Assembly (NCBI GenBank): GCA_039794345.1
Contig: JBDIVQ010000004.1
Span: 126-64,125 of the forward strand
DNA from: Phycisphaerae bacterium
GTDB taxonomy: Bacteria > Planctomycetota > Phycisphaerae > Phycisphaerales > UBA5793
Direction of reading: 5' to 3'
DNA length: 64,000 nucleotides
Numbering within the stretch: the stretch's first letter is position 1; each line of letters begins with the position of its first letter. The position numbers were made by a program, and so were the translations under genes. The notes under the pieces are model-generated. The model had not been told where the DNA came from. It saw nothing but the letters and a program-made list of their open reading frames with translations, and ran no database searches. Below are positions 1 to 64,000 of the stretch, piece after piece.

Positions 1-2651
1 ATGCCTTCGGCGATCATGTGCCCCGCGACCTGGTACTCGATCCCCGTCCAGACTTCTTCCCGATAGCGCACGCCCTGCGCGAGGTACTTCGACTTCGGCC
101 AGGTGCAGGTGAACAGGCCCGCATCGCCCGGCCGCGCAAACCACCGCTCGGGCGGATGCTTCTCGTTCTGGGGCCGGACATCCGGCGCCCAGTTGTATTT
201 CCAGGTCGATTCGAGCGCGGTGCGCACGGCCTGCGGCGGATAGAGATACCCGAGGCCGAGCTGGTGCGCCCATCCCTGCCCGAAGAGTTGATCGGAGAGG
301 CACCCCTGCCCGTACTGATCGCGAGGATGCGAGTCGAGATCGACGGCCTGGATGAAATACTCGCCGTTGAAGAGGCGCTGCATCGTGAGGTCGCGGCCGC
401 GCTCGAACGCGGCGCCGCAGCGTCGGGCGAGCGCTTCATCGCCGGCGGCAACCGCCATCTCCTCCCCCGCCCGCAGCGCCGCGAGGTAGAGCGATCCGAC
501 GAACGTATTGGGGCCGAAGAAATCGATGTCGTAGGTGTTGTGCTGGCTGTTTTCGATCAGCCCGTCCTCATCGCCATCCTGCTTGAGCGCAAAGAGCAGG
601 ACCTTGCGGATACTCGGCCAGTTGCGCTTGAGGAACGCGTCGTCGGCCGACATCAGATGTTCGCGGTAACACTTGAGCACCGTGCCGGCCTGGCCGTCGG
701 CGGCGTAGGCGCCGTTGCGCTCGCCGCGGAATCCCACCAGCCCGTCCTCGTGCAGGGCGGCGTCGAGATCCTGCATCTCGCGCACGGAGCGTTCGAGTTC
801 CGGAAAGAGGCGGGCCATGGCGTGGGCGTAGTTCCACACGTGCGTGCAGGTGCCCGAGCAGCAGCCGACGCCCTCCCACGCCCAGAAGCGGCCGCTCTTC
901 CACCACTGGCACGTGCCTGTGGCGAGGTTGGCGACGGTCGAGTGCAGGCGCTCGAGGAGCCAGTGGGGGAGGGTGCTCTCGTCGTAGAACGTCTTCACCC
1001 AGAGGCGCGTCTGCTCCGTCAGCCGCGTGAAGTTGTCGAAGACATAGGTCGCGACGGCCGGCGCATCGGCGAAGCGGTTGGCGTACTGCTGCCCCACGCC
1101 GGGGCGATTGGGGAAGTGCCACGCGAGGACGAAGGAAAAAGTGTGCGAAGCGCCGGGCGCCAGTTCAACCGAGTCGGCCTGCAATCCGAGCGAGTGGCGC
1201 TCGGCGACATCGCAGGTGAAGTTGCAGTTGGAGATCGCCGCGGCCGCGTCCACGAGTTTCCCCGCCGACCGCGCGACATCCGCATCGCCGACGAAAGGCC
1301 CGTCGTACATAAGCGCCATCGTGCCGAAGTCATCGAGTTGCTCCAGCGGGCCTCCGGGGCCGAAGCGCGGCTCGTCGGCAAGTTCGATCTGGTCGATGTT
1401 GATGTGGCCCCACCCGCCCGAGTGCGCATCGACGATCTCAAGGCGCGCCGCGCGCCCGGCAAACTCGCGCACATTCCACGACAGCCAGCGGAGGCGCTCT
1501 TCGTTCCACCCCGTCGCGGCGCGCACGCTCTTGCCGTCGATGAGCAGGTTGATGCAGACTTCCCCCGCGTGGGCCCCGCCGCCGATGAGAAAGTTGATGT
1601 GATTGCGGGTGATCTCGAAAACGGGGCTGGTGAGTCTGCCCTTCGGCCCATCGCCGCCGAGATAGGTGTTGACGAGCCCCTGGCCCTGAAAGCCGCTGAC
1701 GCGCTGCTGGTTGGGCAGTGTGCCCCGCGCGGGCGCTGCGCCGAACGCCTCGCCCTCCGCCGTCCACGGCCCGTAGTCCGCGCCTTCAAAGTCAGCGAGA
1801 ACGATCGGCTCGCGCACCGGCTCATCCGCCCTGGGCAGCGGCGCGACGGAGTGCATGATCGCCCCGCGACCCTTGCGCGACTCCACCCTGCTCACACGCT
1901 GCGCGCGCAGGAATCGGGCGTTGTGGAAGCACACCGCGTTCTCAAGCCACGTCAGCACGCCGACAGAGATGACCCTCTCCGACGTGTTGCGCACCGTCAG
2001 GTTGAAGATCGTCGCGGGCAGCGCGCTGTCGGGCGCGTTGAGCGGGATGAACGGCGAGAACGCCTCAAGCCGCGCCGCCACGGGGCAATCAGGATCAGCG
2101 TAATCAACAGTGCCGATCGGATAGCGGCCGGCGAAGGCGACATCGGCAAACCCCGCCCGCGACATGCGGGCAATGGCGTTGACGCCGCGATCATCGATGA
2201 CCAGCGCGAATCCCTGCTCGACGGGCGCCGCGGGCGGCGGCTGGTCGTAGTTGTCGCGCCCGTAGCCGCTGAAGTAAGGCTGGTTGAAGATCTGCCAGCA
2301 GCCGAGCGTGCCGTCGCCGAGGAGGTAAAGTTGCCCGGCCGCGACGCCGCCGACGGGCATGCCGATGAAGTTGAGTTCCTCGCCGCGGCAGAGTCGCGCC
2401 TCGCCGCGCTGCATGAGCGCCGCGAGCCACTGCGGCGCGAGTTTCTTGTCGGCGGGCACGAAGTGAGCGATGCCGCCATCAGGCTGCGCGAACGGCCCGG
2501 CCATCACCGCGCGACTGAGGCCCGGTAGTGAGAGTGCCGTCAATCCGGCCCCGGCAGTGTGCAGAAAGTCGCGTCGAGTGACTTCGCTGGAGCATCCGTT
2601 TCCGCAACCGCACGGACTCGGGCGCTGCTGACTCGGCCCAGTCGAGTTCAT
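1..2651 (-). CDS. Glycoside hydrolase family 116 (GBA2-type beta-glucosidase/glucosylceramidase), Tat-exported; 3' end lies beyond the window
   Basis: Absent from the ORF track because it is open to the window edge. Hand translation of the minus strand from ATG 2651 stays open to base 1. It begins MNSTGPSQQRPSPCGCGNGCSSEVTRRDFLHTAGAGL (twin-arginine signal). It contains WEGVGCCSGTCTHVWNYAHAMARLFPELE and SDQLFGQGWAHQLGL, which I recognise as GH116 catalytic-domain hallmarks. The plus-strand ORF 18..2528 is its antisense shadow. Confidence 0.85.
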   Translation of the reverse strand, partial: MNSTGPSQQRPSPCGCGNGCSSEVTRRDFLHTAGAGLTALSLPGLSRAVMAGPFAQPDGGIAHFVPADKKLAPQWLAALMQRGEARLCRGEELNFIGMPVGGVAAGQLYLLGDGTLGCWQIFNQPYFSGYGRDNYDQPPPAAPVEQGFALVIDDRGVNAIARMSRAGFADVAFAGRYPIGTVDYADPDCPVAARLEAFSPFIPLNAPDSALPATIFNLTVRNTSERVISVGVLTWLENAVCFHNARFLRAQRVSRVESRKGRGAIMHSVAPLPRADEPVREPIVLADFEGADYGPWTAEGEAFGAAPARGTLPNQQRVSGFQGQGLVNTYLGGDGPKGRLTSPVFEITRNHINFLIGGGAHAGEVCINLLIDGKSVRAATGWNEERLRWLSWNVREFAGRAARLEIVDAHSGGWGHINIDQIELADEPRFGPGGPLEQLDDFGTMALMYDGPFVGDADVARSAGKLVDAAAAISNCNFTCDVAERHSLGLQADSVELAPGASHTFSFVLAWHFPNRPGVGQQYANRFADAPAVATYVFDNFTRLTEQTRLWVKTFYDESTLPHWLLERLHSTVANLATGTCQWWKSGRFWAWEGVGCCSGTCTHVWNYAHAMARLFPELERSVREMQDLDAALHEDGLVGFRGERNGAYAADGQAGTVLKCYREHLMSADDAFLKRNWPSIRKVLLFALKQDGDEDGLIENSQHNTYDIDFFGPNTFVGSLYLAALRAGEEMAVAAGDEALARRCGAAFERGRDLTMQRLFNGEYFIQAVDLDSHPRDQYGQGCLSDQLFGQGWAHQLGLGYLYPPQAVRTALESTWKYNWAPDVRPQNEKHPPERWFARPGDAGLFTCTWPKSKYLAQGVRYREEVWTGIEYQVAGHMIAEG

Positions 2652-2687
2652 TGGTTTCACAGCCACCTCGATCACTGGAGTGGAGGA

Positions 2688-3686
2688 TCAGCCGATCGGT
2701 TCGCCTCCCGAATCGACATTTTCCTTTGTGAAGACGCGCGAGCCGAGGGTGATCTCTTTGGGAACCGACTCGCCGCGCAGGATCTTCAGGGCCGCGTCGA
2801 TCGCCTCGGCGCCGCCGGTTGGATACTGGAAGGTCGCATCGAGAATGCCCTGCGTGACATAGAGCACTCCCTCGTGCGGCAGGGCGTCGATGCCGACGAA
2901 CTTGATTTTGTCGGCGCGGCCCGCGGCCTTCGCGGCCAGCCAGGCGCCGTGCGCGCCGGGATCGTTGTGCGCGTAGACGAGGTCGATCTGGTCGAAGCGC
3001 GACAGGGCTGACTCCATCTCCTTGCGGGCGTCGGGTTCGAGCCACTTCATATCCGCCTCAAAGATGATGTTGATCTGCGAGTCTTTGATGGCTTCGCGGA
3101 AGCCGGAGTGGCGATCCTGGCCGGGGGTCGAGGTCATGAGGCCCTTGAGTTCGACGACGTTGCCCTTGCCGCCCAGGACGCTCGCGATCCACTTGCCCGC
3201 TTCGCGGCCGATGAGCCGGTTGTCAGCGCCGATGAAGCAGGTGTAGTTGTCGCCGATCACGCGCCGGTCGAGCACAATGACGGGAATGCCGGCCTGCATC
3301 GCCTTGGCGACAGGCTCGGTGAGCGGCTGCGCCTCCTTGGGGCTGATGATGATCAGGTCCACGCCGGCGCTGATGAACTCCTCGACGTGGGAGCGCTGCT
3401 TGAGCGTGTCGTTCTGGGCGTCCTTGAAGATTATCTTCAGTTCGGGGTGCGCTTCGGCGGCGCGGCGGATGTCATCGTTCATCTGCACGCGCCAGGGTTC
3501 GCCGAGGTTGCACTGGCTCATGCCGATGGTGTAGGTCGCCTTCGCGGCCGGCGCGGCGGCTCCTTGCTCCTTCGAGTCGCTGTTCGCGGAGTTCGACGAG
3601 GTCTTCTTGCATCCGGCAAGGCAGACCAGCGCCAGCGCCGCCAGGGTCAACATATACCGCGCAGTTTTCAGTCGCATGTGCATCAC
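2688..3686 (-). CDS. Sugar ABC transporter substrate-binding lipoprotein (RbsB-like, periplasmic binding protein type I)
   Basis: 332 aa. Lipoprotein signal MRLKTARYMLTLAALALVCLAGCKK. Motifs GIPVIVLDRRV, FIGADN and DLVYAHNDPGA are typical of monosaccharide binders. Confidence 0.85.
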   Translation of the reverse strand: MMHMRLKTARYMLTLAALALVCLAGCKKTSSNSANSDSKEQGAAAPAAKATYTIGMSQCNLGEPWRVQMNDDIRRAAEAHPELKIIFKDAQNDTLKQRSHVEEFISAGVDLIIISPKEAQPLTEPVAKAMQAGIPVIVLDRRVIGDNYTCFIGADNRLIGREAGKWIASVLGGKGNVVELKGLMTSTPGQDRHSGFREAIKDSQINIIFEADMKWLEPDARKEMESALSRFDQIDLVYAHNDPGAHGAWLAAKAAGRADKIKFVGIDALPHEGVLYVTQGILDATFQYPTGGAEAIDAALKILRGESVPKEITLGSRVFTKENVDSGGEPIG

Positions 3687-3695
3687 CCTTCTCGT

Positions 3696-4736
3696 TCAAT
3701 GGTTCCGCCGCTGGAGGAGAACCGCGGCGATGATGATGACGGCCGTGAGCATCAGCCGGCTCGCCTCCGGCACGGCGTTGACGCTGAGTATCTTATCGAG
3801 GTAGCCGATGGTGAGCGTGCCGAGGAGGGTGAGGCCGATCCCCCCGCGCCCGCCCATGAGGCTCGTGCCGCCGATGACGACGATGGCGATGGCGGTGAGT
3901 TCATAGCCCAGCCCCGCTTCGGGATCGCCCTGCTGCTCCTGCGCCGCCTGGCACAGACCCGCGACGGCCGCGAAGACGCCCGCGAGGGCATAGGCCATGA
4001 CCTTCATCGCCGCAACCGGCACGCCGGAGAGTCGCGCCGCCTCTTCGTTGCCGCCGATGGCGTAGAGGTAGCGCCCCCAGCGCAGGCGCGACAGGATGAT
4101 CCACGACAGGACGATGCACGAGAGGAAGATCAGGCTCACGACGGAGACGTTGTCGCCCAGAAGGCGCGAGTCGATGAGGCGGAAGATGCCGGGAACCGGC
4201 GCCGCAGTCCATGAGCCGTCCGCCTGCTGGACGGCCGTGGAGACTTTCATTCCCCCGCTGAGAGTCTTCGCCAGGCCGCGCGCGAAGACCATCATCGCGA
4301 GCGTGACGATAAAGGGCTGGATGCGCCACTTCGCCACGACCAGGCCCGACGCCGCTCCGCACGCGCCGCCGAGCGCCAGGCACGCCGGCACGGCCAGCCA
4401 GGGCGGCCACGCCTCGTGGATGCTCAGGGTGGAGAACGTCACCGCGACCAGACCCAGCACGCTGCCAACCGAGAGGTCGATTCCCGCGGTGATGATGACG
4501 AAGGTCATGCCGCAGGCGAGAATGCCGTAGACCGAGGCCTGGCGCAGGGCGTCGCGGTGGGTGGTCCATTTGTGGAATGCGCCGTCGCCCGAGAAGAGGA
4601 AACCGAGGGCGAGGACGAAGCACAGCGCCAGCAGCGCCGTCGCCGTCGGGCTTGCGAGCAAGGCGCGAAGCGGGGCAGTGGTGGAGCGCGGCGCTGCGGC
4701 GAACGCTTCGGACTCTTCGGTGCGCCCTTCACTCAT
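3696..4736 (-). CDS. Sugar ABC transporter permease (RbsC/AraH family)
   Basis: 346 aa polytopic membrane protein with ITAGIDLSVGSVLGL. Its start overlaps the upstream ATPase stop by 8 nt. Confidence 0.85.
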   Translation of the reverse strand: MSEGRTEESEAFAAAPRSTTAPLRALLASPTATALLALCFVLALGFLFSGDGAFHKWTTHRDALRQASVYGILACGMTFVIITAGIDLSVGSVLGLVAVTFSTLSIHEAWPPWLAVPACLALGGACGAASGLVVAKWRIQPFIVTLAMMVFARGLAKTLSGGMKVSTAVQQADGSWTAAPVPGIFRLIDSRLLGDNVSVVSLIFLSCIVLSWIILSRLRWGRYLYAIGGNEEAARLSGVPVAAMKVMAYALAGVFAAVAGLCQAAQEQQGDPEAGLGYELTAIAIVVIGGTSLMGGRGGIGLTLLGTLTIGYLDKILSVNAVPEASRLMLTAVIIIAAVLLQRRNH

Positions 4737-6282
4737 CGGCTGCGTGCCCCATCGCCGCGCGCAGGAGATCGGCGGCCGTCGCCTGCCCGCCGCGGAATAG
4801 AGCGGCCACGCGTCCGCGGTGCATCACCATAATGCGATCGCTGACCTGAAGCAATTCCGGCCACTCGGAGGAACTGAGGATAATGCTGCATCCGCGGGCG
4901 CTCCACTCGTTCATGAGCAGGTAGATTTCATGCTTGGCGCCGACATCGACGCCGCGCGTCGGCTCGTCGAGCAGGAGGATGCGCGGGTCGGTCGCCATCC
5001 ACTTGGCGAGGACGATTTTCTGCTGGTTGCCGCCCGAGAGGGTGGAGACACACTGGCGCAGCGAGGCGCAGCGGAGACGGAGTTGGCCGGCGATCCGCGC
5101 GGTCTGCGCGACCTCCTCCCGGCGCCGCAGCCAGCCGAGGGGGTTGAGGCGCGGCAGGGCCGCGAGCGTGGCGTTCTCGACGACATCCATCGAGAGCACC
5201 AGACCGGATCGCCGTCGATCGTTGGTGACCAGGGCGATGCCCATCTCGATCGCGGCGCGCGGCGAGGTCGGTCGCGCGGGGCGGCCGTCAATCTCCATTT
5301 CAACCTCGGCGCGCCGGCCGAGGGCGCCGAAGAGCGCCCAGAGCACCTCGCTCACGCCGGCGCCTTCCAGCCCCGTGAGGCCGAGAATCTCGCCGCGCCG
5401 AACCTCGAGCGGCGCATCCTCGACCACGGGCCGCCGGCCCGCCGCACCGGCGCGCACGCGGCAGCGGCGCACGCACAGAAGCACTTCTCCCTCGCTCGAC
5501 GGGCGCCGCGGCGCCTGCTCGCCGATGCTGCGCCCGACCATCAGGCGGACGAGTTCGCCCGCCGGCAGTTCGTGCGCCGCGCGCGTCGCGACCAGTCCCC
5601 CGTCGCGCAGAACGGAGATGCGGTCGGCCAGGGCGTAGATCTCCTCGAGCCGATGCGTGATGTAAATGACCCCGCAGCCCTGCGACTTGAGATCGGCGAT
5701 GCGCGCGAAGAGGCGGCGGACTTCAGGCTCGCTCAGCGCGCTGGTCGGCTCGTCCATCACAATGATCCGCGCGCCCAGCGAGAGCGCCTTGGCGATCTCC
5801 ACGAGTTGCTGCGAGGAAATCGGCAGCGATCCCACCGGCCGACGGGGATCGAGACGGAGTCCGACGCGCTCAAGCGCCCCCCGCGCCCGGCCCAGCGCGG
5901 CGCGGCGGTCGATCCACCCGGCGCGAGACGGTTCGTGGCCGAGAAGCAGGTTGTCCGCGACGGACATCGGGCCGACGAGAGAGAGTTCCTGGTGGATGAT
6001 CGCAATGCCGTGCTGTCTCGCGTCGCGGGGCCGGCGGAAGCGCACGGGCCGACCTTCGATCGCGATCGTTCCCTCATCAGCCGCGAGCGCGCCTCCGAGG
6101 ATGCGCATCAGCGTGCTCTTGCCGGCGCCGTTCTCTCCGGCGAGGACGTGCACTTCGCCGGCTGCAAGTTCGAGATCCACTTCCCGGAGCACCTGCTGCG
6201 CGCCGAACGCCCGGGAGATCCGCGACATCCGCAGGAGCGAAGGCGTCGGCGTGCAGGGCGGCGATGCGGCCATGAAGATCAT
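4729..6282 (-). CDS. Sugar ABC transporter ATP-binding protein with two ABC cassettes (RbsA-like)
   Basis: 517 aa. First cassette: GENGAGKSTLMRIL, SSQQLVEIAKAL, IIVMDEPTSAL. Second cassette: LSGGNQQK, LLLDEPTRGVD. The true start may be an internal Met (MSRISRAF). Confidence 0.9.
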   Translation of the reverse strand: MIFMAASPPCTPTPSLLRMSRISRAFGAQQVLREVDLELAAGEVHVLAGENGAGKSTLMRILGGALAADEGTIAIEGRPVRFRRPRDARQHGIAIIHQELSLVGPMSVADNLLLGHEPSRAGWIDRRAALGRARGALERVGLRLDPRRPVGSLPISSQQLVEIAKALSLGARIIVMDEPTSALSEPEVRRLFARIADLKSQGCGVIYITHRLEEIYALADRISVLRDGGLVATRAAHELPAGELVRLMVGRSIGEQAPRRPSSEGEVLLCVRRCRVRAGAAGRRPVVEDAPLEVRRGEILGLTGLEGAGVSEVLWALFGALGRRAEVEMEIDGRPARPTSPRAAIEMGIALVTNDRRRSGLVLSMDVVENATLAALPRLNPLGWLRRREEVAQTARIAGQLRLRCASLRQCVSTLSGGNQQKIVLAKWMATDPRILLLDEPTRGVDVGAKHEIYLLMNEWSARGCSIILSSSEWPELLQVSDRIMVMHRGRVAALFRGGQATAADLLRAAMGHAADE

Positions 6283-6327
6283 GCTACGCGCCGATTCCGC
6301 CGGACGATCGAGATAGACTGACCATCA

Positions 6328-7374
6328 ATGAAAGCGATGCCCATCGACCTTCGCTCCGACACCGTCACCCGGCCGACCGCCGCGATGCGCGCCGCGATGG
6401 CCGCCGCCGATGTCGGCGATGATCAGTTCGGCGAAGATCCCGCCATCAACGCGCTGCAGGAGCGAGTCGCCTCGCTGCTGGGCAAGGAAGCGGCGCTGTG
6501 GCTCCCCACTGGGACCATGGCGAACCAGGTCGCGCTTCGGCTGCTCACGCGGCCCGGCGACGACGTCATCGTCAGCCGCCAATGCCACGCCGTCTGGCAC
6601 GAAACGGGCGCCTCGGGCGCCAACGCCGGCGTGCAGTTTACGGAGGTCGGCAGCGGAGGCGTCTTCACGAGCGAGGAGTTTGCCGCCGCCTGCAAGCCGC
6701 GAGGCCACGTCGTCTATCCTCCGACCACGCTCGTCGAGATCGAAAGCACGCACAATCGCGCGGGCGGCGTTGTGTTTCCGCAGCGCGAGGCCGTGCGCAT
6801 CTGTTCGGAAGCGCGGCGGCGCGGCATTGCGACCTATCTCGACGGCGCGCGGCTGTGGAACGCGGCCGTGGCGACCGGGTCGTCATTGGCCGATCTGGCG
6901 GCGCCCTTTGATCTTGCCTCGGTCGCATTCTCAAAGGGACTCGGCGCGCCAGGCGGATCGGCCCTGGCGGGTTCGCGCGAGTTGATGACGCGAGCGGTCC
7001 GATGTCGGCGGATGCTCGGCGGCGCGATGCGTCAGGTCGGCATCTTCGCCGCCGCCGCCCTTTACGCGATAGATCACCACGTGGATCGGCTCGCGGAGGA
7101 CCACGCCAACGCGGCTCGCATCGCGGAAGTGCTCGCCGAAAACCGGCGCATTCTTCTCGATCCCGCGGCCGTGCAGACCAACATCCTCATCTTCGATCTG
7201 GCCGCCGAAGCGCCCGACGCGGCGACTGTGGTGGCCCGGGCGCTCGAGCAGGGCGTCCTCATCTTCGCTTTCGGCCCGCGCACCATCCGGGCCGTGACTC
7301 ATCTCGACGTCTCGCGCGAGCAGTGCGAGCGCGCTGCCCGCTTGCTGGCCAGCATCATCTCCGAATCACGTTGA
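6328..7374 (+). CDS. ltaE: Low-specificity L-threonine aldolase (PLP, beta-eliminating lyase family)
   Basis: 348 aa. [48 protein letters not shown] and [11 protein letters not shown] (PLP lysine context). Confidence 0.85.
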
Positions 7375-7400
7375 TCACCACCATGCCGGCGCGGCGTGCG

Positions 7401-8852
7401 TCATACCGATCGGGCGCGGCTGATCGAGGCGGGGCGCCCGTGCCGTGAAGACCGCTTTGCCGGGCGACGTTGCCGATGCGCTGACCCCTCCCGCAGCACC
7501 GGGATGATCGCGAACGCCCACGAGATGCTGACCCAGAGAATCCCCGCTGCCAATGCGGCGCCGAAAGTGAGGAACAAATCGGGGAAGAGGTTGAGCGCCC
7601 GGGGAGGCGCCGGCGCGACCGGACCCATGTAGCGCAGGTAGCCGTCGATCAGTCCCTTGCACCACAGCATCACGACGAGAATGAGCATCCAGACGTTAAT
7701 CCAGGCGAAAGTCCAGGACGTCCATCGGGCCCGAGCGGCGCGCCGGTCCGCAGGCGCGAGATGCGCCATGACGTACCGCAGCGCGGCCCAGAGAATCATC
7801 GAATCGATTCCGAGCATGCTGCCCATGGCGTGTCCGACCACGAAGTGCGTGCCGTGAATGAGCGTGTTGACCGGAGGGACGGAGATGATCACCGCCGCCC
7901 CCACGTGGAGGAACGACCAGATCGAGGCGAAGGTCACGAGCAGGCGCACGCTGCCATCCCCCTCGCCCCGCGTCCGGCGGACCGACCGAAGGCAGGCGAG
8001 GACGTTGAGCAGGTACTTGACGACGAGGACCGCTTCCGCGAGGCTGACGATGCAACTCACCCACTTGATGAGGTGCGACTGCGGGAGGTGGTAGGTGTGG
8101 TGTCCGTAGTTCGTGAAACTGTTGAGCAGCCCCAGAAACAACAGGGCGAAAGCCGTGTTCGAGCGGGCCGGCCGCTCGTCCCCGCTCAGCCGGCAGGCGA
8201 GGTAGGCCATCGAGCCGTAGACCAGCAGGTTGAAACTCCCCACGAGCGGACCGTACGACTTCCACTGCACCGCGATGTCGCGCAGGGGCGCTGCGCCGAT
8301 GCGCTCGAGCATCCAGGCGTGCCCCTCCGCGAAGGCGAAGAGAAAGAGCAGCACCGCCGTGTGCCACATGTAGATGTACACGGGCTTGCGAGCCAGTGAC
8401 CATCCCTCCACGCTGAAGTAGTTCCAGGCGAAGAGAATCCACCCGGCGTAGATGAACACCGACCACGACCAGTGCGCCCCCATGTACTCGCGGCCGGAGA
8501 ACTGTCCGTTCCACAGGCTGACCATGATCCCAGCGCCCGCGACGATCCAGAGCAGCAGTTGCGCCTTGAGCCGGAGCATGAACCCTCGCGGCGCCTCCTG
8601 GAAACGCGAGAAGAGGTGGAAGTAGACGACCGTCACCCCGCCGAGGAAGATCCACGCGGCGGCGAAGGTCGTGTGAAGCGGGCGCAGGTGCTGAAGCGTC
8701 AAGCCGATGGAGGAGCGGTGCTCCGGCCGGTAGGAATGCGCCGCCACCGTGCCGAAGAGGATGGCGAGCGTGCTGCAGCACAGCGCGCACAACAGCAGCG
8801 CCGCCAGCGCCCGTCGTCCCGTCGGCGTCAGGGATTCGGGTACTCGAACCAT
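7401..8852 (-). CDS. Haem-copper oxidase superfamily subunit I-like membrane protein (cbb3/NOR-related, divergent)
   Basis: 483 aa, about 12 TM helices. LRPLHTTF (helix II His, like CcoN RLRPLHT), AEGHAWM (helix VI His), NYGHHTYH (helix VII HH), HGTHFVVGHAMG (helix X). ATG 8852 overlaps the cytochrome c gene by 25 nt. O2-reducing versus NO-reducing function cannot be decided from the sequence. Confidence 0.7.
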   Translation of the reverse strand: MVRVPESLTPTGRRALAALLLCALCCSTLAILFGTVAAHSYRPEHRSSIGLTLQHLRPLHTTFAAAWIFLGGVTVVYFHLFSRFQEAPRGFMLRLKAQLLLWIVAGAGIMVSLWNGQFSGREYMGAHWSWSVFIYAGWILFAWNYFSVEGWSLARKPVYIYMWHTAVLLFLFAFAEGHAWMLERIGAAPLRDIAVQWKSYGPLVGSFNLLVYGSMAYLACRLSGDERPARSNTAFALLFLGLLNSFTNYGHHTYHLPQSHLIKWVSCIVSLAEAVLVVKYLLNVLACLRSVRRTRGEGDGSVRLLVTFASIWSFLHVGAAVIISVPPVNTLIHGTHFVVGHAMGSMLGIDSMILWAALRYVMAHLAPADRRAARARWTSWTFAWINVWMLILVVMLWCKGLIDGYLRYMGPVAPAPPRALNLFPDLFLTFGAALAAGILWVSISWAFAIIPVLREGSAHRQRRPAKRSSRHGRPASISRARSV

Positions 8853-9670
8853 GGCACCGCGGACCAGCGGAAGTCCGTTCCCTTCTCACGTTGCGACACG
8901 AAGATCCCCAGCTCCCGGCGGCGGGCGCTCATCCACTCCAGCGCCTCGATCATCTCTTCGACCTCGCGCTCGGACAGGTGCGGGAAGGCGGGCATGATTC
9001 CCTTGCTTTCGAGAATGGCCCGCTTCGCCTCGATCCGCGAGGTGCGCGACATCATCGTCGTCGGGTCCGGCGCGCCGCGAAGGCCGACGGCGAAGGGCAC
9101 GTGGCATGCGCCGCAGGCGTTGGCCCGCAGGAGCGCATCGCCTCGCAGCACCGCCGGCGGCGCCGTTTCGCCGGCCGCCTCCAGAGAGTCGGGAATGAGC
9201 CGGGCCAGATCGGCATCGCGCCGCACAGCAGTCAACTGCGGAATCGCCAGGCCGGTGCGGTCGACTTCCGAGAGAAACGCCATGATCGCCTCACGCTGCT
9301 CCTCATCGAAGCCGAAGGCGGGCATCTGCCTGCGTCCCTCGACCAGCACGTCGGTGAAGTCCTCCTCGGGTCGGCGGCTCAGCAGGTTCGTGAGGTCCGG
9401 GCCGAGGAATCCGCCGAAACCGTGAATCTGGTGGCAGACCTGGCAGTTGTTGGCGCGCCAGATCGCCAGCCCGCGCTGCGCCGCCGGCGAGAGCGGCGCC
9501 GCCACCTCGGCGTGCCGCGGATCAAAGTACACCAGCCCCGTCTGCGCAAAGAACGCCGTGAACAACAGCAGATAGACCCACTGTCGCCAGTCGGCCGCGC
9601 GCTTCGGGGTGGGCGGCGTCCCGTCCGGCTCCCTCGAATCGCCGGTGCTGATCAGCGGCCGGGTGCTCAC
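8828..9670 (-). CDS. Membrane-anchored dihaem cytochrome c (NorC/CcoO-like first domain)
   Basis: 280 aa. N-terminal TM WVYLLLFTAFFAQTGLVYF. Two haem c sites, CQVCH and CGACH, each with a downstream MPAF. The first domain, CQVCHQIHGFGGFLGPDLT, resembles NorC/CcoO. GTG start 9670 overlaps the upstream stop (GTGA). Confidence 0.8.
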   Translation of the reverse strand: MSTRPLISTGDSREPDGTPPTPKRAADWRQWVYLLLFTAFFAQTGLVYFDPRHAEVAAPLSPAAQRGLAIWRANNCQVCHQIHGFGGFLGPDLTNLLSRRPEEDFTDVLVEGRRQMPAFGFDEEQREAIMAFLSEVDRTGLAIPQLTAVRRDADLARLIPDSLEAAGETAPPAVLRGDALLRANACGACHVPFAVGLRGAPDPTTMMSRTSRIEAKRAILESKGIMPAFPHLSEREVEEMIEALEWMSARRRELGIFVSQREKGTDFRWSAVPWFEYPNP

Positions 9671-12615
9671 GGACCGGCTCCGACGGGAACCTCGTGCGCC
9701 GATGTCGCCTGGCCCGTCGGGCCTTCTGCGCGAGCACGCTGATCGAGCGCCGCGAGGATCTTTTCCGGCGTGATGGGCAGGTCCTTGATCCAGACGCCGG
9801 TGGCGTTCCGGATGGCGTGGGCCACGGCGCCCATGACCGGCAGCGTCGCGCCTTCGCCGATCTCCTTGGCGCCATAGGGGCCGTTGGGTTCGTAGGAGTC
9901 CACGATGCCGCTGAAGATCTCCGGCGCATCCTTGATCGTCATGATGAGGTAGCCGTGCAGGTTGGGATTGAGGATGCGGCCGCGCTCATCGAACTGCACA
10001 TCCTCCATGACGGCTTCACCCGCGCCCATCACGATCGCCCCCTCGACCTGGCCGTGCACCTGCTGCGGATTGATCGGCGTGCCGCAGTCGTGGGAGTCGG
10101 TGAAGCGCTCGAAGCGCACCTTGCCGGTTTCGAGATCGACGGTGAGTTCGCAGGCGCAGGTGCCGAAGGAGTAGGCGGGGCTGGTGCCGACGGTCGCGCC
10201 CTTGTAGTCGCCGCCGAGCCCGTCGGGCGGCTTGTAGCATCCGGTGGCGACGAGCGGGCCATGCTCGTTGAAGTACCGGCGCGCCGCCTCCGCCCACTCG
10301 ATGGTGCGTGACGGGTCGCCGGCCGCGAAACAGGCGCCGTCGCGGGCGCGAACATCCGCCTCGGCGCAGCCGAGCAGGCTCGCCGCGAAGGGTCGCAGTC
10401 GCTCAAGGAGCGCGGCTCCTGCGGCGGCGACGGCGTTGCCCGCCATCAGCGTCACCCGCGACGAGTAGGAGCCGAGATCGAGCGGGCTGATGTCGCTGTC
10501 TTCGCTCTTCATGTGAACCCGCTCGTGGGGAATGCCCATCGCCTCGGCGGCGATCTGGACGAGAATCGTGTCGCTGCCCTGGCCGATCTCCGCCGCGCCG
10601 ATCATGAGAAACGCCGCCATGCCGTCCTCGCTGACGCGGATCACGGCGTTGGCGTGGGGGAAGACGGACTTCTTCTGAAAGTGCTCCGGACCCTTCTCGT
10701 GCTGGGTCTGGACCTGCCCGCGGTAGATGCAGTAGCCCGCGCCGGAGACGAAGCCGCCGCTGGCGACGCCGATGCCCCGACCCGGCGGGAGGTGGCCGTA
10801 CTTCTCCCGCCAGTGCGACTCGCGCTCCACTTCGTCGATGGTGGCGCGGAACTCGCACGAGCCGATGTCGAGGTCGTTGACGGTGCGCGTCTGGGGAGTC
10901 ATGGCGTTTCGCCGGCGGATCTCCATCGGGTCGATGCCAAGGTCTTCCGCGACCATATTGAGGAGGCACTCGAAGGCGAAGCGAGGCTGGGGCACGCCGT
11001 GTCCGCGCATGGCGCCGCACGCGGGCTTGTTGGTCATCACCCGCAGGCCGTCGTAGCGGTAGTTGGGAATCTTGTAGAGGGTGGGGATCATGCTGCCGGC
11101 GTAATAGGCGGTCGCCACGCCGAAACTCGAGTACGCGCCGCCGTCGAGGTGAATCTCGCTTCTGAAGGCGGTGATGCGGCCCTCGGCATCGACGCCGAGT
11201 TTGAAGCGCATGTGCTGCTTGTGCCGGCCGCGGTAGTAGTGGAACATGTCCGAACGAGAGAAGACGAGGCGCACCGGCCGGCCGATCTTGCGGCTGAGCA
11301 CCGCGGAGCAGACTTCGAGCGGATTGGTCGCCGCCTTGACGCCGAACCCCCCGCCCACGCAGGGCCGAATCACGCGAACGCGTCCCAGCGGCATGCGAAA
11401 CACGTGCGCCAGCATGTACTGCACGTAGTGCGGCGCCTGCGTCGAACTGTAGAGCACGAGCCGGCCGTCATGCTCCCAGAACGCCACGGCGGCCTGCGGC
11501 TCCATGGGGCACTGGTAGACGAAGTTGCCCGTGAAGACCTCTTCGCGGACGTGGTGCGAGGCCGCGAAGGCCGCTTCAACGTCCCCGAAGTGGTGCGCCA
11601 CGTGCGTGTTGATGTTCCGCTCGTATCGGTCATGAACGAGCGGAGCGCCGGGCTTCACGGCTTCGAGAGCGTCGAGGACCGCGGGAAGTTCCTCGTACTC
11701 GACGTCGATGAGGCCCAGCGCCCGGCGCGCCGTCACCTCGTCCACCGCGGCGACGGCGGCGACGGGATCGCCCACGTGCCGGACCTTCGTCCGCGCCAGC
11801 ACCTCCTCGTCGTACCGCGCCGGTGAAACGCCGTAGGTGTTTTGCGGCACGTCGGCGCCGGTGATCACGGTGAGCACTCCGGGAAGCGCCTGCGCCCGGC
11901 TGGTGTCGATCCGCCGGATGAGGCCATGCGCGATCGGCGAGAAGAGAATCCCGCCGTGCACCATGTTGGGCAGGGCGATGTCGGCGGTGTAGACGGCGCG
12001 GCCGGTGACCTTGTCCGCTGCGTCCACACGGGGGACGGGCTTTCCGACCGAGCACAGCGCGTTCGTCGCAGCCGCGCCTGATCCGTTCGACGCGTGTCCG
12101 CCGGCGTGCGGCGCAGACCGGGCGGCGCCGGGCCCCCCGTTGGCGCACTGTTCGCAACGACCCGTGCAGCGTTCGACCGCGCGGAGAATCGCCCCATAGC
12201 CCGTGCAGCGGCAGAGGTTGCCCGACAGCGCGTGGAGGATCTCCGCGCGACTCGCATGCGGATGGTCGCGCAGAAGAGCCGTTGAGGAGAGGATCATGCC
12301 CGAGGTGCAGAATCCGCACTGGACGGCCCCCTCCTCGACGAAGGCGCGCTGGAGCGGCGTGAGTTCGCCTCCCGCTGCGAGTCCTTCGATGGTCGTGATC
12401 TCCCGCCCTTCGAGCGTGGCGGCGAGCAGAAGGCACGCGTTCATCGGGTTTCCGTCCACGAGCACGGTGCAGGCGCCGCAGTCGCCTTCGTCGCAGCCCT
12501 TCCTGGTGCCGGTCAGTCGCAGGGTGTCGCGAAGCACGTCAAGCAGGGTGGCGCCGGGTCCGATGGCGACGGGGCGCGCCTCGCCGTTGATGTGCAGTGT
12601 TCGCAGATCAGTCAT
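9667..12615 (-). CDS. Xanthine-dehydrogenase-family molybdenum hydroxylase, fused [2Fe-2S] small subunit and molybdopterin large subunit
   Basis: Start moved to ATG 12615 (MTDLRTLHINGE); the ORF-track N-extension overlaps the FAD-subunit gene. The CoxS-like domain has CDEGDCGACTV, CGFCTSG and CRCTGY. The CoxL/XdhB-like part has VGKPVPRVDAADKVTG, CVGGGFGVK, GAMRGHGVPQ and AKEIGEGATLP. 982 aa. Confidence 0.9.
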   Translation of the reverse strand: MTDLRTLHINGEARPVAIGPGATLLDVLRDTLRLTGTRKGCDEGDCGACTVLVDGNPMNACLLLAATLEGREITTIEGLAAGGELTPLQRAFVEEGAVQCGFCTSGMILSSTALLRDHPHASRAEILHALSGNLCRCTGYGAILRAVERCTGRCEQCANGGPGAARSAPHAGGHASNGSGAAATNALCSVGKPVPRVDAADKVTGRAVYTADIALPNMVHGGILFSPIAHGLIRRIDTSRAQALPGVLTVITGADVPQNTYGVSPARYDEEVLARTKVRHVGDPVAAVAAVDEVTARRALGLIDVEYEELPAVLDALEAVKPGAPLVHDRYERNINTHVAHHFGDVEAAFAASHHVREEVFTGNFVYQCPMEPQAAVAFWEHDGRLVLYSSTQAPHYVQYMLAHVFRMPLGRVRVIRPCVGGGFGVKAATNPLEVCSAVLSRKIGRPVRLVFSRSDMFHYYRGRHKQHMRFKLGVDAEGRITAFRSEIHLDGGAYSSFGVATAYYAGSMIPTLYKIPNYRYDGLRVMTNKPACGAMRGHGVPQPRFAFECLLNMVAEDLGIDPMEIRRRNAMTPQTRTVNDLDIGSCEFRATIDEVERESHWREKYGHLPPGRGIGVASGGFVSGAGYCIYRGQVQTQHEKGPEHFQKKSVFPHANAVIRVSEDGMAAFLMIGAAEIGQGSDTILVQIAAEAMGIPHERVHMKSEDSDISPLDLGSYSSRVTLMAGNAVAAAGAALLERLRPFAASLLGCAEADVRARDGACFAAGDPSRTIEWAEAARRYFNEHGPLVATGCYKPPDGLGGDYKGATVGTSPAYSFGTCACELTVDLETGKVRFERFTDSHDCGTPINPQQVHGQVEGAIVMGAGEAVMEDVQFDERGRILNPNLHGYLIMTIKDAPEIFSGIVDSYEPNGPYGAKEIGEGATLPVMGAVAHAIRNATGVWIKDLPITPEKILAALDQRARAEGPTGQATSAHEVPVGAGP

Positions 12616-13519
12616 GCGAAGCCTCCCGGGCGCGTTGGTGGGCGGCGCGGAGCGCGCGGCGCGTGAGGACGCCGACGAGCCGGCGGCGGAACGCGGCGCT
12701 GCCGCGCACGTCGGAGATCGGCTGGGCCGCCTCCATGGCGACTTCCGCCGCGCGGTCGATGCCTTCGTCGAGCCTCCGGCCGCACAGGACCGGCTCGGCA
12801 TCGCGCACCGGCAGCGGGACGGGGGCGACGGCGCCGAGCATGATCCTCGCCGCCGTGATTGAGTCGTTCCGGCCGAGCGTGAGCGACGCCGCGACTGACG
12901 CCACGGCGATCGAGTTGCCCTCGCGCAGCGCGAATCGTTCGTAGGCCGCTCCGAAGCGCGGTCGGGGCGCCGGAACCAGAATGGCGACGAGAAGTTCCTC
13001 CTCGCGGCGGATCGTCTGCCGCGGGCCGATGAAGAACTCCGTCAGCGCCACGCGCCGCGAGCCGCCCGGCGACCAGAGCACCAGCGCGGCGTCGAGAACG
13101 CCGAGCACCGGGGGAAGATCGGCGCAGGGCACCGCCGAGGCGATGTTCCCCCCGATCGTCGCCAGGTGGCGCACCTGCGGAGAGGCCATCTGCCGCGCCG
13201 CCTCGCGCAGTGCGACGAACGGGCCGCCGATCAGCGGCGAGCGCTCGATCTCCGCGATGGTCGTCATCGCGCCGATGCGCAGACCGGATTGGTTCTCGAT
13301 GCCGCGCAGCGACTCGATGCGGTTGAGCGAGACGAGGTGTTCGGCGCTGGTGCGGGCGGACTTGAGATCGACGATCAGGTCTGTGCCGCCGGCGAGGAGC
13401 CGGGCACGTCCGGGGAAGCGTGCCAGCAGGTCAGCCGCCTGGGCCAGGTCGGTGGGTTCGTGAAGTTCACCGGTGATCATCACGGCCTCGTGGAGAGGAA
13501 TCAGTCGGACACGTGTCAA
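12608..13519 (-). CDS. FAD-binding medium subunit of the molybdenum hydroxylase (CoxM/XdhB-like)
   Basis: 303 aa with LLAGGTDLIVDLK and ATIGGNIASA. Its stop overlaps the next start (ATGACTGA). The start is 13519 or the Met at 13480. Only two Cys and no Cys-rich insertion. Confidence 0.85.
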   Translation of the reverse strand: MTRVRLIPLHEAVMITGELHEPTDLAQAADLLARFPGRARLLAGGTDLIVDLKSARTSAEHLVSLNRIESLRGIENQSGLRIGAMTTIAEIERSPLIGGPFVALREAARQMASPQVRHLATIGGNIASAVPCADLPPVLGVLDAALVLWSPGGSRRVALTEFFIGPRQTIRREEELLVAILVPAPRPRFGAAYERFALREGNSIAVASVAASLTLGRNDSITAARIMLGAVAPVPLPVRDAEPVLCGRRLDEGIDRAAEVAMEAAQPISDVRGSAAFRRRLVGVLTRRALRAAHQRAREASHD

Positions 13520-14348
13520 GCGCCTGGTGGGGGGCCGGCGTGCGGTCCGCGGCCGGTGCGCGCGCGGGGCGTCTCGCCGACTGGCCGAGCGTGCCGAGCA
13601 GCCCGGCGAGGAACTGGGCGAAGACCTGCTGGGCCAGGCTGGCGGGCGAGCGGTCGCGCCCGGGGTCGTACCACCGGTAGATCCAGTTGAGCGTCCCGAA
13701 GAGGCTCATGGTGGCGACGCTCTCGTCGAGGCCGCCGCGTCCCGAGAGATCCACGCGCGGGTCGGCGCCGCGGGCGCCGCCGGAAGCCCGCTCCTGCGCG
13801 ATGAGGCGTGCGACGATGTCGCGCGCCAGGTCGTAATACTGCCGGCGGACGCGGCGCACCTGTTCGTACGCCTCGCCGGTGAGCGAGTCGAGTTCGTGGG
13901 AGCAGACCTTGAGCGTGGCCATGTCGCTCGCCACGTACTGGACGTGCGTGAGGATGAGCAGGCGAAGTTGCTCGACGGGGTCGCTCACGCCGCTGATCTT
14001 CGCGGTCACCTCGGTGAGCAGGCCGGAGAAGGCCCGGAACTGGATCAGGAAGAGCAGGCGCTCCTTGCTGTCCACGTAGTGGTACATTCCGGCGAGGCCG
14101 ACGCCCGGGCCGCCGGGGCCTTCGCGAGCGATCTGGCGCATCGTGGCCTTGTGGTAGCCGTCGCGCGCGAAGGCTTCGGTAGCGGCGGCGACGATGCGGT
14201 CGAGGCGCGCCGAGGCGCCGTGCCGCTCGGGGTCGGCGCGCCGGGCGGCGCCGGCGGCCCGGGAGAGTGTCCGGCGAGGAGGGGTCCGAGGCGCGGGTTC
14301 CCGCTGACGGCCGCTTCCGAACGGGTGTTCGACTTTTCGGTGCTTCAT
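13467..14348 (-). CDS. TetR-family transcriptional regulator
   Basis: HTH RIVAAATEAFARDGYHKATMRQIA, then MYHYVDSKERLLFLI. Start set to ATG 14348 (MKHRKVE) because the 14349..14411 extension covers an AT-rich promoter-like box. The 3' end overlaps the FAD-subunit gene. Confidence 0.8.
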   Translation of the reverse strand: MKHRKVEHPFGSGRQREPAPRTPPRRTLSRAAGAARRADPERHGASARLDRIVAAATEAFARDGYHKATMRQIAREGPGGPGVGLAGMYHYVDSKERLLFLIQFRAFSGLLTEVTAKISGVSDPVEQLRLLILTHVQYVASDMATLKVCSHELDSLTGEAYEQVRRVRRQYYDLARDIVARLIAQERASGGARGADPRVDLSGRGGLDESVATMSLFGTLNWIYRWYDPGRDRSPASLAQQVFAQFLAGLLGTLGQSARRPARAPAADRTPAPHQALDTCPTDSSPRGRDDHR

Positions 14349-14390
14349 GGCGCGAGGAGTTCTGCGGGCTGGCTTGGGGGAGGCGGGGCC

Positions 14391-14419
14391 TTGACTGGAG
14401 TTTGGGATCACTATATCCT
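14391..14419 (+). promoter_or_regulatory. Candidate sigma70-type promoter of the 20-kb catabolic operon
   Basis: TTGACT (14391-14396), N17, TATCCT (14414-14419). It lies in the only AT-rich patch of the divergent intergenic region, about 140 nt upstream of ATG 14557. Pattern match only. Confidence 0.3.
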
Positions 14420-14495
14420 ATTCGTGGCGGCGGGCAAGGCCTTGTCCTGATCGGCTCCATCCTCACCTTCCTCCGTTCGCCGCGCGCCGACTCGT

Positions 14496-14509
14496 CGAAC
14501 GCGCGTTCG
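14496..14509. promoter_or_regulatory. Perfect 14-bp palindrome, candidate TetR operator
   Basis: CGAACGCGCGTTCG lies between the putative promoter and the first operon gene, next to the divergent TetR gene. Confidence 0.35.
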
Positions 14510-14556
14510 GAAACCTGATCGTCCCGAAGCCATTCCCCTCGACACGGAGTTGAACC

Positions 14557-15726
14557 ATGAGCCAGTTCCCGACACGAGAGCCCGCATCCCTCGGCCTGCG
14601 CGAAGTGCAGTACTCCAAGGGCGACTGGATCGCCCGAATCTCAATCAACCGTCCCTTCAACTTCAACGCCTACAGCACCCCGGCGCTTCAGGAACTGGCG
14701 GCGGCCTTTGAAGACGCGAGCCGGGACGACCGCGTCGCCGTCGTGGTCTTCACCGGAGTCGGACATGACGCCTTCTGCACGGGCGGCGACGTCAAGGAGT
14801 ACCAGAAGTCCTACACGCAGCGCCCGCGCGACTACTGGAAGTACATGTCCTGCTTCAAGGCCTACATCGAATCGATCATGAACTGCTCCAAGCCGGTGAT
14901 TGCGCGGCTCAACGGCATGGCGGTCGGCGGCGGCAACGAGAGCCAACTCGCCTGCGACCTCGCCGTCATGGGCGAACACACCTTCGTGGCGCAAGTCGGA
15001 ACGAGCGTCGGTTCGGTCGCCTGCGGCGGCTCGACGCAGTGGCTCTCCGTCCACGCCGGCGATCGCCGCGCCCGCGGCATCCTCTTCCTCAACCAGCGCT
15101 ACCCCGCCTTCACCGCGCTCTCGCTCGGACTCGTCAACGCCGTCGTCCCGACGGTCAAAGGACCGGACGGACAGTTCGTCACCCGCTTCACGCAGGGCCG
15201 GGCTTTCCTCGCCGACTGGAACACCGACGCCTGGGAGAACCCCTTCGAACGCCGGGCGACCGCCGAAGACATCCGCAGGGCGCTCAAAGGAGCCGACGGC
15301 TACTCCATCGACCTGCGCCCGCTCGATGAGACGGTCAACAACCTCTGCGGCCAGATCATCAACAAGTTCGCCGAGTGCACGCGCTACACCAAGGCTCAGG
15401 TGAACTTCTGGAAGGACCTGGCCTGGCACGCAACCGCCGGGCACGCCCGCGACTGGCTCTCTATCCACTACACCAGCCTCGAGCCCTACGAGGGCATGAC
15501 CGCCTTCGTCGAGAAGCGCAAGGCGGACTACGTCGGCATGCGGGAGCGCGCCGCCGACCCCGACGGTTCGAGCGAGTTTCTCTGGGGCCCGTATGCCCTC
15601 GAGTGCCGCTCATGCGGCGCGAAGGGGCTTCCCGCGTTCTTTGACCACTGCGGCAAGTGCGGCGCCCCGCTGGAAGAGGCGCCGCCGAGCGGCGCCCCGG
15701 CGGAGCCGGCCGCGGCGAAGCGTTGA
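14557..15726 (+). CDS. MenB/BadI-subgroup crotonase, 6-oxocyclohex-1-ene-1-carbonyl-CoA hydrolase (Oah/BamA/BzdY)-like, with C-terminal zinc-ribbon-like knuckle
   Basis: 389 aa with DAFCTGGDVKEY, KPVIARLNGMAVGGGNE and AQVGTSVGSV. The length and the NFNAYSTP motif resemble the ~380-aa ring-opening hydrolases rather than the 260-aa MenB/BadI. The tail carries CRSCG-x11-CGKCG. Confidence 0.7.
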   Translation: MSQFPTREPASLGLREVQYSKGDWIARISINRPFNFNAYSTPALQELAAAFEDASRDDRVAVVVFTGVGHDAFCTGGDVKEYQKSYTQRPRDYWKYMSCFKAYIESIMNCSKPVIARLNGMAVGGGNESQLACDLAVMGEHTFVAQVGTSVGSVACGGSTQWLSVHAGDRRARGILFLNQRYPAFTALSLGLVNAVVPTVKGPDGQFVTRFTQGRAFLADWNTDAWENPFERRATAEDIRRALKGADGYSIDLRPLDETVNNLCGQIINKFAECTRYTKAQVNFWKDLAWHATAGHARDWLSIHYTSLEPYEGMTAFVEKRKADYVGMRERAADPDGSSEFLWGPYALECRSCGAKGLPAFFDHCGKCGAPLEEAPPSGAPAEPAAAKR

Positions 15727-15801
15727 CCGGTTCGAGGGCTTTGGGCGGCGGGGGCAGCGCGGCCTCCGGGAGTTCGTGGTGCAGCGCATCGGACGATTGA
15801 C

Positions 15802-16551
15802 ATGAACCAGGTGCGGCGAGCATTGGTGACCGGAGGGAGCAGCGGCATCGGCCGGTGCATCGCCGAGACCCTCGCCCGGCGCTGCGGCCGCGTCGGCATC
15901 CTCCACCTCGACTCGCCGGAGCAGGGACACGCGGTTGCGCGCGAGATCGAATCGCGCTCGGAGGGCGCGGCCGAGGCGTGGGCCCGGCGCTGCGACGTCG
16001 CCGACTCCGGCGCCGTCGCCGGCGCGTTCGCGGAGTTCCTCGAGCGTTTCGGCGGGCTGGAGATTCTCGTGAACGCCGCCGGCCTCTTCCGCGACACGGT
16101 CATCTGGAAGATGACCGACGCGCAGTGGCGCACCGTGATCGAGGTCAACCTGACGGGTGCGTTCAACTGCGCCCGCGCCGCGGCGCCGGCGCTGCGCGAC
16201 GGCGGGTGGGGCGCGATTGTCAACATCACGAGCATCAACGGCCTTCGGGGCAAGTTCGGGCAGTGCAACTACGCCGCGTCCAAAGCAGGGCTCATCGGGC
16301 TGACCAAGTCCCTGGCGCGCGAACTGGCCAGGTTCAACGTCACCGTCAACGCCGTCGCGCCGGGGATGATCGACACCCCGGCCACCGCAGCGCTCCCCGC
16401 CGATGTCCGCGAACGCTCCGTCGAGGAGATTCTCCTCGGCCGCATCGGCCGGCCGCAGGACGTCGCCGACCTCGTCGCCTTTCTCTGCTCCGACGAGGCT
16501 CGCTTCATCACCGGAGAAGTCATTCGAGTGGACGGAGGGCAGTACCTGTGA
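15802..16551 (+). CDS. Short-chain dehydrogenase/reductase (FabG/BadH-like 3-oxo/2-hydroxyacyl-CoA or -ACP oxidoreductase)
   Basis: 249 aa with VTGGSSGIGRCIA, NAAG and YAASKAG (YxxxK). Confidence 0.85.
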   Translation: MNQVRRALVTGGSSGIGRCIAETLARRCGRVGILHLDSPEQGHAVAREIESRSEGAAEAWARRCDVADSGAVAGAFAEFLERFGGLEILVNAAGLFRDTVIWKMTDAQWRTVIEVNLTGAFNCARAAAPALRDGGWGAIVNITSINGLRGKFGQCNYAASKAGLIGLTKSLARELARFNVTVNAVAPGMIDTPATAALPADVRERSVEEILLGRIGRPQDVADLVAFLCSDEARFITGEVIRVDGGQYL

Positions 16552-17345
16552 CACGCAACCCGAGACCGCAGACGGCGTCGAGCGGCGAGTTCATCCGGCT
16601 CGCCGAGGCCGAGGGAATCCTGACGATCACCCTCGATCGCCCGCCTCTCAACGTCCTCAACCTCGCGATGCTCGGCGAGATGGTCGGGGCGCTCCAGTCG
16701 GCCGTGGCCGACGAGTCGCTCGCCGCCATCGTCTTCCGGGCGGCGGGCAAGTCGTTCAGCGCGGGCGTGGACGTGGCGGACCACGCCGCCGACAAAGTGG
16801 ACGCGATGATCGAGACCTTTCATCGCGTGTTTCGTCTTCTCCTCTCGACCGATGCGCTGACCATCGCGGCCGTGCAGGGCGCGGCGCTGGGGGGCGCGTG
16901 CGAACTCGCCTGCTTCTGCGACGTGGTGCTCGCTTCGGAACGTGCGAAGTTCGGTCAGCCGGAGGTGAAGGTCGGCGTTTTTCCGCCCGTGGCGGCGACG
17001 ATCCTCCCTTGGCGCGTGGGCGTCGGCCGGGCGGTCGAGATCAACGCGCTCGGTGAGACGATCGGCGCGGCCGAGGCGCACCGCATCGGGCTGGCGTCGC
17101 GCCTCTTCGCGGCGGAGGAGTTCGAGGCGAAGGTCGGCGAGTACCTGGCCGCCGTCGGACGCCTTTCGCGGCCGGTCGTGCGGCTCGCCAAGCGAGCGAC
17201 GGTCGATCCCTTCCGCGCCGACCTGCTGGCGCACCTCGAACACGCCGAGCGAATCTACCTTGGCCAACTCATGAATCTCAGAGACGCGCACGAAGGCCTC
17301 TCGGCCTTTCTCGACCGGCGCGCGCCGGTCTGGGCGCACGCATAG
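16548..17345 (+). CDS. Enoyl-CoA hydratase, cyclohexa-1,5-dienecarbonyl-CoA hydratase (Dch/BzdW)-like
   Basis: GTG 16548 overlaps the SDR stop (GTGA). 265 aa. LTITLDRPPLNVLN, GKSFSAGVDVADH, AAVQGAALGGACELA and FGQPEVKVGVFPPVAA match my recollection of the dienoyl-CoA hydratase subgroup. Confidence 0.75.
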   Translation: MTRNPRPQTASSGEFIRLAEAEGILTITLDRPPLNVLNLAMLGEMVGALQSAVADESLAAIVFRAAGKSFSAGVDVADHAADKVDAMIETFHRVFRLLLSTDALTIAAVQGAALGGACELACFCDVVLASERAKFGQPEVKVGVFPPVAATILPWRVGVGRAVEINALGETIGAAEAHRIGLASRLFAAEEFEAKVGEYLAAVGRLSRPVVRLAKRATVDPFRADLLAHLEHAERIYLGQLMNLRDAHEGLSAFLDRRAPVWAHA

Positions 17346-17371
17346 CGGCAAAGCGCAGGATGGAGCAAGCC

Positions 17372-18394
17372 ATGAAAGCGGCAGTGTTTCACGGGCCGGA
17401 GCGCGGGATGGTCGTGGAGGAAGTGCCGGTCCCGACGGTCAAGCCGGGCGAAGCACTCATCAAAGTCGCGGCGTGCGGCGCATGCCACACCGACCTTCAC
17501 TACATCGAGCACGGCGTGCCGACCTTCAAAAAGCCGCCGATCATCCTCGGCCATGAGGCGTCGGGCGTGGTGGCGGAGATCGGCGTCGGCGTGATGAACG
17601 TCAGGCCGGGGCAGCGCGTGCTCATTCCCGCCGTGCTCACCTGCGGGCGGTGCGTCGCCTGCCGTCAGGGCCGCGAGAACATCTGCGCCGAGATGAAGAT
17701 GCTCGGCAACCACTTCGACGGCGCCTACGCGGAGTACGTCGCCGTCCCCGCTAAAGACCTGCTCGACCTGCCCGAGTCGATTCCCCTGGCGGAGGCGTCC
17801 ATCATCGCCGATGCGCTTTCGACGCCCTTCCATGCGGTGAAGAACCGCGCGCGGGTGCAGCCGGGCGATCGTGTCGTGGTCTTCGGCTGCGGCGGCGTGG
17901 GCATCAACGCCGTGCAGCTCGCCGCGCTCTGCGGCGCCCACGTCATCGCCGTGGATGTGAACGAGCGCAAACTGGAGTGGGCGAAGCAGTTCGGCGCCGC
18001 CGCCGTCATCAACGGCTCCAAGGTCGAGCGCGTCAGCAAAGAGGTGAAGAAACTCACCGACGGCGGGGCCGACATCGTCCTCGAAGTCATCGGCAATCCC
18101 AAGACGTTCGAAGAGGCGTTCGAGTGCGTGCGCGTCGGCGGGCGCCTCGTCGCGGTCGGCTATACCCACGAGGCGGCGGCGATCGTGCCCGGCAAGATCA
18201 TGTTCAAGGAACTCGAAGTCGTCGGCTCGCTCGGCTGCCGGCCCGTTGACTATCTGCCGCTCATCCGCCTTGTGGCGCAAGGCCGCATCGACCTCAAGAA
18301 GATCGTGACCCATCGCTTCCCGCTTGCCGAGATTCGCAGCGCGTTCGAGGTCATGCACGCGGGCGAATCTCTGCGATCCATCGTCGTTCCCTGA
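17372..18394 (+). CDS. Zn-dependent medium-chain alcohol dehydrogenase, 6-hydroxycyclohex-1-ene-1-carbonyl-CoA dehydrogenase (Had/BzdX)-like
   Basis: MKAAVFHGP start with GGAG 6 nt upstream; the ORF track starts 12 nt earlier. Catalytic Zn site CGACHTDLH and GHEASGVV. Structural Zn site CGRCVACRQGRENIC. Rossmann motif VFGCGGVG. Confidence 0.85.
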   Translation: MKAAVFHGPERGMVVEEVPVPTVKPGEALIKVAACGACHTDLHYIEHGVPTFKKPPIILGHEASGVVAEIGVGVMNVRPGQRVLIPAVLTCGRCVACRQGRENICAEMKMLGNHFDGAYAEYVAVPAKDLLDLPESIPLAEASIIADALSTPFHAVKNRARVQPGDRVVVFGCGGVGINAVQLAALCGAHVIAVDVNERKLEWAKQFGAAAVINGSKVERVSKEVKKLTDGGADIVLEVIGNPKTFEEAFECVRVGGRLVAVGYTHEAAAIVPGKIMFKELEVVGSLGCRPVDYLPLIRLVAQGRIDLKKIVTHRFPLAEIRSAFEVMHAGESLRSIVVP

Positions 18395-18406
18395 ACGGAG
18401 CCGGTC

Positions 18407-19648
18407 ATGGGCCAAGCCGCCGTCAAGCGAATCGAGATCGAGGCGACCGGGCGCCTGCGGGCGCTGATGCGCCGCTACTTTCTCGATCTCGACGAGGCGG
18501 CGAAGGATCCGGGCCGCAGGGTCGCGTGGTGCACTTCGGTGGGTCCGTGCGAGATCCTCGCAGCCTTCGGATTCGCGGTCTACTTCCCGGAGAACCACGG
18601 CGCGCTGCTCGGGGCGAAGAAGATCAGCCACGAGATGATCCCGCGCGCCGCCGGGCTCGGGTACTCGGCGGAGGCGTGCTCCTACATGAACAGCGACATC
18701 GGCTGCGACCTGCTCGGGTGCAGTCCGCTGCGGGAGTTGTACGGCGTTGACGGCCCGCCGCGGCCCGACCTGCTCGTCTACAGCACGAATCAGTGCCGCG
18801 ACGTGCAGGAGTGGTTCCACTACTTCGGGCATCGACACGAGGCGATGGTGGCGGGCCTTCAGCCGCCGCGCCATCTGAGTGAGGTCAAGGCCGAGCATGT
18901 CGCCGACGTGGTGGTCCAACTGGAGCGCCTCATCGAGCAGATCGAGATTCGCTTCGAACTGCGCCTCGACCGCCGCCGCCTGCGCGAGACGGTGGAGCGT
19001 TCGAGTCGTCTGAGCGTTCTCTGGGGCCGCGTGCTCGAGACGGCGCGGCGCCGGCCCAGCCCGCTGACTTTCTGGGACATGCTCATTCACATGGCGCCGG
19101 TGATCCTGATGCGCGGCTCGGAGGAGGCGATCGCCTACTACGAAGCGCTTCTCGCGGAGATGGAGGAGCGCCTCGTGTGCGGCACGGCGGCGGTGCCCGG
19201 GGAGCAGTGGCGCCTCTACTGGGAGGGAATGCCCGTCTGGCCGCGATTGCGCGAGTTGTCGGAGAAGTTCTTCGATCTGCGCGCCGCCGTCGTCGCCAGC
19301 ACCTACTGCAACTCCTGGGCGTTCGAGCCGTACGACGGCGGCGATCCGCTCGAGTGGATGGCGCGCACCAGCCTCGCGATCTTCATCAATCGCGACGAGG
19401 CGAGCAAGGAGCGCTTCCTGGAACGGACCTTCGCCCGCTTTGGCGTGGACGGCGCCATCTTCCACAACGCGCGCACCTGCCCGAACAACACCAACTCGCG
19501 CTACGGGATGCCCGAGCGCCTCCGCGCGCGGCTCAACCTGCCCGTTCTCGTGCTCGACGGCGACCTCTCCGACGTCCGCTTCTTCTCCACCGCCCAGTCG
19601 ATGACCAACATCGAGGCGTTCATCGAGCAGATGGAGGGGCGATCATGA
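18407..19648 (+). CDS. Single-subunit member of the 2-hydroxyacyl-CoA dehydratase / benzoyl-CoA reductase (BcrBC/HgdAB) family
   Basis: 413 aa. N-terminal VAWCTSVGPCEILAAFGFAVYFPENH is typical of the family. Nine Cys. No second catalytic subunit gene next to it. Confidence 0.8.
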   Translation: MGQAAVKRIEIEATGRLRALMRRYFLDLDEAAKDPGRRVAWCTSVGPCEILAAFGFAVYFPENHGALLGAKKISHEMIPRAAGLGYSAEACSYMNSDIGCDLLGCSPLRELYGVDGPPRPDLLVYSTNQCRDVQEWFHYFGHRHEAMVAGLQPPRHLSEVKAEHVADVVVQLERLIEQIEIRFELRLDRRRLRETVERSSRLSVLWGRVLETARRRPSPLTFWDMLIHMAPVILMRGSEEAIAYYEALLAEMEERLVCGTAAVPGEQWRLYWEGMPVWPRLRELSEKFFDLRAAVVASTYCNSWAFEPYDGGDPLEWMARTSLAIFINRDEASKERFLERTFARFGVDGAIFHNARTCPNNTNSRYGMPERLRARLNLPVLVLDGDLSDVRFFSTAQSMTNIEAFIEQMEGRS

Positions 19649-20595
19649 CCGGACGCGTGTTCGTCGGCGTTGATGCCGGCTCTTCGGCGACGAAGTGCGT
19701 GGTGCTCCGCTTCGGGCCCCCGGGCGAAGTCGTCGTGGGGCACGCCGTCACCCCCTCCGGCTTTGACTACGCCGAGGCGTCCGCCCGGGCGCTGCGCGAG
19801 GCGCTCGCGGCGGCGGGGGCGTCGGAGGGGGACATCGCCTCGGGCGTCGCCACCGGCTACGGCCGCGCGGGCGCGCGCCTCCCCGAGGGCGTGCCGCAGC
19901 GCCGCATCACCGAGATCACCTGCCATGCGCGCGGGGCGCGCGAGTGGTACCCCGCCGTCCGCCACGTCATTGACATCGGCGGGCAGGACACCAAGGTCAT
20001 CCGCCTGTGCGATCGCGGGCGCATGGCCGACTACCGCATGAACGCCAAGTGCGCCGCGGGAACGGGGACGTTTCTCGAATCGATCGCGGTGCGGCTCGGC
20101 CTGCCGCTCGCCGAGGTCGATGCCCTCGCGATGCAGTCCACGATGCGCCTCACGCTCAACAGTTACTGCACGGTCTTCACGAGCACGGAGGTGCTCGAGC
20201 GCATCAAGGCGGGCGACGCGAAGGAGGACATCGCGATGGGCATGTTCCGCGCGATCGCCTCGCGGGTGATTGAGATGCTCGCCTCCGGGGGCCGCGACGG
20301 GCCGGTGGCCGCGACGGGGGGCGTCGTCACCTACTGCCGCGCCATGCGCCGCGCGCTCGAAGAGGCGCTTGGGGTGCCGGTGCACCGCCCGCCCCTGCCC
20401 CAGCACGCGGGGGCCTGCGGCGCTGCGCTCCTCGCTGCGGAGGGCGCCGCTGACGGGTCAGCCATCGCGCTGCACGAAGCGCCCGAGGCGCACCGCGCCG
20501 ACCTGCCCGGGCAGTCGTGCTCGTGCGACGGTTCTCCTCGTCGCAACGGCCCGTCGTGCTCGGAAGCATCCTCGATGCGGGGGCGGCCATGCTGA
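19645..20595 (+). CDS. BadF/BadG/BcrA/BcrD/HgdC-type ATPase (electron-transfer activase)
   Basis: ATG 19645 overlaps the upstream stop (ATGA). VGVDAGSSATKCVV, DIGGQDTKVI, and cluster-bridging Cys contexts NAKCAAGTGTFLE and NSYCTVFTSTE. The ~45-aa C-terminal tail is low complexity and may not be real. Confidence 0.85.
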   Translation: MTGRVFVGVDAGSSATKCVVLRFGPPGEVVVGHAVTPSGFDYAEASARALREALAAAGASEGDIASGVATGYGRAGARLPEGVPQRRITEITCHARGAREWYPAVRHVIDIGGQDTKVIRLCDRGRMADYRMNAKCAAGTGTFLESIAVRLGLPLAEVDALAMQSTMRLTLNSYCTVFTSTEVLERIKAGDAKEDIAMGMFRAIASRVIEMLASGGRDGPVAATGGVVTYCRAMRRALEEALGVPVHRPPLPQHAGACGAALLAAEGAADGSAIALHEAPEAHRADLPGQSCSCDGSPRRNGPSCSEASSMRGRPC

Positions 20596-23500
20596 AGCAG
20601 GGGCACCTCGGCGTCTACCCGGCCGGCGCGCTCGGCGTCGCCATGTTCATGCACGCCCATGCCGAATGCCTCATCGGCCGGGCGGGCGGAGGCGTGACGG
20701 AAGATCTCCGCCGCGCGGGGTGTCTGCGGCTCGACGACGGCCAGGCGGTCCGCTCCGTTCCTCTTCGCGGCCGGATCTTCAGCAACCTCCTCGAAGCCGA
20801 CGCGCACGGCGCCGCCCCTGAACTGCTCGTTGTCTGCTGCAACCCCGGGCAACTCGCCGCGTCCACGGCCGAACTCACCCAGTTCGTGTCCAGCCACGCG
20901 CGCCGCGGCCACCTGCGCACCGTCGAGGACATCCGCCGGCGCACGCCGATCCTTCTGCTCCTGCCCAACGGCATCCTCGCGGAGGAGACGATCGAGACCT
21001 ACGGCCGCCAACTGAATGAGAGCCGCCTGCTCGACCGGTTGCCGGGCGTGACCGTGGAGATGATCGACGAACTTCTCTCCCGCGTGGTGCGCGGAGTGTC
21101 GATGCAGGCCGGCGGACGGCGCGGCGCAGGCTCTGAAACCATCTATCTCCTCGAGCGCTGCGGCCAGGTGCTCTTCGCGGGCGGATCGCGCCAGGCGCGC
21201 GAGCGCATCGTGGACATTCTCGCCTCCCACCAGTACCCCGGCCGCCACATCCCCGATGTGCCCGCGACGCGCATCGAGTTCGACAAGGCGATGATCTCGG
21301 CGGTCATCAACGTCGGCGGGCTCATTCACCTTGTCAAGCCCGACGGTGAACTCATCGACCTGCGCATGGGCGATCTCTGCCTCGATCCGACGCACCTCGA
21401 GTTCGTCGAGCGGATCACGCGCGCCGTCTTCGACGTCGGCCGCGCCATCGGCGCCTACGGCCCGGAGGACGCCTACGAGCGCGTCTGGGAGGGGCATCGT
21501 TCGATCATTCTCGCGCACGCCCGGCACGTGACCAGTTCGATCAAGACCTTCCGCGACGCGGCGGCGGCGGGCACGGCGGGGGTGGCGCTCATGACCAACG
21601 AGGAGTGGATCCTCACCCCCCTGCGCCGCTATGCCGTCCGCGCCGGCATGGAAGCGGAGGCGGAACTCTTCCGCTCGCTCGCGCAGCGCGTGCAGGAATC
21701 GATGGCGCGGGCCATCAGGCGGCGCCCCCGCGGCGCCGCCCCGCGTTCGTCCCGACACGGAGATCAGGCCATGAAACTCATCGCCCAGCGCACCATCACC
21801 ATGGAACTGCTCGAGGCCGGGCCGGACGATCTCGCCATCGTCGGCACGCTGCTCGACAGCGAACACCTCATCACCCTCGAACTGACCATCCACCTGCCCG
21901 ACGAGCAGATCACCGCCTCGCGCCTGGACATGATCCGCGTCCCCTACCACGTCTGCCGCGAGGTGGAGAGCGCGGCCGAGTCGCTGGTGGGCCTGCGCGT
22001 TCAGCGGGGGGTGATGAACGAGATCTCCAAGCGCGTGGGCGGCCGCGTGGGCTGCTCGCACCTGCGCGAGATTGCGACGGCGATTGTCTACTACGCCGCC
22101 ACGCACATGGCGAGGCGGCAGGTCGGCCTCGACCTCGCCGGTGGAGAGTCCATCCATCTTCCCGTCGAGGAGAAGTTCCGCCTCTCGCGCGCCCTGCTCA
22201 ACGGCACCTGCCTCGCCTACTGCCAGAGTTCGCCCCTCGAACTCGACAAGCACATGGGTATTCGGCGGATCGGACCGGTCCACGAGTCTCCCGTCCCGCT
22301 CGGCGAGTACGAACCGTCCCTCGGCGTCGTGCTGCGCGAGCGTGCCAAGGAGCACGGCGACAAGGTTCTCCTGCGGCATCGCCCGCGGCGCTTCGAGGCG
22401 CCGCGCGCGGGCGCGCCCGTCGAGTCGCTTTCCTATCACGACTTCGCCTCGACCATCTTCCGGATCGCGCGGCACCTCATCGCCTGCGACGTTCGCCCCG
22501 GAGACCGCATCGCCATGCTCTCGGAGAACCGCGCGGAGATGTTCATGTTCGAGGCGGCGGCGATGTCGATCGGGGCGGTCTCGGTGCCCGTCTACGCCGG
22601 CTATCCCTCCCCCCAGATCAGTTACATCCTCCGCCACTCGCGGCCGCGCATGGCCGTCGTCTCCGGAATGCACCAGCTGGAGAAGATCGACGCCGAGCGC
22701 CATCCCTGGGTGGAGCGGTGGTACTGCATGGACTTCGGCCCCGGACCGGAGCAGTGGGGCGCGCAGGACTTCGCCTCCCTGCTCACGCCCGAGGGCGGCG
22801 CGCTGGTGGAGGAACTCGAAGCGCGCATCGACGCCGTCCGCCCCGACGACCTCTGCATGGTCATGTACACCTCCGGCACCACCGGCCCGCCAAAGGGCGT
22901 TCGCCTGGCGCACCGCAACATCATCTCGCAGCAGAAGGCGATGACTCTCATCTGGGACGTCAGCGCCCGCGATGTCCTGCTGAGTTACCTCCCGTGGCAT
23001 CACAGTTTCGGCGGGCTTTTCGAGCGCTTCATGGCCCTCTACCAGGGCTGCGAACTCTGCCTCGACGATTCCGCCGGGCGCGACGTGGACCGGATGCTCG
23101 AGAACTGGCGGCACTTCCGGCCGACGCTCTTCTTCAGCGTGCCGCGCGTGCACGACCTCCTGCTGGCGCGGTGTCGGCAGGATGAGGCCGCCGGAAACCT
23201 CGTCTTCGGCGGGCGCCTGCGCTTCGTCTTCACCGCCGGCGCCTCGCTGCCGGCGCACGTGGCGCAGATCTACCGCGACCATCGAATCCCCGTGCTCGAG
23301 GGCTGGGGACTCACCGAAACCTCTCCCGCCTGCACCATCACCACGATCGACCGAGAGTGGCGCAGCGGGTATGTCGGCCTCCCGATCCCCGGAGTGAGCA
23401 TTCGCATCGACAGCGACCAGGAGATCCTCGTGCGCGGTCCCAACGTCATGCAGGGCTACCTCGATGACGAGGAGATGACCGCCCGCGTGATCGATGAGGA

Positions 23501-24071
23501 CGGCTGGTTTCACAGCGGCGATCTCGGCGAGTTCCAGAGCGGGACCGGATCGAGCGCCGGGCTGCGCATTCTCGGCCGCCGCGACGGCGCCTTCAAACTG
23601 ACCACCGGCGAAAAAGTCCATCCCCATCGCATCGAGAACCTCCTGGCGGGGGAGTCGCCGTTCATCAACACCGCGGTCGTGCTGGGCAGCGGGCGGGACT
23701 ATGTGGCTGCGCTCATCTTCCCCGACCGTGCGCGGCTGGGTGAATGGGCGCGGGAGCGGGGTCTGGAAGGGGAAGCCGGTGCGGCGCTGCTCGCGCATCC
23801 CGAGGTGTGCGAACTCTTCGCCGCCGAAATCGCCCGCATCAACCCGATGATCGAGGTGAAGTATCAGCGGCCGTCGCGCGTCCTGCTCGTCGATCGCACG
23901 CTCTCGCTGGAGCGCGGCGAACTGACGCCTTCGGGCAAGGTCTGTCGCGAGCGCATCTGCGAGGGGTGCCGGCGCGAGATCGAGATGCTCTTTGCCGATC
24001 CAAGGCCGTCGGCGGTGCTGCCGATCGAGGCGGCTCAGGCGGCGACGGTGCTGGCGGGGAGGGGGGCGTAA
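20589..24071 (+). CDS. Three-domain fusion: PanE/ApbA-like oxidoreductase, DUF2889, AMP-forming long-chain-type acyl-CoA synthetase
   Basis: One uninterrupted frame. N-domain: GVYPAGALGVAMF and TRIEFDKAMISAVINVGG (ketopantoate-reductase-like). Middle domain: HLITLELTIHL, VPYHVCREV, GLRVQRG and GGRVGCSHLREI (DUF2889 pattern). C-domain: MYTSGTTGPPKGV, GWGLTETS, WFHSGDLG and KLTTGEKV. The start is ATG 20589 (7-nt overlap) or 20517. Confidence 0.75.
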   Translation: MLKQGHLGVYPAGALGVAMFMHAHAECLIGRAGGGVTEDLRRAGCLRLDDGQAVRSVPLRGRIFSNLLEADAHGAAPELLVVCCNPGQLAASTAELTQFVSSHARRGHLRTVEDIRRRTPILLLLPNGILAEETIETYGRQLNESRLLDRLPGVTVEMIDELLSRVVRGVSMQAGGRRGAGSETIYLLERCGQVLFAGGSRQARERIVDILASHQYPGRHIPDVPATRIEFDKAMISAVINVGGLIHLVKPDGELIDLRMGDLCLDPTHLEFVERITRAVFDVGRAIGAYGPEDAYERVWEGHRSIILAHARHVTSSIKTFRDAAAAGTAGVALMTNEEWILTPLRRYAVRAGMEAEAELFRSLAQRVQESMARAIRRRPRGAAPRSSRHGDQAMKLIAQRTITMELLEAGPDDLAIVGTLLDSEHLITLELTIHLPDEQITASRLDMIRVPYHVCREVESAAESLVGLRVQRGVMNEISKRVGGRVGCSHLREIATAIVYYAATHMARRQVGLDLAGGESIHLPVEEKFRLSRALLNGTCLAYCQSSPLELDKHMGIRRIGPVHESPVPLGEYEPSLGVVLRERAKEHGDKVLLRHRPRRFEAPRAGAPVESLSYHDFASTIFRIARHLIACDVRPGDRIAMLSENRAEMFMFEAAAMSIGAVSVPVYAGYPSPQISYILRHSRPRMAVVSGMHQLEKIDAERHPWVERWYCMDFGPGPEQWGAQDFASLLTPEGGALVEELEARIDAVRPDDLCMVMYTSGTTGPPKGVRLAHRNIISQQKAMTLIWDVSARDVLLSYLPWHHSFGGLFERFMALYQGCELCLDDSAGRDVDRMLENWRHFRPTLFFSVPRVHDLLLARCRQDEAAGNLVFGGRLRFVFTAGASLPAHVAQIYRDHRIPVLEGWGLTETSPACTITTIDREWRSGYVGLPIPGVSIRIDSDQEILVRGPNVMQGYLDDEEMTARVIDEDGWFHSGDLGEFQSGTGSSAGLRILGRRDGAFKLTTGEKVHPHRIENLLAGESPFINTAVVLGSGRDYVAALIFPDRARLGEWARERGLEGEAGAALLAHPEVCELFAAEIARINPMIEVKYQRPSRVLLVDRTLSLERGELTPSGKVCRERICEGCRREIEMLFADPRPSAVLPIEAAQAATVLAGRGA

Positions 24072-24074
24072 CTC

Positions 24075-25361
24075 ATGGGCGCATGCCGCTCCACAGGCGT
24101 GGTGATCTGCGGCGGGGCGCGGACTCCCGTCGGAATGAAGTGCGGGACGCTGAGCGTCTTCTCCGCCGAGGATCTCGCCGTGCTCGCCGGCGAGGAGGCG
24201 ATCCGGCGCAGCGGCATCGATCGCGCGCGCATTGACGCCGCCGTCGGGGCCAATGTCTACCAGTTCACCGCCCCCGGCGCCCAGGACATCTACTTCCCGC
24301 GAAACGTCGCGCTGCGATGCGGCCTGCGCGAGGAGGTCGGCGCGCTCATGGTGCAGCGCATCTGCGGCTCGGGACTGCAGACGCTGGTCAGCGCCGTGCA
24401 GCAGATCGCCCTGCCCGATTCGATCGACGAGGCGCAGGCCGTGCTCTGCTTCGGCGCCGAGACGATGTCGCGCTGCCCGCGCATCGATCGCACGCCGCGC
24501 CGTTCCGCCTCGAGTTTCTGGGAGTTCGCCCAGCGGGCAGGGCACGGCTCGGCCGACGGCGCGCTCGAGGACTCGATGCTCGCCTCGCTCAATCACGATC
24601 TGGCGCAGACCGCGATGATGCGGACGGCGGACGAATACGGCCATCGCCTCGGCCTGACGCGGCGCGAGTGCGATGAACTGGCGCTCCTGTCGCAGGAGCG
24701 GGCCCGCACCGCGCGGCGCACCAGCCGCGTCAACGGCGGCGATGCGGTCGGCGGCCTCTTTACGCTCGACGCGGTGGATGGTCACGGACGCCGCGTTCAC
24801 CTCGCCCGCGATGAGTGCGTCCGCGAGACATCGATGGATGTCCTGGAGCGGCTTCCGTCGCTGACGGCGCATGGGCTCGTGACGGCGGGCAACGCAAGCG
24901 AGATCGCCGACGGCGCTGCGGCTCTTGTCGTCGCTTCGCGCCGGCGGGCTGAGGAACTCGGGCTCGACGCCCGCTTCGAGATCGCATCCTACGGCATCGC
25001 CGGCGTCGAGCCGCGCGTCATGGGCCGCGGCCCCGTCCCCGCCGTGCGCTGCGCCCTCGATCGCGCCGGCATCGACGTCGGAGATGTGGACCTGTGGGAG
25101 ATCAACGAGGCGTTCGCCGCGCAGTATCTCGGCGTGGAGCGGGAACTCGGCCTGCCGCGCGACCGCGTGAACGTGAACGGCGGCGCCATCGCGATCGGGC
25201 ATCCGCTCGCCGCCTCCGGCGCGCGGCTGGCGGTGGACCTGATCTACGAGATGGAGCGAACCGGGGCCGCGCTCGGCGTCGCCTCCGCCTGCATCGGCGG
25301 GGGACAGGGACTGGCCATGGTCATTCGCAATACGGCCGCCGGCCGGGAGAGGCACGCATGA
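24075..25361 (+). CDS. Acetyl-CoA C-acyltransferase (thiolase)
   Basis: 428 aa with QRICGSGLQT (nucleophilic Cys), NVNGGAIAIGHPLAASGARL and ASACIGGGQGLAMVI. Confidence 0.9.
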   Translation: MGACRSTGVVICGGARTPVGMKCGTLSVFSAEDLAVLAGEEAIRRSGIDRARIDAAVGANVYQFTAPGAQDIYFPRNVALRCGLREEVGALMVQRICGSGLQTLVSAVQQIALPDSIDEAQAVLCFGAETMSRCPRIDRTPRRSASSFWEFAQRAGHGSADGALEDSMLASLNHDLAQTAMMRTADEYGHRLGLTRRECDELALLSQERARTARRTSRVNGGDAVGGLFTLDAVDGHGRRVHLARDECVRETSMDVLERLPSLTAHGLVTAGNASEIADGAAALVVASRRRAEELGLDARFEIASYGIAGVEPRVMGRGPVPAVRCALDRAGIDVGDVDLWEINEAFAAQYLGVERELGLPRDRVNVNGGAIAIGHPLAASGARLAVDLIYEMERTGAALGVASACIGGGQGLAMVIRNTAAGRERHA

Positions 25362-27838
25362 AACGGGCCTTTGCATTCGGCGAGCGCGAGATGGAAGCCG
25401 CGGTGCGGCGCGTCAATGCGCTGCGCACTGTCGCGGTCATCGGCGCGGGGACGATGGGGCGCGGCATCGCCTTCGATCTCCTCCGCAAGACCGCGCTCAA
25501 CGTCCTCCTCCTCGACGTGCGCCCGGAGGCGCTGGAGCAGACCCGCGAGTGGCTGGCCGGCCGCTGGGCGGCGGAGGTGAAGGCCGGCCGCATGCGCGAC
25601 GCCGACGCCCGCTCGCTCGAAGCACGCCTCGCCTGCGCCTCTGCCTACGAAGACCTCCGCGAGTGCGACCTCATCTGGGAGGCGGCGACGGAGCGCGCAG
25701 ACATCAAGGCCGCCATCTTCCGCAGCATTGAGGCCGCTCTCGATCCCGAGCGCCTCGCCGCCGTCTTCTCCAACACCTCCTCGCACACCACCGGCGAACT
25801 CGCCCTGCTCTTTTGCGTCGAAGCCTTCCGGGAGAAACTGCTTACGGTTCACGGCTACTACCCCTTCGAGAGCAACCGGCTGCTCGACGTGATGAAAGGG
25901 CCGTATGCCTCGGCCGAGACCTATGCACTCGGCGTGGTGTTCGGCGAGCAACTCCTCGAGAAGACCGTCATCGCCCTGCCCCGCGATCATCACGGCTACC
26001 TCACCGACCCCATCTTTCAGGCGATGGCGGCGATCGTGTCGTGGGACGTCCGCACCGGCCGCGATCTCCTCTCGCTCGGCGCCGTCTGGGAGCTCTTCAC
26101 CGCCAATCCGTTCAACGTGCTCGACCGCACGGGGCACATGCCCTACACCGAGTCGGGCCGGCACCTCGGGCAGGCGCTGCCCGAGCAGGATCGGCTTCGC
26201 TCGCTCTACCAGCGCGAGGGGCGGCACTACCCGGAGTGGATTGCACGGCTGGAATCAACCGGGCGCACGGGGATCGCGTCGCGCGAGCGCCGCGGCTTCT
26301 TCGCGTGGAGCGGAGGCGAGCGCGCCGAGGCTGAGCAGGTGTATGACCCGGCGAGCGATGCCTACGCGCCCCTCGTCGAACCTTCGCGGCGCGACTTCTG
26401 GTCGTGGTACGAAGCGGCCGAGCGCGACGCCCGCGCCGGCCGTATCCGCAGCGCCGAGTCCATCGTCTTTGTCGCGCAGCACGACGACGCCGGGGGCCGG
26501 GCGTTTCGCCGATACGTCCTGCCGGTCATGCTCTACGCGCTCGACCTGATTCAGGACGGCTTCGCCACGCCGGGGCAGATCAACATCTGCACGCGCGCCG
26601 GTCTGCGCTTCAAGACGGGACTCATCGAAGCGATCGACGCGCTCATGGCGCACCTGACGATCGACGGCCTGCTGCAACTCGTCCGCCGCGCCCGCGACGA
26701 AAACGCGGATGATCCCTTCATGTGCGAGATGCTCGATGCCGACGGGGAGTGCGGCCCGCGCCGGGGCCGGCCGTGCCTCCTGCACGACCTGCGCCGGCGG
26801 CGCGTCGAGTCCCTGCTGGGCTATGGAGGCGCCTACGGCACGCCGGTGGCTGAACTTGACCTCGAGAGCGGCGCCTACCGGCCCTGCTGCGGCGAACTGC
26901 GCCTCTCTGAACCCTCGTCGCGCGACCGCGTCGCGAGCATCGTCTTCAACCACCCCATGCGGGGCAACGTCTTCAATCGCGCGCTCATCGACCAGTTGAC
27001 GTACGCGTTCACCCGTGTGCTCGAAATGCACCGCGCCGGCCGGTGCGGGGCCGTGCTCTTTACCGCGGCGGGAGAAGGCATGCGCCTCCTCGGCGCTGAT
27101 GCGCGGGAGTTCAATCGCGGCTGGTTCGAGCGGGAGAAGGGGTACTGTCCGCTGAGCGAAGAGGAGGCGGCGGCGTCGAGCCGAAACGCCGTGCGCCTGT
27201 TCCGGCTCATTCAGCGCAGTCCGGTGGCGAGCCTCGGCGTGTTCGGGGAGAAGTGGGGCGGCGGCGCGGAGTTCACCTACTACCTCGATCTGCGCTACGA
27301 CGTGCGCCTGACCGGACTGGTCTTCGATCCGGTGACCCGTTCGTCGCAGTGGATGGCGAAGACGACGTACAACCAGCCCGAACTGCACTACGCCATTCTT
27401 CCCGGGTTCGGCGCGGCCGGGGAACTGCGCCGCCTGGGAATGGGCGACTCAGTCATCTTCGAGTTGTTCGATCAGGGATTGACGGCCGATCGCGCCCACC
27501 AGGTCGGCCTCTCCAACGCGGTCTTCGATGATGAACACGAGGCGCTGAGGCACGGCTACGAGCGGCTGCGGCAGATGGCCAAGGACCCGCCCTGGTCCCG
27601 CGCGCTGTTCAAGAAGGAACTCGCCCGCGCCGCCGATGACGAGGAACTGGCCCGCGAGACGGGAGAGACCTTCAACCCGCGCAAGAACCCCTACATCCGC
27701 ACCGGACTGCTCCGCCTGCTCGACCGCTCCGTCCGGCCGCCGCAGATGAACTACGAGGTGAACGGCGTCGAACTGCCGGGGTGGACGTACCCGGCCGACG
27801 CCGCCTTTGCGCCCGCACGCATCGAGGAGTCTCCATGA
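25358..27838 (+). CDS. Bifunctional 3-hydroxyacyl-CoA dehydrogenase / enoyl-CoA hydratase
   Basis: ATG 25358 overlaps the thiolase stop (ATGA). 826 aa. N-terminal Rossmann motif VAVIGAGTMGRGIA. C-terminal crotonase fold VASIVFNHPMRGNVFN and LGADAREF. Confidence 0.85.
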   Translation: MKRAFAFGEREMEAAVRRVNALRTVAVIGAGTMGRGIAFDLLRKTALNVLLLDVRPEALEQTREWLAGRWAAEVKAGRMRDADARSLEARLACASAYEDLRECDLIWEAATERADIKAAIFRSIEAALDPERLAAVFSNTSSHTTGELALLFCVEAFREKLLTVHGYYPFESNRLLDVMKGPYASAETYALGVVFGEQLLEKTVIALPRDHHGYLTDPIFQAMAAIVSWDVRTGRDLLSLGAVWELFTANPFNVLDRTGHMPYTESGRHLGQALPEQDRLRSLYQREGRHYPEWIARLESTGRTGIASRERRGFFAWSGGERAEAEQVYDPASDAYAPLVEPSRRDFWSWYEAAERDARAGRIRSAESIVFVAQHDDAGGRAFRRYVLPVMLYALDLIQDGFATPGQINICTRAGLRFKTGLIEAIDALMAHLTIDGLLQLVRRARDENADDPFMCEMLDADGECGPRRGRPCLLHDLRRRRVESLLGYGGAYGTPVAELDLESGAYRPCCGELRLSEPSSRDRVASIVFNHPMRGNVFNRALIDQLTYAFTRVLEMHRAGRCGAVLFTAAGEGMRLLGADAREFNRGWFEREKGYCPLSEEEAAASSRNAVRLFRLIQRSPVASLGVFGEKWGGGAEFTYYLDLRYDVRLTGLVFDPVTRSSQWMAKTTYNQPELHYAILPGFGAAGELRRLGMGDSVIFELFDQGLTADRAHQVGLSNAVFDDEHEALRHGYERLRQMAKDPPWSRALFKKELARAADDEELARETGETFNPRKNPYIRTGLLRLLDRSVRPPQMNYEVNGVELPGWTYPADAAFAPARIEESP

Positions 27839-29025
27839 ACGCCAGCTGGAGCCGGCCAGCCGCCGGTGCCGAAGAGGTCATACGCGAGTGCCGCACACTC
27901 GTCGAACTGCTGCCCTCGCAGGCCCTCGCCCGCGCGCGGCAGTCCCGGCCGGATCTGCGCGGCCTGGGCGTCTTTCCGGTCTATGCGCCGCAGGAGATCA
28001 TCCATGCGGCGGGGCTGATGCCCATCGGCCTCTTCGGCGCCGGCGCCAAACTGGAAACGACCCGCGCCGATTCGCGCTTCCAGTCCTTCATCTGCTCGAT
28101 CGCCCGGAGCACGCTCGAACTCTTTCTCAGCGGCGACCTGAGCCGGGAGAGCGGCTTCGAAGGGGCGGTGTTCAGTTCCATCTGCGACGTGGCGCGCAAC
28201 CTGTGCAGCGTCGCCGGACGCAACGCCCCGGGCGTGTACGTCGAGTACCTGCATCTCCCGCAGAACGCCGCCACGCCGGCGGCGCGCGAGTACACCCGGC
28301 GGGAGTTCGGACGGTTTCGCAGCAACCTTGCGCAGCACCTCGGCCGGGTCATCGACGAGGACGACATCCGGCGCAGTATCGTTCTCTACAACCGCGTTCG
28401 CGCCCTCATCGCCGACCTGTACGACCAGCGGCGCGAGCGCCCGGGTTCGATCCGGACGGCCGACCTTTTCGCCGTGGTCCTCGCGGCCACGTGCATGATG
28501 CCCGAGGACTTTGTTCCGAAGGCGGAGGATCTCCTGTGCAGTCTGCGCGAGGGGGCGCCGGTGGAGCGCGACTCGGTGAACGTGGTGCTCGAAGGCGCGT
28601 TCTGCGAGGCGCCGCCGATCGACCTCATCGACGCGATCGAATCGGCCGGCTGCCAGATCGTTGAGGACGACCTGGCGATCGGCTGGCGGATCTTCCGCGG
28701 CGAGGTGCCCGTGGAGGGCGATCCCGTCGCCGCTCTGGCGGACGCCTATCTCGCGAGCAGCGCCTACACGTCGGTGCGCCACGACAGCGCCCGGCCGCGA
28801 ACGCGGGGGCTTCTCGATCGCGTCGAGGCGTCGGGCGCCGACGCGGTGATCCTCGCCTCCGCGAAGTTCTGCGAGCCGGCGCTCTTCGACTACGTTCTCT
28901 TCCGCCGCGCGCTGGATGAGCGGGGCATTCCTCATCTCAAGATCGAGTTCGAGGAGAAGATGTGGACGTTCGAGCGGCTGCGCAACGAGATCGAGACGTT
29001 CACCGAATCGCTGCTGTTTGACTGA
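27835..29025 (+). CDS. Benzoyl-CoA reductase-type catalytic subunit, BzdN/BcrC/BadD-like
   Basis: ATG 27835 overlaps the upstream stop (ATGA). 396 aa with GVFPVYAPQEIIHAAGLMPIGLFG and FQSFICSIARSTLE. Confidence 0.8.
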   Translation: MNASWSRPAAGAEEVIRECRTLVELLPSQALARARQSRPDLRGLGVFPVYAPQEIIHAAGLMPIGLFGAGAKLETTRADSRFQSFICSIARSTLELFLSGDLSRESGFEGAVFSSICDVARNLCSVAGRNAPGVYVEYLHLPQNAATPAAREYTRREFGRFRSNLAQHLGRVIDEDDIRRSIVLYNRVRALIADLYDQRRERPGSIRTADLFAVVLAATCMMPEDFVPKAEDLLCSLREGAPVERDSVNVVLEGAFCEAPPIDLIDAIESAGCQIVEDDLAIGWRIFRGEVPVEGDPVAALADAYLASSAYTSVRHDSARPRTRGLLDRVEASGADAVILASAKFCEPALFDYVLFRRALDERGIPHLKIEFEEKMWTFERLRNEIETFTESLLFD

Positions 29026-29071
29026 ATCGTGAAGTCGTCCGGCCCTGCGCCGGCGCGCGAAGGAGCTCGAG

Positions 29072-30412
29072 ATGCCGACCGCCGCCCCCCAGCCTGCACC
29101 CGCCGCCAACGACTACGGGAGCGTCGTGCACGATCTCTCGCGCGAGGTGATGACGGAGTGGATGACGCAGTTGCAGGACGCCGCCCGCACGGGAGCGCCC
29201 TCGGCCTACATGATGGTCAGCGGCAACTGCGTCGAGATTCTCCGCTGCTTTGACATCCTCCCCGTCTTCCCCGAGATCAACGCGCTGCAACTGGCGATCC
29301 GCAAGAAGGCTCTGCCCTACATCCTCAAGGCTGAGGAGATCGGCTACGCGTCCGACAACTGCGCCTACGTCAAGGCCGACATCGGCTACACGCTTTCGGA
29401 AGGGGTGGGGGAGCACGGCTCGACGCCCAAACCATCGCTCATCGTCTGCAACTTCGTCGGGTGCAACGTCTACATCAAGTGGTTCGAGCACTGCGCCGAG
29501 ATGCTTGACGTGCCGCTGGTGATGATTGACGTTCCTTTCGTCCGCCAGGGCGAGGCGGTCTCGACGGGCGATCTGCACTACGTCATGGCTCAGTTGCGCG
29601 GCCTCATCACCGCGTGCGAGGAACTCACCGGCGTGAAGTTCGACATCGACCGCCTGCGCGAGATCGTCGGCCATTCCGCCCGGGCCGAAGCCGGCTGGAG
29701 CCGCGCCAAGGAACTGTGCAAGAGCCGCCCCGCGCCCTTCGACTGCTACTTCGACTCGATCAACATGATGGGCCCCATCAACGCCCTGCGGGGGACGAAG
29801 CAGGCCGCCGACTTCTTCGACGCCGCCGTCGCCCACTACGAGATGATGGCGTCCCGCGGGCTGGGCGCGACCGACGAGGAGCAGTTTCGCGTCGTCTTCG
29901 AGGGACCGCCGCCATATCCCTACTACCGCAACTTCCGCAACCTCTTCGCGGCGTGGAAGGCGGTCTGCGTGCAGAGCACCTACTCGACCGTCGGCGGCAC
30001 GTGGGAGTTCGGCTTCCGGCACGATCCCGACCGCCCTCTCGAGTCGATCGCAGAGCAGATGCTGCTGCACAACCTCTGCAACCGCACGATGCAGGAGCGC
30101 TACCGGCAGATCCGCCGCTACGTCGAGGAATGGGAGGCGGATGCGCTGGTGATCCACAGCGTCAAGTCCTGCCGGCTGTTTTCCGCCGGGCAGGGAGACA
30201 TGCGCGAGTACTTCACGAAGGAACTCGGCGTGCCGACGCTCATGGTCGAGTCCGACCTCGAGGATCCGCGCTACTACGCCGAGGCCCAGATGAAGAACCG
30301 CATCGACGCGTTCTTCGAGTCGCTCCAGTACAAGCGTCTTCGCGGTTCGGCCGCGGAGGCCGGGCCCGTTCTGAAGGAGGGAGTCAGCGATGCACTACGC
30401 CGCGGGCATTGA
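29072..30412 (+). CDS. Benzoyl-CoA reductase-type catalytic subunit, BzdO/BcrB/BadE-like
   Basis: 446 aa with AAGGAG 7 nt upstream of the [45 protein letters not shown] and [11 protein letters not shown]. Confidence 0.8.
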
Positions 30413-31238
30413 CATCGGCAGCACGCAGACCAAGGCGGTCCTCATGGACGCGGCGCGCGCCATCGTGGCGCGGACCGTCATCCCGACGGGAGCGCACGTC
30501 GTCCGCGCCGGGCGGCGGGCCCTCGAGGCCATCGTCGCCGAAGCCTCGATACAGGCGGAAGACGTCCGCTGCGTCATCGGAACGGGCTACGGCCGTTACA
30601 AGGTCGAGGCCGGCGATGCGCAGGTCACGGAAATCTCCTGCCACGCGCGCGGCGCGCAGTTCATCTTCCCCGGCACCCGGACCGTGATCGACATGGGCGG
30701 ACAGGACACCAAGGCCATCAGGACCGGACCCGAGGGGAACGTCGTCGATTTCTGCATGAATGACAAGTGCGCCGCCGGCACGGGGCGCTTCCTCGCCGCC
30801 GCCGCCGATGTCGTCGGCCTGAGCCTGGAGGAGATCGGCGAAGTATCTCTCCGCGGCACGAAACCCATCCGCCTCACCAGCGTCTGCACCGTCTTCGTCG
30901 AGTCCGACATCATGAACTACCTGGCGCAGCGCAAGGCGGTCGAGGACATCCTCGCCGGAGTTCACCAGGCGATCGCCTCGCGCACCATCGGCCTCGTGCG
31001 GCGCGTCGGCGTCGAGGAGGAAGTGACGTTTACCGGCGGCGTCGCCCGCAACATCGGCATGGTCCGGGCGCTGGAGGACAAACTGGGAACGAAACTCAAC
31101 GTCGGCCCGGAGTCGCACTTCATGGGCGCGCTCGGCGCCGCTCTGTTCGCCGTCGATCGACTCCTCGCGGCCCAGCCGCAGGAGGTCGGGCGCATGGACG
31201 CCACTCCGGTGTGGTCCGACGGACTCGAAGGACGCTGA
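30390..31238 (+). CDS. Benzoyl-CoA reductase-type ATPase subunit (BzdP/BcrD/BadG-like)
   Basis: 282 aa with [35 protein letters not shown] and [11 protein letters not shown]. Overlaps the upstream gene by 23 nt. Confidence 0.85.
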
Positions 31239-31279
31239 CGCCCCGCGAATCTCGCGGACGCTCGGAAAGGAACCCTGGA

Positions 31280-32134
31280 ATGACCTGCATCGCCGGAATC
31301 GACATCGGGGGAGGATCGACCAAGGTCGTTCTCATTGACGCCCAGCGCCGCATCCTCGGCCGCGGACTGGCGCGGAGCAACGCTGACTTTGAGGGCGTCG
31401 CGGGCCGGGCGCTGGCGCAGGCGTGCGAGCAGGCCGGAATCGACGCCGAGCAGGTCGAGTACGTCGCCGCCACCGGCCTGGGCCGGTACAGCCTGGAGAG
31501 TCGCAACATCCAGATCACCGATCTCACCTGCGGTGCGCGCGGCGCGGCCGCGCTCGTGCCTCACGCCCAGTACGTGCTCGACATGGGCTCGCAGTGCACC
31601 CGCGCCATTTCCCTGCGCCCCGGCGGCAAGGTCAAGGCCTTCCGCACCAACGAGAAGTGCGCCGCCGGCTCGGGTGGGTTCCTCGAACGCATTGCGCGCT
31701 ATCTCGAGATATCCCTCGAGGACGTCGGCCGCCTCTCCCTCGAGGCGGACGACCCGCAGCCCATCAGCAGCGTCTGCGCCGTTCTCGCCGAGTCGGAGAT
31801 TATCAACCACGTTTCGGAAGGTCGCAGCATCCCCAACATCCTTCGCGGTGCCCATGAATCGCTCGCGGGGCGAACGGTCTCGCAACTCAAGATGGTCGGG
31901 TACGGTGCAGACGGCGCCGGCGCGGAAGAGGTCGTCGTCTTCATCGGCGGCGTGGCGCTTCAGCGCGGCATGGTGGCCGCGTGCGAGCAGCGTCTCGGCC
32001 AGGCGCTCGTCGTGCCCGAGCATCCCGCTCATGTGGCGGCGTACGGGGCGGCCCTGCTCGGCCTGCAACGCCATCTCAAACGCCGCGAAACCACCCACGC
32101 CGGCGCCGATCAGCCCGCGGGAAGGCAGTCCTGA
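31280..32134 (+). CDS. Benzoyl-CoA reductase-type ATPase subunit (BzdQ/BcrA/BadF-like)
   Basis: ATG 31280. 284 aa with GIDIGGGSTKVVL, DMGSQCTRAI, NEKCAAGSGGFLE and SSVCAVLAESE. Confidence 0.85.
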   Translation: MTCIAGIDIGGGSTKVVLIDAQRRILGRGLARSNADFEGVAGRALAQACEQAGIDAEQVEYVAATGLGRYSLESRNIQITDLTCGARGAAALVPHAQYVLDMGSQCTRAISLRPGGKVKAFRTNEKCAAGSGGFLERIARYLEISLEDVGRLSLEADDPQPISSVCAVLAESEIINHVSEGRSIPNILRGAHESLAGRTVSQLKMVGYGADGAGAEEVVVFIGGVALQRGMVAACEQRLGQALVVPEHPAHVAAYGAALLGLQRHLKRRETTHAGADQPAGRQS

Positions 32135-32138
32135 GCCG

Positions 32139-32723
32139 ATGAACCATCCAACGCACGCCCTTCGCGCCGAACATCAGGTCATTCTCAAGGTGCTCGACTG
32201 CTTCGAGATCGCGCTGCGCCGCAGCGCCGCCGCCCACGCGCTGGCTGAGGCGGAGTACCTCCCCTTCATCAAGTTCTTCCGCGAGTTCGCCGACCGATGC
32301 CATCACTGCAAGGAGGAGGATCGCCTCTTTCCGTGTCTGGAGCGCTGCGGCCTGCCGCGCGAGCACGGTCCGATCGCGGTCATGCTCCACGAACACGAAC
32401 TCGGCCGCGCCCATGTTCGCGCCATCGCGGAGTCGCTTTCCGCCGCCGCCGCCGGCGATGCGGCCGCACTCCAGCGCGTTCTGCGCGAAGGTCTTGAGTT
32501 CATTCACCTCCTCCGCAACCACATCTACAAAGAGAACGAAGTGCTCTTCCAGATGGCCGATCAGATGATCGGCGACGCCGAACGGGCCGGCCTGACCGAC
32601 GCGTACGAAGCGGCCGACGGGCAGCGGGAGATCCGCCTCGCGCTTGGGCAGGGAAGATCGATCGCCGCCGATCTCTGCGCGCGTTACGGCATCGCCCCTC
32701 CTGCGGAGCAACCGAAGACGTGA
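32139..32723 (+). CDS. Hemerythrin-like (HHE cation-binding) di-iron protein
   Basis: ATG 32139, 4 nt after the upstream stop. 194 aa. His/Glu ligand pattern: LRAEHQVI, CHHCKEEDRLF, MLHEHELGR and LRNHIYKENEVLF. Confidence 0.75.
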   Translation: MNHPTHALRAEHQVILKVLDCFEIALRRSAAAHALAEAEYLPFIKFFREFADRCHHCKEEDRLFPCLERCGLPREHGPIAVMLHEHELGRAHVRAIAESLSAAAAGDAAALQRVLREGLEFIHLLRNHIYKENEVLFQMADQMIGDAERAGLTDAYEAADGQREIRLALGQGRSIAADLCARYGIAPPAEQPKT

Positions 32724-34309
32724 GCGGGCCGAACGCCGAACTTCTGCGCCGCATCGCGGCTCTGCTCCGGGATGGAACAGCCGCGGCGCTGTGCCTCGTC
32801 GTGGATGAGCGCGGATCGACTCCGCAAGGCGCCGGCGCGGTGATGTTCGTCGATGATCTCGGCCGCATTCACGGCACCATCGGCGGCGGCTGCGTCGAAG
32901 CGGAAGTCCGGCGACTGGCGATGCCCCTGATCGCCCCGCGCCGGTCTGCGATCTTCCGCTTTCGACTCGACGGCGACTACGGCTGGGACGACGGGCTGAT
33001 CTGCGGCGGTGCGATCGAAGTCGCCATCGCCCCGGCCCCTCCTGCCGAGGCGCTCGAGCGGCTTGCCGACGAGGTCGAGCGGAGTCAACCGGCGCTGCTT
33101 GAAATCGAGGTGGGCAGCGACGCTCGGCGCGAGCACATCGTGCTCCACCTCCCCCCGCGACTGCGACTGCTGATCGCCGGCGCGGGCCACATCGGCCGGG
33201 CGGTGGCGCGACTGGCCGCCGCGCTGGACTTTGACGTGACGGTCTTCGACGATCGGCCTGATCTTCTCGGCGCTCTCGCGCCGTCGGTGGGTGTTGCGTG
33301 CGGCCCGATCGCCCTTCGCCTCGCCGACACGCCGATGTCCCGGCACACCTTCTGCGTCATCGTGACGCGCGGCCATCGCCACGACGCCCAGGCGCTCGCC
33401 GCCGTCCTCGACCGCCGCACGACAGGCGAACTGCCCGGCTACGTCGGGATGATCGGCAGCCGCCGCAAGGTCGCGCTCACGTTTGAGGAACTCGAGGAGC
33501 GCGGCATTCCGCGGGACCGGCTCGATCTCGTTCGCGCGCCCATCGGCCTGCCCATCGGCGCCGAGACGGTCGAAGAGATCGCGGTGTCCATTGCGGCGCA
33601 ACTCGTCGAGGCGCGCGCGGCGCTGCGCGGCGGACGCAGGTCGCACGGCCGCAAACTCATCGAGCGCCGCCTCCTCCCGCCGCACGCCGGGCACGACGCC
33701 CGACCGATCGGCGTCCTCCTTGCCGCCGGCCGGAGTCGGCGCATGGGATGCACGAAGCAGACGCTGCCCCTGCCCGGGGACTCAGAAGGCCGCGCACTCG
33801 TCGCCGCCGCCTGCGATGCCGTCGCCTCCGCCTGCCGCGAGATGATCGTCGTCGTTTCCCACGACGCCGACGCCGTGGCCGGCTCCCTCGGCGAGCGGCG
33901 CTGTCGCACAGTCAGGGTGGGCGAGGGGGAGGACATGAGCCAATCCGTCTTCGCCGGTCTGCGCGAGGCGCACCGCATCGATCCCGCAGCCCCCGTGCTG
34001 CTTCACCTTGCCGATCATCCGCGCGTCAGCCCCGCATCGCTCGAATCGATCTGCCGGGCCGGCGCGGACCATCCGCATTGCGCCATCATTCCCGTCTTTC
34101 AGGGTCGCGGCGGTCATCCGGTTCTCATTCCCCCGGTGCTGATCCCCGCCATACTTGATGGCGAGGCCGCGCGGCGACCCGGCGGATTGCGCGAGTTCTG
34201 GGCGGCTCACCCCGATTGCTGCCTGCGGCTTCCCGTGGAGGACGCCTCGATTCTCGTCGATGTTGACTGCCCCGGCGACTACCGGGGCCTGTTGCAAGGA
34301 GTGACGTGA
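32720..34309 (+). CDS. XdhC/CoxI-family molybdenum-cofactor insertion chaperone fused to a MocA/MobA-like nucleotidyltransferase
   Basis: GTG 32720 overlaps the hemerythrin stop (GTGA). XdhC N-domain: VVDERGSTPQGAGAVMFV and GTIGGGCVE. Rossmann: LLIAGAGHIGRAV. C-terminal IGVLLAAGRSRRMGCTKQTLPL is typical of Moco cytidylyl/guanylyltransferases. Confidence 0.8.
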   Translation: MSGPNAELLRRIAALLRDGTAAALCLVVDERGSTPQGAGAVMFVDDLGRIHGTIGGGCVEAEVRRLAMPLIAPRRSAIFRFRLDGDYGWDDGLICGGAIEVAIAPAPPAEALERLADEVERSQPALLEIEVGSDARREHIVLHLPPRLRLLIAGAGHIGRAVARLAAALDFDVTVFDDRPDLLGALAPSVGVACGPIALRLADTPMSRHTFCVIVTRGHRHDAQALAAVLDRRTTGELPGYVGMIGSRRKVALTFEELEERGIPRDRLDLVRAPIGLPIGAETVEEIAVSIAAQLVEARAALRGGRRSHGRKLIERRLLPPHAGHDARPIGVLLAAGRSRRMGCTKQTLPLPGDSEGRALVAAACDAVASACREMIVVVSHDADAVAGSLGERRCRTVRVGEGEDMSQSVFAGLREAHRIDPAAPVLLHLADHPRVSPASLESICRAGADHPHCAIIPVFQGRGGHPVLIPPVLIPAILDGEAARRPGGLREFWAAHPDCCLRLPVEDASILVDVDCPGDYRGLLQGVT

Positions 34310-34785
34310 TGTCCGCTTCCGACGCCCATGCCGTGGAGGCTCGTTCCTTCAGCGGCGAGGAGACATTCGCCGCCTCCGCCGAGCGTACCTTTGCCGCGCT
34401 GACGAACCCCGATGTCCTGGCGCGCTGCATACCCGATCTTGTTGCGGCCGAGCGCGTGGACGATCGCACGCTTCGCTGCAGCGTAAAGCCGGGATTCTCG
34501 TTCATCCGGGCCACGCTGAAGATGACGATCACCTTCAGCGAAGTGGATGAGTCGCGGCGCTTCGCCGCCCTTGACATCGCCAGCAAGGGCATCGGGGCTT
34601 CCATGACGGTGCGCTGCGCGATGACGGTGGAGGAGCACGGCGGCGGGAGTCGTGTGAAGTGGGAGGCGAGCATCCTGCAACTCGGCGGCCTCATCGCCGC
34701 CGTCGGCCCCGCCCTCATTCGCGGGGCGGCGGACAAGGTCATCCGCGAGGGCTGGGCCGCCCTGCGCCGCGAGGTCGAGTCCTGA
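34306..34785 (+). CDS. CoxG-like SRPBCC protein (carbon monoxide dehydrogenase subunit G family)
   Basis: 159 aa; start overlaps the upstream stop. FAASAERTFAALTNPDVLARCIPDL and GGLIAAVGPALIRGAADKVIREGW match the CoxG fold pattern as I recall it. Confidence 0.7.
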   Translation: MMSASDAHAVEARSFSGEETFAASAERTFAALTNPDVLARCIPDLVAAERVDDRTLRCSVKPGFSFIRATLKMTITFSEVDESRRFAALDIASKGIGASMTVRCAMTVEEHGGGSRVKWEASILQLGGLIAAVGPALIRGAADKVIREGWAALRREVES

Positions 34786-34821
34786 TTCGGCGGACTGGCC
34801 CCGCGACCAGCCGCGCCGCGC

Positions 34822-36066
34822 TCAACTGAACGCCTCGAAGTCCTTGCCAAGGAGGCGCGCCGCGATCTTGAGTTTCATGATCTCATCGGTGCCTTCGTAG
34901 ATGCGGCAGACGCGCACGTCCTGGAGGTGGCGCATCGGGCGGTACAGTTCAGACCAGCCCCGCCCGCCGAAGACCTGCACCGCGCGGTCCGCCGCCTCCC
35001 ACGCCGCGTTGGAGGCGTGGAACTTCGCCTGCGCGACCCGGAAATCCGCTTCGGCGAGCAGATCCCGGTCGTGCGGCCGGCGATCGGAGGCGTCTTTGGC
35101 CAGCGCAGCGCGCTCGATCATCGCATCGCTCGTCGCGCGCATCATCTCGATCATCGCGATGTGCTCCTGGACGAGTTGGTGTCGGCCGATCTCCTTGCCG
35201 TGCTGCCGTCGCTTGCGCGAGTAGGTCAGAACCTCTTCGAGGCAGTCTTCGATGGCCCCGAGGCAGCCAGCCGCGACGGAGAGGCGCCCCGAGATGAGCG
35301 TGTGCATCGCGATACGGAATCCATCCCCCTCCGGGCCGAGCAGGTTCGTCAGCGGCACGGGATGATCCGTCATTTCGAACATCGCCGTGTCCGAGGTGTA
35401 CATCCCGGGCTTGGCGTGCAGGGCTTCGCTTTCAAAGGTCTCGCCGGCCGTGTCCACGATAAAGGCGCTCATGCGCCGCTCGCGCCCCGTCGCGCCCTCG
35501 GGAAACGCGAAGACGATGACGGCGTCGGCGATCGAGCCGTTCGAAATGAGGTACTTCACGCCGTTGAGAAGGAAGACATCCCCCTCGCGGCGGTAGGTGC
35601 AGGTGCCTTCGAGCGGGTTCGAGCCCGCTTCCGGCTCGGTGAGTCCGAAGGCGAGGAGGCACCGCCCCGCGCACGACTCCGTGAGGTAATGCTCCTTCTG
35701 CGCGTCGCTGCCGTAGCGCATGATGGGGTACTGCCCGATGGACGTCTGCCCTGAGAAGAAGGTCCGCACGCCGTTGCCTTCGCGGTTGATCCGCGCCAGG
35801 GCGCGGACGTAGGTGAGGGCGTCGGCGCCGCGCCCGCCGTAGCGCTTGGGCACGGGCATGCCCATGAGGTTGTACCGGCGTGCGAGTTCGACGATCGCCT
35901 CGTTGCGTCGATGTTCGAGGTAGCAGATCTCCTCGATGGGCCGCAGTTCGCGGCAGTACGCTTCAACGTCGGCGAGCAGGGCCGCGCGCTCGGCATCGGT
36001 CATTTCGGAATCGATCGAGGCAGTGGGACGTTGCGCCGCGGCGATCTTAGTGGACATGATGGTCAT
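34822..36066 (-). CDS. Acyl-CoA dehydrogenase
   Basis: Start set to ATG 36066 (MTIMSTK) with GGGAGG 7 nt upstream; the ORF-track N-extension is rejected. 414 aa with AFGLTEPEAGSNP and RIYEGTDEI (catalytic Glu context). Confidence 0.9.
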   Translation of the reverse strand: MTIMSTKIAAAQRPTASIDSEMTDAERAALLADVEAYCRELRPIEEICYLEHRRNEAIVELARRYNLMGMPVPKRYGGRGADALTYVRALARINREGNGVRTFFSGQTSIGQYPIMRYGSDAQKEHYLTESCAGRCLLAFGLTEPEAGSNPLEGTCTYRREGDVFLLNGVKYLISNGSIADAVIVFAFPEGATGRERRMSAFIVDTAGETFESEALHAKPGMYTSDTAMFEMTDHPVPLTNLLGPEGDGFRIAMHTLISGRLSVAAGCLGAIEDCLEEVLTYSRKRRQHGKEIGRHQLVQEHIAMIEMMRATSDAMIERAALAKDASDRRPHDRDLLAEADFRVAQAKFHASNAAWEAADRAVQVFGGRGWSELYRPMRHLQDVRVCRIYEGTDEIMKLKIAARLLGKDFEAFS

Positions 36067-36199
36067 TATAGCACCTCCCTGTCCAGCCGCGCCACCCTGC
36101 ATCCGCCCCGACTCGCGTGTTCCCGCGCCCGACGAGCGCGTCCAACGCGGCGCCGGTTCCTGCAGCCGCCGGTGCCGCCCTTCCGATGAAGGATGGGTC

Positions 36200-37426
36200 A
36201 TGCTGCGGCCGGGACAGACGATCATCATCTGCGTCATCGCCCTGCTCACGCTGGGGATTGTCATGGTGACCAGCGCCGGGCTGACGATCGATGCCCGGCA
36301 TGCCGTGTCCCTCAAGGGAATGCTCACGGGGCGATCGGTGCTCTATGCGCTGTGCGCGGTGGGGATGATGTTCGCCGTCTCCTGCGTGCGCATCGAGTGG
36401 CTTCGCGGGCCGGAGGAAGGACCCGTTGCGCGGCGAGTGCTGGTGACGCCGGCCACGTGGCTGGCGGTGCTTTCCGTCGTGTGCCTGGGCCTCGTCTACG
36501 TGGACGGATTCGGCAAGGAGGTGAACTACGCCCGCCGCTGGGTGCGCCTCGGGCCGGACTCGCTCAATCTCTCCTTCCAGCCGAGCGAAGTCGCCAAGTG
36601 GGCGATGGTCTTCATTATCGCGACGTATGTCGTTCATCTCGGCCCGGAGCGGATGAAGCGATTCGCGACGGGGCTGGTGCCGGCGCTGGCGATCACGATG
36701 CTGGTGTGCGGGCTGATCGTGCTGGAGGATCTCGGCACGGCGGTCCTCATCGGGGCGGTGGCGCTGTTTCTGCTCTGCGCCGGGGGGGCGAGGTGGTGGC
36801 ACATCGGCATCCTCTTTCCCCTGCCCGCAGCGGGAGTCGTCCTGGCGGTGCTGACGAGCGAGTATCGCCGGGACCGAATCCTCGCCTTTCTCGACCCCTA
36901 TGCCGACCCCCAGGGGACAGGCTATCACATGATCCAGTCGATGGTCGCGGTCGCCGAGGGAAAGGTGACGGGGCGCGGCCTGGGGCACGGCGTGTACAAG
37001 TTCGGCTATCTGCCGGAGGACACCACGGACTTTCTCTTCGCCGTCATCTGCGAGGAACTGGGTCTCTTCGGCGCTGCTCTGGTCGTGTTTCTCTACATCA
37101 TGCTCCTGCTCGCGGGCGCCCGGGTCATTCGGCGTCAAACTGAGCCGCTGGCGCGGTTCGTGGCGCTGGGCGTGATGGCGACCATCGGCATGCAGGCGGT
37201 GATGAACCTGATGGTCGTAACAGGCCTGGCCCCGACCAAGGGCATCGCCCTGCCGCTGCTGAGCAGCGGCGGAACCGGGTGGATTCTGACGGCTTCGTGC
37301 CTCGGCCTGCTGGTGGGGATGGACCGCCGCACTGCCGCCGCGGAAGAGGCGAAGCGCCGAGCGGAGGACGGGGTCGATGGAGTCGTCATCTCCATCCCCG
37401 CTCCCGCCTCACTTGCCGCCCCCTGA
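36200..37426 (+). CDS. SEDS-family peptidoglycan glycosyltransferase (FtsW/RodA/SpoVE)
   Basis: ATG 36200. 408 aa, about 10 TM helices. FQPSEVAKWAMVFI, LEDLGTAVLI, PEDTTDFLFAVICEELG and LPLLSSGGT. Confidence 0.85.
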   Translation: MLRPGQTIIICVIALLTLGIVMVTSAGLTIDARHAVSLKGMLTGRSVLYALCAVGMMFAVSCVRIEWLRGPEEGPVARRVLVTPATWLAVLSVVCLGLVYVDGFGKEVNYARRWVRLGPDSLNLSFQPSEVAKWAMVFIIATYVVHLGPERMKRFATGLVPALAITMLVCGLIVLEDLGTAVLIGAVALFLLCAGGARWWHIGILFPLPAAGVVLAVLTSEYRRDRILAFLDPYADPQGTGYHMIQSMVAVAEGKVTGRGLGHGVYKFGYLPEDTTDFLFAVICEELGLFGAALVVFLYIMLLLAGARVIRRQTEPLARFVALGVMATIGMQAVMNLMVVTGLAPTKGIALPLLSSGGTGWILTASCLGLLVGMDRRTAAAEEAKRRAEDGVDGVVISIPAPASLAAP

Positions 37427-38599
37427 GCCCGGCGCTGCGGGGAGCGGCCGGCACCACCAGCGCCACGGAAACGCATCGATGCGCGGCGGCTGGAACATCT
37501 GCACCAGTCCAGGCTGATCCTCAAGGCGAACCTCGCGCGCGCCGCCTTCCACTCGCACCGAGGAGCGGCTGACGGCGGCAATCCGGCAGGGTGAGGCGTC
37601 GGCGAGGCGGCTGATCGCGTGCGTGATCGACACGCCCTGGCGCTCGCTCGCCCAGGTCAACATCATCGGATAGCCCAGCAGCCATGCCGACCGCTGGAAC
37701 TCGGCGCGCGGCGTGCGGTCGCCCCGGATGATCCGCGGGGCCTGACCGTCGGCGAAGATCATCAAGGTGGGAGCAAGCTGAATGTACTTGCGGATGATGA
37801 TGAGATCCCCGATCGCGGCGCCGCCCGGCCAGGCGACGCGGGCGGTCAAAAAGCGCCGCAACCCCTCGCCGATCGGACCACTCCCGCGAAAGTGATCCAG
37901 GCTGCCGTCCGCATCGTCGAGGACGAGCGTGCGCCGGCCGCCGGAGGGATCGGTCCAGGTGATCGTTCCGCTCGCCGACCCGCTGGGGCACGCGGGCAGC
38001 CAGTCATGCTGCGCCCCGGCCGGCGAATCGGGAAGGAACTGCCGGGAGTAGGTCGGCGTGTGAAAGCGCGGCGCCAGAGTGAGTCGCACGCTCAGAGTGC
38101 GGCCCGCGGCGGCTCCCGGCTGAACGATGTGCCGCCAGCCCGTGGTCGTGCAGGGAGCGTCAAGCGTCAGACGCCACCCTTGGTCATGAGCCGCCAGGCG
38201 GCCGCCCGCGAAGTCGATCGACCACGGCGCAGCGGTGCCGGACTCGATGAATGAACGTGGATCGATCGCGAGGTCGGAGCGCGCCGCCAGCCGCCCGCGC
38301 GAGAAGACGGCAGTGCGAAGGGCTGCGGCCGCGGTCTTCCGCCCCAGCGCCGCCTCAATGAACCGTCCGGCGCGGATCTGCCGCACGTGGCGCCGGTAGG
38401 TCGGGCTGAACGCATCGCCGAAGTGGATGGAGCACAGCAGGCCCGATCCCCCCGCGTCGAGGGCGCTGAGTTCCCACCATTCGTACGCGCCGAGTTCCTC
38501 CGTCCACGCGGCGCGGTTGTGGGCGTGGATGGCGCGAGTGTCCGCCGGCCGCAGGCGCAACTCCGGGTGCTGCTCGGCGAGTTCGGTGATCTCCGGCAC
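37409..38599 (-). CDS. CrtC-like (carotenoid 1,2-hydratase / hydroxyneurosporene synthase family) protein
   Basis: LGAYEWWELSALDAGGSGLLCSIHFGDAFSPTY resembles the CrtC N-terminal block (GGY-WWY-DA-SDDG...FSPYY) as I remember it. The ORF-track start 38839 overlaps mraY, so the start is provisionally GTG 38599. The start is uncertain. Confidence 0.45.
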   Translation of the reverse strand: MPEITELAEQHPELRLRPADTRAIHAHNRAAWTEELGAYEWWELSALDAGGSGLLCSIHFGDAFSPTYRRHVRQIRAGRFIEAALGRKTAAAALRTAVFSRGRLAARSDLAIDPRSFIESGTAAPWSIDFAGGRLAAHDQGWRLTLDAPCTTTGWRHIVQPGAAAGRTLSVRLTLAPRFHTPTYSRQFLPDSPAGAQHDWLPACPSGSASGTITWTDPSGGRRTLVLDDADGSLDHFRGSGPIGEGLRRFLTARVAWPGGAAIGDLIIIRKYIQLAPTLMIFADGQAPRIIRGDRTPRAEFQRSAWLLGYPMMLTWASERQGVSITHAISRLADASPCRIAAVSRSSVRVEGGAREVRLEDQPGLVQMFQPPRIDAFPWRWWCRPLPAAPGSGGGK

Positions 38600-38688
38600 G
38601 GGGCAAGGATAGGAACCCAGCCGCGGAGCGGGACCGGGCGGGCCGTCCAGTGTCGGACCTCTATCGTGTCTTCTTCCCAGCGTTCCCC

Positions 38689-39855
38689 TCAGCGCAGGCG
38701 GATCGTCGCGAGGGCCACCGCGGCGAGAATGGCGGTGATGAGCCAGAAGCGCACCACGACCTGCTGCTCCGTCCATCCCCCGAGGTGAAAGTGGTGGTGG
38801 ATCGGCGCGCAGCGGAAGATGCGCTTGCCCCGGCTCCACTTGAAGTAGCCGACCTGGAGGACGACGCTGAGGATCTCAACGTAGTAGACGCCGCCGATGA
38901 GCAGCAGGAGGAACTCCTGGCGGATGACGACGGCGATGTAGGCCATGGCGGCGCCGAGGGCGAGCGAGCCGGTGTCGCCCATGAAGACCTGCGCCGGCGA
39001 GCAGTTGTACCAGAGAAACCCGAGGCACGCGCCGGCCATCGCCCCCGCCATCACCGCCAGTTCGTTGCTGTAGGGGATGTAGGGCATCAGCAGTTGCTTG
39101 GCGATCTCTTCCGACCCGACGACGCCGCAGAGAATCATGAGCGAAAAGGAGCAGATGGTGGCAATTCCCCCCGCGAGGCCGTCCATCCCGTCGGACATGT
39201 TCACCGCGTTCGATGAGCCGGCGATCATGAGAACGGCGAGGAGGGTGAAGCCCCACGCGGGCAGTTGCCAGAGCAGTTCCGGCTCGTCCGTGCCCGGTTT
39301 GAAGGCGCGCACGAGAGGCAGCGCGGGGAAACTGTGGGTCATCTCCGGATTCTGCAGGCCGTACCGGTAGACGAAGAACCCGGCAAGGAACGCGAAGCCG
39401 AGTTGGAAGAGGAGTTTCTCCCACGCGTGCAGCCCCTCGCGGGCGCCCTGGCCGCGCCGGGCATTCGTCAGTTTGAGCCAGTCGTCGATGCCGCCGAGGA
39501 CCGCCATGCCCAGCAGGAGGATCAACCCGAGATTGACGTAGAAGACGCGGAGGTCCGCCAGGAGCAGCGAAGCGGCGAGAACGGCCCCGCTGATCAGCAC
39601 GCCGCCCATGGTCGGCGTGTTCGCCTTCTGCGCCATCAGGCGGTTGAGATCAGCGTGGTAAAACTCCGGGGCGTCGCCGACCTTCTGCCGCAGCAGCCAG
39701 CGAATCACCGGCCGCCCCAGCACCACCACGAACAGAAACGAGAAGATCACCGCCGAAATGGCGCGGAAGTCCACCCGGTCGAAGATCCGAACGTAGCCGT
39801 AGAGTTGATTGCTCTCCAGCCAGCCGCGGATGAGGTTGAGCAGGGCGACGATCAT
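38689..39855 (-). CDS. mraY: Phospho-N-acetylmuramoyl-pentapeptide transferase
   Basis: 388 aa with KANTPTMGG, NAVNMSDGMDGLA, FMGDTGSLALG and APIHHHF. Confidence 0.95.
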   Translation of the reverse strand: MIVALLNLIRGWLESNQLYGYVRIFDRVDFRAISAVIFSFLFVVVLGRPVIRWLLRQKVGDAPEFYHADLNRLMAQKANTPTMGGVLISGAVLAASLLLADLRVFYVNLGLILLLGMAVLGGIDDWLKLTNARRGQGAREGLHAWEKLLFQLGFAFLAGFFVYRYGLQNPEMTHSFPALPLVRAFKPGTDEPELLWQLPAWGFTLLAVLMIAGSSNAVNMSDGMDGLAGGIATICSFSLMILCGVVGSEEIAKQLLMPYIPYSNELAVMAGAMAGACLGFLWYNCSPAQVFMGDTGSLALGAAMAYIAVVIRQEFLLLLIGGVYYVEILSVVLQVGYFKWSRGKRIFRCAPIHHHFHLGGWTEQQVVVRFWLITAILAAVALATIRLR

Positions 39856-39963
39856 CGTGAACGATTCGCAGGCAGCGCCAGGCGCACGGCGCTCGCGCGC
39901 GGGGGTGCGATCCGGATTCGCACTGGCTTTATCGACCCGTCCGGGGCCGACGCGTTGGGATTC

Positions 39964-41433
39964 TCAGCCCCGGGTGGCGCCCGGAAGGACCGACGATCGG
40001 CGCGGCGCATCGAACCGCTCCCGAACCGCGGCGACGATCCGCTCCAGGCGCATCCCGCGCGATCCCTTGACCAGGATGCGGTCCCTCTCGCCGAGCCGTT
40101 CGACGAGGTCGGCGATGGTCGCGTCGCTGAGGTCCTCCGCGTGATGCACCTCGATGCGCGCATCGTGCTGCAGCGTTTCAGCCGCGATTCGCATGTGCGG
40201 ACCGATGAGAATCGCCAGGCCGGGCGGGGCGGCCCCCTCGGATTCGTCGAGAAGGGTCTCCGCCATCTCCGCGTGGGCGGCTTCAGTCAGATCGCCCAGT
40301 TCAAGCATGTCGCCGAGGATGACGACGCTCCGCCGGTCGGCCTCGTCGCCGAGTTGGCGGAAGGTGCGGATCGAAGCCTTCATCGACTCCGGGTTGGCGT
40401 TGTAGCAGTCGTCGAAGAGTTCGACGCTCCCGAGGCGATGGAGGACGAAGCGCATCTCCGGCGGTTCGATCTTGAGCAGGCCCGCCTGAATCTCGGCATC
40501 GGTCAGGCCGCAGCGGCGGCCGACGGCGATCGCCGCCGTCGCATTGCACGCGTGGTGCATGCCGTAAAGCGGCAGGCGCCAGGGCGTGCGGTCGTTGAGG
40601 ATGAAGGTCGTCCCCACGCTCGTGACCGAACACTGGCAGATCCGCAGGTTGGCGTCAGTCGAGAAGCCGAACGTGATGCCGCGCTCCATCGGTTCGATGT
40701 GCGGAAGGATCGCGGGCTCGTCGATGCACACGGCCGCCCAGCCGCCGAGGGCCAGCGCGCCGAGAATGGAGGCCTTTTCGCTCGCCACGCCTTCGAGGGA
40801 GCCCAGGCCCTCGAGATGCACGCGGCCGATGCTGGTGATGATGGCAATGTCCGGTTCGACGATCGCCGCCAGGTCGGCGATCTCGCCGGGGTGGTTCGTC
40901 CCCACCTCGCAGATGACGTACTGGTCGCGCGGCTGAGCGGCGAGAATCGTCAGCGGCACGCCGACGTGGTTGTTGAAACTCTTCGGACTGCCCGAGACGC
41001 GAAATCGCTGTCCAAGAACGGCCAGGAGCATCTGCTTGGTCGTCGTCTTGCCGCTCGAGCCGGTGACCGCGATGAACCGGGTCAGGCCGAGATGCTGCCG
41101 ATACGCCGCCGCGAGCCGGGCCAGCGCCTTCATCGTGTCCTCGACGAGCAGGACGTACAGGTTCGCCGGCCAGTGACTCATCTCCGCGGGCGATCGATGA
41201 ACGATGAGCATGGGCGCGCCGCGATTCACGGCGTCATCGAGGTGATCGTGTCCGTCGAATCGCTCGCCGCGCAGGGCCAGGAAGACCTGCCCGGCGCCAA
41301 GCGTGCGCGAATCGGTGCCCAGGCCCCCGGGCGCGGTCCGGGCCCCGCCCTCCAGCGGCCGGCGCAGCCAGCGCCCCCCGCCGGCGGCGGTGCGCAGTGT
41401 TTCCGGATCCCAGAATGGCTCGCCGCCGCTCAT
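39964..41433 (-). CDS. murF: UDP-N-acetylmuramoyl-tripeptide--D-alanyl-D-alanine ligase
   Basis: ATG 41433 overlaps the murE stop (ATGA). 489 aa with GTDSRTLGAGQVFLALRGERFDGH and AVTGSSGKTTTK. The ORF-track upstream extension is rejected. Confidence 0.9.
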   Translation of the reverse strand: MSGGEPFWDPETLRTAAGGGRWLRRPLEGGARTAPGGLGTDSRTLGAGQVFLALRGERFDGHDHLDDAVNRGAPMLIVHRSPAEMSHWPANLYVLLVEDTMKALARLAAAYRQHLGLTRFIAVTGSSGKTTTKQMLLAVLGQRFRVSGSPKSFNNHVGVPLTILAAQPRDQYVICEVGTNHPGEIADLAAIVEPDIAIITSIGRVHLEGLGSLEGVASEKASILGALALGGWAAVCIDEPAILPHIEPMERGITFGFSTDANLRICQCSVTSVGTTFILNDRTPWRLPLYGMHHACNATAAIAVGRRCGLTDAEIQAGLLKIEPPEMRFVLHRLGSVELFDDCYNANPESMKASIRTFRQLGDEADRRSVVILGDMLELGDLTEAAHAEMAETLLDESEGAAPPGLAILIGPHMRIAAETLQHDARIEVHHAEDLSDATIADLVERLGERDRILVKGSRGMRLERIVAAVRERFDAPRRSSVLPGATRG

Positions 41434-42968
41434 GCTTGTGCCGCCTGCGGCTCGGGGATCGGCCCGAAACGCGCCTGAAGCGTCGCGGCCGCGATGAGCC
41501 GGTCGTCGAAGGGGTACTTCTTCGTTCCGATGATCTGGTAGTCTTCGTGACCCTTGCCCGCGATCACGATGACATCGCCCGCCCGCGCCTCCGCGATGCA
41601 CCGCACGATCGCCGCCTTGCGATCGACCTCGACCGTGACCTCCGCGGCGCTGTCGGAAGGAACGCCGGCGAGAATCTCCTCGACGATGGCGCGGGGATCC
41701 TCCGTGCGCGGGTTGTCGCTGGTTACAAAGACGCGCTCGGCCAGTCGGCAGGCGACAACGGCCATGCGCGGCCGCTTGGTGCGGTCGCGATCCCCCCCGC
41801 AGCCGAAGACGACGGTGAGGCGTCCGCCATCGGGCACAGTCGGACTGGCGGCGCGGAGCACATTGGCGAGCGCATCGTCGGTGTGGGCGTAGTCCACAAA
41901 GACGGTGAAGGGAGCCAGCGGATGGCGAACGGGCTCGAGACGCCCCGGCGGAGCCGTGCAATGCGACAGACCCTGCGCCAGGACCTCGCACGGCACGCCG
42001 CACCACGCCGCCGCGCATGCCGCCTGCAGCGCGTTGCTCACGTTGTGGCGACCGATGAGCGGCAGGTCGATTTCGAACGTTCCCCAGGGGCCGGAGAACT
42101 CGGCGGACGTCCGCGCCGGGCCGAGCATGCTGATCGCCGCGACCGCCTCGTCTTCGCCGGCCTGTGCTGACTGGTCCGTCAGCCTCGTTCGGCGGATTGG
42201 CGCCGGGCACGCCGCGGCCATCGTCTCCGCTGCCGGATCGTCGGCGTTAAGAATCGCCAGTCCGCCGGGGGGCAGCGAGGTGAAGAGCATCGCCTTCGCC
42301 GCCGCGTACGCCTCCATCGACCCGTGGTAGTCGAGATGATCGCCCGTCAGGTTGGTGAAGACACCCAGGTCGAACTCGAGTGCGGCGGTGCGCCCCTGGT
42401 GCAGCGCGTGGCTCGACACTTCCATGACCGCCAGCGAGCACCCGTTCGCCACCATGCGGGCGAAGTTCCGGCTCAGGTCGATGGCGGAGGGGGTCGTCAG
42501 GTTCGAGGGCCGGCGCGACTTGCCGTCGTCGGTGAGGACCGTGCCGACGAGCCCGCACTTCCATCCGGCGCCGGCGAGCAGTTGCCGGATGAGGTGCGTG
42601 GTCGTCGTCTTGCCGTTGGTTCCGGTGACGCCGATGAGCGTGAGCGTGCTGGAGGGTCGGCCGAAGAAGACTTCCGCCGTCGTGGCCATCACGTCTCCGA
42701 ACGCGGAAGCGCCGTTGGCGGGGCAGAGCAGCGTGGCGCGCCCGACCTCGAGGGAGTCCTCCTCAGCGAGGATTCCTGTCGCACCGCGCTCCAGCGCTTC
42801 AGCGATGAACTGCCGCCCATCGCTCTTGGCGCCTCCGCGCGCGATGAAGAGACAGCCCGGCGTGACCAGCCGGCTGTCCTCGGTGATCTCTTCGAAGCGG
42901 CGGTCCGCGGCGCCGCGAACGACGCGCAAACCCGCCTCCTCAACCAGTTCACGCAACGCGATGCGCAT
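41430..42968 (-). CDS. murE: UDP-N-acetylmuramoyl-L-alanyl-D-glutamate--2,6-diaminopimelate ligase
   Basis: 512 aa with GVTGTNGKTTT. TSDNPRTEDP contains the DNPR motif associated with meso-DAP-adding enzymes. Confidence 0.95.
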   Translation of the reverse strand: MRIALRELVEEAGLRVVRGAADRRFEEITEDSRLVTPGCLFIARGGAKSDGRQFIAEALERGATGILAEEDSLEVGRATLLCPANGASAFGDVMATTAEVFFGRPSSTLTLIGVTGTNGKTTTTHLIRQLLAGAGWKCGLVGTVLTDDGKSRRPSNLTTPSAIDLSRNFARMVANGCSLAVMEVSSHALHQGRTAALEFDLGVFTNLTGDHLDYHGSMEAYAAAKAMLFTSLPPGGLAILNADDPAAETMAAACPAPIRRTRLTDQSAQAGEDEAVAAISMLGPARTSAEFSGPWGTFEIDLPLIGRHNVSNALQAACAAAWCGVPCEVLAQGLSHCTAPPGRLEPVRHPLAPFTVFVDYAHTDDALANVLRAASPTVPDGGRLTVVFGCGGDRDRTKRPRMAVVACRLAERVFVTSDNPRTEDPRAIVEEILAGVPSDSAAEVTVEVDRKAAIVRCIAEARAGDVIVIAGKGHEDYQIIGTKKYPFDDRLIAAATLQARFGPIPEPQAAQA

Positions 42969-43065
42969 GCGCCTGCTTGCCGTTTCTCCCCGGCAAAGGA
43001 TATCGTCGAACGCCGGATCGCGCGTGCAGATTTGGAGAGGCGCCGGCCGCGGCGCGCCCGGAGAC

Positions 43066-45147
43066 TCAAACCGGTCTGAGGCCTGCGAGAATCGTCGCGC
43101 GGCCGTGGCTGGCCACCTCCTCGCGCAGCAGGTCGATGAACCGCTCCAGCGGCACGCTTCCGATGTCGCCCGCAGTGCGGTGGCGGATGCTCACCGTACC
43201 CGCCTCGGCGTCCTTGCCGCCGACGATGAGCATGTAGGGGGTCTTCTCCTCCGTCGCGGTGCGGATCTTCGCCTGAAGGCGCTCGGGTGACTCATCAAGG
43301 CTGACGCGAAAAGCCCCGGCCCCGGCGATCGCCCCATGCACCTTCCGGGCGTAGTCGGCGAACTTCTCTGAGATGCTCAGGATGCGCACCTGCTCGGGAC
43401 TGAGCCAGAGCGGGAAGTCGCCGGCGAAGTGCTCGATGAGAATCCCGATGAAGCGCTCCAGCGAGCCGAAGGGCGCGCAGTGGATCATGATCGGGCGGTG
43501 CTTCTCATTGTCGGCGCCGATGTAGTTGAGGCCGAAGCGCTCCGGCAGGTTGTAGTCCACCTGTACGGTGCCCAGTTGCCATTCGCGTCCGATGCAGTCC
43601 TTGGCGACGAAGTCGATCTTCGGGCCGTAGAACGCCGCCTCGCCCGGCTCGATCGAGTAGGGTACGCCCATTCCTTTGGCCGCCTCGATGCAGACTTTCT
43701 CCGCCAGCGCCCAGTTCTCCGCCGAGCCGACGTACTTGCTGCTGCCCGGATCGCGCAGGCCGACCCGCACGCGGTAGTCGTTGAGGCCGATCTCCGCCAG
43801 GACCATCCGCGCCAGTTCGATGTCGATGTCGATCTCGCGGCTGAGTTGATCCGGTGTGCAGAAGATGTGCGAGTCATCCTGGGTGAAGCCGCGCACCCGG
43901 GTCATGCCGTGGCACTCGCCGGACTGCTCATAGCGGTAGACGGTGCCGAACTCGGCGAGGCGGATGGGCAGGTTGCGGTAACTGTGCTGGTCCGCCTCGT
44001 AGATCTTGATGTGATGCGGGCAGTTCATCGGCTTGAGCAGAAAGCCGTCCACCTCCGGCGCGGCCATGGCATTGGCGATGTCGGCGCAGCCGCAGCCTCC
44101 GCCCTGCGCCAGCAGCGAACGGCTCAACCCCTCCGCCTCGACGAGAGGCGGGAACTGCGAGTCGGCGTAGTAGGGGAAGTGCCCGCTCGTGCGATAGAGG
44201 TTCAACTTGCCGATGTGTGGCGTATTCACCCACACAAAGCCTCGATCGCTCCGCGCCTTGCGAAGGAACTCTTCGAGTTCGCGGCGGATGATCGCCCCGT
44301 TGGGCAGCCAGAGCACCAGCCCGGTTCCGACATCCTCGTTGAGGCTGATGAGGCGCAGTTGTTTTCCGATCACGCGGTGATCGCGCTTGCGGGCCTCATC
44401 GAGCATTTTGAGATGATGGTCGAGGTCTTTCTGGTTGGCGAAGGCGGTGCCGTAGACGCGAGTCAGCCGGTCGCTGTTCTCGTCGCCGTGCCAGTAGGAG
44501 GAGGCGAGGGACATGACCTTGAACGCGCCGATGCGCCCCGTGCTGGGCACGTGCGGTCCGCGGCAGAGGTCTTCCCAGTCTTCGCCGGGTTTGCCCGTGG
44601 CATAAAACGAGAGACGGTCCGACCCCGCCTCGATCGCTTTGCGCGCGTTGTCGATCTTGTACTTCGAGCCTTCGTGCTCCAGTTTCTTCATCCCTTCACT
44701 CATCGGCATCTCGTAGCGGCAGAAGGGGCGATTGGCCCGGATGATCTCCGCCATGATCCGCTCGACCTCGGCGAACTCATCGCTGCTGAGCGACTTCCCC
44801 TCGGGAAAGCGCATGTCGTAGTAGAAGCCGCTGTCCACCGGCGGGCCGTAGACGAGTTGAGTGCCCGGCTTGAGCCTCTGGATCGCTTCGGCCATGACGT
44901 GCGCCGCCGAGTGACGCAGCAAGTAGAGCGCATCGGGATCGGGCTGCCCGTCGCGGGTCTTCTCCGTGACGATCGAGACTTTCGCATCGCGGTCGATGAG
45001 GTGGCCGAGGTCGTGGAGTTGCCCATCGACCTTGACCCCCAGCGCCGCCTTGGCCAGCCCCGGTCCGATCGACGCGGCGATCTGCGCGCCGCTTACCGGC
45101 TCGGGGTACTCGCGAACGCTTCCATCAGGCAGTGTAATGCGAGGCAT
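43066..45147 (-). CDS. thrS: Threonine--tRNA ligase
   Basis: MPRITLPDGSVREY start at ATG 45147 with AAGGA 8 nt upstream. TGS, editing and class II catalytic blocks: HSAAHVMA, FRVMSLASSYWHGD, CGPHH-like MNCPHHIKIY and HCAPFGSLERF. Confidence 0.95.
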   Translation of the reverse strand: MPRITLPDGSVREYPEPVSGAQIAASIGPGLAKAALGVKVDGQLHDLGHLIDRDAKVSIVTEKTRDGQPDPDALYLLRHSAAHVMAEAIQRLKPGTQLVYGPPVDSGFYYDMRFPEGKSLSSDEFAEVERIMAEIIRANRPFCRYEMPMSEGMKKLEHEGSKYKIDNARKAIEAGSDRLSFYATGKPGEDWEDLCRGPHVPSTGRIGAFKVMSLASSYWHGDENSDRLTRVYGTAFANQKDLDHHLKMLDEARKRDHRVIGKQLRLISLNEDVGTGLVLWLPNGAIIRRELEEFLRKARSDRGFVWVNTPHIGKLNLYRTSGHFPYYADSQFPPLVEAEGLSRSLLAQGGGCGCADIANAMAAPEVDGFLLKPMNCPHHIKIYEADQHSYRNLPIRLAEFGTVYRYEQSGECHGMTRVRGFTQDDSHIFCTPDQLSREIDIDIELARMVLAEIGLNDYRVRVGLRDPGSSKYVGSAENWALAEKVCIEAAKGMGVPYSIEPGEAAFYGPKIDFVAKDCIGREWQLGTVQVDYNLPERFGLNYIGADNEKHRPIMIHCAPFGSLERFIGILIEHFAGDFPLWLSPEQVRILSISEKFADYARKVHGAIAGAGAFRVSLDESPERLQAKIRTATEEKTPYMLIVGGKDAEAGTVSIRHRTAGDIGSVPLERFIDLLREEVASHGRATILAGLRPV

Positions 45148-45188
45148 GACTGGTTCCTTCAACGTCGTTCACCCATCGACCCTCAAAG

Positions 45189-45210
45189 CCCCGGCCCTCC
45201 CGGGCCGGGG
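45189..45210 (-). other. Perfect 9-bp GC hairpin in the thrS 5' leader
   Basis: On the minus-sense RNA: CCCCGGCCC-GGGA-GGGCCGGGG followed by CUUUGAGGG. It lies between the attenuator terminator and the thrS ribosome-binding site. Confidence 0.4.
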
Positions 45211-45232
45211 AGGAGTTTCACCACGAACCCCC

Positions 45233-45270
45233 AAAACAAACAACGCACGGCTCCCTCATCGGCCGTGCGT
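45233..45270 (-). terminator. Intrinsic terminator of the thrS leader (attenuator)
   Basis: Minus-sense ACGCACGGC-N10-GCCGUGCGU (45270..45243) followed directly by UGUUUGUUUU (45242..45233), 85 nt upstream of the thrS ATG. Confidence 0.6.
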
Positions 45271-45301
45271 CATCCAATCCATCGCTGAGCGCACCAACCG
45301 A

Positions 45302-45361
45302 TCACGGCCGCGTGGTTGCGGTCGTCGTGGGGGTCGTGGCAGTGGTGCGGTTCAGTTTCAT
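45302..45361 (-). CDS. Thr-rich leader peptide (19 codons) of a putative thrS attenuator
   Basis: ATG AAA CTG AAC CGC ACC ACT GCC ACG ACC CCC ACG ACG ACC GCA ACC ACG CGG CCG TGA encodes MKLNRTTATTPTTTATTRP, with 9 Thr in 19 codons. Too short for the ORF track; found by hand translation. Confidence 0.6.
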   Translation of the reverse strand: MKLNRTTATTPTTTATTRP

Positions 45362-45384
45362 GTGAGATAAAGCCTAGTCAGCGT

Positions 45385-46080
45385 TCACGCCGGGTCAATC
45401 GGCCGCACGCCGCGGCCGCTTGAGGGCCGGGCCGTCGCGGTCGGTTCGGCGGCCGGCTCGCTCCGCCGGTTCATCCGCAGCATCAGCAGGCCGATGCCGC
45501 TGAGCAGCAGCACATCGGCGATATTGAAGACCCAGGGAAAGACCTCCGAGTTGCCTCCCGGCCAGGTCCAGTTCAGCGGCAGGTGCGTCTCCGGGAGGAT
45601 CTTCAGAAAGTCCCTCACCGCGCCGTACATGATCCGGTCGAAGAGATTGCCGATCGCTCCGGCCAGGATGCACCCGATCGCGAAGTGCGCCAGCGCATCG
45701 CCGGATCGCGTGCGGCAGGCGAAGACGTAAAACCCGACGACGACGGCAATGAGCGTGAACGCGACGAAGAAGATCCGCTGCCCCGGCCCGATGCCGAAGA
45801 CCGCCCCGCGATTGAGCACGAGGTGCAGATCGAGAATGTTCGGGATCGCCTCGAAGTGCGCGTCCGGCGGCGGATGCCAGTTCGGATCGGAGAGAATGAC
45901 CTCCCGATCGAGCACGATCGCCTCATCGCCGATAAAGGCGAACGCAGCGCTCTTGGAGGCGAGGTCCATCACCAGACCCAGAAGCATCACCGCCAGAAGC
46001 AGCAGCCACGACGCGACGGATCGTCCCGCCGGCGGACGGACATCAGAACCGGGAAACTTCAGCGAGCGCTCTTGCATCAT
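45385..46080 (-). CDS. lspA: Lipoprotein signal peptidase (signal peptidase II)
   Basis: Start at ATG 46080 (MMQERS). 231 aa with LNRGAVFGIG, GNLFDRIMYGAVRDFL and VFNIADVLL. Confidence 0.85.
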   Translation of the reverse strand: MMQERSLKFPGSDVRPPAGRSVASWLLLLAVMLLGLVMDLASKSAAFAFIGDEAIVLDREVILSDPNWHPPPDAHFEAIPNILDLHLVLNRGAVFGIGPGQRIFFVAFTLIAVVVGFYVFACRTRSGDALAHFAIGCILAGAIGNLFDRIMYGAVRDFLKILPETHLPLNWTWPGGNSEVFPWVFNIADVLLLSGIGLLMLRMNRRSEPAAEPTATARPSSGRGVRPIDPA

Positions 46081-46169
46081 GGAGCAGAATGGTAGGAAGT
46101 GCGCCCGCGCCTCTCCGCCCTCGACGGCGCCGTGCAAGCCCGATGTGCGCGGATCGGCGCCGGCCGAAC

Positions 46170-47048
46170 TCAGTGCCGGAATCGATGGAAGCGGTCGCGC
46201 TCCCGCGCCACCTCGATGCACACCTTGGCCCAGGGCTTGGCCTCGAGGCGCGGCAGGCTGATGGGCTTGCCCGTCACCTCGCAGATCCCGTAGGTGCCAT
46301 CCCTGATCTTCTCGAGCGAACGGTCGATCTCCAGGATCAACTCGCGCTCGGTGGCGGCCAACTGGAGAGCGAACTCCTGGTCAAAAGTGTCCGTCCCCGC
46401 ATCGGCCATGTGCATCGGGGCGTGGTTGGCGTCTCCCGATCCGCTTCCCCGCAGCGCGCCGGACTCCATCGCCTGAACGTCGCCGAGGATCTCGGCTCGT
46501 CGCTTGAGCAGAAGATCGCGGAAGTGATCCAGCTGCTTCTTCGTCAGGCGGGCAGGCGTGCTCCGGGCGTAGGCCGCGTCGTTGGGGTGCACCGGCGTCG
46601 GATCGAGCATCCCCGCCTTGCGCACCGGCAGCGATGGCGCCTTGCGGCGCGGCGGGGTGACAGGCGAAGAGTTGTGCGACGGGGAGGGACGCACTGCAGC
46701 GCCGGCGGCTGACGGGCCGACACGCCTGGAGGCCGGCCGCGCTGCACGCCCGGACCTCCGGGCCGAGGGCCGCGATCCCGACGCACGCCTCGGCGTACGC
46801 TTCTTCTTGCCCGCCTTCGGGGTGGAACTCCGTCGGACCGGCGCCTTGCGGCTGCTCTTCCTGGACGCGGGCCTGGATGCGGTCTTGCGCCTGGACCGGG
46901 CGGGTCGGCGCTTCGCCGCGCGCTTCCCGGGGGGCTTCTTCGCCTTCGGACGCTTCGGCCTGGTCCGTGCGGCGGCTTTCCTGGCAGGCTTCTTCTTCCG
47001 GCTGGGCCTGGCCTTGGCGGAAGTCCGGCTGGTCTTCTTTTTTGCCAC
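46170..47048 (-). CDS. dksA: DksA/TraR-family RNA-polymerase-binding protein with a long basic N-terminal extension
   Basis: GTG 47048 with GGGAG 7 nt upstream. About 170 aa of K/R/P/A-rich sequence precedes the DksA core: LTKKQLDHFRDLLLKRRAEIL, HMADAGTDTFDQEFAL and DGTYGICEVTGKPISLPRLEAKPWAKVCIEV. Confidence 0.8.
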   Translation of the reverse strand: MAKKKTSRTSAKARPSRKKKPARKAAARTRPKRPKAKKPPGKRAAKRRPARSRRKTASRPASRKSSRKAPVRRSSTPKAGKKKRTPRRASGSRPSARRSGRAARPASRRVGPSAAGAAVRPSPSHNSSPVTPPRRKAPSLPVRKAGMLDPTPVHPNDAAYARSTPARLTKKQLDHFRDLLLKRRAEILGDVQAMESGALRGSGSGDANHAPMHMADAGTDTFDQEFALQLAATERELILEIDRSLEKIRDGTYGICEVTGKPISLPRLEAKPWAKVCIEVARERDRFHRFRH

Positions 47049-47134
47049 GGCCAGGCTCCCTGGATCAATGTGGATAAGCCGAAAAGCGGTGGAAAATTTC
47101 GTGGAATGCCGCCGCGTCAGGTGCGGAGCCAAAA

Positions 47135-47163
47135 AGGATAGTCCACCCCGTGCAAGCGGTCAA
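47135..47163 (-). promoter_or_regulatory. Candidate promoter for the dksA-like gene
   Basis: Minus strand TTGACC (47163-47158), N17, TATCCT (47140-47135), about 85 nt upstream of GTG 47048. Pattern match only. Confidence 0.3.
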
Positions 47164-47193
47164 TTCGCGGCCGAACCGGCGGATTCGGCCAGG

Positions 47194-48177
47194 CTACGCC
47201 GGAGCAACCGCCTGCGCCACCACCCCGATCTGGCGAAGACGCTCATAGCGCCGGCGCACGAGATTCTCGATCTTGAATCTCTTAAGTTCGGTGATCTTGT
47301 CGATGATCCACCGCTGCAGCATCTCCGCAGCCTGCTCATGGTTGCGATGCGCTCCGCCCACCGGCTCTTCGACAATCTCGTCGATCGTGCCGAGTTTCAG
47401 GTTCTGTTCGGCCGTCAGATGCAGCGCCTGGGCCGCCGCCGCGTTCGTCTCGGGACGCGCCTGCTTCCAGAGGATCGCCGCGCACCCCTCCGGACTGATC
47501 ACCGAGTACCACGAGAAGCGCATCATCCCCACGCGGTCGGCGATGGCGATGCCCAGCGCGCCGCCCGATCCGCCCTCGCCGATGATGACGCTGACGATGG
47601 GCGTCCTGAGGCGGCTCATCTCGCGCAGATTCACCGCGATCGCCTCCGCCTGGCCCCGCTCCTCGGCGCCGAGGCCGGGATAGGCCCCCGGCGTGTCCAC
47701 CAGCGTCACCACCGGCAGGCTGAACTTCTCCGCCAGACGCATGTTCTTCAGCGCCTTGCGGTACCCTTCGGGATGCGCGCAGCCGAAGTTGCAGAGCATG
47801 CGCTCGTTGAGGTCGCGGCCCTTGCGGTGGGCGACGACCATGACCTTGAACTTGCCGATGCGGGCAAAGCCCGTGAGGATCGCCGGATCATCCCCGAAGT
47901 GCCGGTCCCCGTGCAACTGGCAGAAGTCCGAGCAGATCCGCCGCAGGTAGTCCGTGGACTGCGGCCGCCGGGGGTGGCGAGCGACGCGGCTGACGATGTC
48001 CCACGGCTCGAGGTGGGCGTAGATCTGCCTGAGCCGCTCCTCATGTTCGCGCCGCATCTCGTTCAGGCGGCGCTCCTCCTCGTCGGTGAGTGAGGCTCTG
48101 CCCGTCAGGCGGTCAATCTCCTCCTCCATGGGCAGGAGGGGGGCTTCGAAGGGGGCTCGATTCGAGTCACTGGCCAT
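47194..48177 (-). CDS. accA: Acetyl-CoA carboxylase carboxyltransferase alpha subunit
   Basis: 327 aa with HGDRHFGDDPAILTGFARIG, PEGYRKALKNMRLAEKFSLPVVTLVDTPGAYPG and IIGEGGSGGALGI. Confidence 0.95.
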   Translation of the reverse strand: MASDSNRAPFEAPLLPMEEEIDRLTGRASLTDEEERRLNEMRREHEERLRQIYAHLEPWDIVSRVARHPRRPQSTDYLRRICSDFCQLHGDRHFGDDPAILTGFARIGKFKVMVVAHRKGRDLNERMLCNFGCAHPEGYRKALKNMRLAEKFSLPVVTLVDTPGAYPGLGAEERGQAEAIAVNLREMSRLRTPIVSVIIGEGGSGGALGIAIADRVGMMRFSWYSVISPEGCAAILWKQARPETNAAAAQALHLTAEQNLKLGTIDEIVEEPVGGAHRNHEQAAEMLQRWIIDKITELKRFKIENLVRRRYERLRQIGVVAQAVAPA

Positions 48178-48263
48178 TCGCTTCGCCGTTCGAAATGAGG
48201 CGCGTTGCGGAGAGGGGCAATCCTAGCGCCATTGGGCCTCAAGCGTATTGCTGCGGGGCGGGT

Positions 48264-48308
48264 GTGAAGAGAAAGCGACGGACCCGGCGGGCAGGCCGCC
48301 GGGTCCGT
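48264..48308 (-). terminator. Rho-independent terminator after pseudopilin-like gene 48367..49287
   Basis: 13-bp perfect stem ACGGACCCGGCGG / CCGCCGGGTCCGT (48278..48308) with a 5-nt loop, followed on the minus strand by CGCUUUCUCUUC. Confidence 0.7.
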
Positions 48309-48366
48309 TTCGAGTCAGGCATCGCGCGGCGAGTCGCTCGCCGAGCAGTTGCTTCCACGTAGCCGA

Positions 48367-49287
48367 TCAGTTGATCGGATCCCAGTACTGGGTCGGGGCG
48401 GTGGTGTTGTCGGGGGAGTTGCCCCACATGCACAGCCAGATGTCCTTGCCGCCCGTGCCGCCGCTGATCGGATCCTGCTGCTTGAAGAGATTGTCAAGCA
48501 GATCCTTCTGGACGGAGACGTTGCGGTAGGTCACGCCCGCAGGGGCGAAGGCGAGGTGAGTCTGGTCCTCGGTCTGGCCGGGCGAACCATTCGGATCGAG
48601 ACCGGTCTGCTCCTGGAAGCCCAGGACGTGGCCGTCGTTGAAGCCGACGTTGCCGCTCCAGGTGGTGCGGGCGCCGTGGAAGAGGTAGGTCGGGCTCTTC
48701 TTGTCGGGAACGCCGTCGCGAACGCCGCGATCGGAAATGACGGCGTAGTTGGCGTTGAGGCTGTCGGCCCACTCGGCGTTGTAGCGGCTGCCGGCGGGGG
48801 CGAGGGTCGCATAGGACGCGTTCGTCTTCGCGTTCGTGTCCTGCACGTTGCAGGAGAAGTCGGGATCCCACATCCAGATGTCCTGCCAGCCCGGATCATC
48901 CTGCGTGCCGTAGCGGTACTTCGTCTTGACCTCGAGGTTGGAACTCGCGTCGCCCGGGCAGGTCACGACTTCAGGCGAGTAGTAGGTGTTGAAGATCATG
49001 TACGAATAGAAGTTGGCGGAGGAGTTGCCGTTCTGGCCGTACACGTTCACCCCGGCGGTTCCGGGGCTGATCTTCACAGGCTTGGGGTAGGTGCCGCCGA
49101 AGTCGTTGGCGAAGAGCACCATACCCTTGTGAATCTGGTTCACGCGCGTCGAGCAGGTGAGGAACTTGGCATTGTTGCGGGCACGCGCGAGCGCCGGCAG
49201 CAGGATGCCGATGAGCAGAGCGATGATGGCGATGACCACCAGCAGCTCGATGAGGGTGAACCCTCGGGACCGGGAAAGACGATGCAT
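48367..49287 (-). CDS. Prepilin-type N-terminal cleavage/methylation domain protein (DUF1559-like pseudopilin)
   Basis: 306 aa. [26 protein letters not shown], and near the C-terminus [21 protein letters not shown]. Confidence 0.85.
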
Positions 49288-49677
49288 GGCTTGCTCCTTT
49301 GAATGATGGTATGGATGAGATCCAAAGCCAATGCTTCAATACACGCCCCCGCCGGACCTTCCGGCGGAACAGGGTGATTGTCGGGAGAATCCACGCCGCC
49401 GCCGGCAAAGTGCCTCAGCGGCACACCCGAACGCCGCCCCTCGGAAGGGAAGCGGCCGGCAACGTGGAAGGCGTCGGATTGTCGGCGGAACAGTCAGGGG
49501 GAGGGCGTTCGTCAAACCCTGGGAATAATGACAAATGAATGCGGATGTTCCTGAGTGTCTCAGCCTGGCCGGAGAGGCCGCGACGGCTCGCGCTCCGGCA
49601 CCTGTCTCTACGTCAAATATAGCGGATCGGTTGCTTTCGTCAAGGGGAAAGCGTGGAATCCGCGGTGCTTGGGCCTT

Positions 49678-49716
49678 CAGAAAAGCAGACCGGATCGGCG
49701 CGGGGCCGATCCGGTC
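49678..49716 (-). terminator. Rho-independent terminator after pseudopilin-like gene 49780..50718
   Basis: 12-bp perfect stem GACCGGATCGGC / GCCGATCCGGTC (49688..49716) with a 5-nt loop, followed on the minus strand by UGCUUUUCUG. Confidence 0.7.
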
Positions 49717-49779
49717 CATGAATCGAGGCTCCCCACCCGGAGGCCAGAGCCGGCCAGGCGCCCGGGTGCGTCGGCACAC

Positions 49780-50718
49780 TCAACGCTCGACGAGGGGGTC
49801 GAAGATGTTGCGGACGCGGAACCGGCTCACGACCTGCTGCTCGATCCAGAAGCTGATCTCGATGTCGAGGTCGGCGTCGGTCTGATCGAGCTTGAAGATG
49901 TTGTCAGGCGTCTGGAGGCCGTAAATGCCGCCCATGTTGGGGTTGAAGAAGTAAATGCCGTCCGGGACGAAGGCCATGTCGGCCTGGCCGTCGATGACGA
50001 GGCCGTCCACCTCGTAGCGCTCCGTGAAGCGGTTGACGCTGTTGTCGTTGTAGGCGATGTTGCCCGACCAGGCCTTGTTCGTTCCGTGGAGGATGTGGGC
50101 GAGGGTCGGATCGGCGTGCTTGCCGTCGCGTACGCCCCGGTCGCTCATGACCGCGTACTGCCCGTCATGGCTGGAACTGATCCACTGCTGGCGGAGGCGC
50201 TTTCCGGTGATGCGCATCATGGCGTAGGAGACGTTGCAGCCGTAGCCGACGGAGGAGTAGGTGTCGAGGAAGTTCCCGCCGAAGCGGTTGTCGAAGACCC
50301 CCTGGGTGTAGGTGTAATCGGGCTTGGTCGAATCCGTCTCGTACGCGTAGACCGGGATCGCGCGGATGTTCGGGTTGATCTCTCCGGGATCGACCGCGAA
50401 CTTGGGGTCGAAGAGTTTCTGGAAGATGAGCATCGACATGATGTTGCCCACGGAGTTCAGGCCGTGCCCCAGCGTCTGCGTGGACTGCGAGTGGGCGAGG
50501 TTGGCCTTTTCCGGGACGGGATAGGAGTCCTGGTTCGCGTCGCCGTAGAAGACCATTCCCTTGTGGATGTCGCGCTGCTGCGACGCGCACTGCATGAGGC
50601 GGGCGGTGCGGCGGGCGCGGGAGAGCGCCGGCAGCAGCAACCCGATGAGCAGGGCGATGATCGCGATGACCACCAGCAGTTCGATGAGCGTGAAGCCGAA
50701 TCGTCGATTTCTGGTCAT
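49780..50718 (-). CDS. Prepilin-type N-terminal cleavage/methylation domain protein (DUF1559-like pseudopilin), paralog
   Basis: 312 aa with [26 protein letters not shown] and [21 protein letters not shown]. Confidence 0.85.
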
Positions 50719-51090
50719 GTCTGACCTCCTTGGATGTGGGCCGCGGCGGGCGGCGCGTCGTGCCCGTGTGGCGCGAACCCTCAGGACGACCGATCACCGC
50801 CGGAACTGCTGAGAGTCGCTTTACCGCCGAATTGTCCTTCGCCCGTCCACAAGGACGCGCGAAACCTCCGTGAGATTGAGCATGCGGGAAACCCGCGAGA
50901 CGGCGCCGGGATGCCGGCCGCCGCCGGACGCTCGAACACCCATCGCTTGCGCGGCGGGCCCGGCGCCATGCTCGATTCAGGTTGTCGGCGGGGCTGGAGG
51001 GTCAACCGGGGAACCCGGTGAATGATGGCGTGGAGTATTCGCGAATGAATTGGGAATGCTCAGCCGCCGCCAGATCGAATTGTCCGGACA

Positions 51091-51119
51091 AGGTTAAACG
51101 ATCTCGCGCCCCTTGTCAA
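51091..51119 (-). promoter_or_regulatory. Candidate promoter upstream of pseudopilin-like gene 49780..50718
   Basis: Minus strand TTGACA (51119-51114), N17, TAACCT (51096-51091), leaving a leader of about 365 nt. Weak -10; pattern match only. Confidence 0.25.
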
Positions 51120-51193
51120 GAGAAATCTTCGCAGGTTTACCCCTTTCGGTTCCAGTCAGTTCTGACTGCCCATCACCCTCGCCGGCCGGTGGC

Positions 51194-52405
51194 TCAGCGC
51201 GTGCCCCGCCCCGCCGGCAGCGCCGGGTGCGGATTCCCGGCAGCATCGAGAAGCAGCCGGGCAATGGCCGAAGCGGCATCGGCGGGTGGGCGCTGCGCGA
51301 GTGACCGGCGGACGCCCTCGCGGGCCTCACGATCAGCAATGAGGGCGAGGAGCCGCTGCCCGAGATGATCCAGGTTCGCCTGCGGATCCACTCGATCGTC
51401 CTCCACCCAGGCCAGGCCCGCGTCAACCCACGGCTGGGCGTTGAGGCGCTGATGCTGGTCCCGGTGCCAGGGATAGGGGGAAAACAAGGTCGGAACGCGA
51501 TTGGCCACCGCCTCTGCGACGCTCGACGCTCCGCACCGAGACAGCGCCAGGTCGGCCGCACCCCACGCAAGCGCCATCTCGCTGAGGAATGGGAGCACCA
51601 CGCTCGGAACAGCGCCGCCTGCATGAGCCCGCCGCACCTCATCGAAGTCTGATGCGCCCGTCAGGTGCAGGACCTGCCAGCCGGCGAACGCCTCCGGACT
51701 CTTCCGGAGCAGATCGGTCACGAGGCGGTTCAGAGTGCCGGCCCCCTGGCTGGCGCCAGTCACGAGGAGCGTCTGGCGATCCGGCGCCAGACCGAGGAGG
51801 CGGCGGCACTCGGATGGAGGCTCGGTCGCGATGGCGCGCCGGCGGATCGGCATTCCCACCACTTCGCGACTGAACGCCGGGTTGTCCGGACAGGCCACCG
51901 CCGACACGATGCGCGAGGCGAACCGGGCGGCGAGGCGGTTGGCCTTGCCGGGCACGACGTCGAGGTTGACGAGAATCACGGGCATGCCCGCAGCCCGAGC
52001 CGCGCGTGCCGCCGGCGCTGCGACGAAGCCGCCCATGAGAGCCATCACTGCGGGGCGCAACGGCGGGCTGCGATCAGCGAGGACGCGGCGCGTCTGGACG
52101 ACGGCCCGGTGCCAGCCGAGGGCGAAGCGCCCCACCGCCGCGGGAAAGGGCCGCCAGAGCAGCGGCTGCGCGGCAAGGGGGACGAACCTCTCGCGCGCCT
52201 CCGAGAGGATCGATGCGTCGATGCGCCGTTGCGAGCAAAGAAAGAGCACCTCGGCGCCGGTGGCAAGTTCGCGGATTCGCTCCGCGACGGCCAGGGCCGG
52301 GAACAGGTGCCCGCCTGAGCCCCCGCCGGCGAAGATCACCAGCGGCGCCGCGGCGGACCCCGGCTGCATTAAAGTCGATTCGGCACTCACGATGGATGAG
52401 AGCAT
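51194..52405 (-). CDS. murG: Undecaprenyldiphospho-muramoylpentapeptide beta-N-acetylglucosaminyltransferase
   Basis: 403 aa with LVIFAGGGSGGHLFPALAVAERI, VTGASQGAGTLN and CGASSVAEA. The start is 52405 or the Met at 52369. Confidence 0.9.
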   Translation of the reverse strand: MLSSIVSAESTLMQPGSAAAPLVIFAGGGSGGHLFPALAVAERIRELATGAEVLFLCSQRRIDASILSEARERFVPLAAQPLLWRPFPAAVGRFALGWHRAVVQTRRVLADRSPPLRPAVMALMGGFVAAPAARAARAAGMPVILVNLDVVPGKANRLAARFASRIVSAVACPDNPAFSREVVGMPIRRRAIATEPPSECRRLLGLAPDRQTLLVTGASQGAGTLNRLVTDLLRKSPEAFAGWQVLHLTGASDFDEVRRAHAGGAVPSVVLPFLSEMALAWGAADLALSRCGASSVAEAVANRVPTLFSPYPWHRDQHQRLNAQPWVDAGLAWVEDDRVDPQANLDHLGQRLLALIADREAREGVRRSLAQRPPADAASAIARLLLDAAGNPHPALPAGRGTR

Positions 52406-53322
52406 CGGCCGGATGTTTCGGCCTGGTACACACGGCCGGGAAGGGGGCGTCCCAGCGCTCGCTCGATGATCGCGCCGGCCTCAACGAGCCGCGACAAATC
52501 CACCCCCGTCTCCACTCCCATGCGACTGAGGCAGTAGACCACATCCTCGGTGGCGAGATTGCCTGCCGCGCCCGGTGCATAGGGGCAGCCGCCCAGCCCC
52601 CCTGCGGACCCATCGAAGGAGCGGACGCCGAGTTCGAGCGCGCGAAGGAGGCAGGCCAGGGCTGTGCCCCGGGTGTCGTGCAGATGCAGCGTTGTGTGGG
52701 CCGGCGCGACGACCTGGCCGACCGCGTCGTAGAGGCGGCTGATGTCGGTCGGCGCGGCGACGCCGATCGTCTCGCCGAGGTCAATCTCATCGACGCCGAG
52801 GTCCACGAGCCGCCGGGCGACGTCGGCCACCGCTCGCGGAGCGATCGCTCCTTCGTAGGGGCAGGCGACGGCGCAGGAGATGTAGCCGCGCACGATCAGG
52901 CCATCGGTCTTCGCGCACCTGATGACGGGTGCGAAGCGCTCGATGGACTCGGCGATGGAGGCGTTGATGTTCCGGCGATTGAACGATTCGGAGGCGGCAG
53001 TAAAGAGGGCGATCTTCCGGAGATCGCACGACGCCGCCGCCTCGTAGCCCTTGAGATTCGGCACGAGCGCGCTGTAGACGACGCCCGGCCGGCGCTGAAT
53101 GCCGGCGAAGACTTCGGCCGCATCACCGAGCTGCGGCACCCATTTCGCCGAAACGAAACTGCTGACTTCGATCTCCGCCACGCCGCTCCTCGAGAGCGCG
53201 TCGATGAAGGCGATCTTGTCAAGGGTCGAGACAGCCTGGTGCTCGTTCTGAAGTCCGTCCCGCGGCCCGACCTCTGTGATTCGAACGGCGGTCTGTTCGG
53301 CAGTGGGCATCGCGCGGATCAT
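52387..53322 (-). CDS. Hydroxymethylglutaryl-CoA lyase
   Basis: ATG 53322 with GGGGA about 8 nt upstream. 311 aa with ITEVGPRDGLQNE, LHLHDTRGTALA and GLGGCPYAPGAAGNLATEDVVY. Confidence 0.9.
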   Translation of the reverse strand: MIRAMPTAEQTAVRITEVGPRDGLQNEHQAVSTLDKIAFIDALSRSGVAEIEVSSFVSAKWVPQLGDAAEVFAGIQRRPGVVYSALVPNLKGYEAAASCDLRKIALFTAASESFNRRNINASIAESIERFAPVIRCAKTDGLIVRGYISCAVACPYEGAIAPRAVADVARRLVDLGVDEIDLGETIGVAAPTDISRLYDAVGQVVAPAHTTLHLHDTRGTALACLLRALELGVRSFDGSAGGLGGCPYAPGAAGNLATEDVVYCLSRMGVETGVDLSRLVEAGAIIERALGRPLPGRVYQAETSGRCSHPS

Positions 53323-53441
53323 AGAGCACTTCCCCTTCAGACGTGTGGCTGGGTGGCGGCAACGCCCTGCGCCGCCTGGGGCCGCGAGCGTTCGCCGCGC
53401 CCGCCACGCCTGCACCGGATCCGTCTGTTGCCGATTCGCAG

Positions 53442-53476
53442 AAAAAAACCGGGAGCGCGGCCGGGCCGCGCTCCCG
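53442..53476 (-). terminator. Rho-independent terminator after secreted paralog A
   Basis: 12-bp stem CGGGAGCGCGGC / GCCGCGCTCCCG (53450..53476) followed on the minus strand by GUUUUUUU (A7 at 53442..53448 on the plus strand). Confidence 0.8.
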
Positions 53477-53505
53477 TCGAGAATCACGATTGCACGTCGA
53501 TCAGA

Positions 53506-54612
53506 TTACGGAACCTGGGCGACGTTGCTGGTTTCGCAGCCGGGAACCTGAATGAGCTGCACGAAGCCGCCGCAGGAACCCTGGCCGGCCTGGGCATTGA
53601 CGCTGCCGCTGCCGCTGCCGGTTCCGATGGTGTTGTAGAGGCGGAGGTTTCGCGTTCCGAGGCCGAGTTGCGTGCCGGCGCACGTTCCGCTCTGGATCGT
53701 GAAGTTGCCGGTGTTGCTGGCGAAGAGGATGCCCTGCTGACGGCTGGGCTGCGCGCCGCTCCAGGCGAGGGTCACCTGGCCGGGGCACGTGCCGGTGATC
53801 GTGCAGGTGTAGGGCGGAGGTCCGCCGGCGCTGATGTCCAGATTGTCGAAGCCGACGACGTTGCCGGCCAGTCCGCCACCGGAGAACATGCGGAAGCCCG
53901 TGGGATGAGGCCGGCCGCCGGCCGATCCGCCTTCAAGGTACACGCCCGTGAGCGCCACGGTCGTGGTCTGATTGGTGGTCAGGTCCGTGATCGAGGCCTC
54001 GATCATCTGGTTGGTGGTGAAGTCGATTTTGGTCGCGAATCCGTACCAGTGGTTCATCGCGAGACCCGTCCACTCTGGACCTGGCAGAGCGCCGGGGGCA
54101 GCCATGGCGCTGCCGTCCGCGTTGTACGCGAGGTACGTTGCCTGCCAGGCCGTCGGGTTGTTGGTGTCGGGATAGGAGAAGAGATGAATGGCGCTGGCGC
54201 TGCCGGGATAGGGCTGGATCGAGAACGAACCGAGGTTGTTCGAGGCCGGGGGCTGACCGGTGTAGAGGCACGCCACGTCGTACTTCATCGTGGCCGCGGG
54301 CGAGGGCCACGTGATGTCGCGCTGGCCGCGGCTGTAGTTGGGTCCGGCCAGCCCCTGTCCCGCGGCGAACTGGTCTCCGCCCCGCGGATTGGCGGCGAAG
54401 CCGAAGATGTTCCCCGCATAGGTCATCGCCCAGTAGTCCACTCCGGAAGGAACGTAGAACCCGTCCTGGCCGGTCAGCGGCGTACCACCGGGGGACGCCG
54501 TGATGCCGTCGCTCGTCTCAAACCCGGTATCGTACTGCGCGAGCGACGCGCTCCCGAGCGCCAGCCCCGAGCCGGCGCAAGCCACAAGAATCATCGTGAA
54601 TCGCTTTGACAT
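53506..54612 (-). CDS. Secreted protein of unknown function, paralog A
   Basis: 368 aa. Signal peptide MSKRFTMILVACAGSGLALGSASLAQ. GAGGAGG 8 nt upstream of the ATG. Strongly similar to the product of 55188..56303. Confidence 0.8.
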   Translation of the reverse strand: MSKRFTMILVACAGSGLALGSASLAQYDTGFETSDGITASPGGTPLTGQDGFYVPSGVDYWAMTYAGNIFGFAANPRGGDQFAAGQGLAGPNYSRGQRDITWPSPAATMKYDVACLYTGQPPASNNLGSFSIQPYPGSASAIHLFSYPDTNNPTAWQATYLAYNADGSAMAAPGALPGPEWTGLAMNHWYGFATKIDFTTNQMIEASITDLTTNQTTTVALTGVYLEGGSAGGRPHPTGFRMFSGGGLAGNVVGFDNLDISAGGPPPYTCTITGTCPGQVTLAWSGAQPSRQQGILFASNTGNFTIQSGTCAGTQLGLGTRNLRLYNTIGTGSGSGSVNAQAGQGSCGGFVQLIQVPGCETSNVAQVP

Positions 54613-54853
54613 TTCCGGAACCTCCTCTGACGCTCGCGGTGCACTTCACACACGCGCACCGCTCACCTGTGAACGGACCCCCGGCCGCACAACATGTTCG
54701 GTCGGACGGTCCGCAAAGACAAACCGTCCCTGCTTCTGTCAGGGTCTTGGGCTGAGACAGCGCCTGAAAGTGGCCTGTCTGCGGCGCGCCGGACCACTGC
54801 GCGTCCAAGCGCCCTTCTCCCCCACAAACCCCCAACGTCATTTCAACTCGGGT

Positions 54854-54882
54854 ATTGGAACCGATTTTGAGGCGGCTGTCAA
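54854..54882 (-). promoter_or_regulatory. Candidate promoter of secreted paralog A
   Basis: Minus strand TTGACA (54882-54877), N17, TCCAAT (54859-54854), in a local AT-rich patch. The leader would be about 235 nt. Confidence 0.4.
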
Positions 54883-55104
54883 GGGAAAAATGCTGCATTT
54901 GCACGAGTTCGCGAAGCGACGCCACTTTCCAGACCATCGATCCCCTCTCCGGGGCATGGATTGACGGCCCTGCACCAAAGCCCCTGCCCGTTCAAGAAGC
55001 GTGACGGGGCAGCAGGGAGAGCGGCGGAATCGACCTGTGCCAGTGCCGTCGCTTCCCAACCATCTGCCGCGACCTGATCCGGAGCATGACCTTCCGGCGG
55101 CGGG

Positions 55105-55140
55105 AAAGAAAGTGGGCCCGGGCACATGGCCCGGGCCCAC
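55105..55140 (-). terminator. Rho-independent terminator after secreted paralog B
   Basis: 12-bp stem GTGGGCCCGGGC / GCCCGGGCCCAC (55112..55140) with a 5-nt loop, followed on the minus strand by UUUCUUUCCC. Confidence 0.7.
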
Positions 55141-55187
55141 ACGTGTGGCGCGAAACATGGTCTGGCAGACCCTGTCGGTCCCGTTGC

Positions 55188-56303
55188 TTACGGGATCTGC
55201 ACGGCGCCGCTGGTCGTGCATGGATTGCCGTCCGCCACGACCATCTCGAGGAACCGGCCGCATCCGCACTCCGGAACTTCGCCGCGAACCTCGCCGACTC
55301 CGTCCGGACCCGTGTTTCCGGTGTAGACGACCCTCAGGCCACCGCTGCCCAGGCCGAGTTGCGTCCCGCCGCACGGCCCGCCGGGGATGACGAAACTACC
55401 CGTGGCGTACGCGAAGACGATCGCCATCTGCTGGTTCGCCGGGGCGCCGGTCCAGGAGAGCACGATTCCGCCGGGACACTGGCCGTCCACGCGCACGACA
55501 AACGGCGGGGGTCCGGGTTCGTCGATGCTCATGTTGTCGTACGCGGCGATGTTGCCGACCGTACCGCCGCCGGAGAACATGCGGAAGCCCGTCGGATGCG
55601 GGCGTCCGCCTCCCTGTCCGCCTTCGAGGTACCAGTCAGTCGGGAAGGCCTCTGACGACTGGTTGGTGCTCAGGTCAGTGATCTCCACGCGCGTGATGCG
55701 GTTGGCGGTGAAGTCGATGTCCGTCTCGAAGCCGTACCAGTTGTTCAGGGTCAGATTCTCCCAGGCGGGTCCGGGGCTCATTCCCGGCTGAGGATGAGCG
55801 ATGCCATTGGCGTCGTAGGCGAGGTAGAACGCCCGCCAGTTGGTCGCCGTGTTCGGATCGACCCACGAAAAGAGGTGGATGTAGCTGGCCGAGCCGGGGT
55901 AGGGCTGAACCGAGTAACTGCCGAGGTTGTTTGAGGCCGGCGGCTGGCCGGTGTAGAGGCACAAGGCATCATACTTCACGGTGACGACACCCGTCGGCCA
56001 GGTGATGTCGCGCTGCGCGCGGGCAAAGACGCCGCCGCCCGGCCCCTCACGGGCCACGAACTGATCCCCTCCGCGCGGATTCTGGGCGATTCCATGAATG
56101 TTCCCCGCATAGGTGAACGCCCAGTAGTCAGTGCCGCTCGGGACGTAGTAGCCGTCCTGACCTGTGAGCACGGTTCCCCCCGGAGACGCGCTGATGCCGT
56201 CCGAGGTCTCGAACCCGGTTGAGTATTGCGCCATCGCCGGATTGACGGCCGCCAGAGTCATCCCGGCGCCGGCGACCAGCACGGTCGTGAAAAGCCTGAT
56301 CAT
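55188..56303 (-). CDS. Secreted protein of unknown function, paralog B
   Basis: 371 aa. Signal peptide MIRLFTTVLVAGAGMTLAAVNPAMAQ. GAGGAGG 7 nt upstream of the ATG. Confidence 0.8.
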   Translation of the reverse strand: MIRLFTTVLVAGAGMTLAAVNPAMAQYSTGFETSDGISASPGGTVLTGQDGYYVPSGTDYWAFTYAGNIHGIAQNPRGGDQFVAREGPGGGVFARAQRDITWPTGVVTVKYDALCLYTGQPPASNNLGSYSVQPYPGSASYIHLFSWVDPNTATNWRAFYLAYDANGIAHPQPGMSPGPAWENLTLNNWYGFETDIDFTANRITRVEITDLSTNQSSEAFPTDWYLEGGQGGGRPHPTGFRMFSGGGTVGNIAAYDNMSIDEPGPPPFVVRVDGQCPGGIVLSWTGAPANQQMAIVFAYATGSFVIPGGPCGGTQLGLGSGGLRVVYTGNTGPDGVGEVRGEVPECGCGRFLEMVVADGNPCTTSGAVQIP

Positions 56304-56538
56304 CTCCAGTCCTCCTCAATTGCGAGCAGCGCCCCCTTCTCGGGCGCACCGTTCGCGCGGGCCACGGTCGCCCGCTGCGGACGACTCGTCCGGCAGGAGC
56401 GACCGCCGAAGTTACGACAAGCAGACGCGGCGGGGAGAGAAGTCAGATGGTCCACGATTCAGCCGGTCACGGCGCGCGGCAGCCAAGGCGCACGCAAAAC
56501 GACGGCGATCAAATCCCCACCGACGGTGCCACGAGTAG

Positions 56539-56567
56539 ATTAGAACGGAGCGGGCGACGCCTGTCAA
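56539..56567 (-). promoter_or_regulatory. Candidate promoter of secreted paralog B
   Basis: Minus strand TTGACA (56567-56562), N17, TCTAAT (56544-56539). The leader would be about 230 nt. Confidence 0.4.
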
Positions 56568-56630
56568 GGAGAAACTCAACGAAGTCCGAAAAAGCGCGGA
56601 AATGGCCCCGGTCCGTCCTCGGCGCTGACT

Positions 56631-57128
56631 TTATCCGGACCGACTCGGATCCGGATCGGCCAGAACAGCCTCGGTCTGCCTCCGCCGGTAGTCCTCGATG
56701 GCCGGGAGAAACTCGGGGTGTGCGGCGGAGAGAATGGCCGTGGCCAGCAGGGCCGCATTGATGGCGCCCGGCTTGCCGATCGCGAGCGTGCCGACGGGAA
56801 TGCCCGCGGGCATCTGCACGATGGACAGGAGCGAATCAAGGCCGTTGAGGGACTTGGAGGGCATCGGCACGCCGAGGACGGGAAGCGAGGTCTTGGCGGC
56901 TGTTACGCCGGCGAGATGGGCCGCCCCGCCCGCCGCCGCGATGATGATCTCCAGCCCGCGCCCCCGCGCGGAGGAGGCGTACTCGAAGAGCCGGTCCGGC
57001 GCCCGGTGCGCCGAGATCACGAGCGTCTCGTGTGGAACGCCGAGCGATTCGAGCGTCCGCGCGCAGTGCTCCATCGTCTCCCAGTCTGACTTGCTCCCCA
57101 TGATCACGCCGACGAGCGGTTTGCGCAT
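56631..57128 (-). CDS. purE: N5-carboxyaminoimidazole ribonucleotide mutase
   Basis: ATG 57128 ([15 protein letters not shown]) with GAGGA 5 nt upstream. 165 aa with [17 protein letters not shown] and PVLGVP. Confidence 0.9.
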
Positions 57129-57184
57129 CTTTGTCCTCGCTTCATTCGTTTCAGTGATGGTGGCCCGAATCCGGTCGATGCCCT

Positions 57185-58597
57185 TCAACGGGCGGCGCTG
57201 CCGCAGAAGGCGACCGGGCTGCGGTAGCCGTCGCGGTCATACGCGCGCACGCCGAAGAAACAGATGTCTTTGTTGACCTCGAGGGTCGCCTCCGTCGCCG
57301 GTCCGGCGTCGTGGACGCTGCTCCACTCATGCTCGGTCGTGGCGCGCCACACGACTTCGTAACCGGCCACGTCGGACTCCGGAGAAGGATCCCATCGCAG
57401 CGTCGTGTCGTTGCTCAGCCGTGCGGTAACGATGCGCGCATTGGCGGGGGATGATGGGGCGTTGGCGAGGTGGGCCAGCGCCGCCCCGTTGACGCGCGTC
57501 ACCTCCGCGAGGTAGGCGCCATCCACGAACTCGGGCAGGTCGCCGTACTGCACGCCGTCTTCGACGCGTACGTCCTGATGCTGGCGGTCGTAGTTCTCTT
57601 CGACGATGGTGAAGCGGACGGCGGGATAGCCCGACTCGTTGAATGCGGTGTGATCGCCGCCGCGAAGGAAGCGATCCGCGCGATTCACCAGCAGGGGCTG
57701 CACCGCCAGGCCGTGCAGCCGAGCGGCCTGCGCGACGTAGCGGGCGATCTGGCGCGAGGGCGAGTCGTTCTCCATGCCCAGCGAGCGGATGCGGGCGAGG
57801 TCTTCGGCCGCGAGCGTCCGCGGCAGTGCTTCGGAGAAGACCCGGATCTGTCGGTCGAAGACGCGGCCGGAAGGCCCCTTGGGATCGCCGACGATGTCGT
57901 TGCTCAGCACGGCGCGGATGTCCGCCCCCTGTTCGCGCGCGGTGGCGGCGTGCAGGCGGGCGCCGATGAGTCCCTGCTCTTCGCCGGCGGTGGCCATGAA
58001 GACGATCGTGGCATCGTAGCGCCGTCGCGACATGACCCGCGCCAGTTCCATGACGACCGCCACGCCGGAGGCGTCGTCGTTGGCGCCGGGGGCGTCGCTG
58101 GCGGTGTCGTTCTCCCCGCTGGCGCGCGAGTCGTAGTGGCCGATGACGTAGTAGCGCCGGCTGCGCGCTTCGGGAAGCGCCCCGGGCAACTCCGCGACCA
58201 CGTTGACGATGCGCGTTTCGACGGGGACGCGCCGCCGGTCCGGTCCGTAGGTGTGCTCGTCAAAGTACACTTTCATCGCCTCGGCGCCGGCGCGTTCGCT
58301 GAGCAGGGCGTAGCGTTCGAATTCGCCGCGAATCCACCGCCGGGCGGCGCCGATGCCGCGCGTCTCCGATTCCGTTTCGCTCAGCGTGTGCCGCGTGCCG
58401 AAGGACGCGAGCGTTTCGACGATCCCCTTGACCGAGTCCGGAGAGACCTCGGCGAGCATGAGTTCGACGTCATTCATCGGTCCGCTCTCCGCGGGCTCCG
58501 CCGCCCGGTCTCCGCCGGCCGCGCACCCCGCCAGGTGCAGCAGCATTGACAAGAGCACCGCGCCCGATCCCGCTGCGAATGTGCTTTGCTTGGGCAT
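57185..58597 (-). CDS. M28-family metallopeptidase lipoprotein with C-terminal fibronectin-III-like domain
   Basis: 470 aa. Lipobox [48 protein letters not shown] and [19 protein letters not shown]. Confidence 0.85.
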
Positions 58598-58817
58598 GAT
58601 CGACAGTGTAGCCGGCCAGTCGCGGCGCGACAGCGGGGGTCCGGCGGCGCCGAATCGCCGGGGCCGGAGCGGGTGAAACCCCGTTGGACCTCACCGGCCG
58701 AATCGACGCTGCGTCGCGCGACGGAATGGACGCCGGGAGAAACCCGCGCAACACTTCATCCCGCGCCACACCTGGTCTCGTCGCCCGCACCAAGTTGAAT
58801 CCTGAATCGAGGTCATC

Positions 58818-59867
58818 ATGAGTCTGTCCGCCAGTCCGACATTCGCCGTCGTCGGCGCCACCGGAGCCGTCGGCCGCGAGATGCTTGACGTGCTCCGTGT
58901 CCAGGGCGTCGGGGCGGAGTCGATCCGTGCGTTCGCATCGCCCCGTTCCGCAGGCCGGCGCCTGGCGTATGGGAGCGAGGAGATCGGCGTCGAGGCGCTC
59001 GAACCGGGCGTGCTCGAGGGCATCGACATCGCCCTCTTCTCGGCGGGTTCGGCGATCTCGAAGCAGTTCGCACGGCCGGCCGCGGCCCGCGGGACGGTGG
59101 TCATCGACAACTCCTCCGCGTTCCGCATGGATGCCGACGTGCCTCTCATTGTGCCGGAGATCAACGGCGATGAACTCCTCGCGAACGAGTCGTGCCGCCT
59201 CATCGCCAATCCGAACTGCTCGACGATCATCACGCTCATGGCCGCGACGCCCATCCACCGCCTGCTGGGGGTGAAGCGCCTGGTCGTGAGCACGTACCAG
59301 GCGGTGAGCGGGGCGGGCGCAGCCGCAATGGAGGAACTCCGCCGCCAGGCCCGCGAAGTGCTTGACGGCGCCGAGCCCACCTGCCGCGTCTTTGACCAGC
59401 CCTGCGCCTTCAACGTCTTCAGCCACAATACCGCCATCGGCGAGGACGGGTACAACGTCGAAGAAACGAAGATGGTCAGGGAGACGCACAAGATCTGGGG
59501 CGATGGTTCAGTGCGGATCTGCGCCACCTGCATCCGCGTGCCGGTCTTCCGCGCCCACTGCGCCTCGATCAACCTCACGCTGCGCGAGCCCGTCGGCGAT
59601 CTCGACGCGGTGCGCGAGGCGATCGCGGCGTTTTCCGGCGTGCGGCTGGTGGACGACCGGCCGGGGAACCGCTTCCCGACGCCCCTGGAGGCCTCGGGGC
59701 GCGACGAGGTTCTTGTCGGCCGACTCCGATTCGACCCCTCCCAGATCGATGAACAGGGTAGGTGTTTCGGGCTGAACCTCTTCGCGGCCGGCGACCAGTT
59801 GCGCAAGGGCGCCGCCCTCAACGCGGTGCAGATCGCCAACGTGCTGATGGCGCACGCGGGAGTGTGA
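58818..59867 (+). CDS. asd: Aspartate-semialdehyde dehydrogenase
   Basis: 349 aa with FAVVGATGAVGREM, IANPNCSTI (active-site Cys), STYQAVSGAG and RVPVFRAHC. Confidence 0.95.
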   Translation: MSLSASPTFAVVGATGAVGREMLDVLRVQGVGAESIRAFASPRSAGRRLAYGSEEIGVEALEPGVLEGIDIALFSAGSAISKQFARPAAARGTVVIDNSSAFRMDADVPLIVPEINGDELLANESCRLIANPNCSTIITLMAATPIHRLLGVKRLVVSTYQAVSGAGAAAMEELRRQAREVLDGAEPTCRVFDQPCAFNVFSHNTAIGEDGYNVEETKMVRETHKIWGDGSVRICATCIRVPVFRAHCASINLTLREPVGDLDAVREAIAAFSGVRLVDDRPGNRFPTPLEASGRDEVLVGRLRFDPSQIDEQGRCFGLNLFAAGDQLRKGAALNAVQIANVLMAHAGV

Positions 59868-59977
59868 GGCGCTTGTGCGGGGCGGGGCGCTCCGGCGCAG
59901 AACGTCCTCGTCGCGGCTGACCGGGTTTCTGCTCCGGGTGATGCATCGAGGCCCGGCCGTCCCGATCCGGCGCCAGG

Positions 59978-60802
59978 TCACCACCAGCGCACGCACTCCA
60001 TGCGGCGCGTAAAGGCGCCGGGAAGCGGGCCGCGGCGCAGCACGTAGAGGGGCAAGTGCGGCGGGCAGAAGAGCCGCACGTCGAAGTAACTCTCCCCGAG
60101 GCCCCGGCTGATCGTGCCGACGGAGTCGCGGCATCGCAGAACGCCGCTGGAGTGGCGCAACGGGATGTTGGAACTGTTGTGGAAGGCGATGGGCAGGCCG
60201 AAGCGCACCTGCCCGCCGTGCGTGTGTCCGAGCAGCGCCCATTCGACGCCGAGATCGGCGCAGGTGATGAGAATGGAGGGCTCGTGGCCGAGGAGGATGC
60301 GATAGGATCGGTCCTCCACGCCGGCCCGGCGTTCGAGATCGCGCGCCTCGACGATGGTCTGGATGAGATCGCAGGGCGTGCTCGTTCCGAGGAAGGTGAT
60401 GCCGAGGTCGGGCAGGACCGCCGCGCGATGTTCGAGCCAGCCGACGCCGGGGATCGCCGCGGCGAGGCGCTTGAAGGCCTCGGAGTCGTGGTTGCCGAAA
60501 CTGGCGTAAGCGCCGCAGCGCGGCCGCAGCGCCGCGGCGAGGTCGCGCAGCACCGCCATCGCCGCCGCCTCGTCGCGCGGCAGGGTCATGTAGTCGCCGG
60601 TCATGCACACGAAGTCGGGCCTGATCCGGCCGCACATCGCGACCAGTCGGCGAAACCACGGCCGGTAGCGGCGAACATGCAGGTCGGAGAGGTGCAGAAT
60701 CGTCCGTCCCTCCATCGCGCGGGGCAGTCCCGGCAGGCTCAGGTCGATCCGCTCTGCGATGGGAAGGTCGGGCCGCGGCGGCGAAAGGCATACGGCGGGC
60801 AT
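59978..60802 (-). CDS. Calcineurin-like metallophosphoesterase
   Basis: Start set to ATG 60802 to avoid the divergent gene. 274 aa with ILHLSDLHV, MTGDY, FGNHD and LGHTHGGQ. Confidence 0.8.
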   Translation of the reverse strand: MPAVCLSPPRPDLPIAERIDLSLPGLPRAMEGRTILHLSDLHVRRYRPWFRRLVAMCGRIRPDFVCMTGDYMTLPRDEAAAMAVLRDLAAALRPRCGAYASFGNHDSEAFKRLAAAIPGVGWLEHRAAVLPDLGITFLGTSTPCDLIQTIVEARDLERRAGVEDRSYRILLGHEPSILITCADLGVEWALLGHTHGGQVRFGLPIAFHNSSNIPLRHSSGVLRCRDSVGTISRGLGESYFDVRLFCPPHLPLYVLRRGPLPGAFTRRMECVRWW

Positions 60803-61004
60803 GGCGCGGGGATCGTAGACCCGGCTCCGGCCGGGCAATGCGGCGGCGGGTTTCTCATTCGCGCCGCCGGATCGCGGATGTTGCCGGCCCGTGGTTTCGA
60901 CGCTAGTCTTCTGATTGCAGGGCGATAGACTCGCGTCTGCAAATTGGACGGCCCCGCGCCTCGCCGCGGGCCGCTGGAACGCCGCTTCACGGAGGTTCGT
61001 CACG

Positions 61005-61796
61005 ATGGCCAAGATGTTCTACACGCTCGACGAGGCAGCCGCACGACTGGGCAAGTCGGCCGAGGAAGTGACCCGCATGGCCGCGTCGGGCCAGATTCAG
61101 GAATTCCGCGATCGTGACAAACTCATGTTCAAGAAAGAGCAGATTGACCTGCTCGCCGGCGACGACGAGGTCGAGCCGATCGGCCTGGCGGACTCCGCCG
61201 AAAACAAGGCGATCGCGGACAAGGACAAGGAAGAGTCCGTACTCGGCCTGATGGACTCGAAGGAATCGACAGGCATCTCCATCTTCGACGCTGACGATCT
61301 TGAAAAGGCCGACCCGAGCGCGGCGACGCAGGTCTCCGACTCGATTTCGCCGGCGGGGTTCAGCCTCGATCCGCATGCCTCGGGTTCAGGTCTGCTCGAC
61401 CTGACGCGCGAAGCGGATGACACCTCGCTCGGCGCGGTCCTCGACGACATCAAGTACCCGGGCGAAGAAGCGGCGGCGCAGTCGGGCGGGGCCTCGGGTC
61501 TCTTCGCTTCGCCGGCCGTTGAAGCACCCGTCGGCGCGGGCGCCCTGGTCATGCCCGCCACGATCGAGTACTACGACGGCGCCGGGAGCGGCCTGGCCGT
61601 CGGCCTGGCGATCGGCGCTCTCGTCAGCCTGCTCCTCTCCACCCTCGTGCTCTTCACGGCCCTCGTCGGAGACCAGACCGTTGCGGGCATCGCGCGAACG
61701 ATCGCAGAGAGCCTGTGGATGTACGTCGGCATTTTCGCGGGTGTCACCATCGTTTCCGGCATCGTCGGCTGGTTCGTGGGCAAGACGTTCCAGTAG
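61005..61796 (+). CDS. Membrane-anchored protein with N-terminal excisionase/MerR-like helix-turn-helix
   Basis: ATG 61005 with GGAGG 9 nt upstream. 263 aa. MAKMFYTLDEAAARLGKSAEEVTRMAASGQIQEF, then an acidic linker, then two C-terminal TM helices (LAVGLAIGALVSLLLSTLVLF and MYVGIFAGVTIVSGIVGWFVG). Confidence 0.6.
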   Translation: MAKMFYTLDEAAARLGKSAEEVTRMAASGQIQEFRDRDKLMFKKEQIDLLAGDDEVEPIGLADSAENKAIADKDKEESVLGLMDSKESTGISIFDADDLEKADPSAATQVSDSISPAGFSLDPHASGSGLLDLTREADDTSLGAVLDDIKYPGEEAAAQSGGASGLFASPAVEAPVGAGALVMPATIEYYDGAGSGLAVGLAIGALVSLLLSTLVLFTALVGDQTVAGIARTIAESLWMYVGIFAGVTIVSGIVGWFVGKTFQ

Positions 61797-61894
61797 GGCC
61801 GCGGGATCGAGATCAGGAGCGCGCTGCGTTGAACGACCTGCGCTGGCGTCCTCGCTTGGCGCTGCGTCGGGCGCCGGGTCCGGCGGAGCGCTGA

Positions 61895-62575
61895 GTGATG
61901 CCCCTTTCGTTCTATGGAATCCGTGAGTGGGGCGGGGCGCTGGTGATCGCGCTGGCGATTTCGGCCGTCGCGTGGTGGGCGGGGTGGTGGTGGCTGCTCC
62001 CGCCGGTCTGGCTCGCCTGGCTCGCCGTCGCTGCCTTTTTCCGCGATCCGATCCGCAGCGTGCCCACCGACCTGCCGGAGGGGGCGTTTCTGAGCCCGGC
62101 GGACGGCACCATCTCCGCGGTCGAACGCATCGATGCCCACGAAGCGACGGGGGGCGCGCCGGCGGTCATCATCCGCATCTTCCTCAGCGTGCTCGATGTT
62201 CACATCAATCGCAGCCCCTGCGCGGCGACGGTGCGGCACTGCCGCCATCGCCCGGGCCGCCACCTCGACGCGCGAACCGCCGAGTCCGCGCGCGTCAACG
62301 AGTCCAACCTCATCATCCTCGATCGCGGAGGCGAGACAATCGGCGTCCGCCAGGTCAGCGGCGCCATCGCGCGGCGCATCGTCTGTCCCCTCGCCTCGGG
62401 CCGGCGACTCGCCCGCGGCGAGCGAATCGGCATGATCAAGTTCGGCTCGACGACCGAACTGATTCTGCCCCGGCCGGATGAAGTGGCGGTGCACGTGCGC
62501 CTGGGCGAGAAGGTGCGCGGCGGACTGACGGTGCTTGCGGCGTTCACCCCCGCGCCGCTCGATGATGTGCTCTGA
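61895..62575 (+). CDS. psd: Phosphatidylserine decarboxylase proenzyme (short form)
   Basis: 226 aa; an ATG also occurs at 61898. FFRDPIR, SPADGTI, VHINRSP and the self-cleavage context IKFGSTTELI. Confidence 0.85.
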   Translation: MMPLSFYGIREWGGALVIALAISAVAWWAGWWWLLPPVWLAWLAVAAFFRDPIRSVPTDLPEGAFLSPADGTISAVERIDAHEATGGAPAVIIRIFLSVLDVHINRSPCAATVRHCRHRPGRHLDARTAESARVNESNLIILDRGGETIGVRQVSGAIARRIVCPLASGRRLARGERIGMIKFGSTTELILPRPDEVAVHVRLGEKVRGGLTVLAAFTPAPLDDVL

Positions 62576-62593
62576 CGCGCGTCGTCGGCGAGC

Positions 62594-63133
62594 CTACAGC
62601 GTGAGCAGAACCCGCAGCGCGGCGAAGTTGAGGAATCCCACGGCGATCATGACGGAAACGGAAAGGAAGAGGCCCTCGAGTTCGTCGCTCTCGTCGTAGG
62701 CCTGCGCCGCCGTCCACATCGCCAGCCCCAGGGCGCAGACGACGCCGGAGACGAACGCTCCGATTCGGCCGTACGTTCCACCGTACTTGATCATGAACCA
62801 GGCGAGAATCGCCCAGCCGAACATCGGCGCGACGCCGATGGCCACCCAGCGGAACGTCCACAGAAAGTTCCACACCGCCGCGTTGTCGTTGCGGCGCCGC
62901 ACGGACTCGTGATACTCCATGCCGCACTCCGGACAGCGCTCGCTGTCGATGCCGCGCATGTCGTAGCCGCACGCGGGGCAGATACGCTCGCGGTCAATGA
63001 CGGGCGGGGGCGTCCACGTCTCGACGGGCGTCCGCTCGACCGGCGGCAGGACGTCGTAGAGGTCGTCCGCGCCGGCGCCCGCGTCGCGCGCGGCAGGTCC
63101 GGCCGGCGAAGAAGTGTCAGCAGGCTGTTGCAC
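62594..63133 (-). CDS. Small membrane protein with N-terminal zinc-ribbon (CPxCG)
   Basis: ICPACGYDMRGIDSERCPECG followed by three or four TM helices. There is no in-frame ATG outside glnN, so the start is provisionally GTG 63133. The ORF-track upstream part overlaps glnN and is rejected. Confidence 0.45.
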   Translation of the reverse strand: MQQPADTSSPAGPAARDAGAGADDLYDVLPPVERTPVETWTPPPVIDRERICPACGYDMRGIDSERCPECGMEYHESVRRRNDNAAVWNFLWTFRWVAIGVAPMFGWAILAWFMIKYGGTYGRIGAFVSGVVCALGLAMWTAAQAYDESDELEGLFLSVSVMIAVGFLNFAALRVLLTL

Positions 63134-63198
63134 GCACGATTCTACGGCTTCCGGGAGGCGCCGACCGCGCCGCAGGGGCTGCGGCGCCGCTCCCGACC

Positions 63199-64000
63199 TT
63201 ACTTGATGAAGAGCATCTCCCGATAGGTCGGCAGGGGCCAGAGGTCGTCGGCGACGACGGCTTCGAGCCGGTCGCAGCACTGGCGCAGCGCCGCCATCGC
63301 GGGGATGATCTCGTCGCGGATCGTCTGGCCGTGCGCCTCGATGCTCTTGTGCTCGCGGGCGAGTGTGGCATCGAGTTCGCTGATGCGGCTGCGCAGATCG
63401 GTCACGAGGGAAACGACTTCCTCGAGCAGTTGCGACTCGTGCTCGCACTGGCGTCCGGCGGCCTCGGTGGCGGCGATCGTCTCGGCCACCTCGCACTGGT
63501 AGCGCAGGGCGGCGGGGAGGATCACGGTCCGCGCCATCGACGCGAGCGTTGCGGCCTCGATCGAGAGGGTTGTGTTGTAGCGCTCGAGTTTGATGTGGTA
63601 GCGCGACTCGAACTCGCGTCTGTTGAGCACGCCGTGCCGATCGAAGAGCGCGACGTATTCCTTGGAGTGCATGCCGATGAGGGCATCGACGGAGTTGCGG
63701 ATGTTGGGCAGGCCGCGGCCGGCGGCCTCGTCCTGCCAGGCCTGCGAGTAGTTGTCGCCGTTGAAGATCACCCGGCCGTGCTCGTTGTAGATGCGCTTGA
63801 CGACCTTGGCGAGGGCGTCGCGCACCTTGGCGGGCGTCGGCTGCTTGCCCGTCTCCTCCGTCAGTTCGTCGGCGATGCGCGAGAGGGAATCGGCCACGAC
63901 GGTGTTGAGCACCGTGACCGGCCAGGCAATGGAAGCGGAAGCGCCGACGGCCCGGAACTCGAACTTGTTGCCGGTGAAGGCGAAGGGGCTGGTGCGGTTG
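63199..64000 (-). CDS. glnN: Glutamine synthetase type III, C-terminal part; 5' end lies beyond the window
   Basis: The frame is open to the window edge. NRTSPFAFTGNKFEFRAVGAS continues into LNTVVADSL and ends PLPTYREMLFIK, which is typical of the GlnN C-terminal region. Confidence 0.85.
   Translation of the reverse strand, partial: NRTSPFAFTGNKFEFRAVGASASIAWPVTVLNTVVADSLSRIADELTEETGKQPTPAKVRDALAKVVKRIYNEHGRVIFNGDNYSQAWQDEAAGRGLPNIRNSVDALIGMHSKEYVALFDRHGVLNRREFESRYHIKLERYNTTLSIEAATLASMARTVILPAALRYQCEVAETIAATEAAGRQCEHESQLLEEVVSLVTDLRSRISELDATLAREHKSIEAHGQTIRDEIIPAMAALRQCCDRLEAVVADDLWPLPTYREMLFIK

Follow-up and report, generated by a model that had tools for sequence, protein, structure and literature searches.

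The 64,000-nucleotide stretch of DNA analysed here (the window) carries at 9667-36000 what is probably one TetR-controlled catabolic regulon for the oxygen-independent degradation of aromatic acids via aryl-CoA thioesters, located on the core chromosome of a member of the Phycisphaerales. We place the likelihood of this reading at about 0.6. At its center lies a predicted ATP-coupled aryl-CoA reductase that belongs to a separate branch of the benzoyl-CoA reductase (BCR) family, and this core is accompanied by genes for ring opening, beta-oxidation, substrate activation and a molybdenum enzyme resembling 4-hydroxybenzoyl-CoA reductase (hereafter 4-HBCR).

Organization and conservation of the cluster

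Between 14557 and 34785 the plus strand holds 16 intact open reading frames (G1 to G16) with coding-type GC3 values of 0.80-0.90, and each neighboring pair either overlaps or lies no more than 75 nt apart. The junctions from G1 to G6 measure +75, -4 (GTGA), +26 or +14, +12 and -4 (ATGA) nt, those from G6 to G11 -7, +3, -4 (ATGA), -4 (ATGA) and +46 nt, and those from G11 to G16 -23, +41, +4, -4 (GTGA) and -4 or -1 nt. A gap of 36 nt separates G16 from a convergent acyl-CoA dehydrogenase gene. A public gene call made independently for identical contigs covers the part from the TetR gene to the thiolase gene and places the same boundaries there. Gene calling recovers the 16-gene operon and its convergent neighbor as originally predicted, and profile searches match the domain content that had been listed for the 16 genes. 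The cluster does not start at 14557, as the divergent TetR/molybdenum-enzyme unit at 9667-14348 also belongs to it. It is flanked on the core chromosome by dcw, thrS and accA, and its GC content is uniform.

The nearest genomes are Phycisphaerales metagenome-assembled genomes (MAGs) with 88-95% identity; the host is thus a member of the Phycisphaerales, and the PVC-type host that had been proposed is borne out. All relatives found are MAGs. Among them gene order is kept across many Phycisphaerae at 60-95% identity, synteny of G5-G13 recurs at ~30 Phycisphaerae loci, and the TetR and molybdenum-enzyme unit recurs with the operator-like palindrome described below in three further genomes (L084, L085 and L086).

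A predicted four-subunit aryl-CoA reductase core

The reductase core spans 27835-32134 and consists of two HGD-D genes followed by two different BcrAD_BadFG genes. The predicted products are a BcrC/MbdN-like gamma subunit (G10, 27835-29025, 396 aa), a BcrB/MbdO-like beta, or substrate-binding, subunit (G11, 29072-30412, 446 aa), a short-form BcrA-like ATPase subunit (G12, 30390-31238, 282 aa) and a BcrD-like ATPase subunit (G13, 31280-32134, 284 aa), and the best NCBIfam model for each is the cognate Bcr model. G10 scores 260 bits on TIGR02263 (cut-off 421) and G11 scores 306 bits on TIGR02260 (cut-off 487), while genuine MbdN and MbdO, from the 3-methylbenzoyl-CoA reductase (MBR) of known structure, obtain 230 and 221 bits with the same models. 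G12 matches TIGR02259 with 194 bits, aligned only at positions 215-432 of this BcrA profile, and bzdQ with 177 bits; the best specific model for G13 is TIGR02261 (178 bits, cut-off 313). None of the four proteins reaches the equivalog cut-off of its curated NCBIfam model, a point on which the original prediction falls short.

When compared with solved structures, for which the reference sequences are fragments rebuilt from HMMER alignments, G11/G10 match MbdO/MbdN with 286/255 bits, HadB/HadC with 144/160 bits and BzdO/BzdN with 101/82 bits. In a neighbor-joining tree of 79 sequences, based on simple distances with 100 bootstraps, G11, canonical BcrB and MbdO split from HadB and G5 in 100/100 bootstraps, the window clade around G11 is monophyletic in 92/100, and canonical BcrB is its sister in 68/100. 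G11 retains the cluster ligands Cys97, Cys131 and Cys367 as well as Glu68, with residue roles in the reductase active site taken from PMC11971306. Its motifs CxYVK, VKSC and PE(I/V)NALQ are Bcr-type, the 2-hydroxyacyl-CoA dehydratase (HAD) counterparts being CxYAR, NRSC and PENQ, and G10 has in common with MbdN the cysteine in GxFCExPP. We therefore assign G10-G13, from sequence, as a predicted class I aryl-CoA reductase homologue of the Bcr/Mbd type, with four subunits and ATP coupling, as originally proposed; since the curated cut-offs for BCR, Oah, Had and Dch are all missed, it would represent a distinct sister clade.

Predicted ring-opening and beta-oxidation genes

G1 (14557-15726) encodes a long crotonase that is Oah-like (MenB/BadI class) and predicted to open the ring. 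A CxxC...CxxC zinc ribbon at its C-terminus is kept in 119 of 120 homologues, and homologues of G1 among Phycisphaerae are 75-94% identical. Its best model is TIGR03200 (dearomat_oah, cut-off 464), which it matches from end to end with 203 bits. It is followed by G2 (15802-16551), a FabG-like SDR dehydrogenase by profile matches; G3 (16548-17345), a Dch-like enoyl/dienoyl-CoA hydratase of the crotonase family that scores 162 bits on ECH_1 and, in second rank, 140 bits on TIGR03189 (Dch, cut-off 293); and G4 (17372-18394, start from the public gene call), a Had-like Zn-dependent alcohol dehydrogenase whose best model is TIGR03201 (dearomat_had) with 249 bits (cut-off 339). Comparison of this crotonase/dehydrogenase trio with the curated models had been set beforehand as a refuting test, and all three proteins fail it.

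Further downstream, G8 (24075-25361) is a thiolase (TIGR01930, 329 bits, above cut-off) and G9 (25358-27838) joins a 3-hydroxyacyl-CoA dehydrogenase (3HCDH_N, 103 bits) to a weak C-terminal crotonase domain (ECH_1, 31 bits). The convergent acyl-CoA dehydrogenase gene occupies 34822 to about 36000 on the minus strand; its start is uncertain, as the longest reading frame extends to 36327. The product has Acyl-CoA_dh N, M and C domains with acryloyl-CoA reductase and glutaryl-CoA dehydrogenase as best specific models, and the gene is syntenic in L002-L005 at 77-96% identity.

A dehydratase-type pair and a synthetase fusion

G5 (18407-19648) is a lone HadB-like, substrate-binding type HGD-D subunit of the 2-hydroxyacyl-CoA dehydratase family, lacking a beta-type partner subunit. 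It scores 188 bits on the HadB profile versus 126 on BcrB, matches HadB (158 bits) ahead of MbdO (83 bits) in the PDB, carries the motifs FPENHGA, CSYM and RTC, and falls within the HAD radiation of the tree. G6 (19645-20595), which overlaps G5 by ATGA, encodes its predicted activase-type ATPase (BcrAD_BadFG; TIGR00241 CoA_E_activ, 204 bits, cut-off 125). The 1160-aa product of G7 (20589-24071) has three parts: residues 1-380 make up an oxidoreductase domain with the ketopantoate-reductase fold, accompanied by DUF2889 and by an acyl-CoA synthetase of the FadD type. Pfam matches DUF2889 and AMP-binding and gives no match at the N-terminus, for which the AlphaFold model of residues 1-380 has a pLDDT of ~88 and Foldseek ranks PanE/ApbA and D-mandelate dehydrogenase highest (E = 2e-11). 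Residues K233 and N241 hardly vary, in keeping with the catalytic Lys motif of the 2-oxoacid reductase fold, and GxGxxG reads PAGALG. The ligase is long-chain-type by profile, as had been noted, and no benzoate-CoA-ligase-type gene was found. G5/G6, G7, the thiolase and the hydroxyacyl-CoA dehydrogenase/hydratase together suggest a feeder route for aryl-C3 acids. L086 keeps G7 despite the absence of G5/G6, so an aryl-lactate step cannot be universal.

The divergent molybdenum enzyme and its accessory genes

The minus-strand gene at 9667-12615 encodes a fused [2Fe-2S] (gamma-like) and molybdopterin (alpha-like) subunit that scores 892 bits on TIGR03194 (4-HBCR alpha, cut-off 995), with XdhA as runner-up at 577 bits, and that matches 1rm6_A in the PDB with 530 bits, followed by 1t3q_B with 325. 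The gene at 12608-13480 (minus strand) encodes a medium subunit that binds FAD and belongs to a molybdenum enzyme of the XDH family (Pfam FAD_binding_5 and CO_deh_flav_C). Its best PDB match is CutM/CoxM (152 bits); HcrB (1rm6_B) obtains only 67 bits with ~41 residues skipped in the alignment, and TIGR03195 gives 103 bits against a cut-off of 405. The [4Fe-4S] loop, the ferredoxin entry point of 4-HBCR, is thought to supply low-potential electrons. Unlike HcrB, the FAD subunit is devoid of this loop, and no cysteine cluster occurs in the subunit sequence. The divergent unit is thus predicted to specify a molybdenum enzyme closest to 4-HBCR, minus the [4Fe-4S] loop.

This enzyme would explain the presence of the XdhC-MocA and CoxG genes, which the original prediction had listed while overlooking the divergent unit that gives them a role. 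By domain matches G15 (32720-34309) is a fusion of XdhC with a MocA-like (MobA-like, cytidylyltransferase) domain and a probable maturation factor for an MCD molybdenum enzyme, MCD being the cofactor of 4-HBCR (PMC12771579). G16 (34306-34785) encodes a CoxG/SRPBCC protein (Pfam COXG, 72 bits), and both are predicted maturation or accessory factors for an enzyme of the 4-HBCR-like type. Upstream of them, G14 (32139-32723) encodes a hemerythrin/RIC-like di-iron protein (Pfam Hemerythrin, 67 bits; weak YtfE/RIC matches) that is co-located in close relatives and at some Methylomirabilota loci.

Regulator and operator-like palindrome

The regulator gene (13467-14348, minus strand), divergent from the operon, encodes a 293-aa TetR-family, FadR-like protein (Pfam TetR_N and TetR_C_24, with a weak NCBIfam FadR match) and is found at the same position in L084, L085 and L086. 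The divergent intergenic region contains at 14494-14510 the operator-like sequence TCGAACGCGCGTTCG, with a perfect 14-nt palindrome, and a near-identical TCGAACG(N)CGTTCG precedes the Oah-like gene in the same three genomes. We infer that this palindrome is a putative binding site of the TetR protein.

Proposed pathway and alternative readings

Judged from its predicted products, the most likely role of the gene set is the oxygen-independent breakdown of aromatic acids. The substrate would be an aryl-C3 acid, either cinnamate or coumarate or an aryl-pyruvate or aryl-lactate derived from Phe/Tyr, activated by G7, whose ketopantoate-reductase-fold domain may reduce a 2-oxo acid where needed and whose synthetase domain would form the CoA ester. 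The 2-hydroxyacyl-CoA may, where needed, be dehydrated by G5/G6, a pair of the radical dehydratase type, after which one round of beta-oxidation by G9 and G8 would yield (4-hydroxy)benzoyl-CoA and acetyl-CoA. The molybdenum enzyme, with NAD(P)H as a possible donor at its FAD site, would remove the para-hydroxyl, and G10-G13 would reduce the ring at the expense of ATP. G3 as hydratase, G4 or G2 as dehydrogenase and G1 as ring-opening hydrolase could then produce a C7 dicarboxyl-CoA, which G8, G9 and the convergent acyl-CoA dehydrogenase would process further. For G14, oxygen sensing is a possible role, as is the protection or repair of oxygen-labile Fe-S clusters.

Some observations count against this pathway, namely that the equivalog cut-offs for Oah, Had, Dch, BCR and 4-HBCR are all missed, that the molybdenum enzyme is without the loop and G5 without a partner, that GxGxxG is altered to PAGALG in the reductase-fold domain of G7, that a ligase gene of the benzoate-CoA-ligase type was not found, and that the window lacks a ferredoxin gene. 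The original description of the pathway as complete was too strong on this last point.

A different substrate for a truly Bcr-type G10-G13, such as a CoA ester whose ring bears substituents or is partly reduced (hydroxy-, methyl-, alicyclic or bicyclic aryl-CoA) with the Oah-, Had- and Dch-like enzymes acting on matching analogues, seems unlikely to us. The clade does stand apart from canonical BcrB and MbdO (92/100 bootstraps), the downstream enzymes are equally far from their own equivalogs, the zinc ribbon of G1 is clade-specific, the ligase is not benzoate-type, and specialised class I enzymes are known for methyl-, isopropyl- and tetrahydronaphthoyl-CoA. However, with the BcrB and BcrC models G11 and G10 outscore the MBR enzyme, G11 has kept its cluster ligands and the glutamate in place, and the molybdenum enzyme conserved alongside most resembles a producer of benzoyl-CoA itself.

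It is improbable that the cluster is anabolic or fermentative, with the benzoyl-CoA pathway run toward ring formation or supplying alicyclic or aromatic building blocks, given that an ATP-hydrolysing reductase pushes ring reduction and not formation. Such a role would fit a core trait of Phycisphaerae, as seen in the uniform GC, the site beside dcw, thrS and accA, and the conserved gene order at 60-95% identity, yet the FadR-like TetR repressor with its conserved operator-like palindrome is typical of catabolic acyl-CoA regulons, the synthetase, thiolase, hydroxyacyl-CoA dehydrogenase and acyl-CoA dehydrogenase make up a catabolic set, and ETF and Fe-S oxidoreductase genes adjoin the L085 cluster. 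Even the Pfam family of G10/G11 (HGD-D), the NCBI label of their relatives ("2-hydroxyacyl-CoA dehydratase family protein"), the second-best rank of the HadB and HadC models for G11 and G10 (179 and 182 bits) and a genuine HAD-type subunit, G5, in the same operon leave it very improbable that G10-G13 are a dehydratase system with two activator paralogues that serves amino-acid fermentation and reduces no ring. HadB and G5 fall outside the G11 clade in every bootstrap, the G11 motifs are Bcr-type, the C-B-A-D order includes two different ATPase genes, and Oah-, Had- and 4-HBCR-like neighbors are co-conserved.

Comparison with known systems

The C-B-A-D order of the reductase core is that of Thauera bcrCBAD and differs from the bzdNOPQ order that had been predicted, and identity to characterised enzymes is only ~38-42%. 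Ferredoxin independence has a precedent in Ucdh, an NADH-driven phenol dehydroxylase of the XO family. The host is a less unusual setting than claimed, with the cluster conserved across Phycisphaerae and BcrB/BcrC matches from Planctomycetota listed in an earlier survey. Within the family of ATP-driven benzoyl-CoA reductases, the G10-G13 clade appears to form a branch that had not been characterised before, and this branch is conserved in many uncultured Phycisphaerae and Rokubacteria/Methylomirabilota.

Organization of the gene cluster

The GC content of the window is uniformly high (0.63-0.72) and many spurious open reading frames result; coding frames were picked by third-position GC, and translations with candidate starts were inspected. 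Third-position GC, translations and domain profiles bear out the original prediction of 16 consecutive plus-strand genes at 14557-34785, numbered here G1 to G16, and Pfam together with NCBIfam confirmed every domain that it listed. The successive junctions from G1 to G16 are +75, -4, +26 or +14, +12, -4, -7, +3, -4, -4, +46, -23, +41, +4, -4, and -4 or -1 nt. The operon is indeed followed, 36 nt downstream, by a convergent acyl-CoA dehydrogenase gene (34822 to ~36000, minus strand). An independent public gene call exists for three contigs with the identical Oah-like protein, and for the genes that it covers the boundaries agree with those given here. A promoter and terminator scan returned nothing meaningful. 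The rest of the window is occupied by housekeeping genes, including dcw genes, thrS, accA, lspA and genes for proteins with N-methyl motifs, and GC is even across it, so that the cluster forms no obvious island. Among the neighboring genes, 48367-50718 on the minus strand encodes two paralogues of ~310 aa each with prepilin-type N-terminal methylation motifs, and such proteins are typical of Planctomycetota and Verrucomicrobiota genomes.

The reductase core

Genes G10 to G13 encode, in the order C-B-A-D, a pair of HGD-D catalytic subunits and two BcrAD_BadFG ATPase subunits that differ from each other. This is the order of bcrCBAD, with the ATPases A then D, and not the bzdNOPQ order that had been proposed. 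The best specific NCBIfam models are BcrC for G10 (TIGR02263, 260 bits against a curated cut-off of 421), BcrB for G11 (TIGR02260, 306 against 487), BcrA for G12 (TIGR02259, 194 against 578) and BcrD for G13 (TIGR02261, 178 against 313), and all four benzoyl-CoA reductase (BCR) equivalog cut-offs are thus missed. For calibration, the chains of PDB 9g87, a solved 3-methylbenzoyl-CoA reductase (MBR), were rebuilt from HMMER alignments and scored on the same models. This enzyme also falls below the BCR cut-offs, with 221 bits for MbdO on the BcrB model and 230 bits for MbdN on the BcrC model; G11 and G10 therefore come closer to canonical BcrB and BcrC on these models than the solved MBR does. 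In direct comparisons, G11 and G10 score 286 and 255 bits with solved MbdO and MbdN, 144 and 160 bits with solved HadB and HadC, and 101 and 82 bits with solved BzdO and BzdN.

Two other identities for these subunits were weighed against a Bcr type. A Bzd-type assignment is rejected, as the BzdN (92 bits) and BzdO (109 bits) models score far below the Bcr models, and the alignment shows that the "CxGxRYF" cysteine of BzdN and DCCP, looked for as a mark of the double-cubane cysteine set of the gamma subunit, is absent from G10. The second possibility, that the core is a 2-hydroxyacyl-CoA dehydratase (HAD), is rejected on a tree of the beta subunit and on active-site motifs. To supply the tree with diverse relatives, 1.8 billion cluster representatives were searched; two of those found, P0249 (815 bits) and P0247 (630 bits), pass TIGR02260, with 38% and 42% identity to G11. 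The neighbor-joining tree was built from simple distances (79 sequences, 408 columns, 100 bootstraps) and its PDB references are fragmentary. G11, canonical BcrB and MbdO together exclude HadB and the HadB-like G5 in 100/100 bootstraps, and 92/100 recover as monophyletic the clade of the window protein, to which homologues from Rokubacteria and Acidobacteria also belong. This clade is sister to canonical BcrB (representatives at 630-815 bits) in 68/100 bootstraps and groups with MbdO in 32/100. The catalytic subunits thus lie outside the HAD enzymes by both tree and motifs: G11, BcrB and MbdO have CxYVK, VKSC and PE(I/V)NALQ in common, while HAD proteins, Bzd-type proteins and G5 carry CxY(A/M)R, NR(S/G)C and PEN(Q/H) at these sites. 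A "GxFCExPP" cysteine is likewise common to G10 and MbdN and absent from BzdN, DCCP and HadC.

The substrate-binding subunit G11 keeps the three cysteines of the [4Fe-4S] site and the catalytic glutamate: its Cys97, Cys131, Cys367 and Glu68 align with Cys95, Cys128, Cys380 and Glu65 of BzdO, residues whose roles have been described (PMC11971306). At position 134, G11 has Tyr, in place of which Phe occurs in MbdO and His131 in BzdO. One Rokubacteria homologue, P0117 (Roku_gw), has Arg at the column of G11 residue 131 (GRNVY, not GCNVY), at which the second cluster-ligand cysteine is expected; either a sequencing error or another arrangement of the ligands may account for this. A six-frame search of the whole window gave no ferredoxin open reading frame with CxxCxxCxxxCP. 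A dedicated low-potential ferredoxin gene beside a class I BCR is a usual but not strict feature. No gene of the benzoate-CoA-ligase type was found. In Phycisphaerae (L001-L006, six of the loci found in other genomes) a hemerythrin/RIC-like di-iron gene comes right behind the reductase ATPase genes; it is G14 (32139-32723) in the window and also occurs near the ATPase genes of some Methylomirabilota and Verrucomicrobiia loci (L053, L058, L071). Its product may function in oxygen sensing or in Fe-S repair for an oxygen-labile enzyme.

A divergent molybdenum-enzyme unit and its regulator

Upstream of G1 is a divergent unit that the original prediction missed. It comprises, all on the minus strand, a TetR/FadR-like regulator (13467-14348), a CoxM/CutM-like FAD subunit (12608-13480) and a fused [2Fe-2S] and molybdopterin subunit (9667-12615). 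For the molybdopterin part, the score on the alpha model of 4-hydroxybenzoyl-CoA reductase (abbreviated 4-HBCR; TIGR03194, cut-off 995) is 892 bits, with the next family 315 bits lower at 577, and the best PDB match of this part is 1rm6_A at 530 bits, followed by a structure at 325. The FAD subunit reaches 103 bits on the HcrB-type model TIGR03195, against a cut-off of 405. Its alignment to 1rm6_B (HcrB) skips ~41 residues and the subunit has no cysteine cluster, so that it lacks the [4Fe-4S] loop characterizing 4-HBCR. A molybdenum enzyme in the divergent unit also accounts for the XdhC-MocA (G15) and CoxG (G16) genes at the end of the plus-strand operon.

In three further loci, L084, L085 and L086, the Oah-like gene has the same unit directly upstream of it. 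A palindrome, TCGAACG(N1-2)CGTTCG, is situated between the TetR and Oah-like genes in all four genomes (14494-14510 in the window; the intergenic regions upstream of position 10001 in each of L084, L085 and L086). The window copy, TCGAACGCGCGTTCG, is a likely operator for the TetR protein.

Within 7401-9670 on the minus strand, the gene for a dihaem c-type cytochrome (CQVCH, CGACH) has a 4-nt overlap with the stop of the molybdenum-enzyme gene, and is followed by a gene for a divergent haem-copper-oxidase subunit-I-like membrane protein (COX1 88 bits, ccoN 31 bits). This pair would suggest a private electron route between the molybdenum enzyme and a terminal oxidase or NO-reductase-like protein. 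A dedicated respiratory link, with the enzyme working oxidatively, was considered. The pair is not conserved beside the enzyme in L084-L086, and we therefore reject this link and leave both genes out of the system.

Putative activation, side-chain and lower-pathway genes

G5 is HadB-like: the HadB model gives 188 bits and the PDB chain 158 bits, and the protein falls within the HAD radiation of the tree. Its neighbor G6 passes the activase model TIGR00241, and no HadC-type or beta-type partner gene is present beside G5. The first 424 residues of G7 gave no Pfam match at E<=10, and a stand-alone relative of this N-terminal domain exists (P0427). An AlphaFold model of G7 from a 30-sequence alignment has a pLDDT of ~88 over residues 1-380, and Foldseek matched it to ketopantoate reductases and D-mandelate dehydrogenase (E = 2e-11, target-normalised TM ~0.74). 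The Lys/Asn motif EFDKAMISAVINVGG is near-invariant, but GxGxxG reads PAGALG. G7 therefore consists of a 2-oxoacid-reductase-fold domain, DUF2889 and a FadD-type synthetase. Together with the 3-hydroxyacyl-CoA dehydrogenase/crotonase G9 and the thiolase G8, we infer that it suggests one side-chain beta-oxidation round of an aryl-C3 acid, and G5 and G6 similarly suggest an optional entry from aryl-pyruvate or aryl-lactate. Since L086 is without G5 and G6, this entry cannot be universal.

The three genes first read as Oah, Had and Dch all fail the cut-offs of the specific family models, and membership of these families is thus not shown. G1 matches the Oah model (TIGR03200) best and over its full length (203 bits against 464), G4 matches the Had model (TIGR03201) best (249 against 339), and the Dch model (TIGR03189) is second best for G3 (140 against 293). 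Even so, the resemblance to Oah, Had and Dch is consistent across G1, G4 and G3. The C-terminus of G1 is a CxxC-x13-CxxC zinc ribbon that is kept in 119/120 homologues.

Host and distribution

The best genome matches for G11 are Phycisphaerales MAGs at 95% and 88% identity, and the expectation of a PVC-type host proved correct, as Phycisphaerales belong to the PVC group. Among the 80 loci listed, ~36 are labelled Planctomycetota or Phycisphaerae (70-95% identity), ~28 are labelled Methylomirabilota, Rokubacteria or NC10 (63-70% identity) and a small number belong to Acidobacteriota, Binatia or Verrucomicrobiia; every one of these genomes is a MAG. In roughly 30 Phycisphaerae loci the genes G5-G13 form a syntenic block. 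A literature search found no study of the cluster in Phycisphaerae, Planctomycetes or Rokubacteria, and one oilfield survey lists BcrB/BcrC matches from Planctomycetota.

Several individual loci deserve comment. L001 (WYBR01000108.1), labelled "Vicinamibacteraceae bacterium isolate PLA1", has a G11 homologue that is 95% identical and is fully syntenic with the Phycisphaerales contig L002, so its taxonomic label or binning looks wrong. In L085, a 2.9-Mb Planctomycetota contig, EtfAB and an oxidoreductase with Fe-S/CCG domains (1159-5050) flank the cluster, which is the kind of membrane electron sink that anaerobes use for acyl-CoA oxidation. In Rokubacteria and Methylomirabilota, ~15 loci have ~4 kb between the BcrCB-like and BcrAD-like genes, as does one Verrucomicrobiia locus (for example L049, L052, L053, L058, L062, L063, L066, L068, L069, L071-L074, L076 and L078). 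In the only one that was annotated, the Methylomirabilota MAG locus L056 (8093-20740), the gap holds genes for a divergent Mo-bisPGD oxidoreductase of ~900 aa, for a 4Fe-4S dicluster protein and for a membrane anchor of the NrfD/DmsC type, with a TetR gene upstream and genes for a PaaK-type ligase, for a crotonase and for an SDR downstream. A different molybdenum enzyme family is thus wired to the same reductase clade.

Interpretation and significance

The cluster is a real, conserved and probably TetR-controlled regulon. On sequence evidence it is best read as a putative anaerobic aromatic-acid pathway, at the center of which are Bcr-type class I aryl-CoA reductases of a new sister clade and a loop-less relative of 4-HBCR. 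A more far-reaching reading, which we consider rather unlikely, is that a deep-branching class I aryl-CoA reductase is common to uncultured Phycisphaerae and to Rokubacteria/Methylomirabilota, whose gene set is different, and that in Phycisphaerae it is hard-wired to an undescribed feeder route. In this route one tri-domain enzyme would reduce and CoA-activate an aryl-pyruvate or aryl-lactate that comes from Phe or Tyr, and a single-subunit radical dehydratase would dehydrate the product. Beta-oxidation would then shorten the dehydrated product to 4-hydroxybenzoyl-CoA, from which a ferredoxin-independent 4-HBCR variant would take off the para-hydroxyl before the ring is dearomatised. If both the deep-branching reductase and the feeder route are true, abundant sediment and groundwater lineages would be an overlooked anoxic sink for aromatic carbon.

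To our knowledge, the biochemistry of ATP-dependent ring reduction comes almost only from facultatively anaerobic Proteobacteria. The cluster shows that Phycisphaerae have a separate, well-conserved branch of the class I enzyme family, to which Methylomirabilota/Rokubacteria, Acidobacteriota and Binatia contribute relatives. Sediments, soils and groundwater commonly harbor all of these groups, and we know of no cultured aromatic degraders among them. If the enzyme is active, marker-gene surveys that use curated BCR or bamA cut-offs would undercount anaerobic aromatic degradation, and the cluster would contain new enzymology in the loop-less 4-HBCR relative, the tri-domain reductase-DUF2889-ligase, the lone HadB-like subunit and the zinc-ribbon Oah.

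Comparison with known systems

The core is like BcrCBAD of Thauera aromatica and BadDEFG of Rhodopseudomonas palustris in its C-B-A-D order with two HGD-D and two different ATPase subunits, in having the cognate models as best matches, in its sister-clade position and in the conserved cluster-ligand cysteines and glutamate of G11. It differs in that G10-G13 fall below all four curated cut-offs, with ~38-42% identity to the representatives passing TIGR02260 and about 40% to characterised enzymes, in that the A-like ATPase G12 is without the N-terminal half of the BcrA model, in that the window has no ferredoxin gene, and in that the host belongs to Phycisphaerales and not to Proteobacteria. MbdONQP (PDB 9g87) is the best solved relative of G11 and G10, carries the same gamma-subunit cysteine and is also below the BcrB and BcrC cut-offs, but it forms a separate clade and has Phe instead of Tyr at position 134. 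The lower pathway has the same three adjacent enzyme classes as Dch/Had/Oah (BamR/BamQ/BamA), whereas the scores are about half of the cut-offs, Dch is only second best, and there is an extra SDR (G2) as well as the conserved zinc ribbon on G1.

The middle module resembles the 2-hydroxyisocaproyl- and phenyllactyl-CoA dehydratase systems HadBC-HadI and FldBC-FldI, as the HadB-like G5 keeps the three cluster cysteines and FPEN, an activase (G6) is present and the adjacent G7 encodes a 2-oxoacid-reductase-fold domain. In contrast to those systems, the alpha-type subunit stands without a HadC-type partner, an AMP-forming synthetase takes the place of a CoA-transferase in activation, and the reductase, which has a PanE/ApbA fold, forms one protein with DUF2889 and the ligase.

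HcrABC (PDB 1rm6) is by far the closest match to the alpha part of the molybdenum enzyme, and the two share paired [2Fe-2S] domains, an FAD subunit and MCD-type maturation genes. However, the gamma and alpha parts are fused in the window enzyme, its scores are below the curated cut-offs, and its FAD subunit is CoxM/CutM-like and loop-less, so that the two enzymes are unlikely to share one electron donor. 4-HBCR carries the MCD cofactor, and the urolithin C dehydroxylase Ucdh is an XO-family reductive phenol dehydroxylase that uses NADH instead of ferredoxin and is aided by XdhC (PMC12771579). Likened by description and not by sequence, Ucdh offers a precedent for how the loop-less enzyme could work, although its substrate is a free polyphenol and not a CoA ester. 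By analogy with this NADH-driven enzyme, and given the cofactor of 4-HBCR, it is plausible that the window enzyme is a ferredoxin-independent dehydroxylase.

What the first reader, a model, noticed from the sequence alone, without database searches (positions are those of the whole stretch)
45148..45398. Threonine-codon leader peptide with terminator and antiterminator upstream of thrS
Seen:
- Between lspA and thrS the minus strand encodes MKLNRTTATTPTTTATTRP (45361..45302), with 9 Thr in 19 codons.
- 31 nt further downstream lies ACGCACGGC-N10-GCCGUGCGU (45270..45243), followed directly by UGUUUGUUUU. This intrinsic terminator is 85 nt before the thrS ATG at 45147.
- The last leader codons plus the stop (CGGCCGUG, 45310..45303) are perfectly complementary to CACGGCCG (45267..45260), which covers the 5' arm of the terminator.
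- A ribosome stalled on the Thr run would leave CGGCCGUG free to form an antiterminator. A ribosome reaching the stop would mask it.
- Leader codons CGCACCA (45349..45343) can also pair with UGGUGCG (45296..45290).
- A second perfect hairpin (45210..45189) lies before the ribosome-binding site.
- A weak TTGACC-N16-TAGGCT box (45398..45371) would start the transcript almost at the leader ATG.

Known:
- This is the logic of thr/trp/his/pheST attenuation.
- thrS itself is classically controlled by operator mimicry (E. coli) or a T-box (Firmicutes).

Inference: this is a ribosome-mediated attenuator sensing Thr-tRNA charging on a synthetase gene. I do not know it to be described for this kind of organism.
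Basis: partly seen in the sequence, partly recalled or inferred. Interest (0 to 1): 0.8.

Follow-up and report, generated by a model that had tools for sequence, protein, structure and literature searches.

The report
Threonine leader-peptide attenuator before thrS
A 19-codon mini-gene packed with threonine codons, followed by a transcription stop signal, sits in front of the threonyl-tRNA synthetase gene of this Phycisphaerales (Planctomycetota) bacterium and of about a third of its relatives. It is most likely a classical ribosome-sensing switch that makes more synthetase when charged threonine tRNA runs low: a known mechanism that I could not find reported for this gene in this phylum.

Summary
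On the minus strand there is a leader ORF, MKLNRTTATTPTTTATTRP (45361..45302). A G+C-rich hairpin with a U-tract follows (45270..45233), then thrS (ATG at 45147). Complementary segments can form an antiterminator.

The window comes from a Phycisphaerales bacterium. Of 151 related thrS loci with enough upstream DNA, 47 carry the same module:
- a 10-26 codon ORF in which 43% of codons are Thr;
- an intrinsic terminator 23-56 nt after its stop codon;
- thrS 26-142 nt further on.

In about 580 kb searched on both strands, a mini-ORF rich in one amino acid and followed by a well-formed terminator occurred only before thrS, and there the amino acid was threonine. Third codon positions vary 3-4 times more than first and second positions, which is a coding signature. 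A TANNNT -10 box lies 5-12 nt before the leader start in 43 of 46 unique leaders, against 1.9% at random positions. The leader ORF is therefore probably translated from a leaderless mRNA.

Antiterminator complementarity exceeds shuffled controls family-wide (z = -4.3) but only marginally in the window itself (p = 0.08).

Verdict: a real, conserved leader-peptide transcription attenuator and a new member of a known kind. Its function is untested experimentally.

The parts
45393..45398 (-). -35-like hexamer TTGACC, lying inside the 3' end of lspA
   Evidence: Position confirmed. It is identical in the clade members WIN, L001 and L002, while nearby bases vary (alignment A1). It sits 16 nt from the -10 box.
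45371..45376 (-). -10 box TAGGCT (TANNNT), 9 nt before the leader ATG. It implies a leaderless or nearly leaderless leader mRNA.
   Evidence: A TANNNT hexamer ends 5-12 nt before the leader start in 43 of 46 unique leaders. At random positions a slightly narrower window (5-11 nt) is hit 1.9% of the time. The transcription start site has not been mapped.
45302..45361 (-). Leader ORF thrL-like, MKLNRTTATTPTTTATTRP plus stop codon
   Evidence: Sequence. Homologous or analogous Thr-rich ORFs are found at 47 related thrS loci. Codon-position entropy shows a coding signature.
45311..45346 (-). Regulatory Thr-codon tract (codons 6-17, 9 of them Thr), the predicted site of ribosome stalling
   Evidence: Modelled stalls at codons 8-11 and 13 lower the terminator probability to 0.05-0.40; codon 12 gives 0.79. 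Across 46 unique leaders, 341 of 799 codons are Thr.
45343..45349 (-). Region 1 (CGCACCA), which can pair with region 2 when the leader is not being translated
   Evidence: With no ribosome, the minimum-free-energy fold pairs the leader codons with 45296..45290 and keeps the terminator formed (P = 0.97).
45290..45310 (-). Region 2, the 5' strand of the antiterminator. It contains two overlapping options: CGGCCGUG (45310..45303) and AUCGGUUGGUGCG (45302..45290).
   Evidence: Energies are -21.2 and -19.5 kcal/mol. The segment is 100% conserved in WIN, L001 and L002, while the adjacent spacer and loop vary (A1). In 26 of 46 leaders the partner of the terminator 5' arm lies between -10 and +20 of the leader stop.
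45258..45270 (-). Region 3, the 5' arm of the terminator. It is shared between the terminator and the antiterminator.
45243..45251 (-). Region 4, the 3' arm of the terminator (GCCGUGCGU)
   Evidence: The hairpin is -16.8 kcal/mol for the core and -20.5 kcal/mol extended. Both arms are invariant within the clade while the loop varies.
45233..45242 (-). U-tract UGUUUGUUUU
   Evidence: All 47 related positive loci have at least 5 T in the 9 nt after the stem; this was also a search criterion.
45189..45210 (-). Second hairpin CCCCGGCCC-GGGA-GGGCCGGGG, between the attenuator and the thrS ribosome-binding site. Its role is unknown.
   Evidence: A stable hairpin sits at this place in four of the five clade members (WIN, L081, L002, L082) and is weaker in L001. 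One compensatory A-U to G-C change separates L002 from L082. No such hairpin was noticed in the other clades when reading their sequences; this was not tested.
45154..45159 (-). Putative thrS Shine-Dalgarno-like AAGGAA, 6 nt before the ATG
   Evidence: Read from the sequence and conserved in A1. Its role is inferred.
43066..45147 (-). thrS, encoding threonyl-tRNA synthetase (693 aa). This is the regulated gene.
   Evidence: Translation. Pfam finds TGS, tRNA_SAD, tRNA-synt_2b and HGTP_anticodon.
45385..46080 (-). lspA (signal peptidase II), the upstream neighbour. Its exact start is uncertain, and its 3' end overlaps the -35 box.
   Evidence: Pfam Peptidase_A8, E = 1.9e-28. It is the upstream neighbour only in the window's own clade.

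Best explanation
**What it is.** A ribosome-mediated (leader-peptide) transcription attenuator that controls thrS.

**How it most likely works.** All steps below are inferred from sequence, folding models and comparison with relatives. None has been tested experimentally.
1. Transcription starts from a promoter whose -10 box (TAGGCT) lies 9 nt before the leader AUG. The 19-codon leader ORF is therefore translated from the very 5' end of the RNA, without a Shine-Dalgarno sequence.
2. When Thr-tRNA(Thr) is plentiful, the ribosome runs through the nine Thr codons to the UGA stop and covers the roughly 10-13 nt after it (region 2).
3. The terminator hairpin (45270..45243) plus U-tract then forms, and RNA polymerase stops about 85 nt before thrS.
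4. When charged tRNA(Thr) is scarce, because threonine or ThrRS activity is low, the ribosome stalls in the middle of the Thr tract.
5. Region 2 (45310..45290) stays free and pairs with the 5' arm of the terminator as it emerges. This prevents the terminator from forming, and polymerase reads into thrS.

The result is a homeostatic feedback loop on ThrRS supply. The logic matches E. coli pheST attenuation and, functionally, the thrS T-box of Firmicutes.
For: **Anatomy.** All features are present at exact coordinates.

**Conservation.** The same module precedes thrS in 47 of 151 related Phycisphaerales/Planctomycetota loci. Pooled statistics cover 46 unique leaders, the window included.
- Median leader length is 18 aa, and 43% of leader codons are Thr.
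- Distance from the leader stop to the terminator stem has a median of 31.5 nt (range 23-56).

**Specificity.** In 519 kb of related loci plus the 64-kb window, both strands, a Thr-rich mini-ORF followed by a terminator occurs only upstream of thrS on its coding strand. Only 3 weak non-Thr cases appear elsewhere, apart from one Pro-rich alternative-frame ORF overlapping the L009 leader.

**Linkage to thrS.** Upstream neighbour genes differ between loci; lspA is upstream in only 4 of 47.

**Coding signature.** In the Thr tract, entropy by codon position is 0.26, 0.36 and 1.12 bits. All four ACN codons are used.

**Promoter.** A TANNNT box lies 5-12 nt before the start codon in 43 of 46 leaders; random positions give 1.9% for a 5-11 nt window.

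**Alternative folding in the window.**
- Terminator -20.5 kcal/mol against antiterminator -19.5 or -21.2 kcal/mol.
- P(terminator) is 0.97 with no ribosome or with a ribosome at the stop.
- It falls to 0.05-0.40 with a ribosome stalled at codons 8-11 or 13.

**Antiterminator complementarity.** The summed value over 14 representative loci is z = -4.3 against dinucleotide shuffles, with 0 of 300 shuffles as good.

**Phylogenetic footprint.** Within the window's clade, region 2 and both terminator arms are invariant. The terminator loop, the spacer and the downstream sequence diverge.

**Independent recognition of the layout.** Rfam Thr_leader aligns over its full length at a sub-threshold score (30.9 bits, E = 0.0011).
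Against: **No experimental evidence of any kind.** There is no transcript 3' end, mapped start site, ribosome profiling or reporter data.

**Weak points in the window itself.**
- Its antiterminator complementarity is only marginally better than shuffles (p = 0.08).
- Its clade shows no covariation, because the arms are invariant.

**Weak points across the family.**
- In 6 of 14 representative loci the antiterminator is no better than chance.
- In about 8 of 22 loci the terminator wins at equilibrium wherever the ribosome is placed. In those loci the switch would have to be purely kinetic, or would have to work differently.

**Limits of the model.**
- Modelled stalls at the first two Thr codons (6, 7; P about 0.9) and the last three (14, 16, 17; P = 0.97) do not relieve termination.
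- The ribosome-masking footprint (A-site plus 12 nt) is an assumption.

**Patchy distribution.** About two thirds of related thrS genes lack the element. It is therefore dispensable.
Confidence: 0.78

Rival explanations
1. The hairpin plus U-tract is simply the terminator of the upstream gene lspA. The Thr-rich mini-ORF is then a chance open frame in G+C-rich DNA, and thrS has its own promoter further downstream.
For: - The terminator lies 115 nt after the lspA stop on the same strand.
- ACC and ACG triplets are common in 68% G+C DNA.
- The consensus promoter scan found nothing here.
Against: - The ORF-plus-terminator pair recurs at 43 loci where lspA is not the upstream gene.
- It is always in frame, has a start codon, and has a -10 box 5-12 nt upstream.
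- The Thr tract shows wobble-position variation.
- No comparable combination occurs anywhere else in about 580 kb, both strands.
Confidence: 0.04
2. The leader ORF senses Thr-tRNA, but the output is not intrinsic termination controlled by an antiterminator. Three alternatives are possible.
- Translation of the leader could block Rho loading.
- Ribosome position could control mRNA stability or processing.
- Ribosome position could control thrS translation through the downstream structures, including the second hairpin.
For: - In 6 of 14 representative loci the antiterminator complementarity is no better than shuffles.
- In about 8 of 22 loci the terminator is predicted to form wherever the ribosome sits.
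- A conserved second hairpin of unknown role lies between the attenuator and the ribosome-binding site in the window's clade.
- Mycobacterial leaderless Cys-rich leader ORFs are reported as attenuators (bioRxiv 10.1101/834739), and actinobacterial cys-operon leader peptides are reported to lack obvious terminators (PMC1262725). I read only titles and abstracts for these two points.
Against: - Every one of the 47 positive loci has a canonical G+C-rich hairpin with a U-tract at a narrow distance after the leader stop (23-56 nt). That placement is what a terminator/antiterminator switch requires.
- Family-wide antiterminator complementarity is significant (z = -4.3).
- The window's own model switches as expected.
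Confidence: 0.12
3. The mini-ORF encodes a functional small Thr-rich peptide with its own promoter and terminator. On this view it is an independent gene that merely neighbours thrS.
For: - It has its own promoter-like -10 box and its own terminator.
- In one clade a conserved TAGGAT hexamer directly after the terminator could be a separate thrS promoter.
Against: - The peptide sequence is not conserved apart from the Thr content. N- and C-terminal residues, length (10-26 aa) and the interruptions in the Thr run all vary freely.
- That pattern fits codon sensing, not a functional peptide.
- The exclusive association with the cognate synthetase gene is otherwise unexplained.
Confidence: 0.03
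4. Control is by RNA-protein or RNA-tRNA recognition rather than by a ribosome. The candidates are ThrRS binding a tRNA(Thr)-like operator, as in E. coli thrS, or uncharged tRNA(Thr) binding a T-box-like leader, as in Firmicutes.
For: These are the two classically described modes of thrS control.
Against: - No T-box or any other Rfam cis-regulatory family matches this region, even at E up to 10.
- None matches in 20 related loci at gathering threshold, or in 9 others at E up to 1.
- The hairpin loops (CGAUGAGGGA and GGGA) contain no Thr anticodon triplet (NGU) in an anticodon-loop-like 7-nt setting (read).
- The conserved feature across loci is a translated Thr-codon run, not an RNA fold.
Confidence: 0.03

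Closest known systems
E. coli pheST attenuator (pheM leader peptide)
   Same: A leader ORF rich in the cognate amino-acid codons, followed by an intrinsic terminator with an alternative antiterminator, controls an aminoacyl-tRNA synthetase gene. It senses charged tRNA and so gives feedback on synthetase activity. This rests on established knowledge and is cited as the precedent in PMC1262725.
   Different: - The amino acid and gene differ: Phe and pheST against Thr and thrS.
- The phylum differs: Gammaproteobacteria against Planctomycetota.
- There is no sequence homology.
- The leader here appears to be translated from a leaderless mRNA.
E. coli thr operon leader (thrL; Rfam RF00506 Thr_leader)
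   Same: Both have a run of Thr codons in a short leader ORF, a 1:2 hairpin, and then a terminator. The Rfam model aligns over its full length to 45354..45236.
   Different: - The score of 30.9 bits is well below the gathering score of 55.
- Nine other positive loci give no hit at E up to 1, so the resemblance is convergent.
- RF00506 regulates the thrABC biosynthesis operon and also uses Ile codons. Here the target is the synthetase gene, and there are no Ile codons in the window's leader.
Leaderless leader-peptide attenuators of Actinobacteria: Streptomyces leuS and trpS (PMC1262725); S. lividans leuL, trpL, alaL and thrL (PMC8079986); mycobacterial poly-Cys short ORFs (bioRxiv 10.1101/834739)
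   Same: Short regulatory ORFs begin at or near the transcript's 5' end, in high-G+C bacteria, upstream of aaRS or amino-acid genes. S. lividans even has a proposed thrL before thrS (PMC8079986).
   Different: - The S. lividans thrL has only 2 Thr in 18 residues and no clear terminator (PMC8079986). Here there are 4-10 Thr per leader and a canonical terminator in every case.
- The phylum is different and there is no sequence similarity.
T-box riboswitch on thrS (Firmicutes)
   Same: It has the same physiological logic (read-through of a terminator before thrS when tRNA(Thr) charging is low) and the same target gene.
   Different: The sensor is direct binding of uncharged tRNA to a structured leader, with no translated ORF. 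No T-box match was found here.
E. coli thrS translational operator (tRNA(Thr) anticodon-arm mimic bound by ThrRS)
   Same: It regulates the same gene, and the outcome is also autoregulation of ThrRS level.
   Different: It acts on translation initiation by binding the protein next to the ribosome-binding site. No anticodon-like loop was found here, and the element here is a terminator-based switch lying more than 85 nt before the start codon.

Membership tests
Classical ribosome-mediated (leader-peptide) transcription attenuators | A short ORF with a cluster of codons for the amino acid cognate to the regulated gene | tested here: met
   9 Thr in 19 codons before thrS. Across 46 unique leaders at related thrS loci, 43% of codons are Thr. 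The ORF shows a coding-type substitution pattern.
Classical ribosome-mediated (leader-peptide) transcription attenuators | A Rho-independent terminator between the leader ORF and the structural gene | tested here: met
   The hairpin is -16.8 to -20.5 kcal/mol and is followed by UGUUUGUUUU, ending 85 nt before the thrS ATG. A terminator is present in all 47 related positive loci, 23-56 nt after the leader stop.
Classical ribosome-mediated (leader-peptide) transcription attenuators | A mutually exclusive antiterminator whose 5' strand is covered by a ribosome at the stop codon and left free by a ribosome stalled on the regulatory codons | tested here: inconclusive
   - Window: the pairing exists and the masking model switches, but it is only marginally better than shuffles (p = 0.08).
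- Family: z = -4.3 over 14 representatives, yet 6 of the 14 are individually no better than chance.
- The partner lies around the stop codon in 26 of 46 leaders.
Classical ribosome-mediated (leader-peptide) transcription attenuators | Read-through responds to the charging level of the cognate tRNA; the leader ORF is translated | not testable with these tools
   This needs Term-seq or Northern analysis, reporter fusions or ribosome profiling in a Phycisphaerales isolate or a heterologous host.
Rfam RF00506 Thr_leader (thr operon leader) | A covariance-model score at or above the gathering threshold (55 bits) | tested here: not met
   The score is 30.9 bits, E = 0.0011. Nine other positive loci give no hit at E up to 1.
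Rfam RF00506 Thr_leader (thr operon leader) | Located upstream of the threonine biosynthesis operon thrABC | tested here: not met
   The downstream gene is thrS, as shown by Pfam ThrRS domains.
T-box leader | A match to the conserved T-box fold and sequence (Rfam T-box model) | tested here: not met
   There is no T-box hit at E up to 10 in 44900..45700. There is none in the related loci either.
E. coli-type thrS operator (tRNA mimicry) | A stem-loop with a tRNA(Thr) anticodon-like loop adjacent to the thrS ribosome-binding site | tested here: not met
   The only hairpin near the ribosome-binding site (45210..45189) has a GGGA tetraloop and ends about 40 nt before the ATG. The terminator loop CGAUGAGGGA has no NGU anticodon triplet. 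This was checked by inspection only.
Leaderless leader-peptide attenuators (as described in Actinobacteria) | Transcription starts at or within a few nt of the leader start codon, with no Shine-Dalgarno sequence | tested here: inconclusive
   A -10-like TANNNT hexamer ends 5-12 nt before the start codon in 43 of 46 leaders; random positions give 1.9% for a 5-11 nt window. In the window the gap is 9 nt, which implies a 5' UTR of about 0-4 nt. No start-site data are available.

The most novel reading that the evidence does not exclude
This would be a previously undescribed, ancient and widespread family of leaderless Thr-leader attenuators on thrS in Phycisphaerae. It would be the first case of classical ribosome-mediated attenuation reported in Planctomycetota. 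The mechanism needs the lead ribosome to follow RNA polymerase closely. Its conservation would therefore be genomic evidence for tight transcription-translation coupling, and for leaderless initiation, in a phylum whose cell organisation has been debated on exactly this point. That debate is recalled from my own knowledge, not from a paper read here.
Probability: 0.6. Interest if true: 0.55.

Novelty: new member of a known kind. Interest (0 to 1): 0.45.

Why it matters
**Regulation of thrS.** The textbook modes of thrS control are operator mimicry in E. coli and a T-box in Firmicutes. This finding adds a third, leader-peptide mode with strong comparative support.

**Reach of classical attenuation.** It extends the mechanism to Planctomycetota, where I found no report of it.

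**Testable consequences.**
- The lead ribosome would have to follow RNA polymerase closely in these bacteria.
- Leaderless initiation would be used for regulatory ORFs outside Actinobacteria.

**Practical use.** The 47 related examples plus the window provide a training set for annotating such leaders in Phycisphaerales MAGs. They also offer a compact, threonine-responsive genetic part.

**Limit.** The mechanism itself is classical, so the advance is incremental rather than conceptual.

Tried and rejected
1. **Whole-region fold.** Folding 45400..45140 gave one long-range structure (z = -2.37) that does not bear on the switch. I replaced it with ribosome-masked and truncated folds.
2. **Generic promoter/terminator scanner.** It reported nothing here. 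I judged this a limit of its consensus rules, not evidence of absence.
3. **Rfam membership.** The Thr_leader hit is sub-threshold and is not reproduced in other positive loci, so I rejected membership. No T-box or other cis-regulatory family appears in loci that lack the leader.
4. **First shuffle control.** I redid it shuffling everything between the stall site and the terminator.
5. **Covariation in the window's own attenuator.** I spent the metagenome scan on finding intermediate relatives. Only two more near-identical members turned up (L081, L082), both with invariant arms. The next relatives, at about 70% identity or less, mostly lack the element. The window's own helices therefore could not be tested by covariation.
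6. **First detection threshold.** Requiring at least 5 Thr in 8-10 codons missed weaker leaders (L041, L046, L047). I redid the search anchored on the terminator.
7. **Literature.** Lopatovskaya et al. 2010 (PubMed 20198868) is the most likely place for an earlier prediction, but it is not held in the library. A prior in-silico mention of thrS attenuation cannot be fully excluded.
8. **Region 1:2 pairing.** By eye, pairing of the Thr codons with region 2 is clear in the window and in L003 and L005, but not in the L010-type leaders. I did not treat it as a family feature.
Full report
**1.

Reading the minus strand and locating each motif by script reproduces every coordinate in the finding.
- Leader ORF 45361..45302, MKLNRTTATTPTTTATTRP*.
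- Terminator arms 45270..45262 and 45251..45243, followed by UGUUUGUUUU at 45242..45233.
- thrS ATG at 45147.
- The two complementary pairs: 45310..45303 with 45267..45260, and 45349..45343 with 45296..45290.
- The second hairpin 45210..45189.
- TTGACC, a 16-nt spacer, then TAGGCT (45398..45371).

The window is 68% G+C. Pfam confirms signal peptidase II upstream and a four-domain ThrRS downstream.

The generic consensus scanner listed neither the promoter nor the terminator. This reflects its rules: TAGGCT matches only 3 of 6 positions of TATAAT, and the hairpin has a loop of 10 nt, or 7 nt with a bulge.

Within the 64-kb window this is the only mini-ORF with at least 6 Thr in 10 residues. It is also the only one of 21 single-amino-acid-rich mini-ORFs followed by a terminator.

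**2. Organism and relatives.**

A scan of one genome per species with the ThrRS protein returned 80 loci. By their record titles, nearly all are from Planctomycetota MAGs, mostly Phycisphaerales. The window therefore comes from a member of that order, and L001 and L002 are 93% identical in ThrRS.

A terminator-anchored search of the 400 nt before thrS found the module in 24 of the 77 loci with enough upstream DNA. The module is a Thr-rich ORF with at least 4 Thr, followed by a G+C-rich hairpin and a U-tract. Nine loci have a terminator only and 44 have neither.

A metagenome scan with the N-terminal 300 residues added 23 positives among 74 usable loci. Two of these belong to the window's clade: L081 (MPRIRTATTTRTTTATTRP) and L082.

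Other example leaders are MSQKTTTTTTTTSPD, MTTTTTGTTTTPL, MARAQTTTTTTTTETRPCG, MNRTGTTTTTTTTTNRFSG and MSTTTTTTTQTTTPPR.

Pooled over 46 unique leaders, the window included:
- 41 start with ATG.
- Median length is 18 aa.
- 341 of 799 codons (43%) are Thr.
- The terminator stem starts 23-56 nt after the leader stop (median 31.5).

On a ThrRS tree the positives are scattered through the Phycisphaerales part and absent from the Pirellulales-like part. This suggests an old element with many losses, although repeated gain is not excluded.

**3. It is specific to thrS and it is translated.**

In 519 kb of fetched loci, both strands, every Thr-rich mini-ORF followed by a terminator lies directly before thrS on its coding strand. 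Three weak non-Thr cases with poor hairpins occur elsewhere, and one Pro-rich alternative-frame ORF overlaps the L009 leader.

A tblastn search with LspA shows that lspA is the upstream neighbour only in the window's clade, in 4 of 47 positives. The element therefore belongs to thrS and not to the upstream gene.

In ten same-length leaders of one clade, entropy in the Thr tract is 0.26, 0.36 and 1.12 bits at codon positions 1, 2 and 3. All four ACN codons are used (C 175, G 127, T 27, A 12). This is the pattern expected if Thr codons, rather than an RNA motif or a particular peptide, are under selection. Outside the Thr run the peptides are not conserved.

**4. Promoter and leaderless start.**

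A TANNNT hexamer ends 5-12 nt before the leader start codon in 43 of 46 unique leaders, most often 6-8 nt. At random positions in the same loci, a 5-11 nt window is hit 1.9% of the time.

In the window the gap is 9 nt, and TTGACC lies 16 nt further upstream. Both boxes are invariant in the clade alignment while their surroundings vary (A1). There is no room for a Shine-Dalgarno sequence.

I infer that the leader ORF is translated from a leaderless or nearly leaderless mRNA, as reported for leader peptides in Streptomyces (PMC8079986) and mycobacteria (bioRxiv 10.1101/834739; PMC4633059). The start site itself is unmapped.

**5. The switch.**

In the window the terminator is -16.8 kcal/mol for the core and -20.5 kcal/mol extended. 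Two antiterminators are about isoenergetic with it:
- AUCGGUUGGUGCG (45302..45290) pairing with CGCACGGCCGAU (45269..45258), at -19.5 kcal/mol.

I modelled the ribosome by masking the RNA up to 12 nt past the first base of the A-site codon. The equilibrium probability of the terminator stem then varies with ribosome position:

| Ribosome position | P(terminator) |
|---|---|
| No ribosome (region 1 pairs with region 2) | 0.97 |
| At the stop codon | 0.97 |
| Stalled at codons 8, 9, 10, 11 | 0.40, 0.38, 0.15, 0.05 |
| Stalled at codon 12 | 0.79 |
| Stalled at codon 13 | 0.30 |
| Stalled at Thr codons 14, 16 and 17 | 0.97 |

So the middle of the Thr tract is the effective sensor in this model.

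Across loci, when the 3' arm is left out, the terminator's 5' arm pairs with the segment around the leader stop (-10..+20) in 26 of 46 cases. In several others it pairs with a segment inside the ORF's 3' part.

Against dinucleotide shuffles of everything between the stall site and the terminator, the stabilisation from this pairing has the following significance:
- Summed over 14 representatives: z = -4.3, with 0 of 300 shuffles as good.
- Individually significant at p of 0.04 or below in six loci (L003, L009, L010, L021, L028, L056).
- Window: p = 0.08. L031: p = 0.11.
- No better than chance in six loci.

Equilibrium modelling likewise shows a clear switch in only about half of the loci. In the rest the switch would have to be kinetic, with the antiterminator forming first during transcription, or else weaker. 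This is the main soft spot of the mechanism.

In the window's clade, region 2 and both terminator arms are 100% conserved. The loop, the spacer and the sequence after the U-tract diverge. That is a clear footprint, but it offers no covariation.

In another clade one terminator pair changes from G-C to A-U in a compensatory way. The antiterminator partner is a U that pairs with both G and A. This is consistent with both helices but weak.

**6. Comparison with known systems.**

Rfam's Thr_leader aligns end to end with 45354..45236 but scores 30.9 bits against a gathering score of 55. Nine other positive loci give no hit at E up to 1. The element therefore works like the thr operon leader without being a member of that family, and its target is the synthetase rather than thrABC.

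No T-box or other curated cis-regulatory RNA matches here or in the loci searched. No anticodon-like loop suggests E. coli-type operator mimicry.

Leader-peptide attenuation of aaRS genes is established for E. coli pheST and predicted for Streptomyces trpS and leuS (PMC1262725). An RNA-seq reannotation of S. lividans proposed a leaderless thrL before thrS, but with only two Thr and no clear terminator (PMC8079986).

Full-text searches found nothing on a Thr leader before thrS or on leader-peptide attenuation in Planctomycetes. One relevant survey, Lopatovskaya et al. 2010, could not be read.

**7. Verdict.**

This is a genuine, conserved leader-peptide attenuator on thrS: a new member of a well-known kind, in a phylum and on a gene where I found no description of it.

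I put about 0.78 on the classical terminator/antiterminator mechanism. The residue goes mainly to a Thr-sensing leader with a different output (Rho, RNA stability or translation).

Interest is moderate at 0.45. The comparative case is unusually clean. It also implies close ribosome-polymerase coupling and leaderless initiation in Phycisphaerae. The logic itself is textbook, and nothing has been tested experimentally.

Noticed in passing
window 45189..45210 (-); L001, L002, L081, L082, between the terminator and thrS: A second, very stable hairpin lies between the attenuator terminator and the thrS ribosome-binding site. It is strong in four of the five members of the window's clade and weaker in L001. 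In L002 and L082 it is a stem of about 20 bp with one compensatory A-U to G-C change between them, followed by UUUUGGG or CUUUGGG. Its role is unknown; a second terminator, an RNA-stabilising element or a palindromic repeat are possibilities.
   Followed up: partly
L003, L005, L007, L010, L015, L016, L105, L123, L125-L127, L139, L141, L147, L155; also L008, L012, L042: In one Phycisphaerales clade the sequence right after the terminator is almost invariant (TTTTTCATAGGAT). A second motif, AGCGAGCA, lies about 10 nt before the thrS ATG. L008, L012 and L042 lack the Thr leader but keep TTTTTCATAGGAT (TTTCATAGGAT in L042) and close variants of AGCGAGCA. The TAGGAT could be the -10 box of a second, constitutive thrS promoter, or a binding site.
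   Followed up: partly
L008, about 2420..2500 (upstream of thrS): This locus keeps the terminator hairpin, but the Thr leader is replaced. After a TAGATT -10-like box and a 7-nt gap comes a 15-codon ORF, MIFHVLYPASAGRFS. It reads through the hairpin and stops in the conserved CATAGGAT. It may be a decayed or re-purposed leader.
   Followed up: no
L014, L025, L032 (the 330 nt upstream of thrS): Several thrS loci that lack the attenuator carry short tandem repeats in the upstream region. L014 has GAGAGT/GGAGAGT units, L025 has GGGGCGA units, and L032 has GGACTCG/GGACTCA units. Their significance is unknown.
   Followed up: no
window 46170..47132 (-): The ORF upstream of lspA (320 aa as listed) matches Pfam only in its last 35 residues, a DksA/TraR C4 zinc finger. 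The long N-terminal part has no match, so the true start may be much further downstream.
   Followed up: no
L130, L133 (upstream of thrS): These are borderline cases scored as 'terminator only'. A mini-ORF, MFPRLPDSQPPTRTAATNPQPLRG, with just 3 Thr precedes a terminator. They may be degenerate attenuators, so the count of 47 positives is a lower bound.
   Followed up: no
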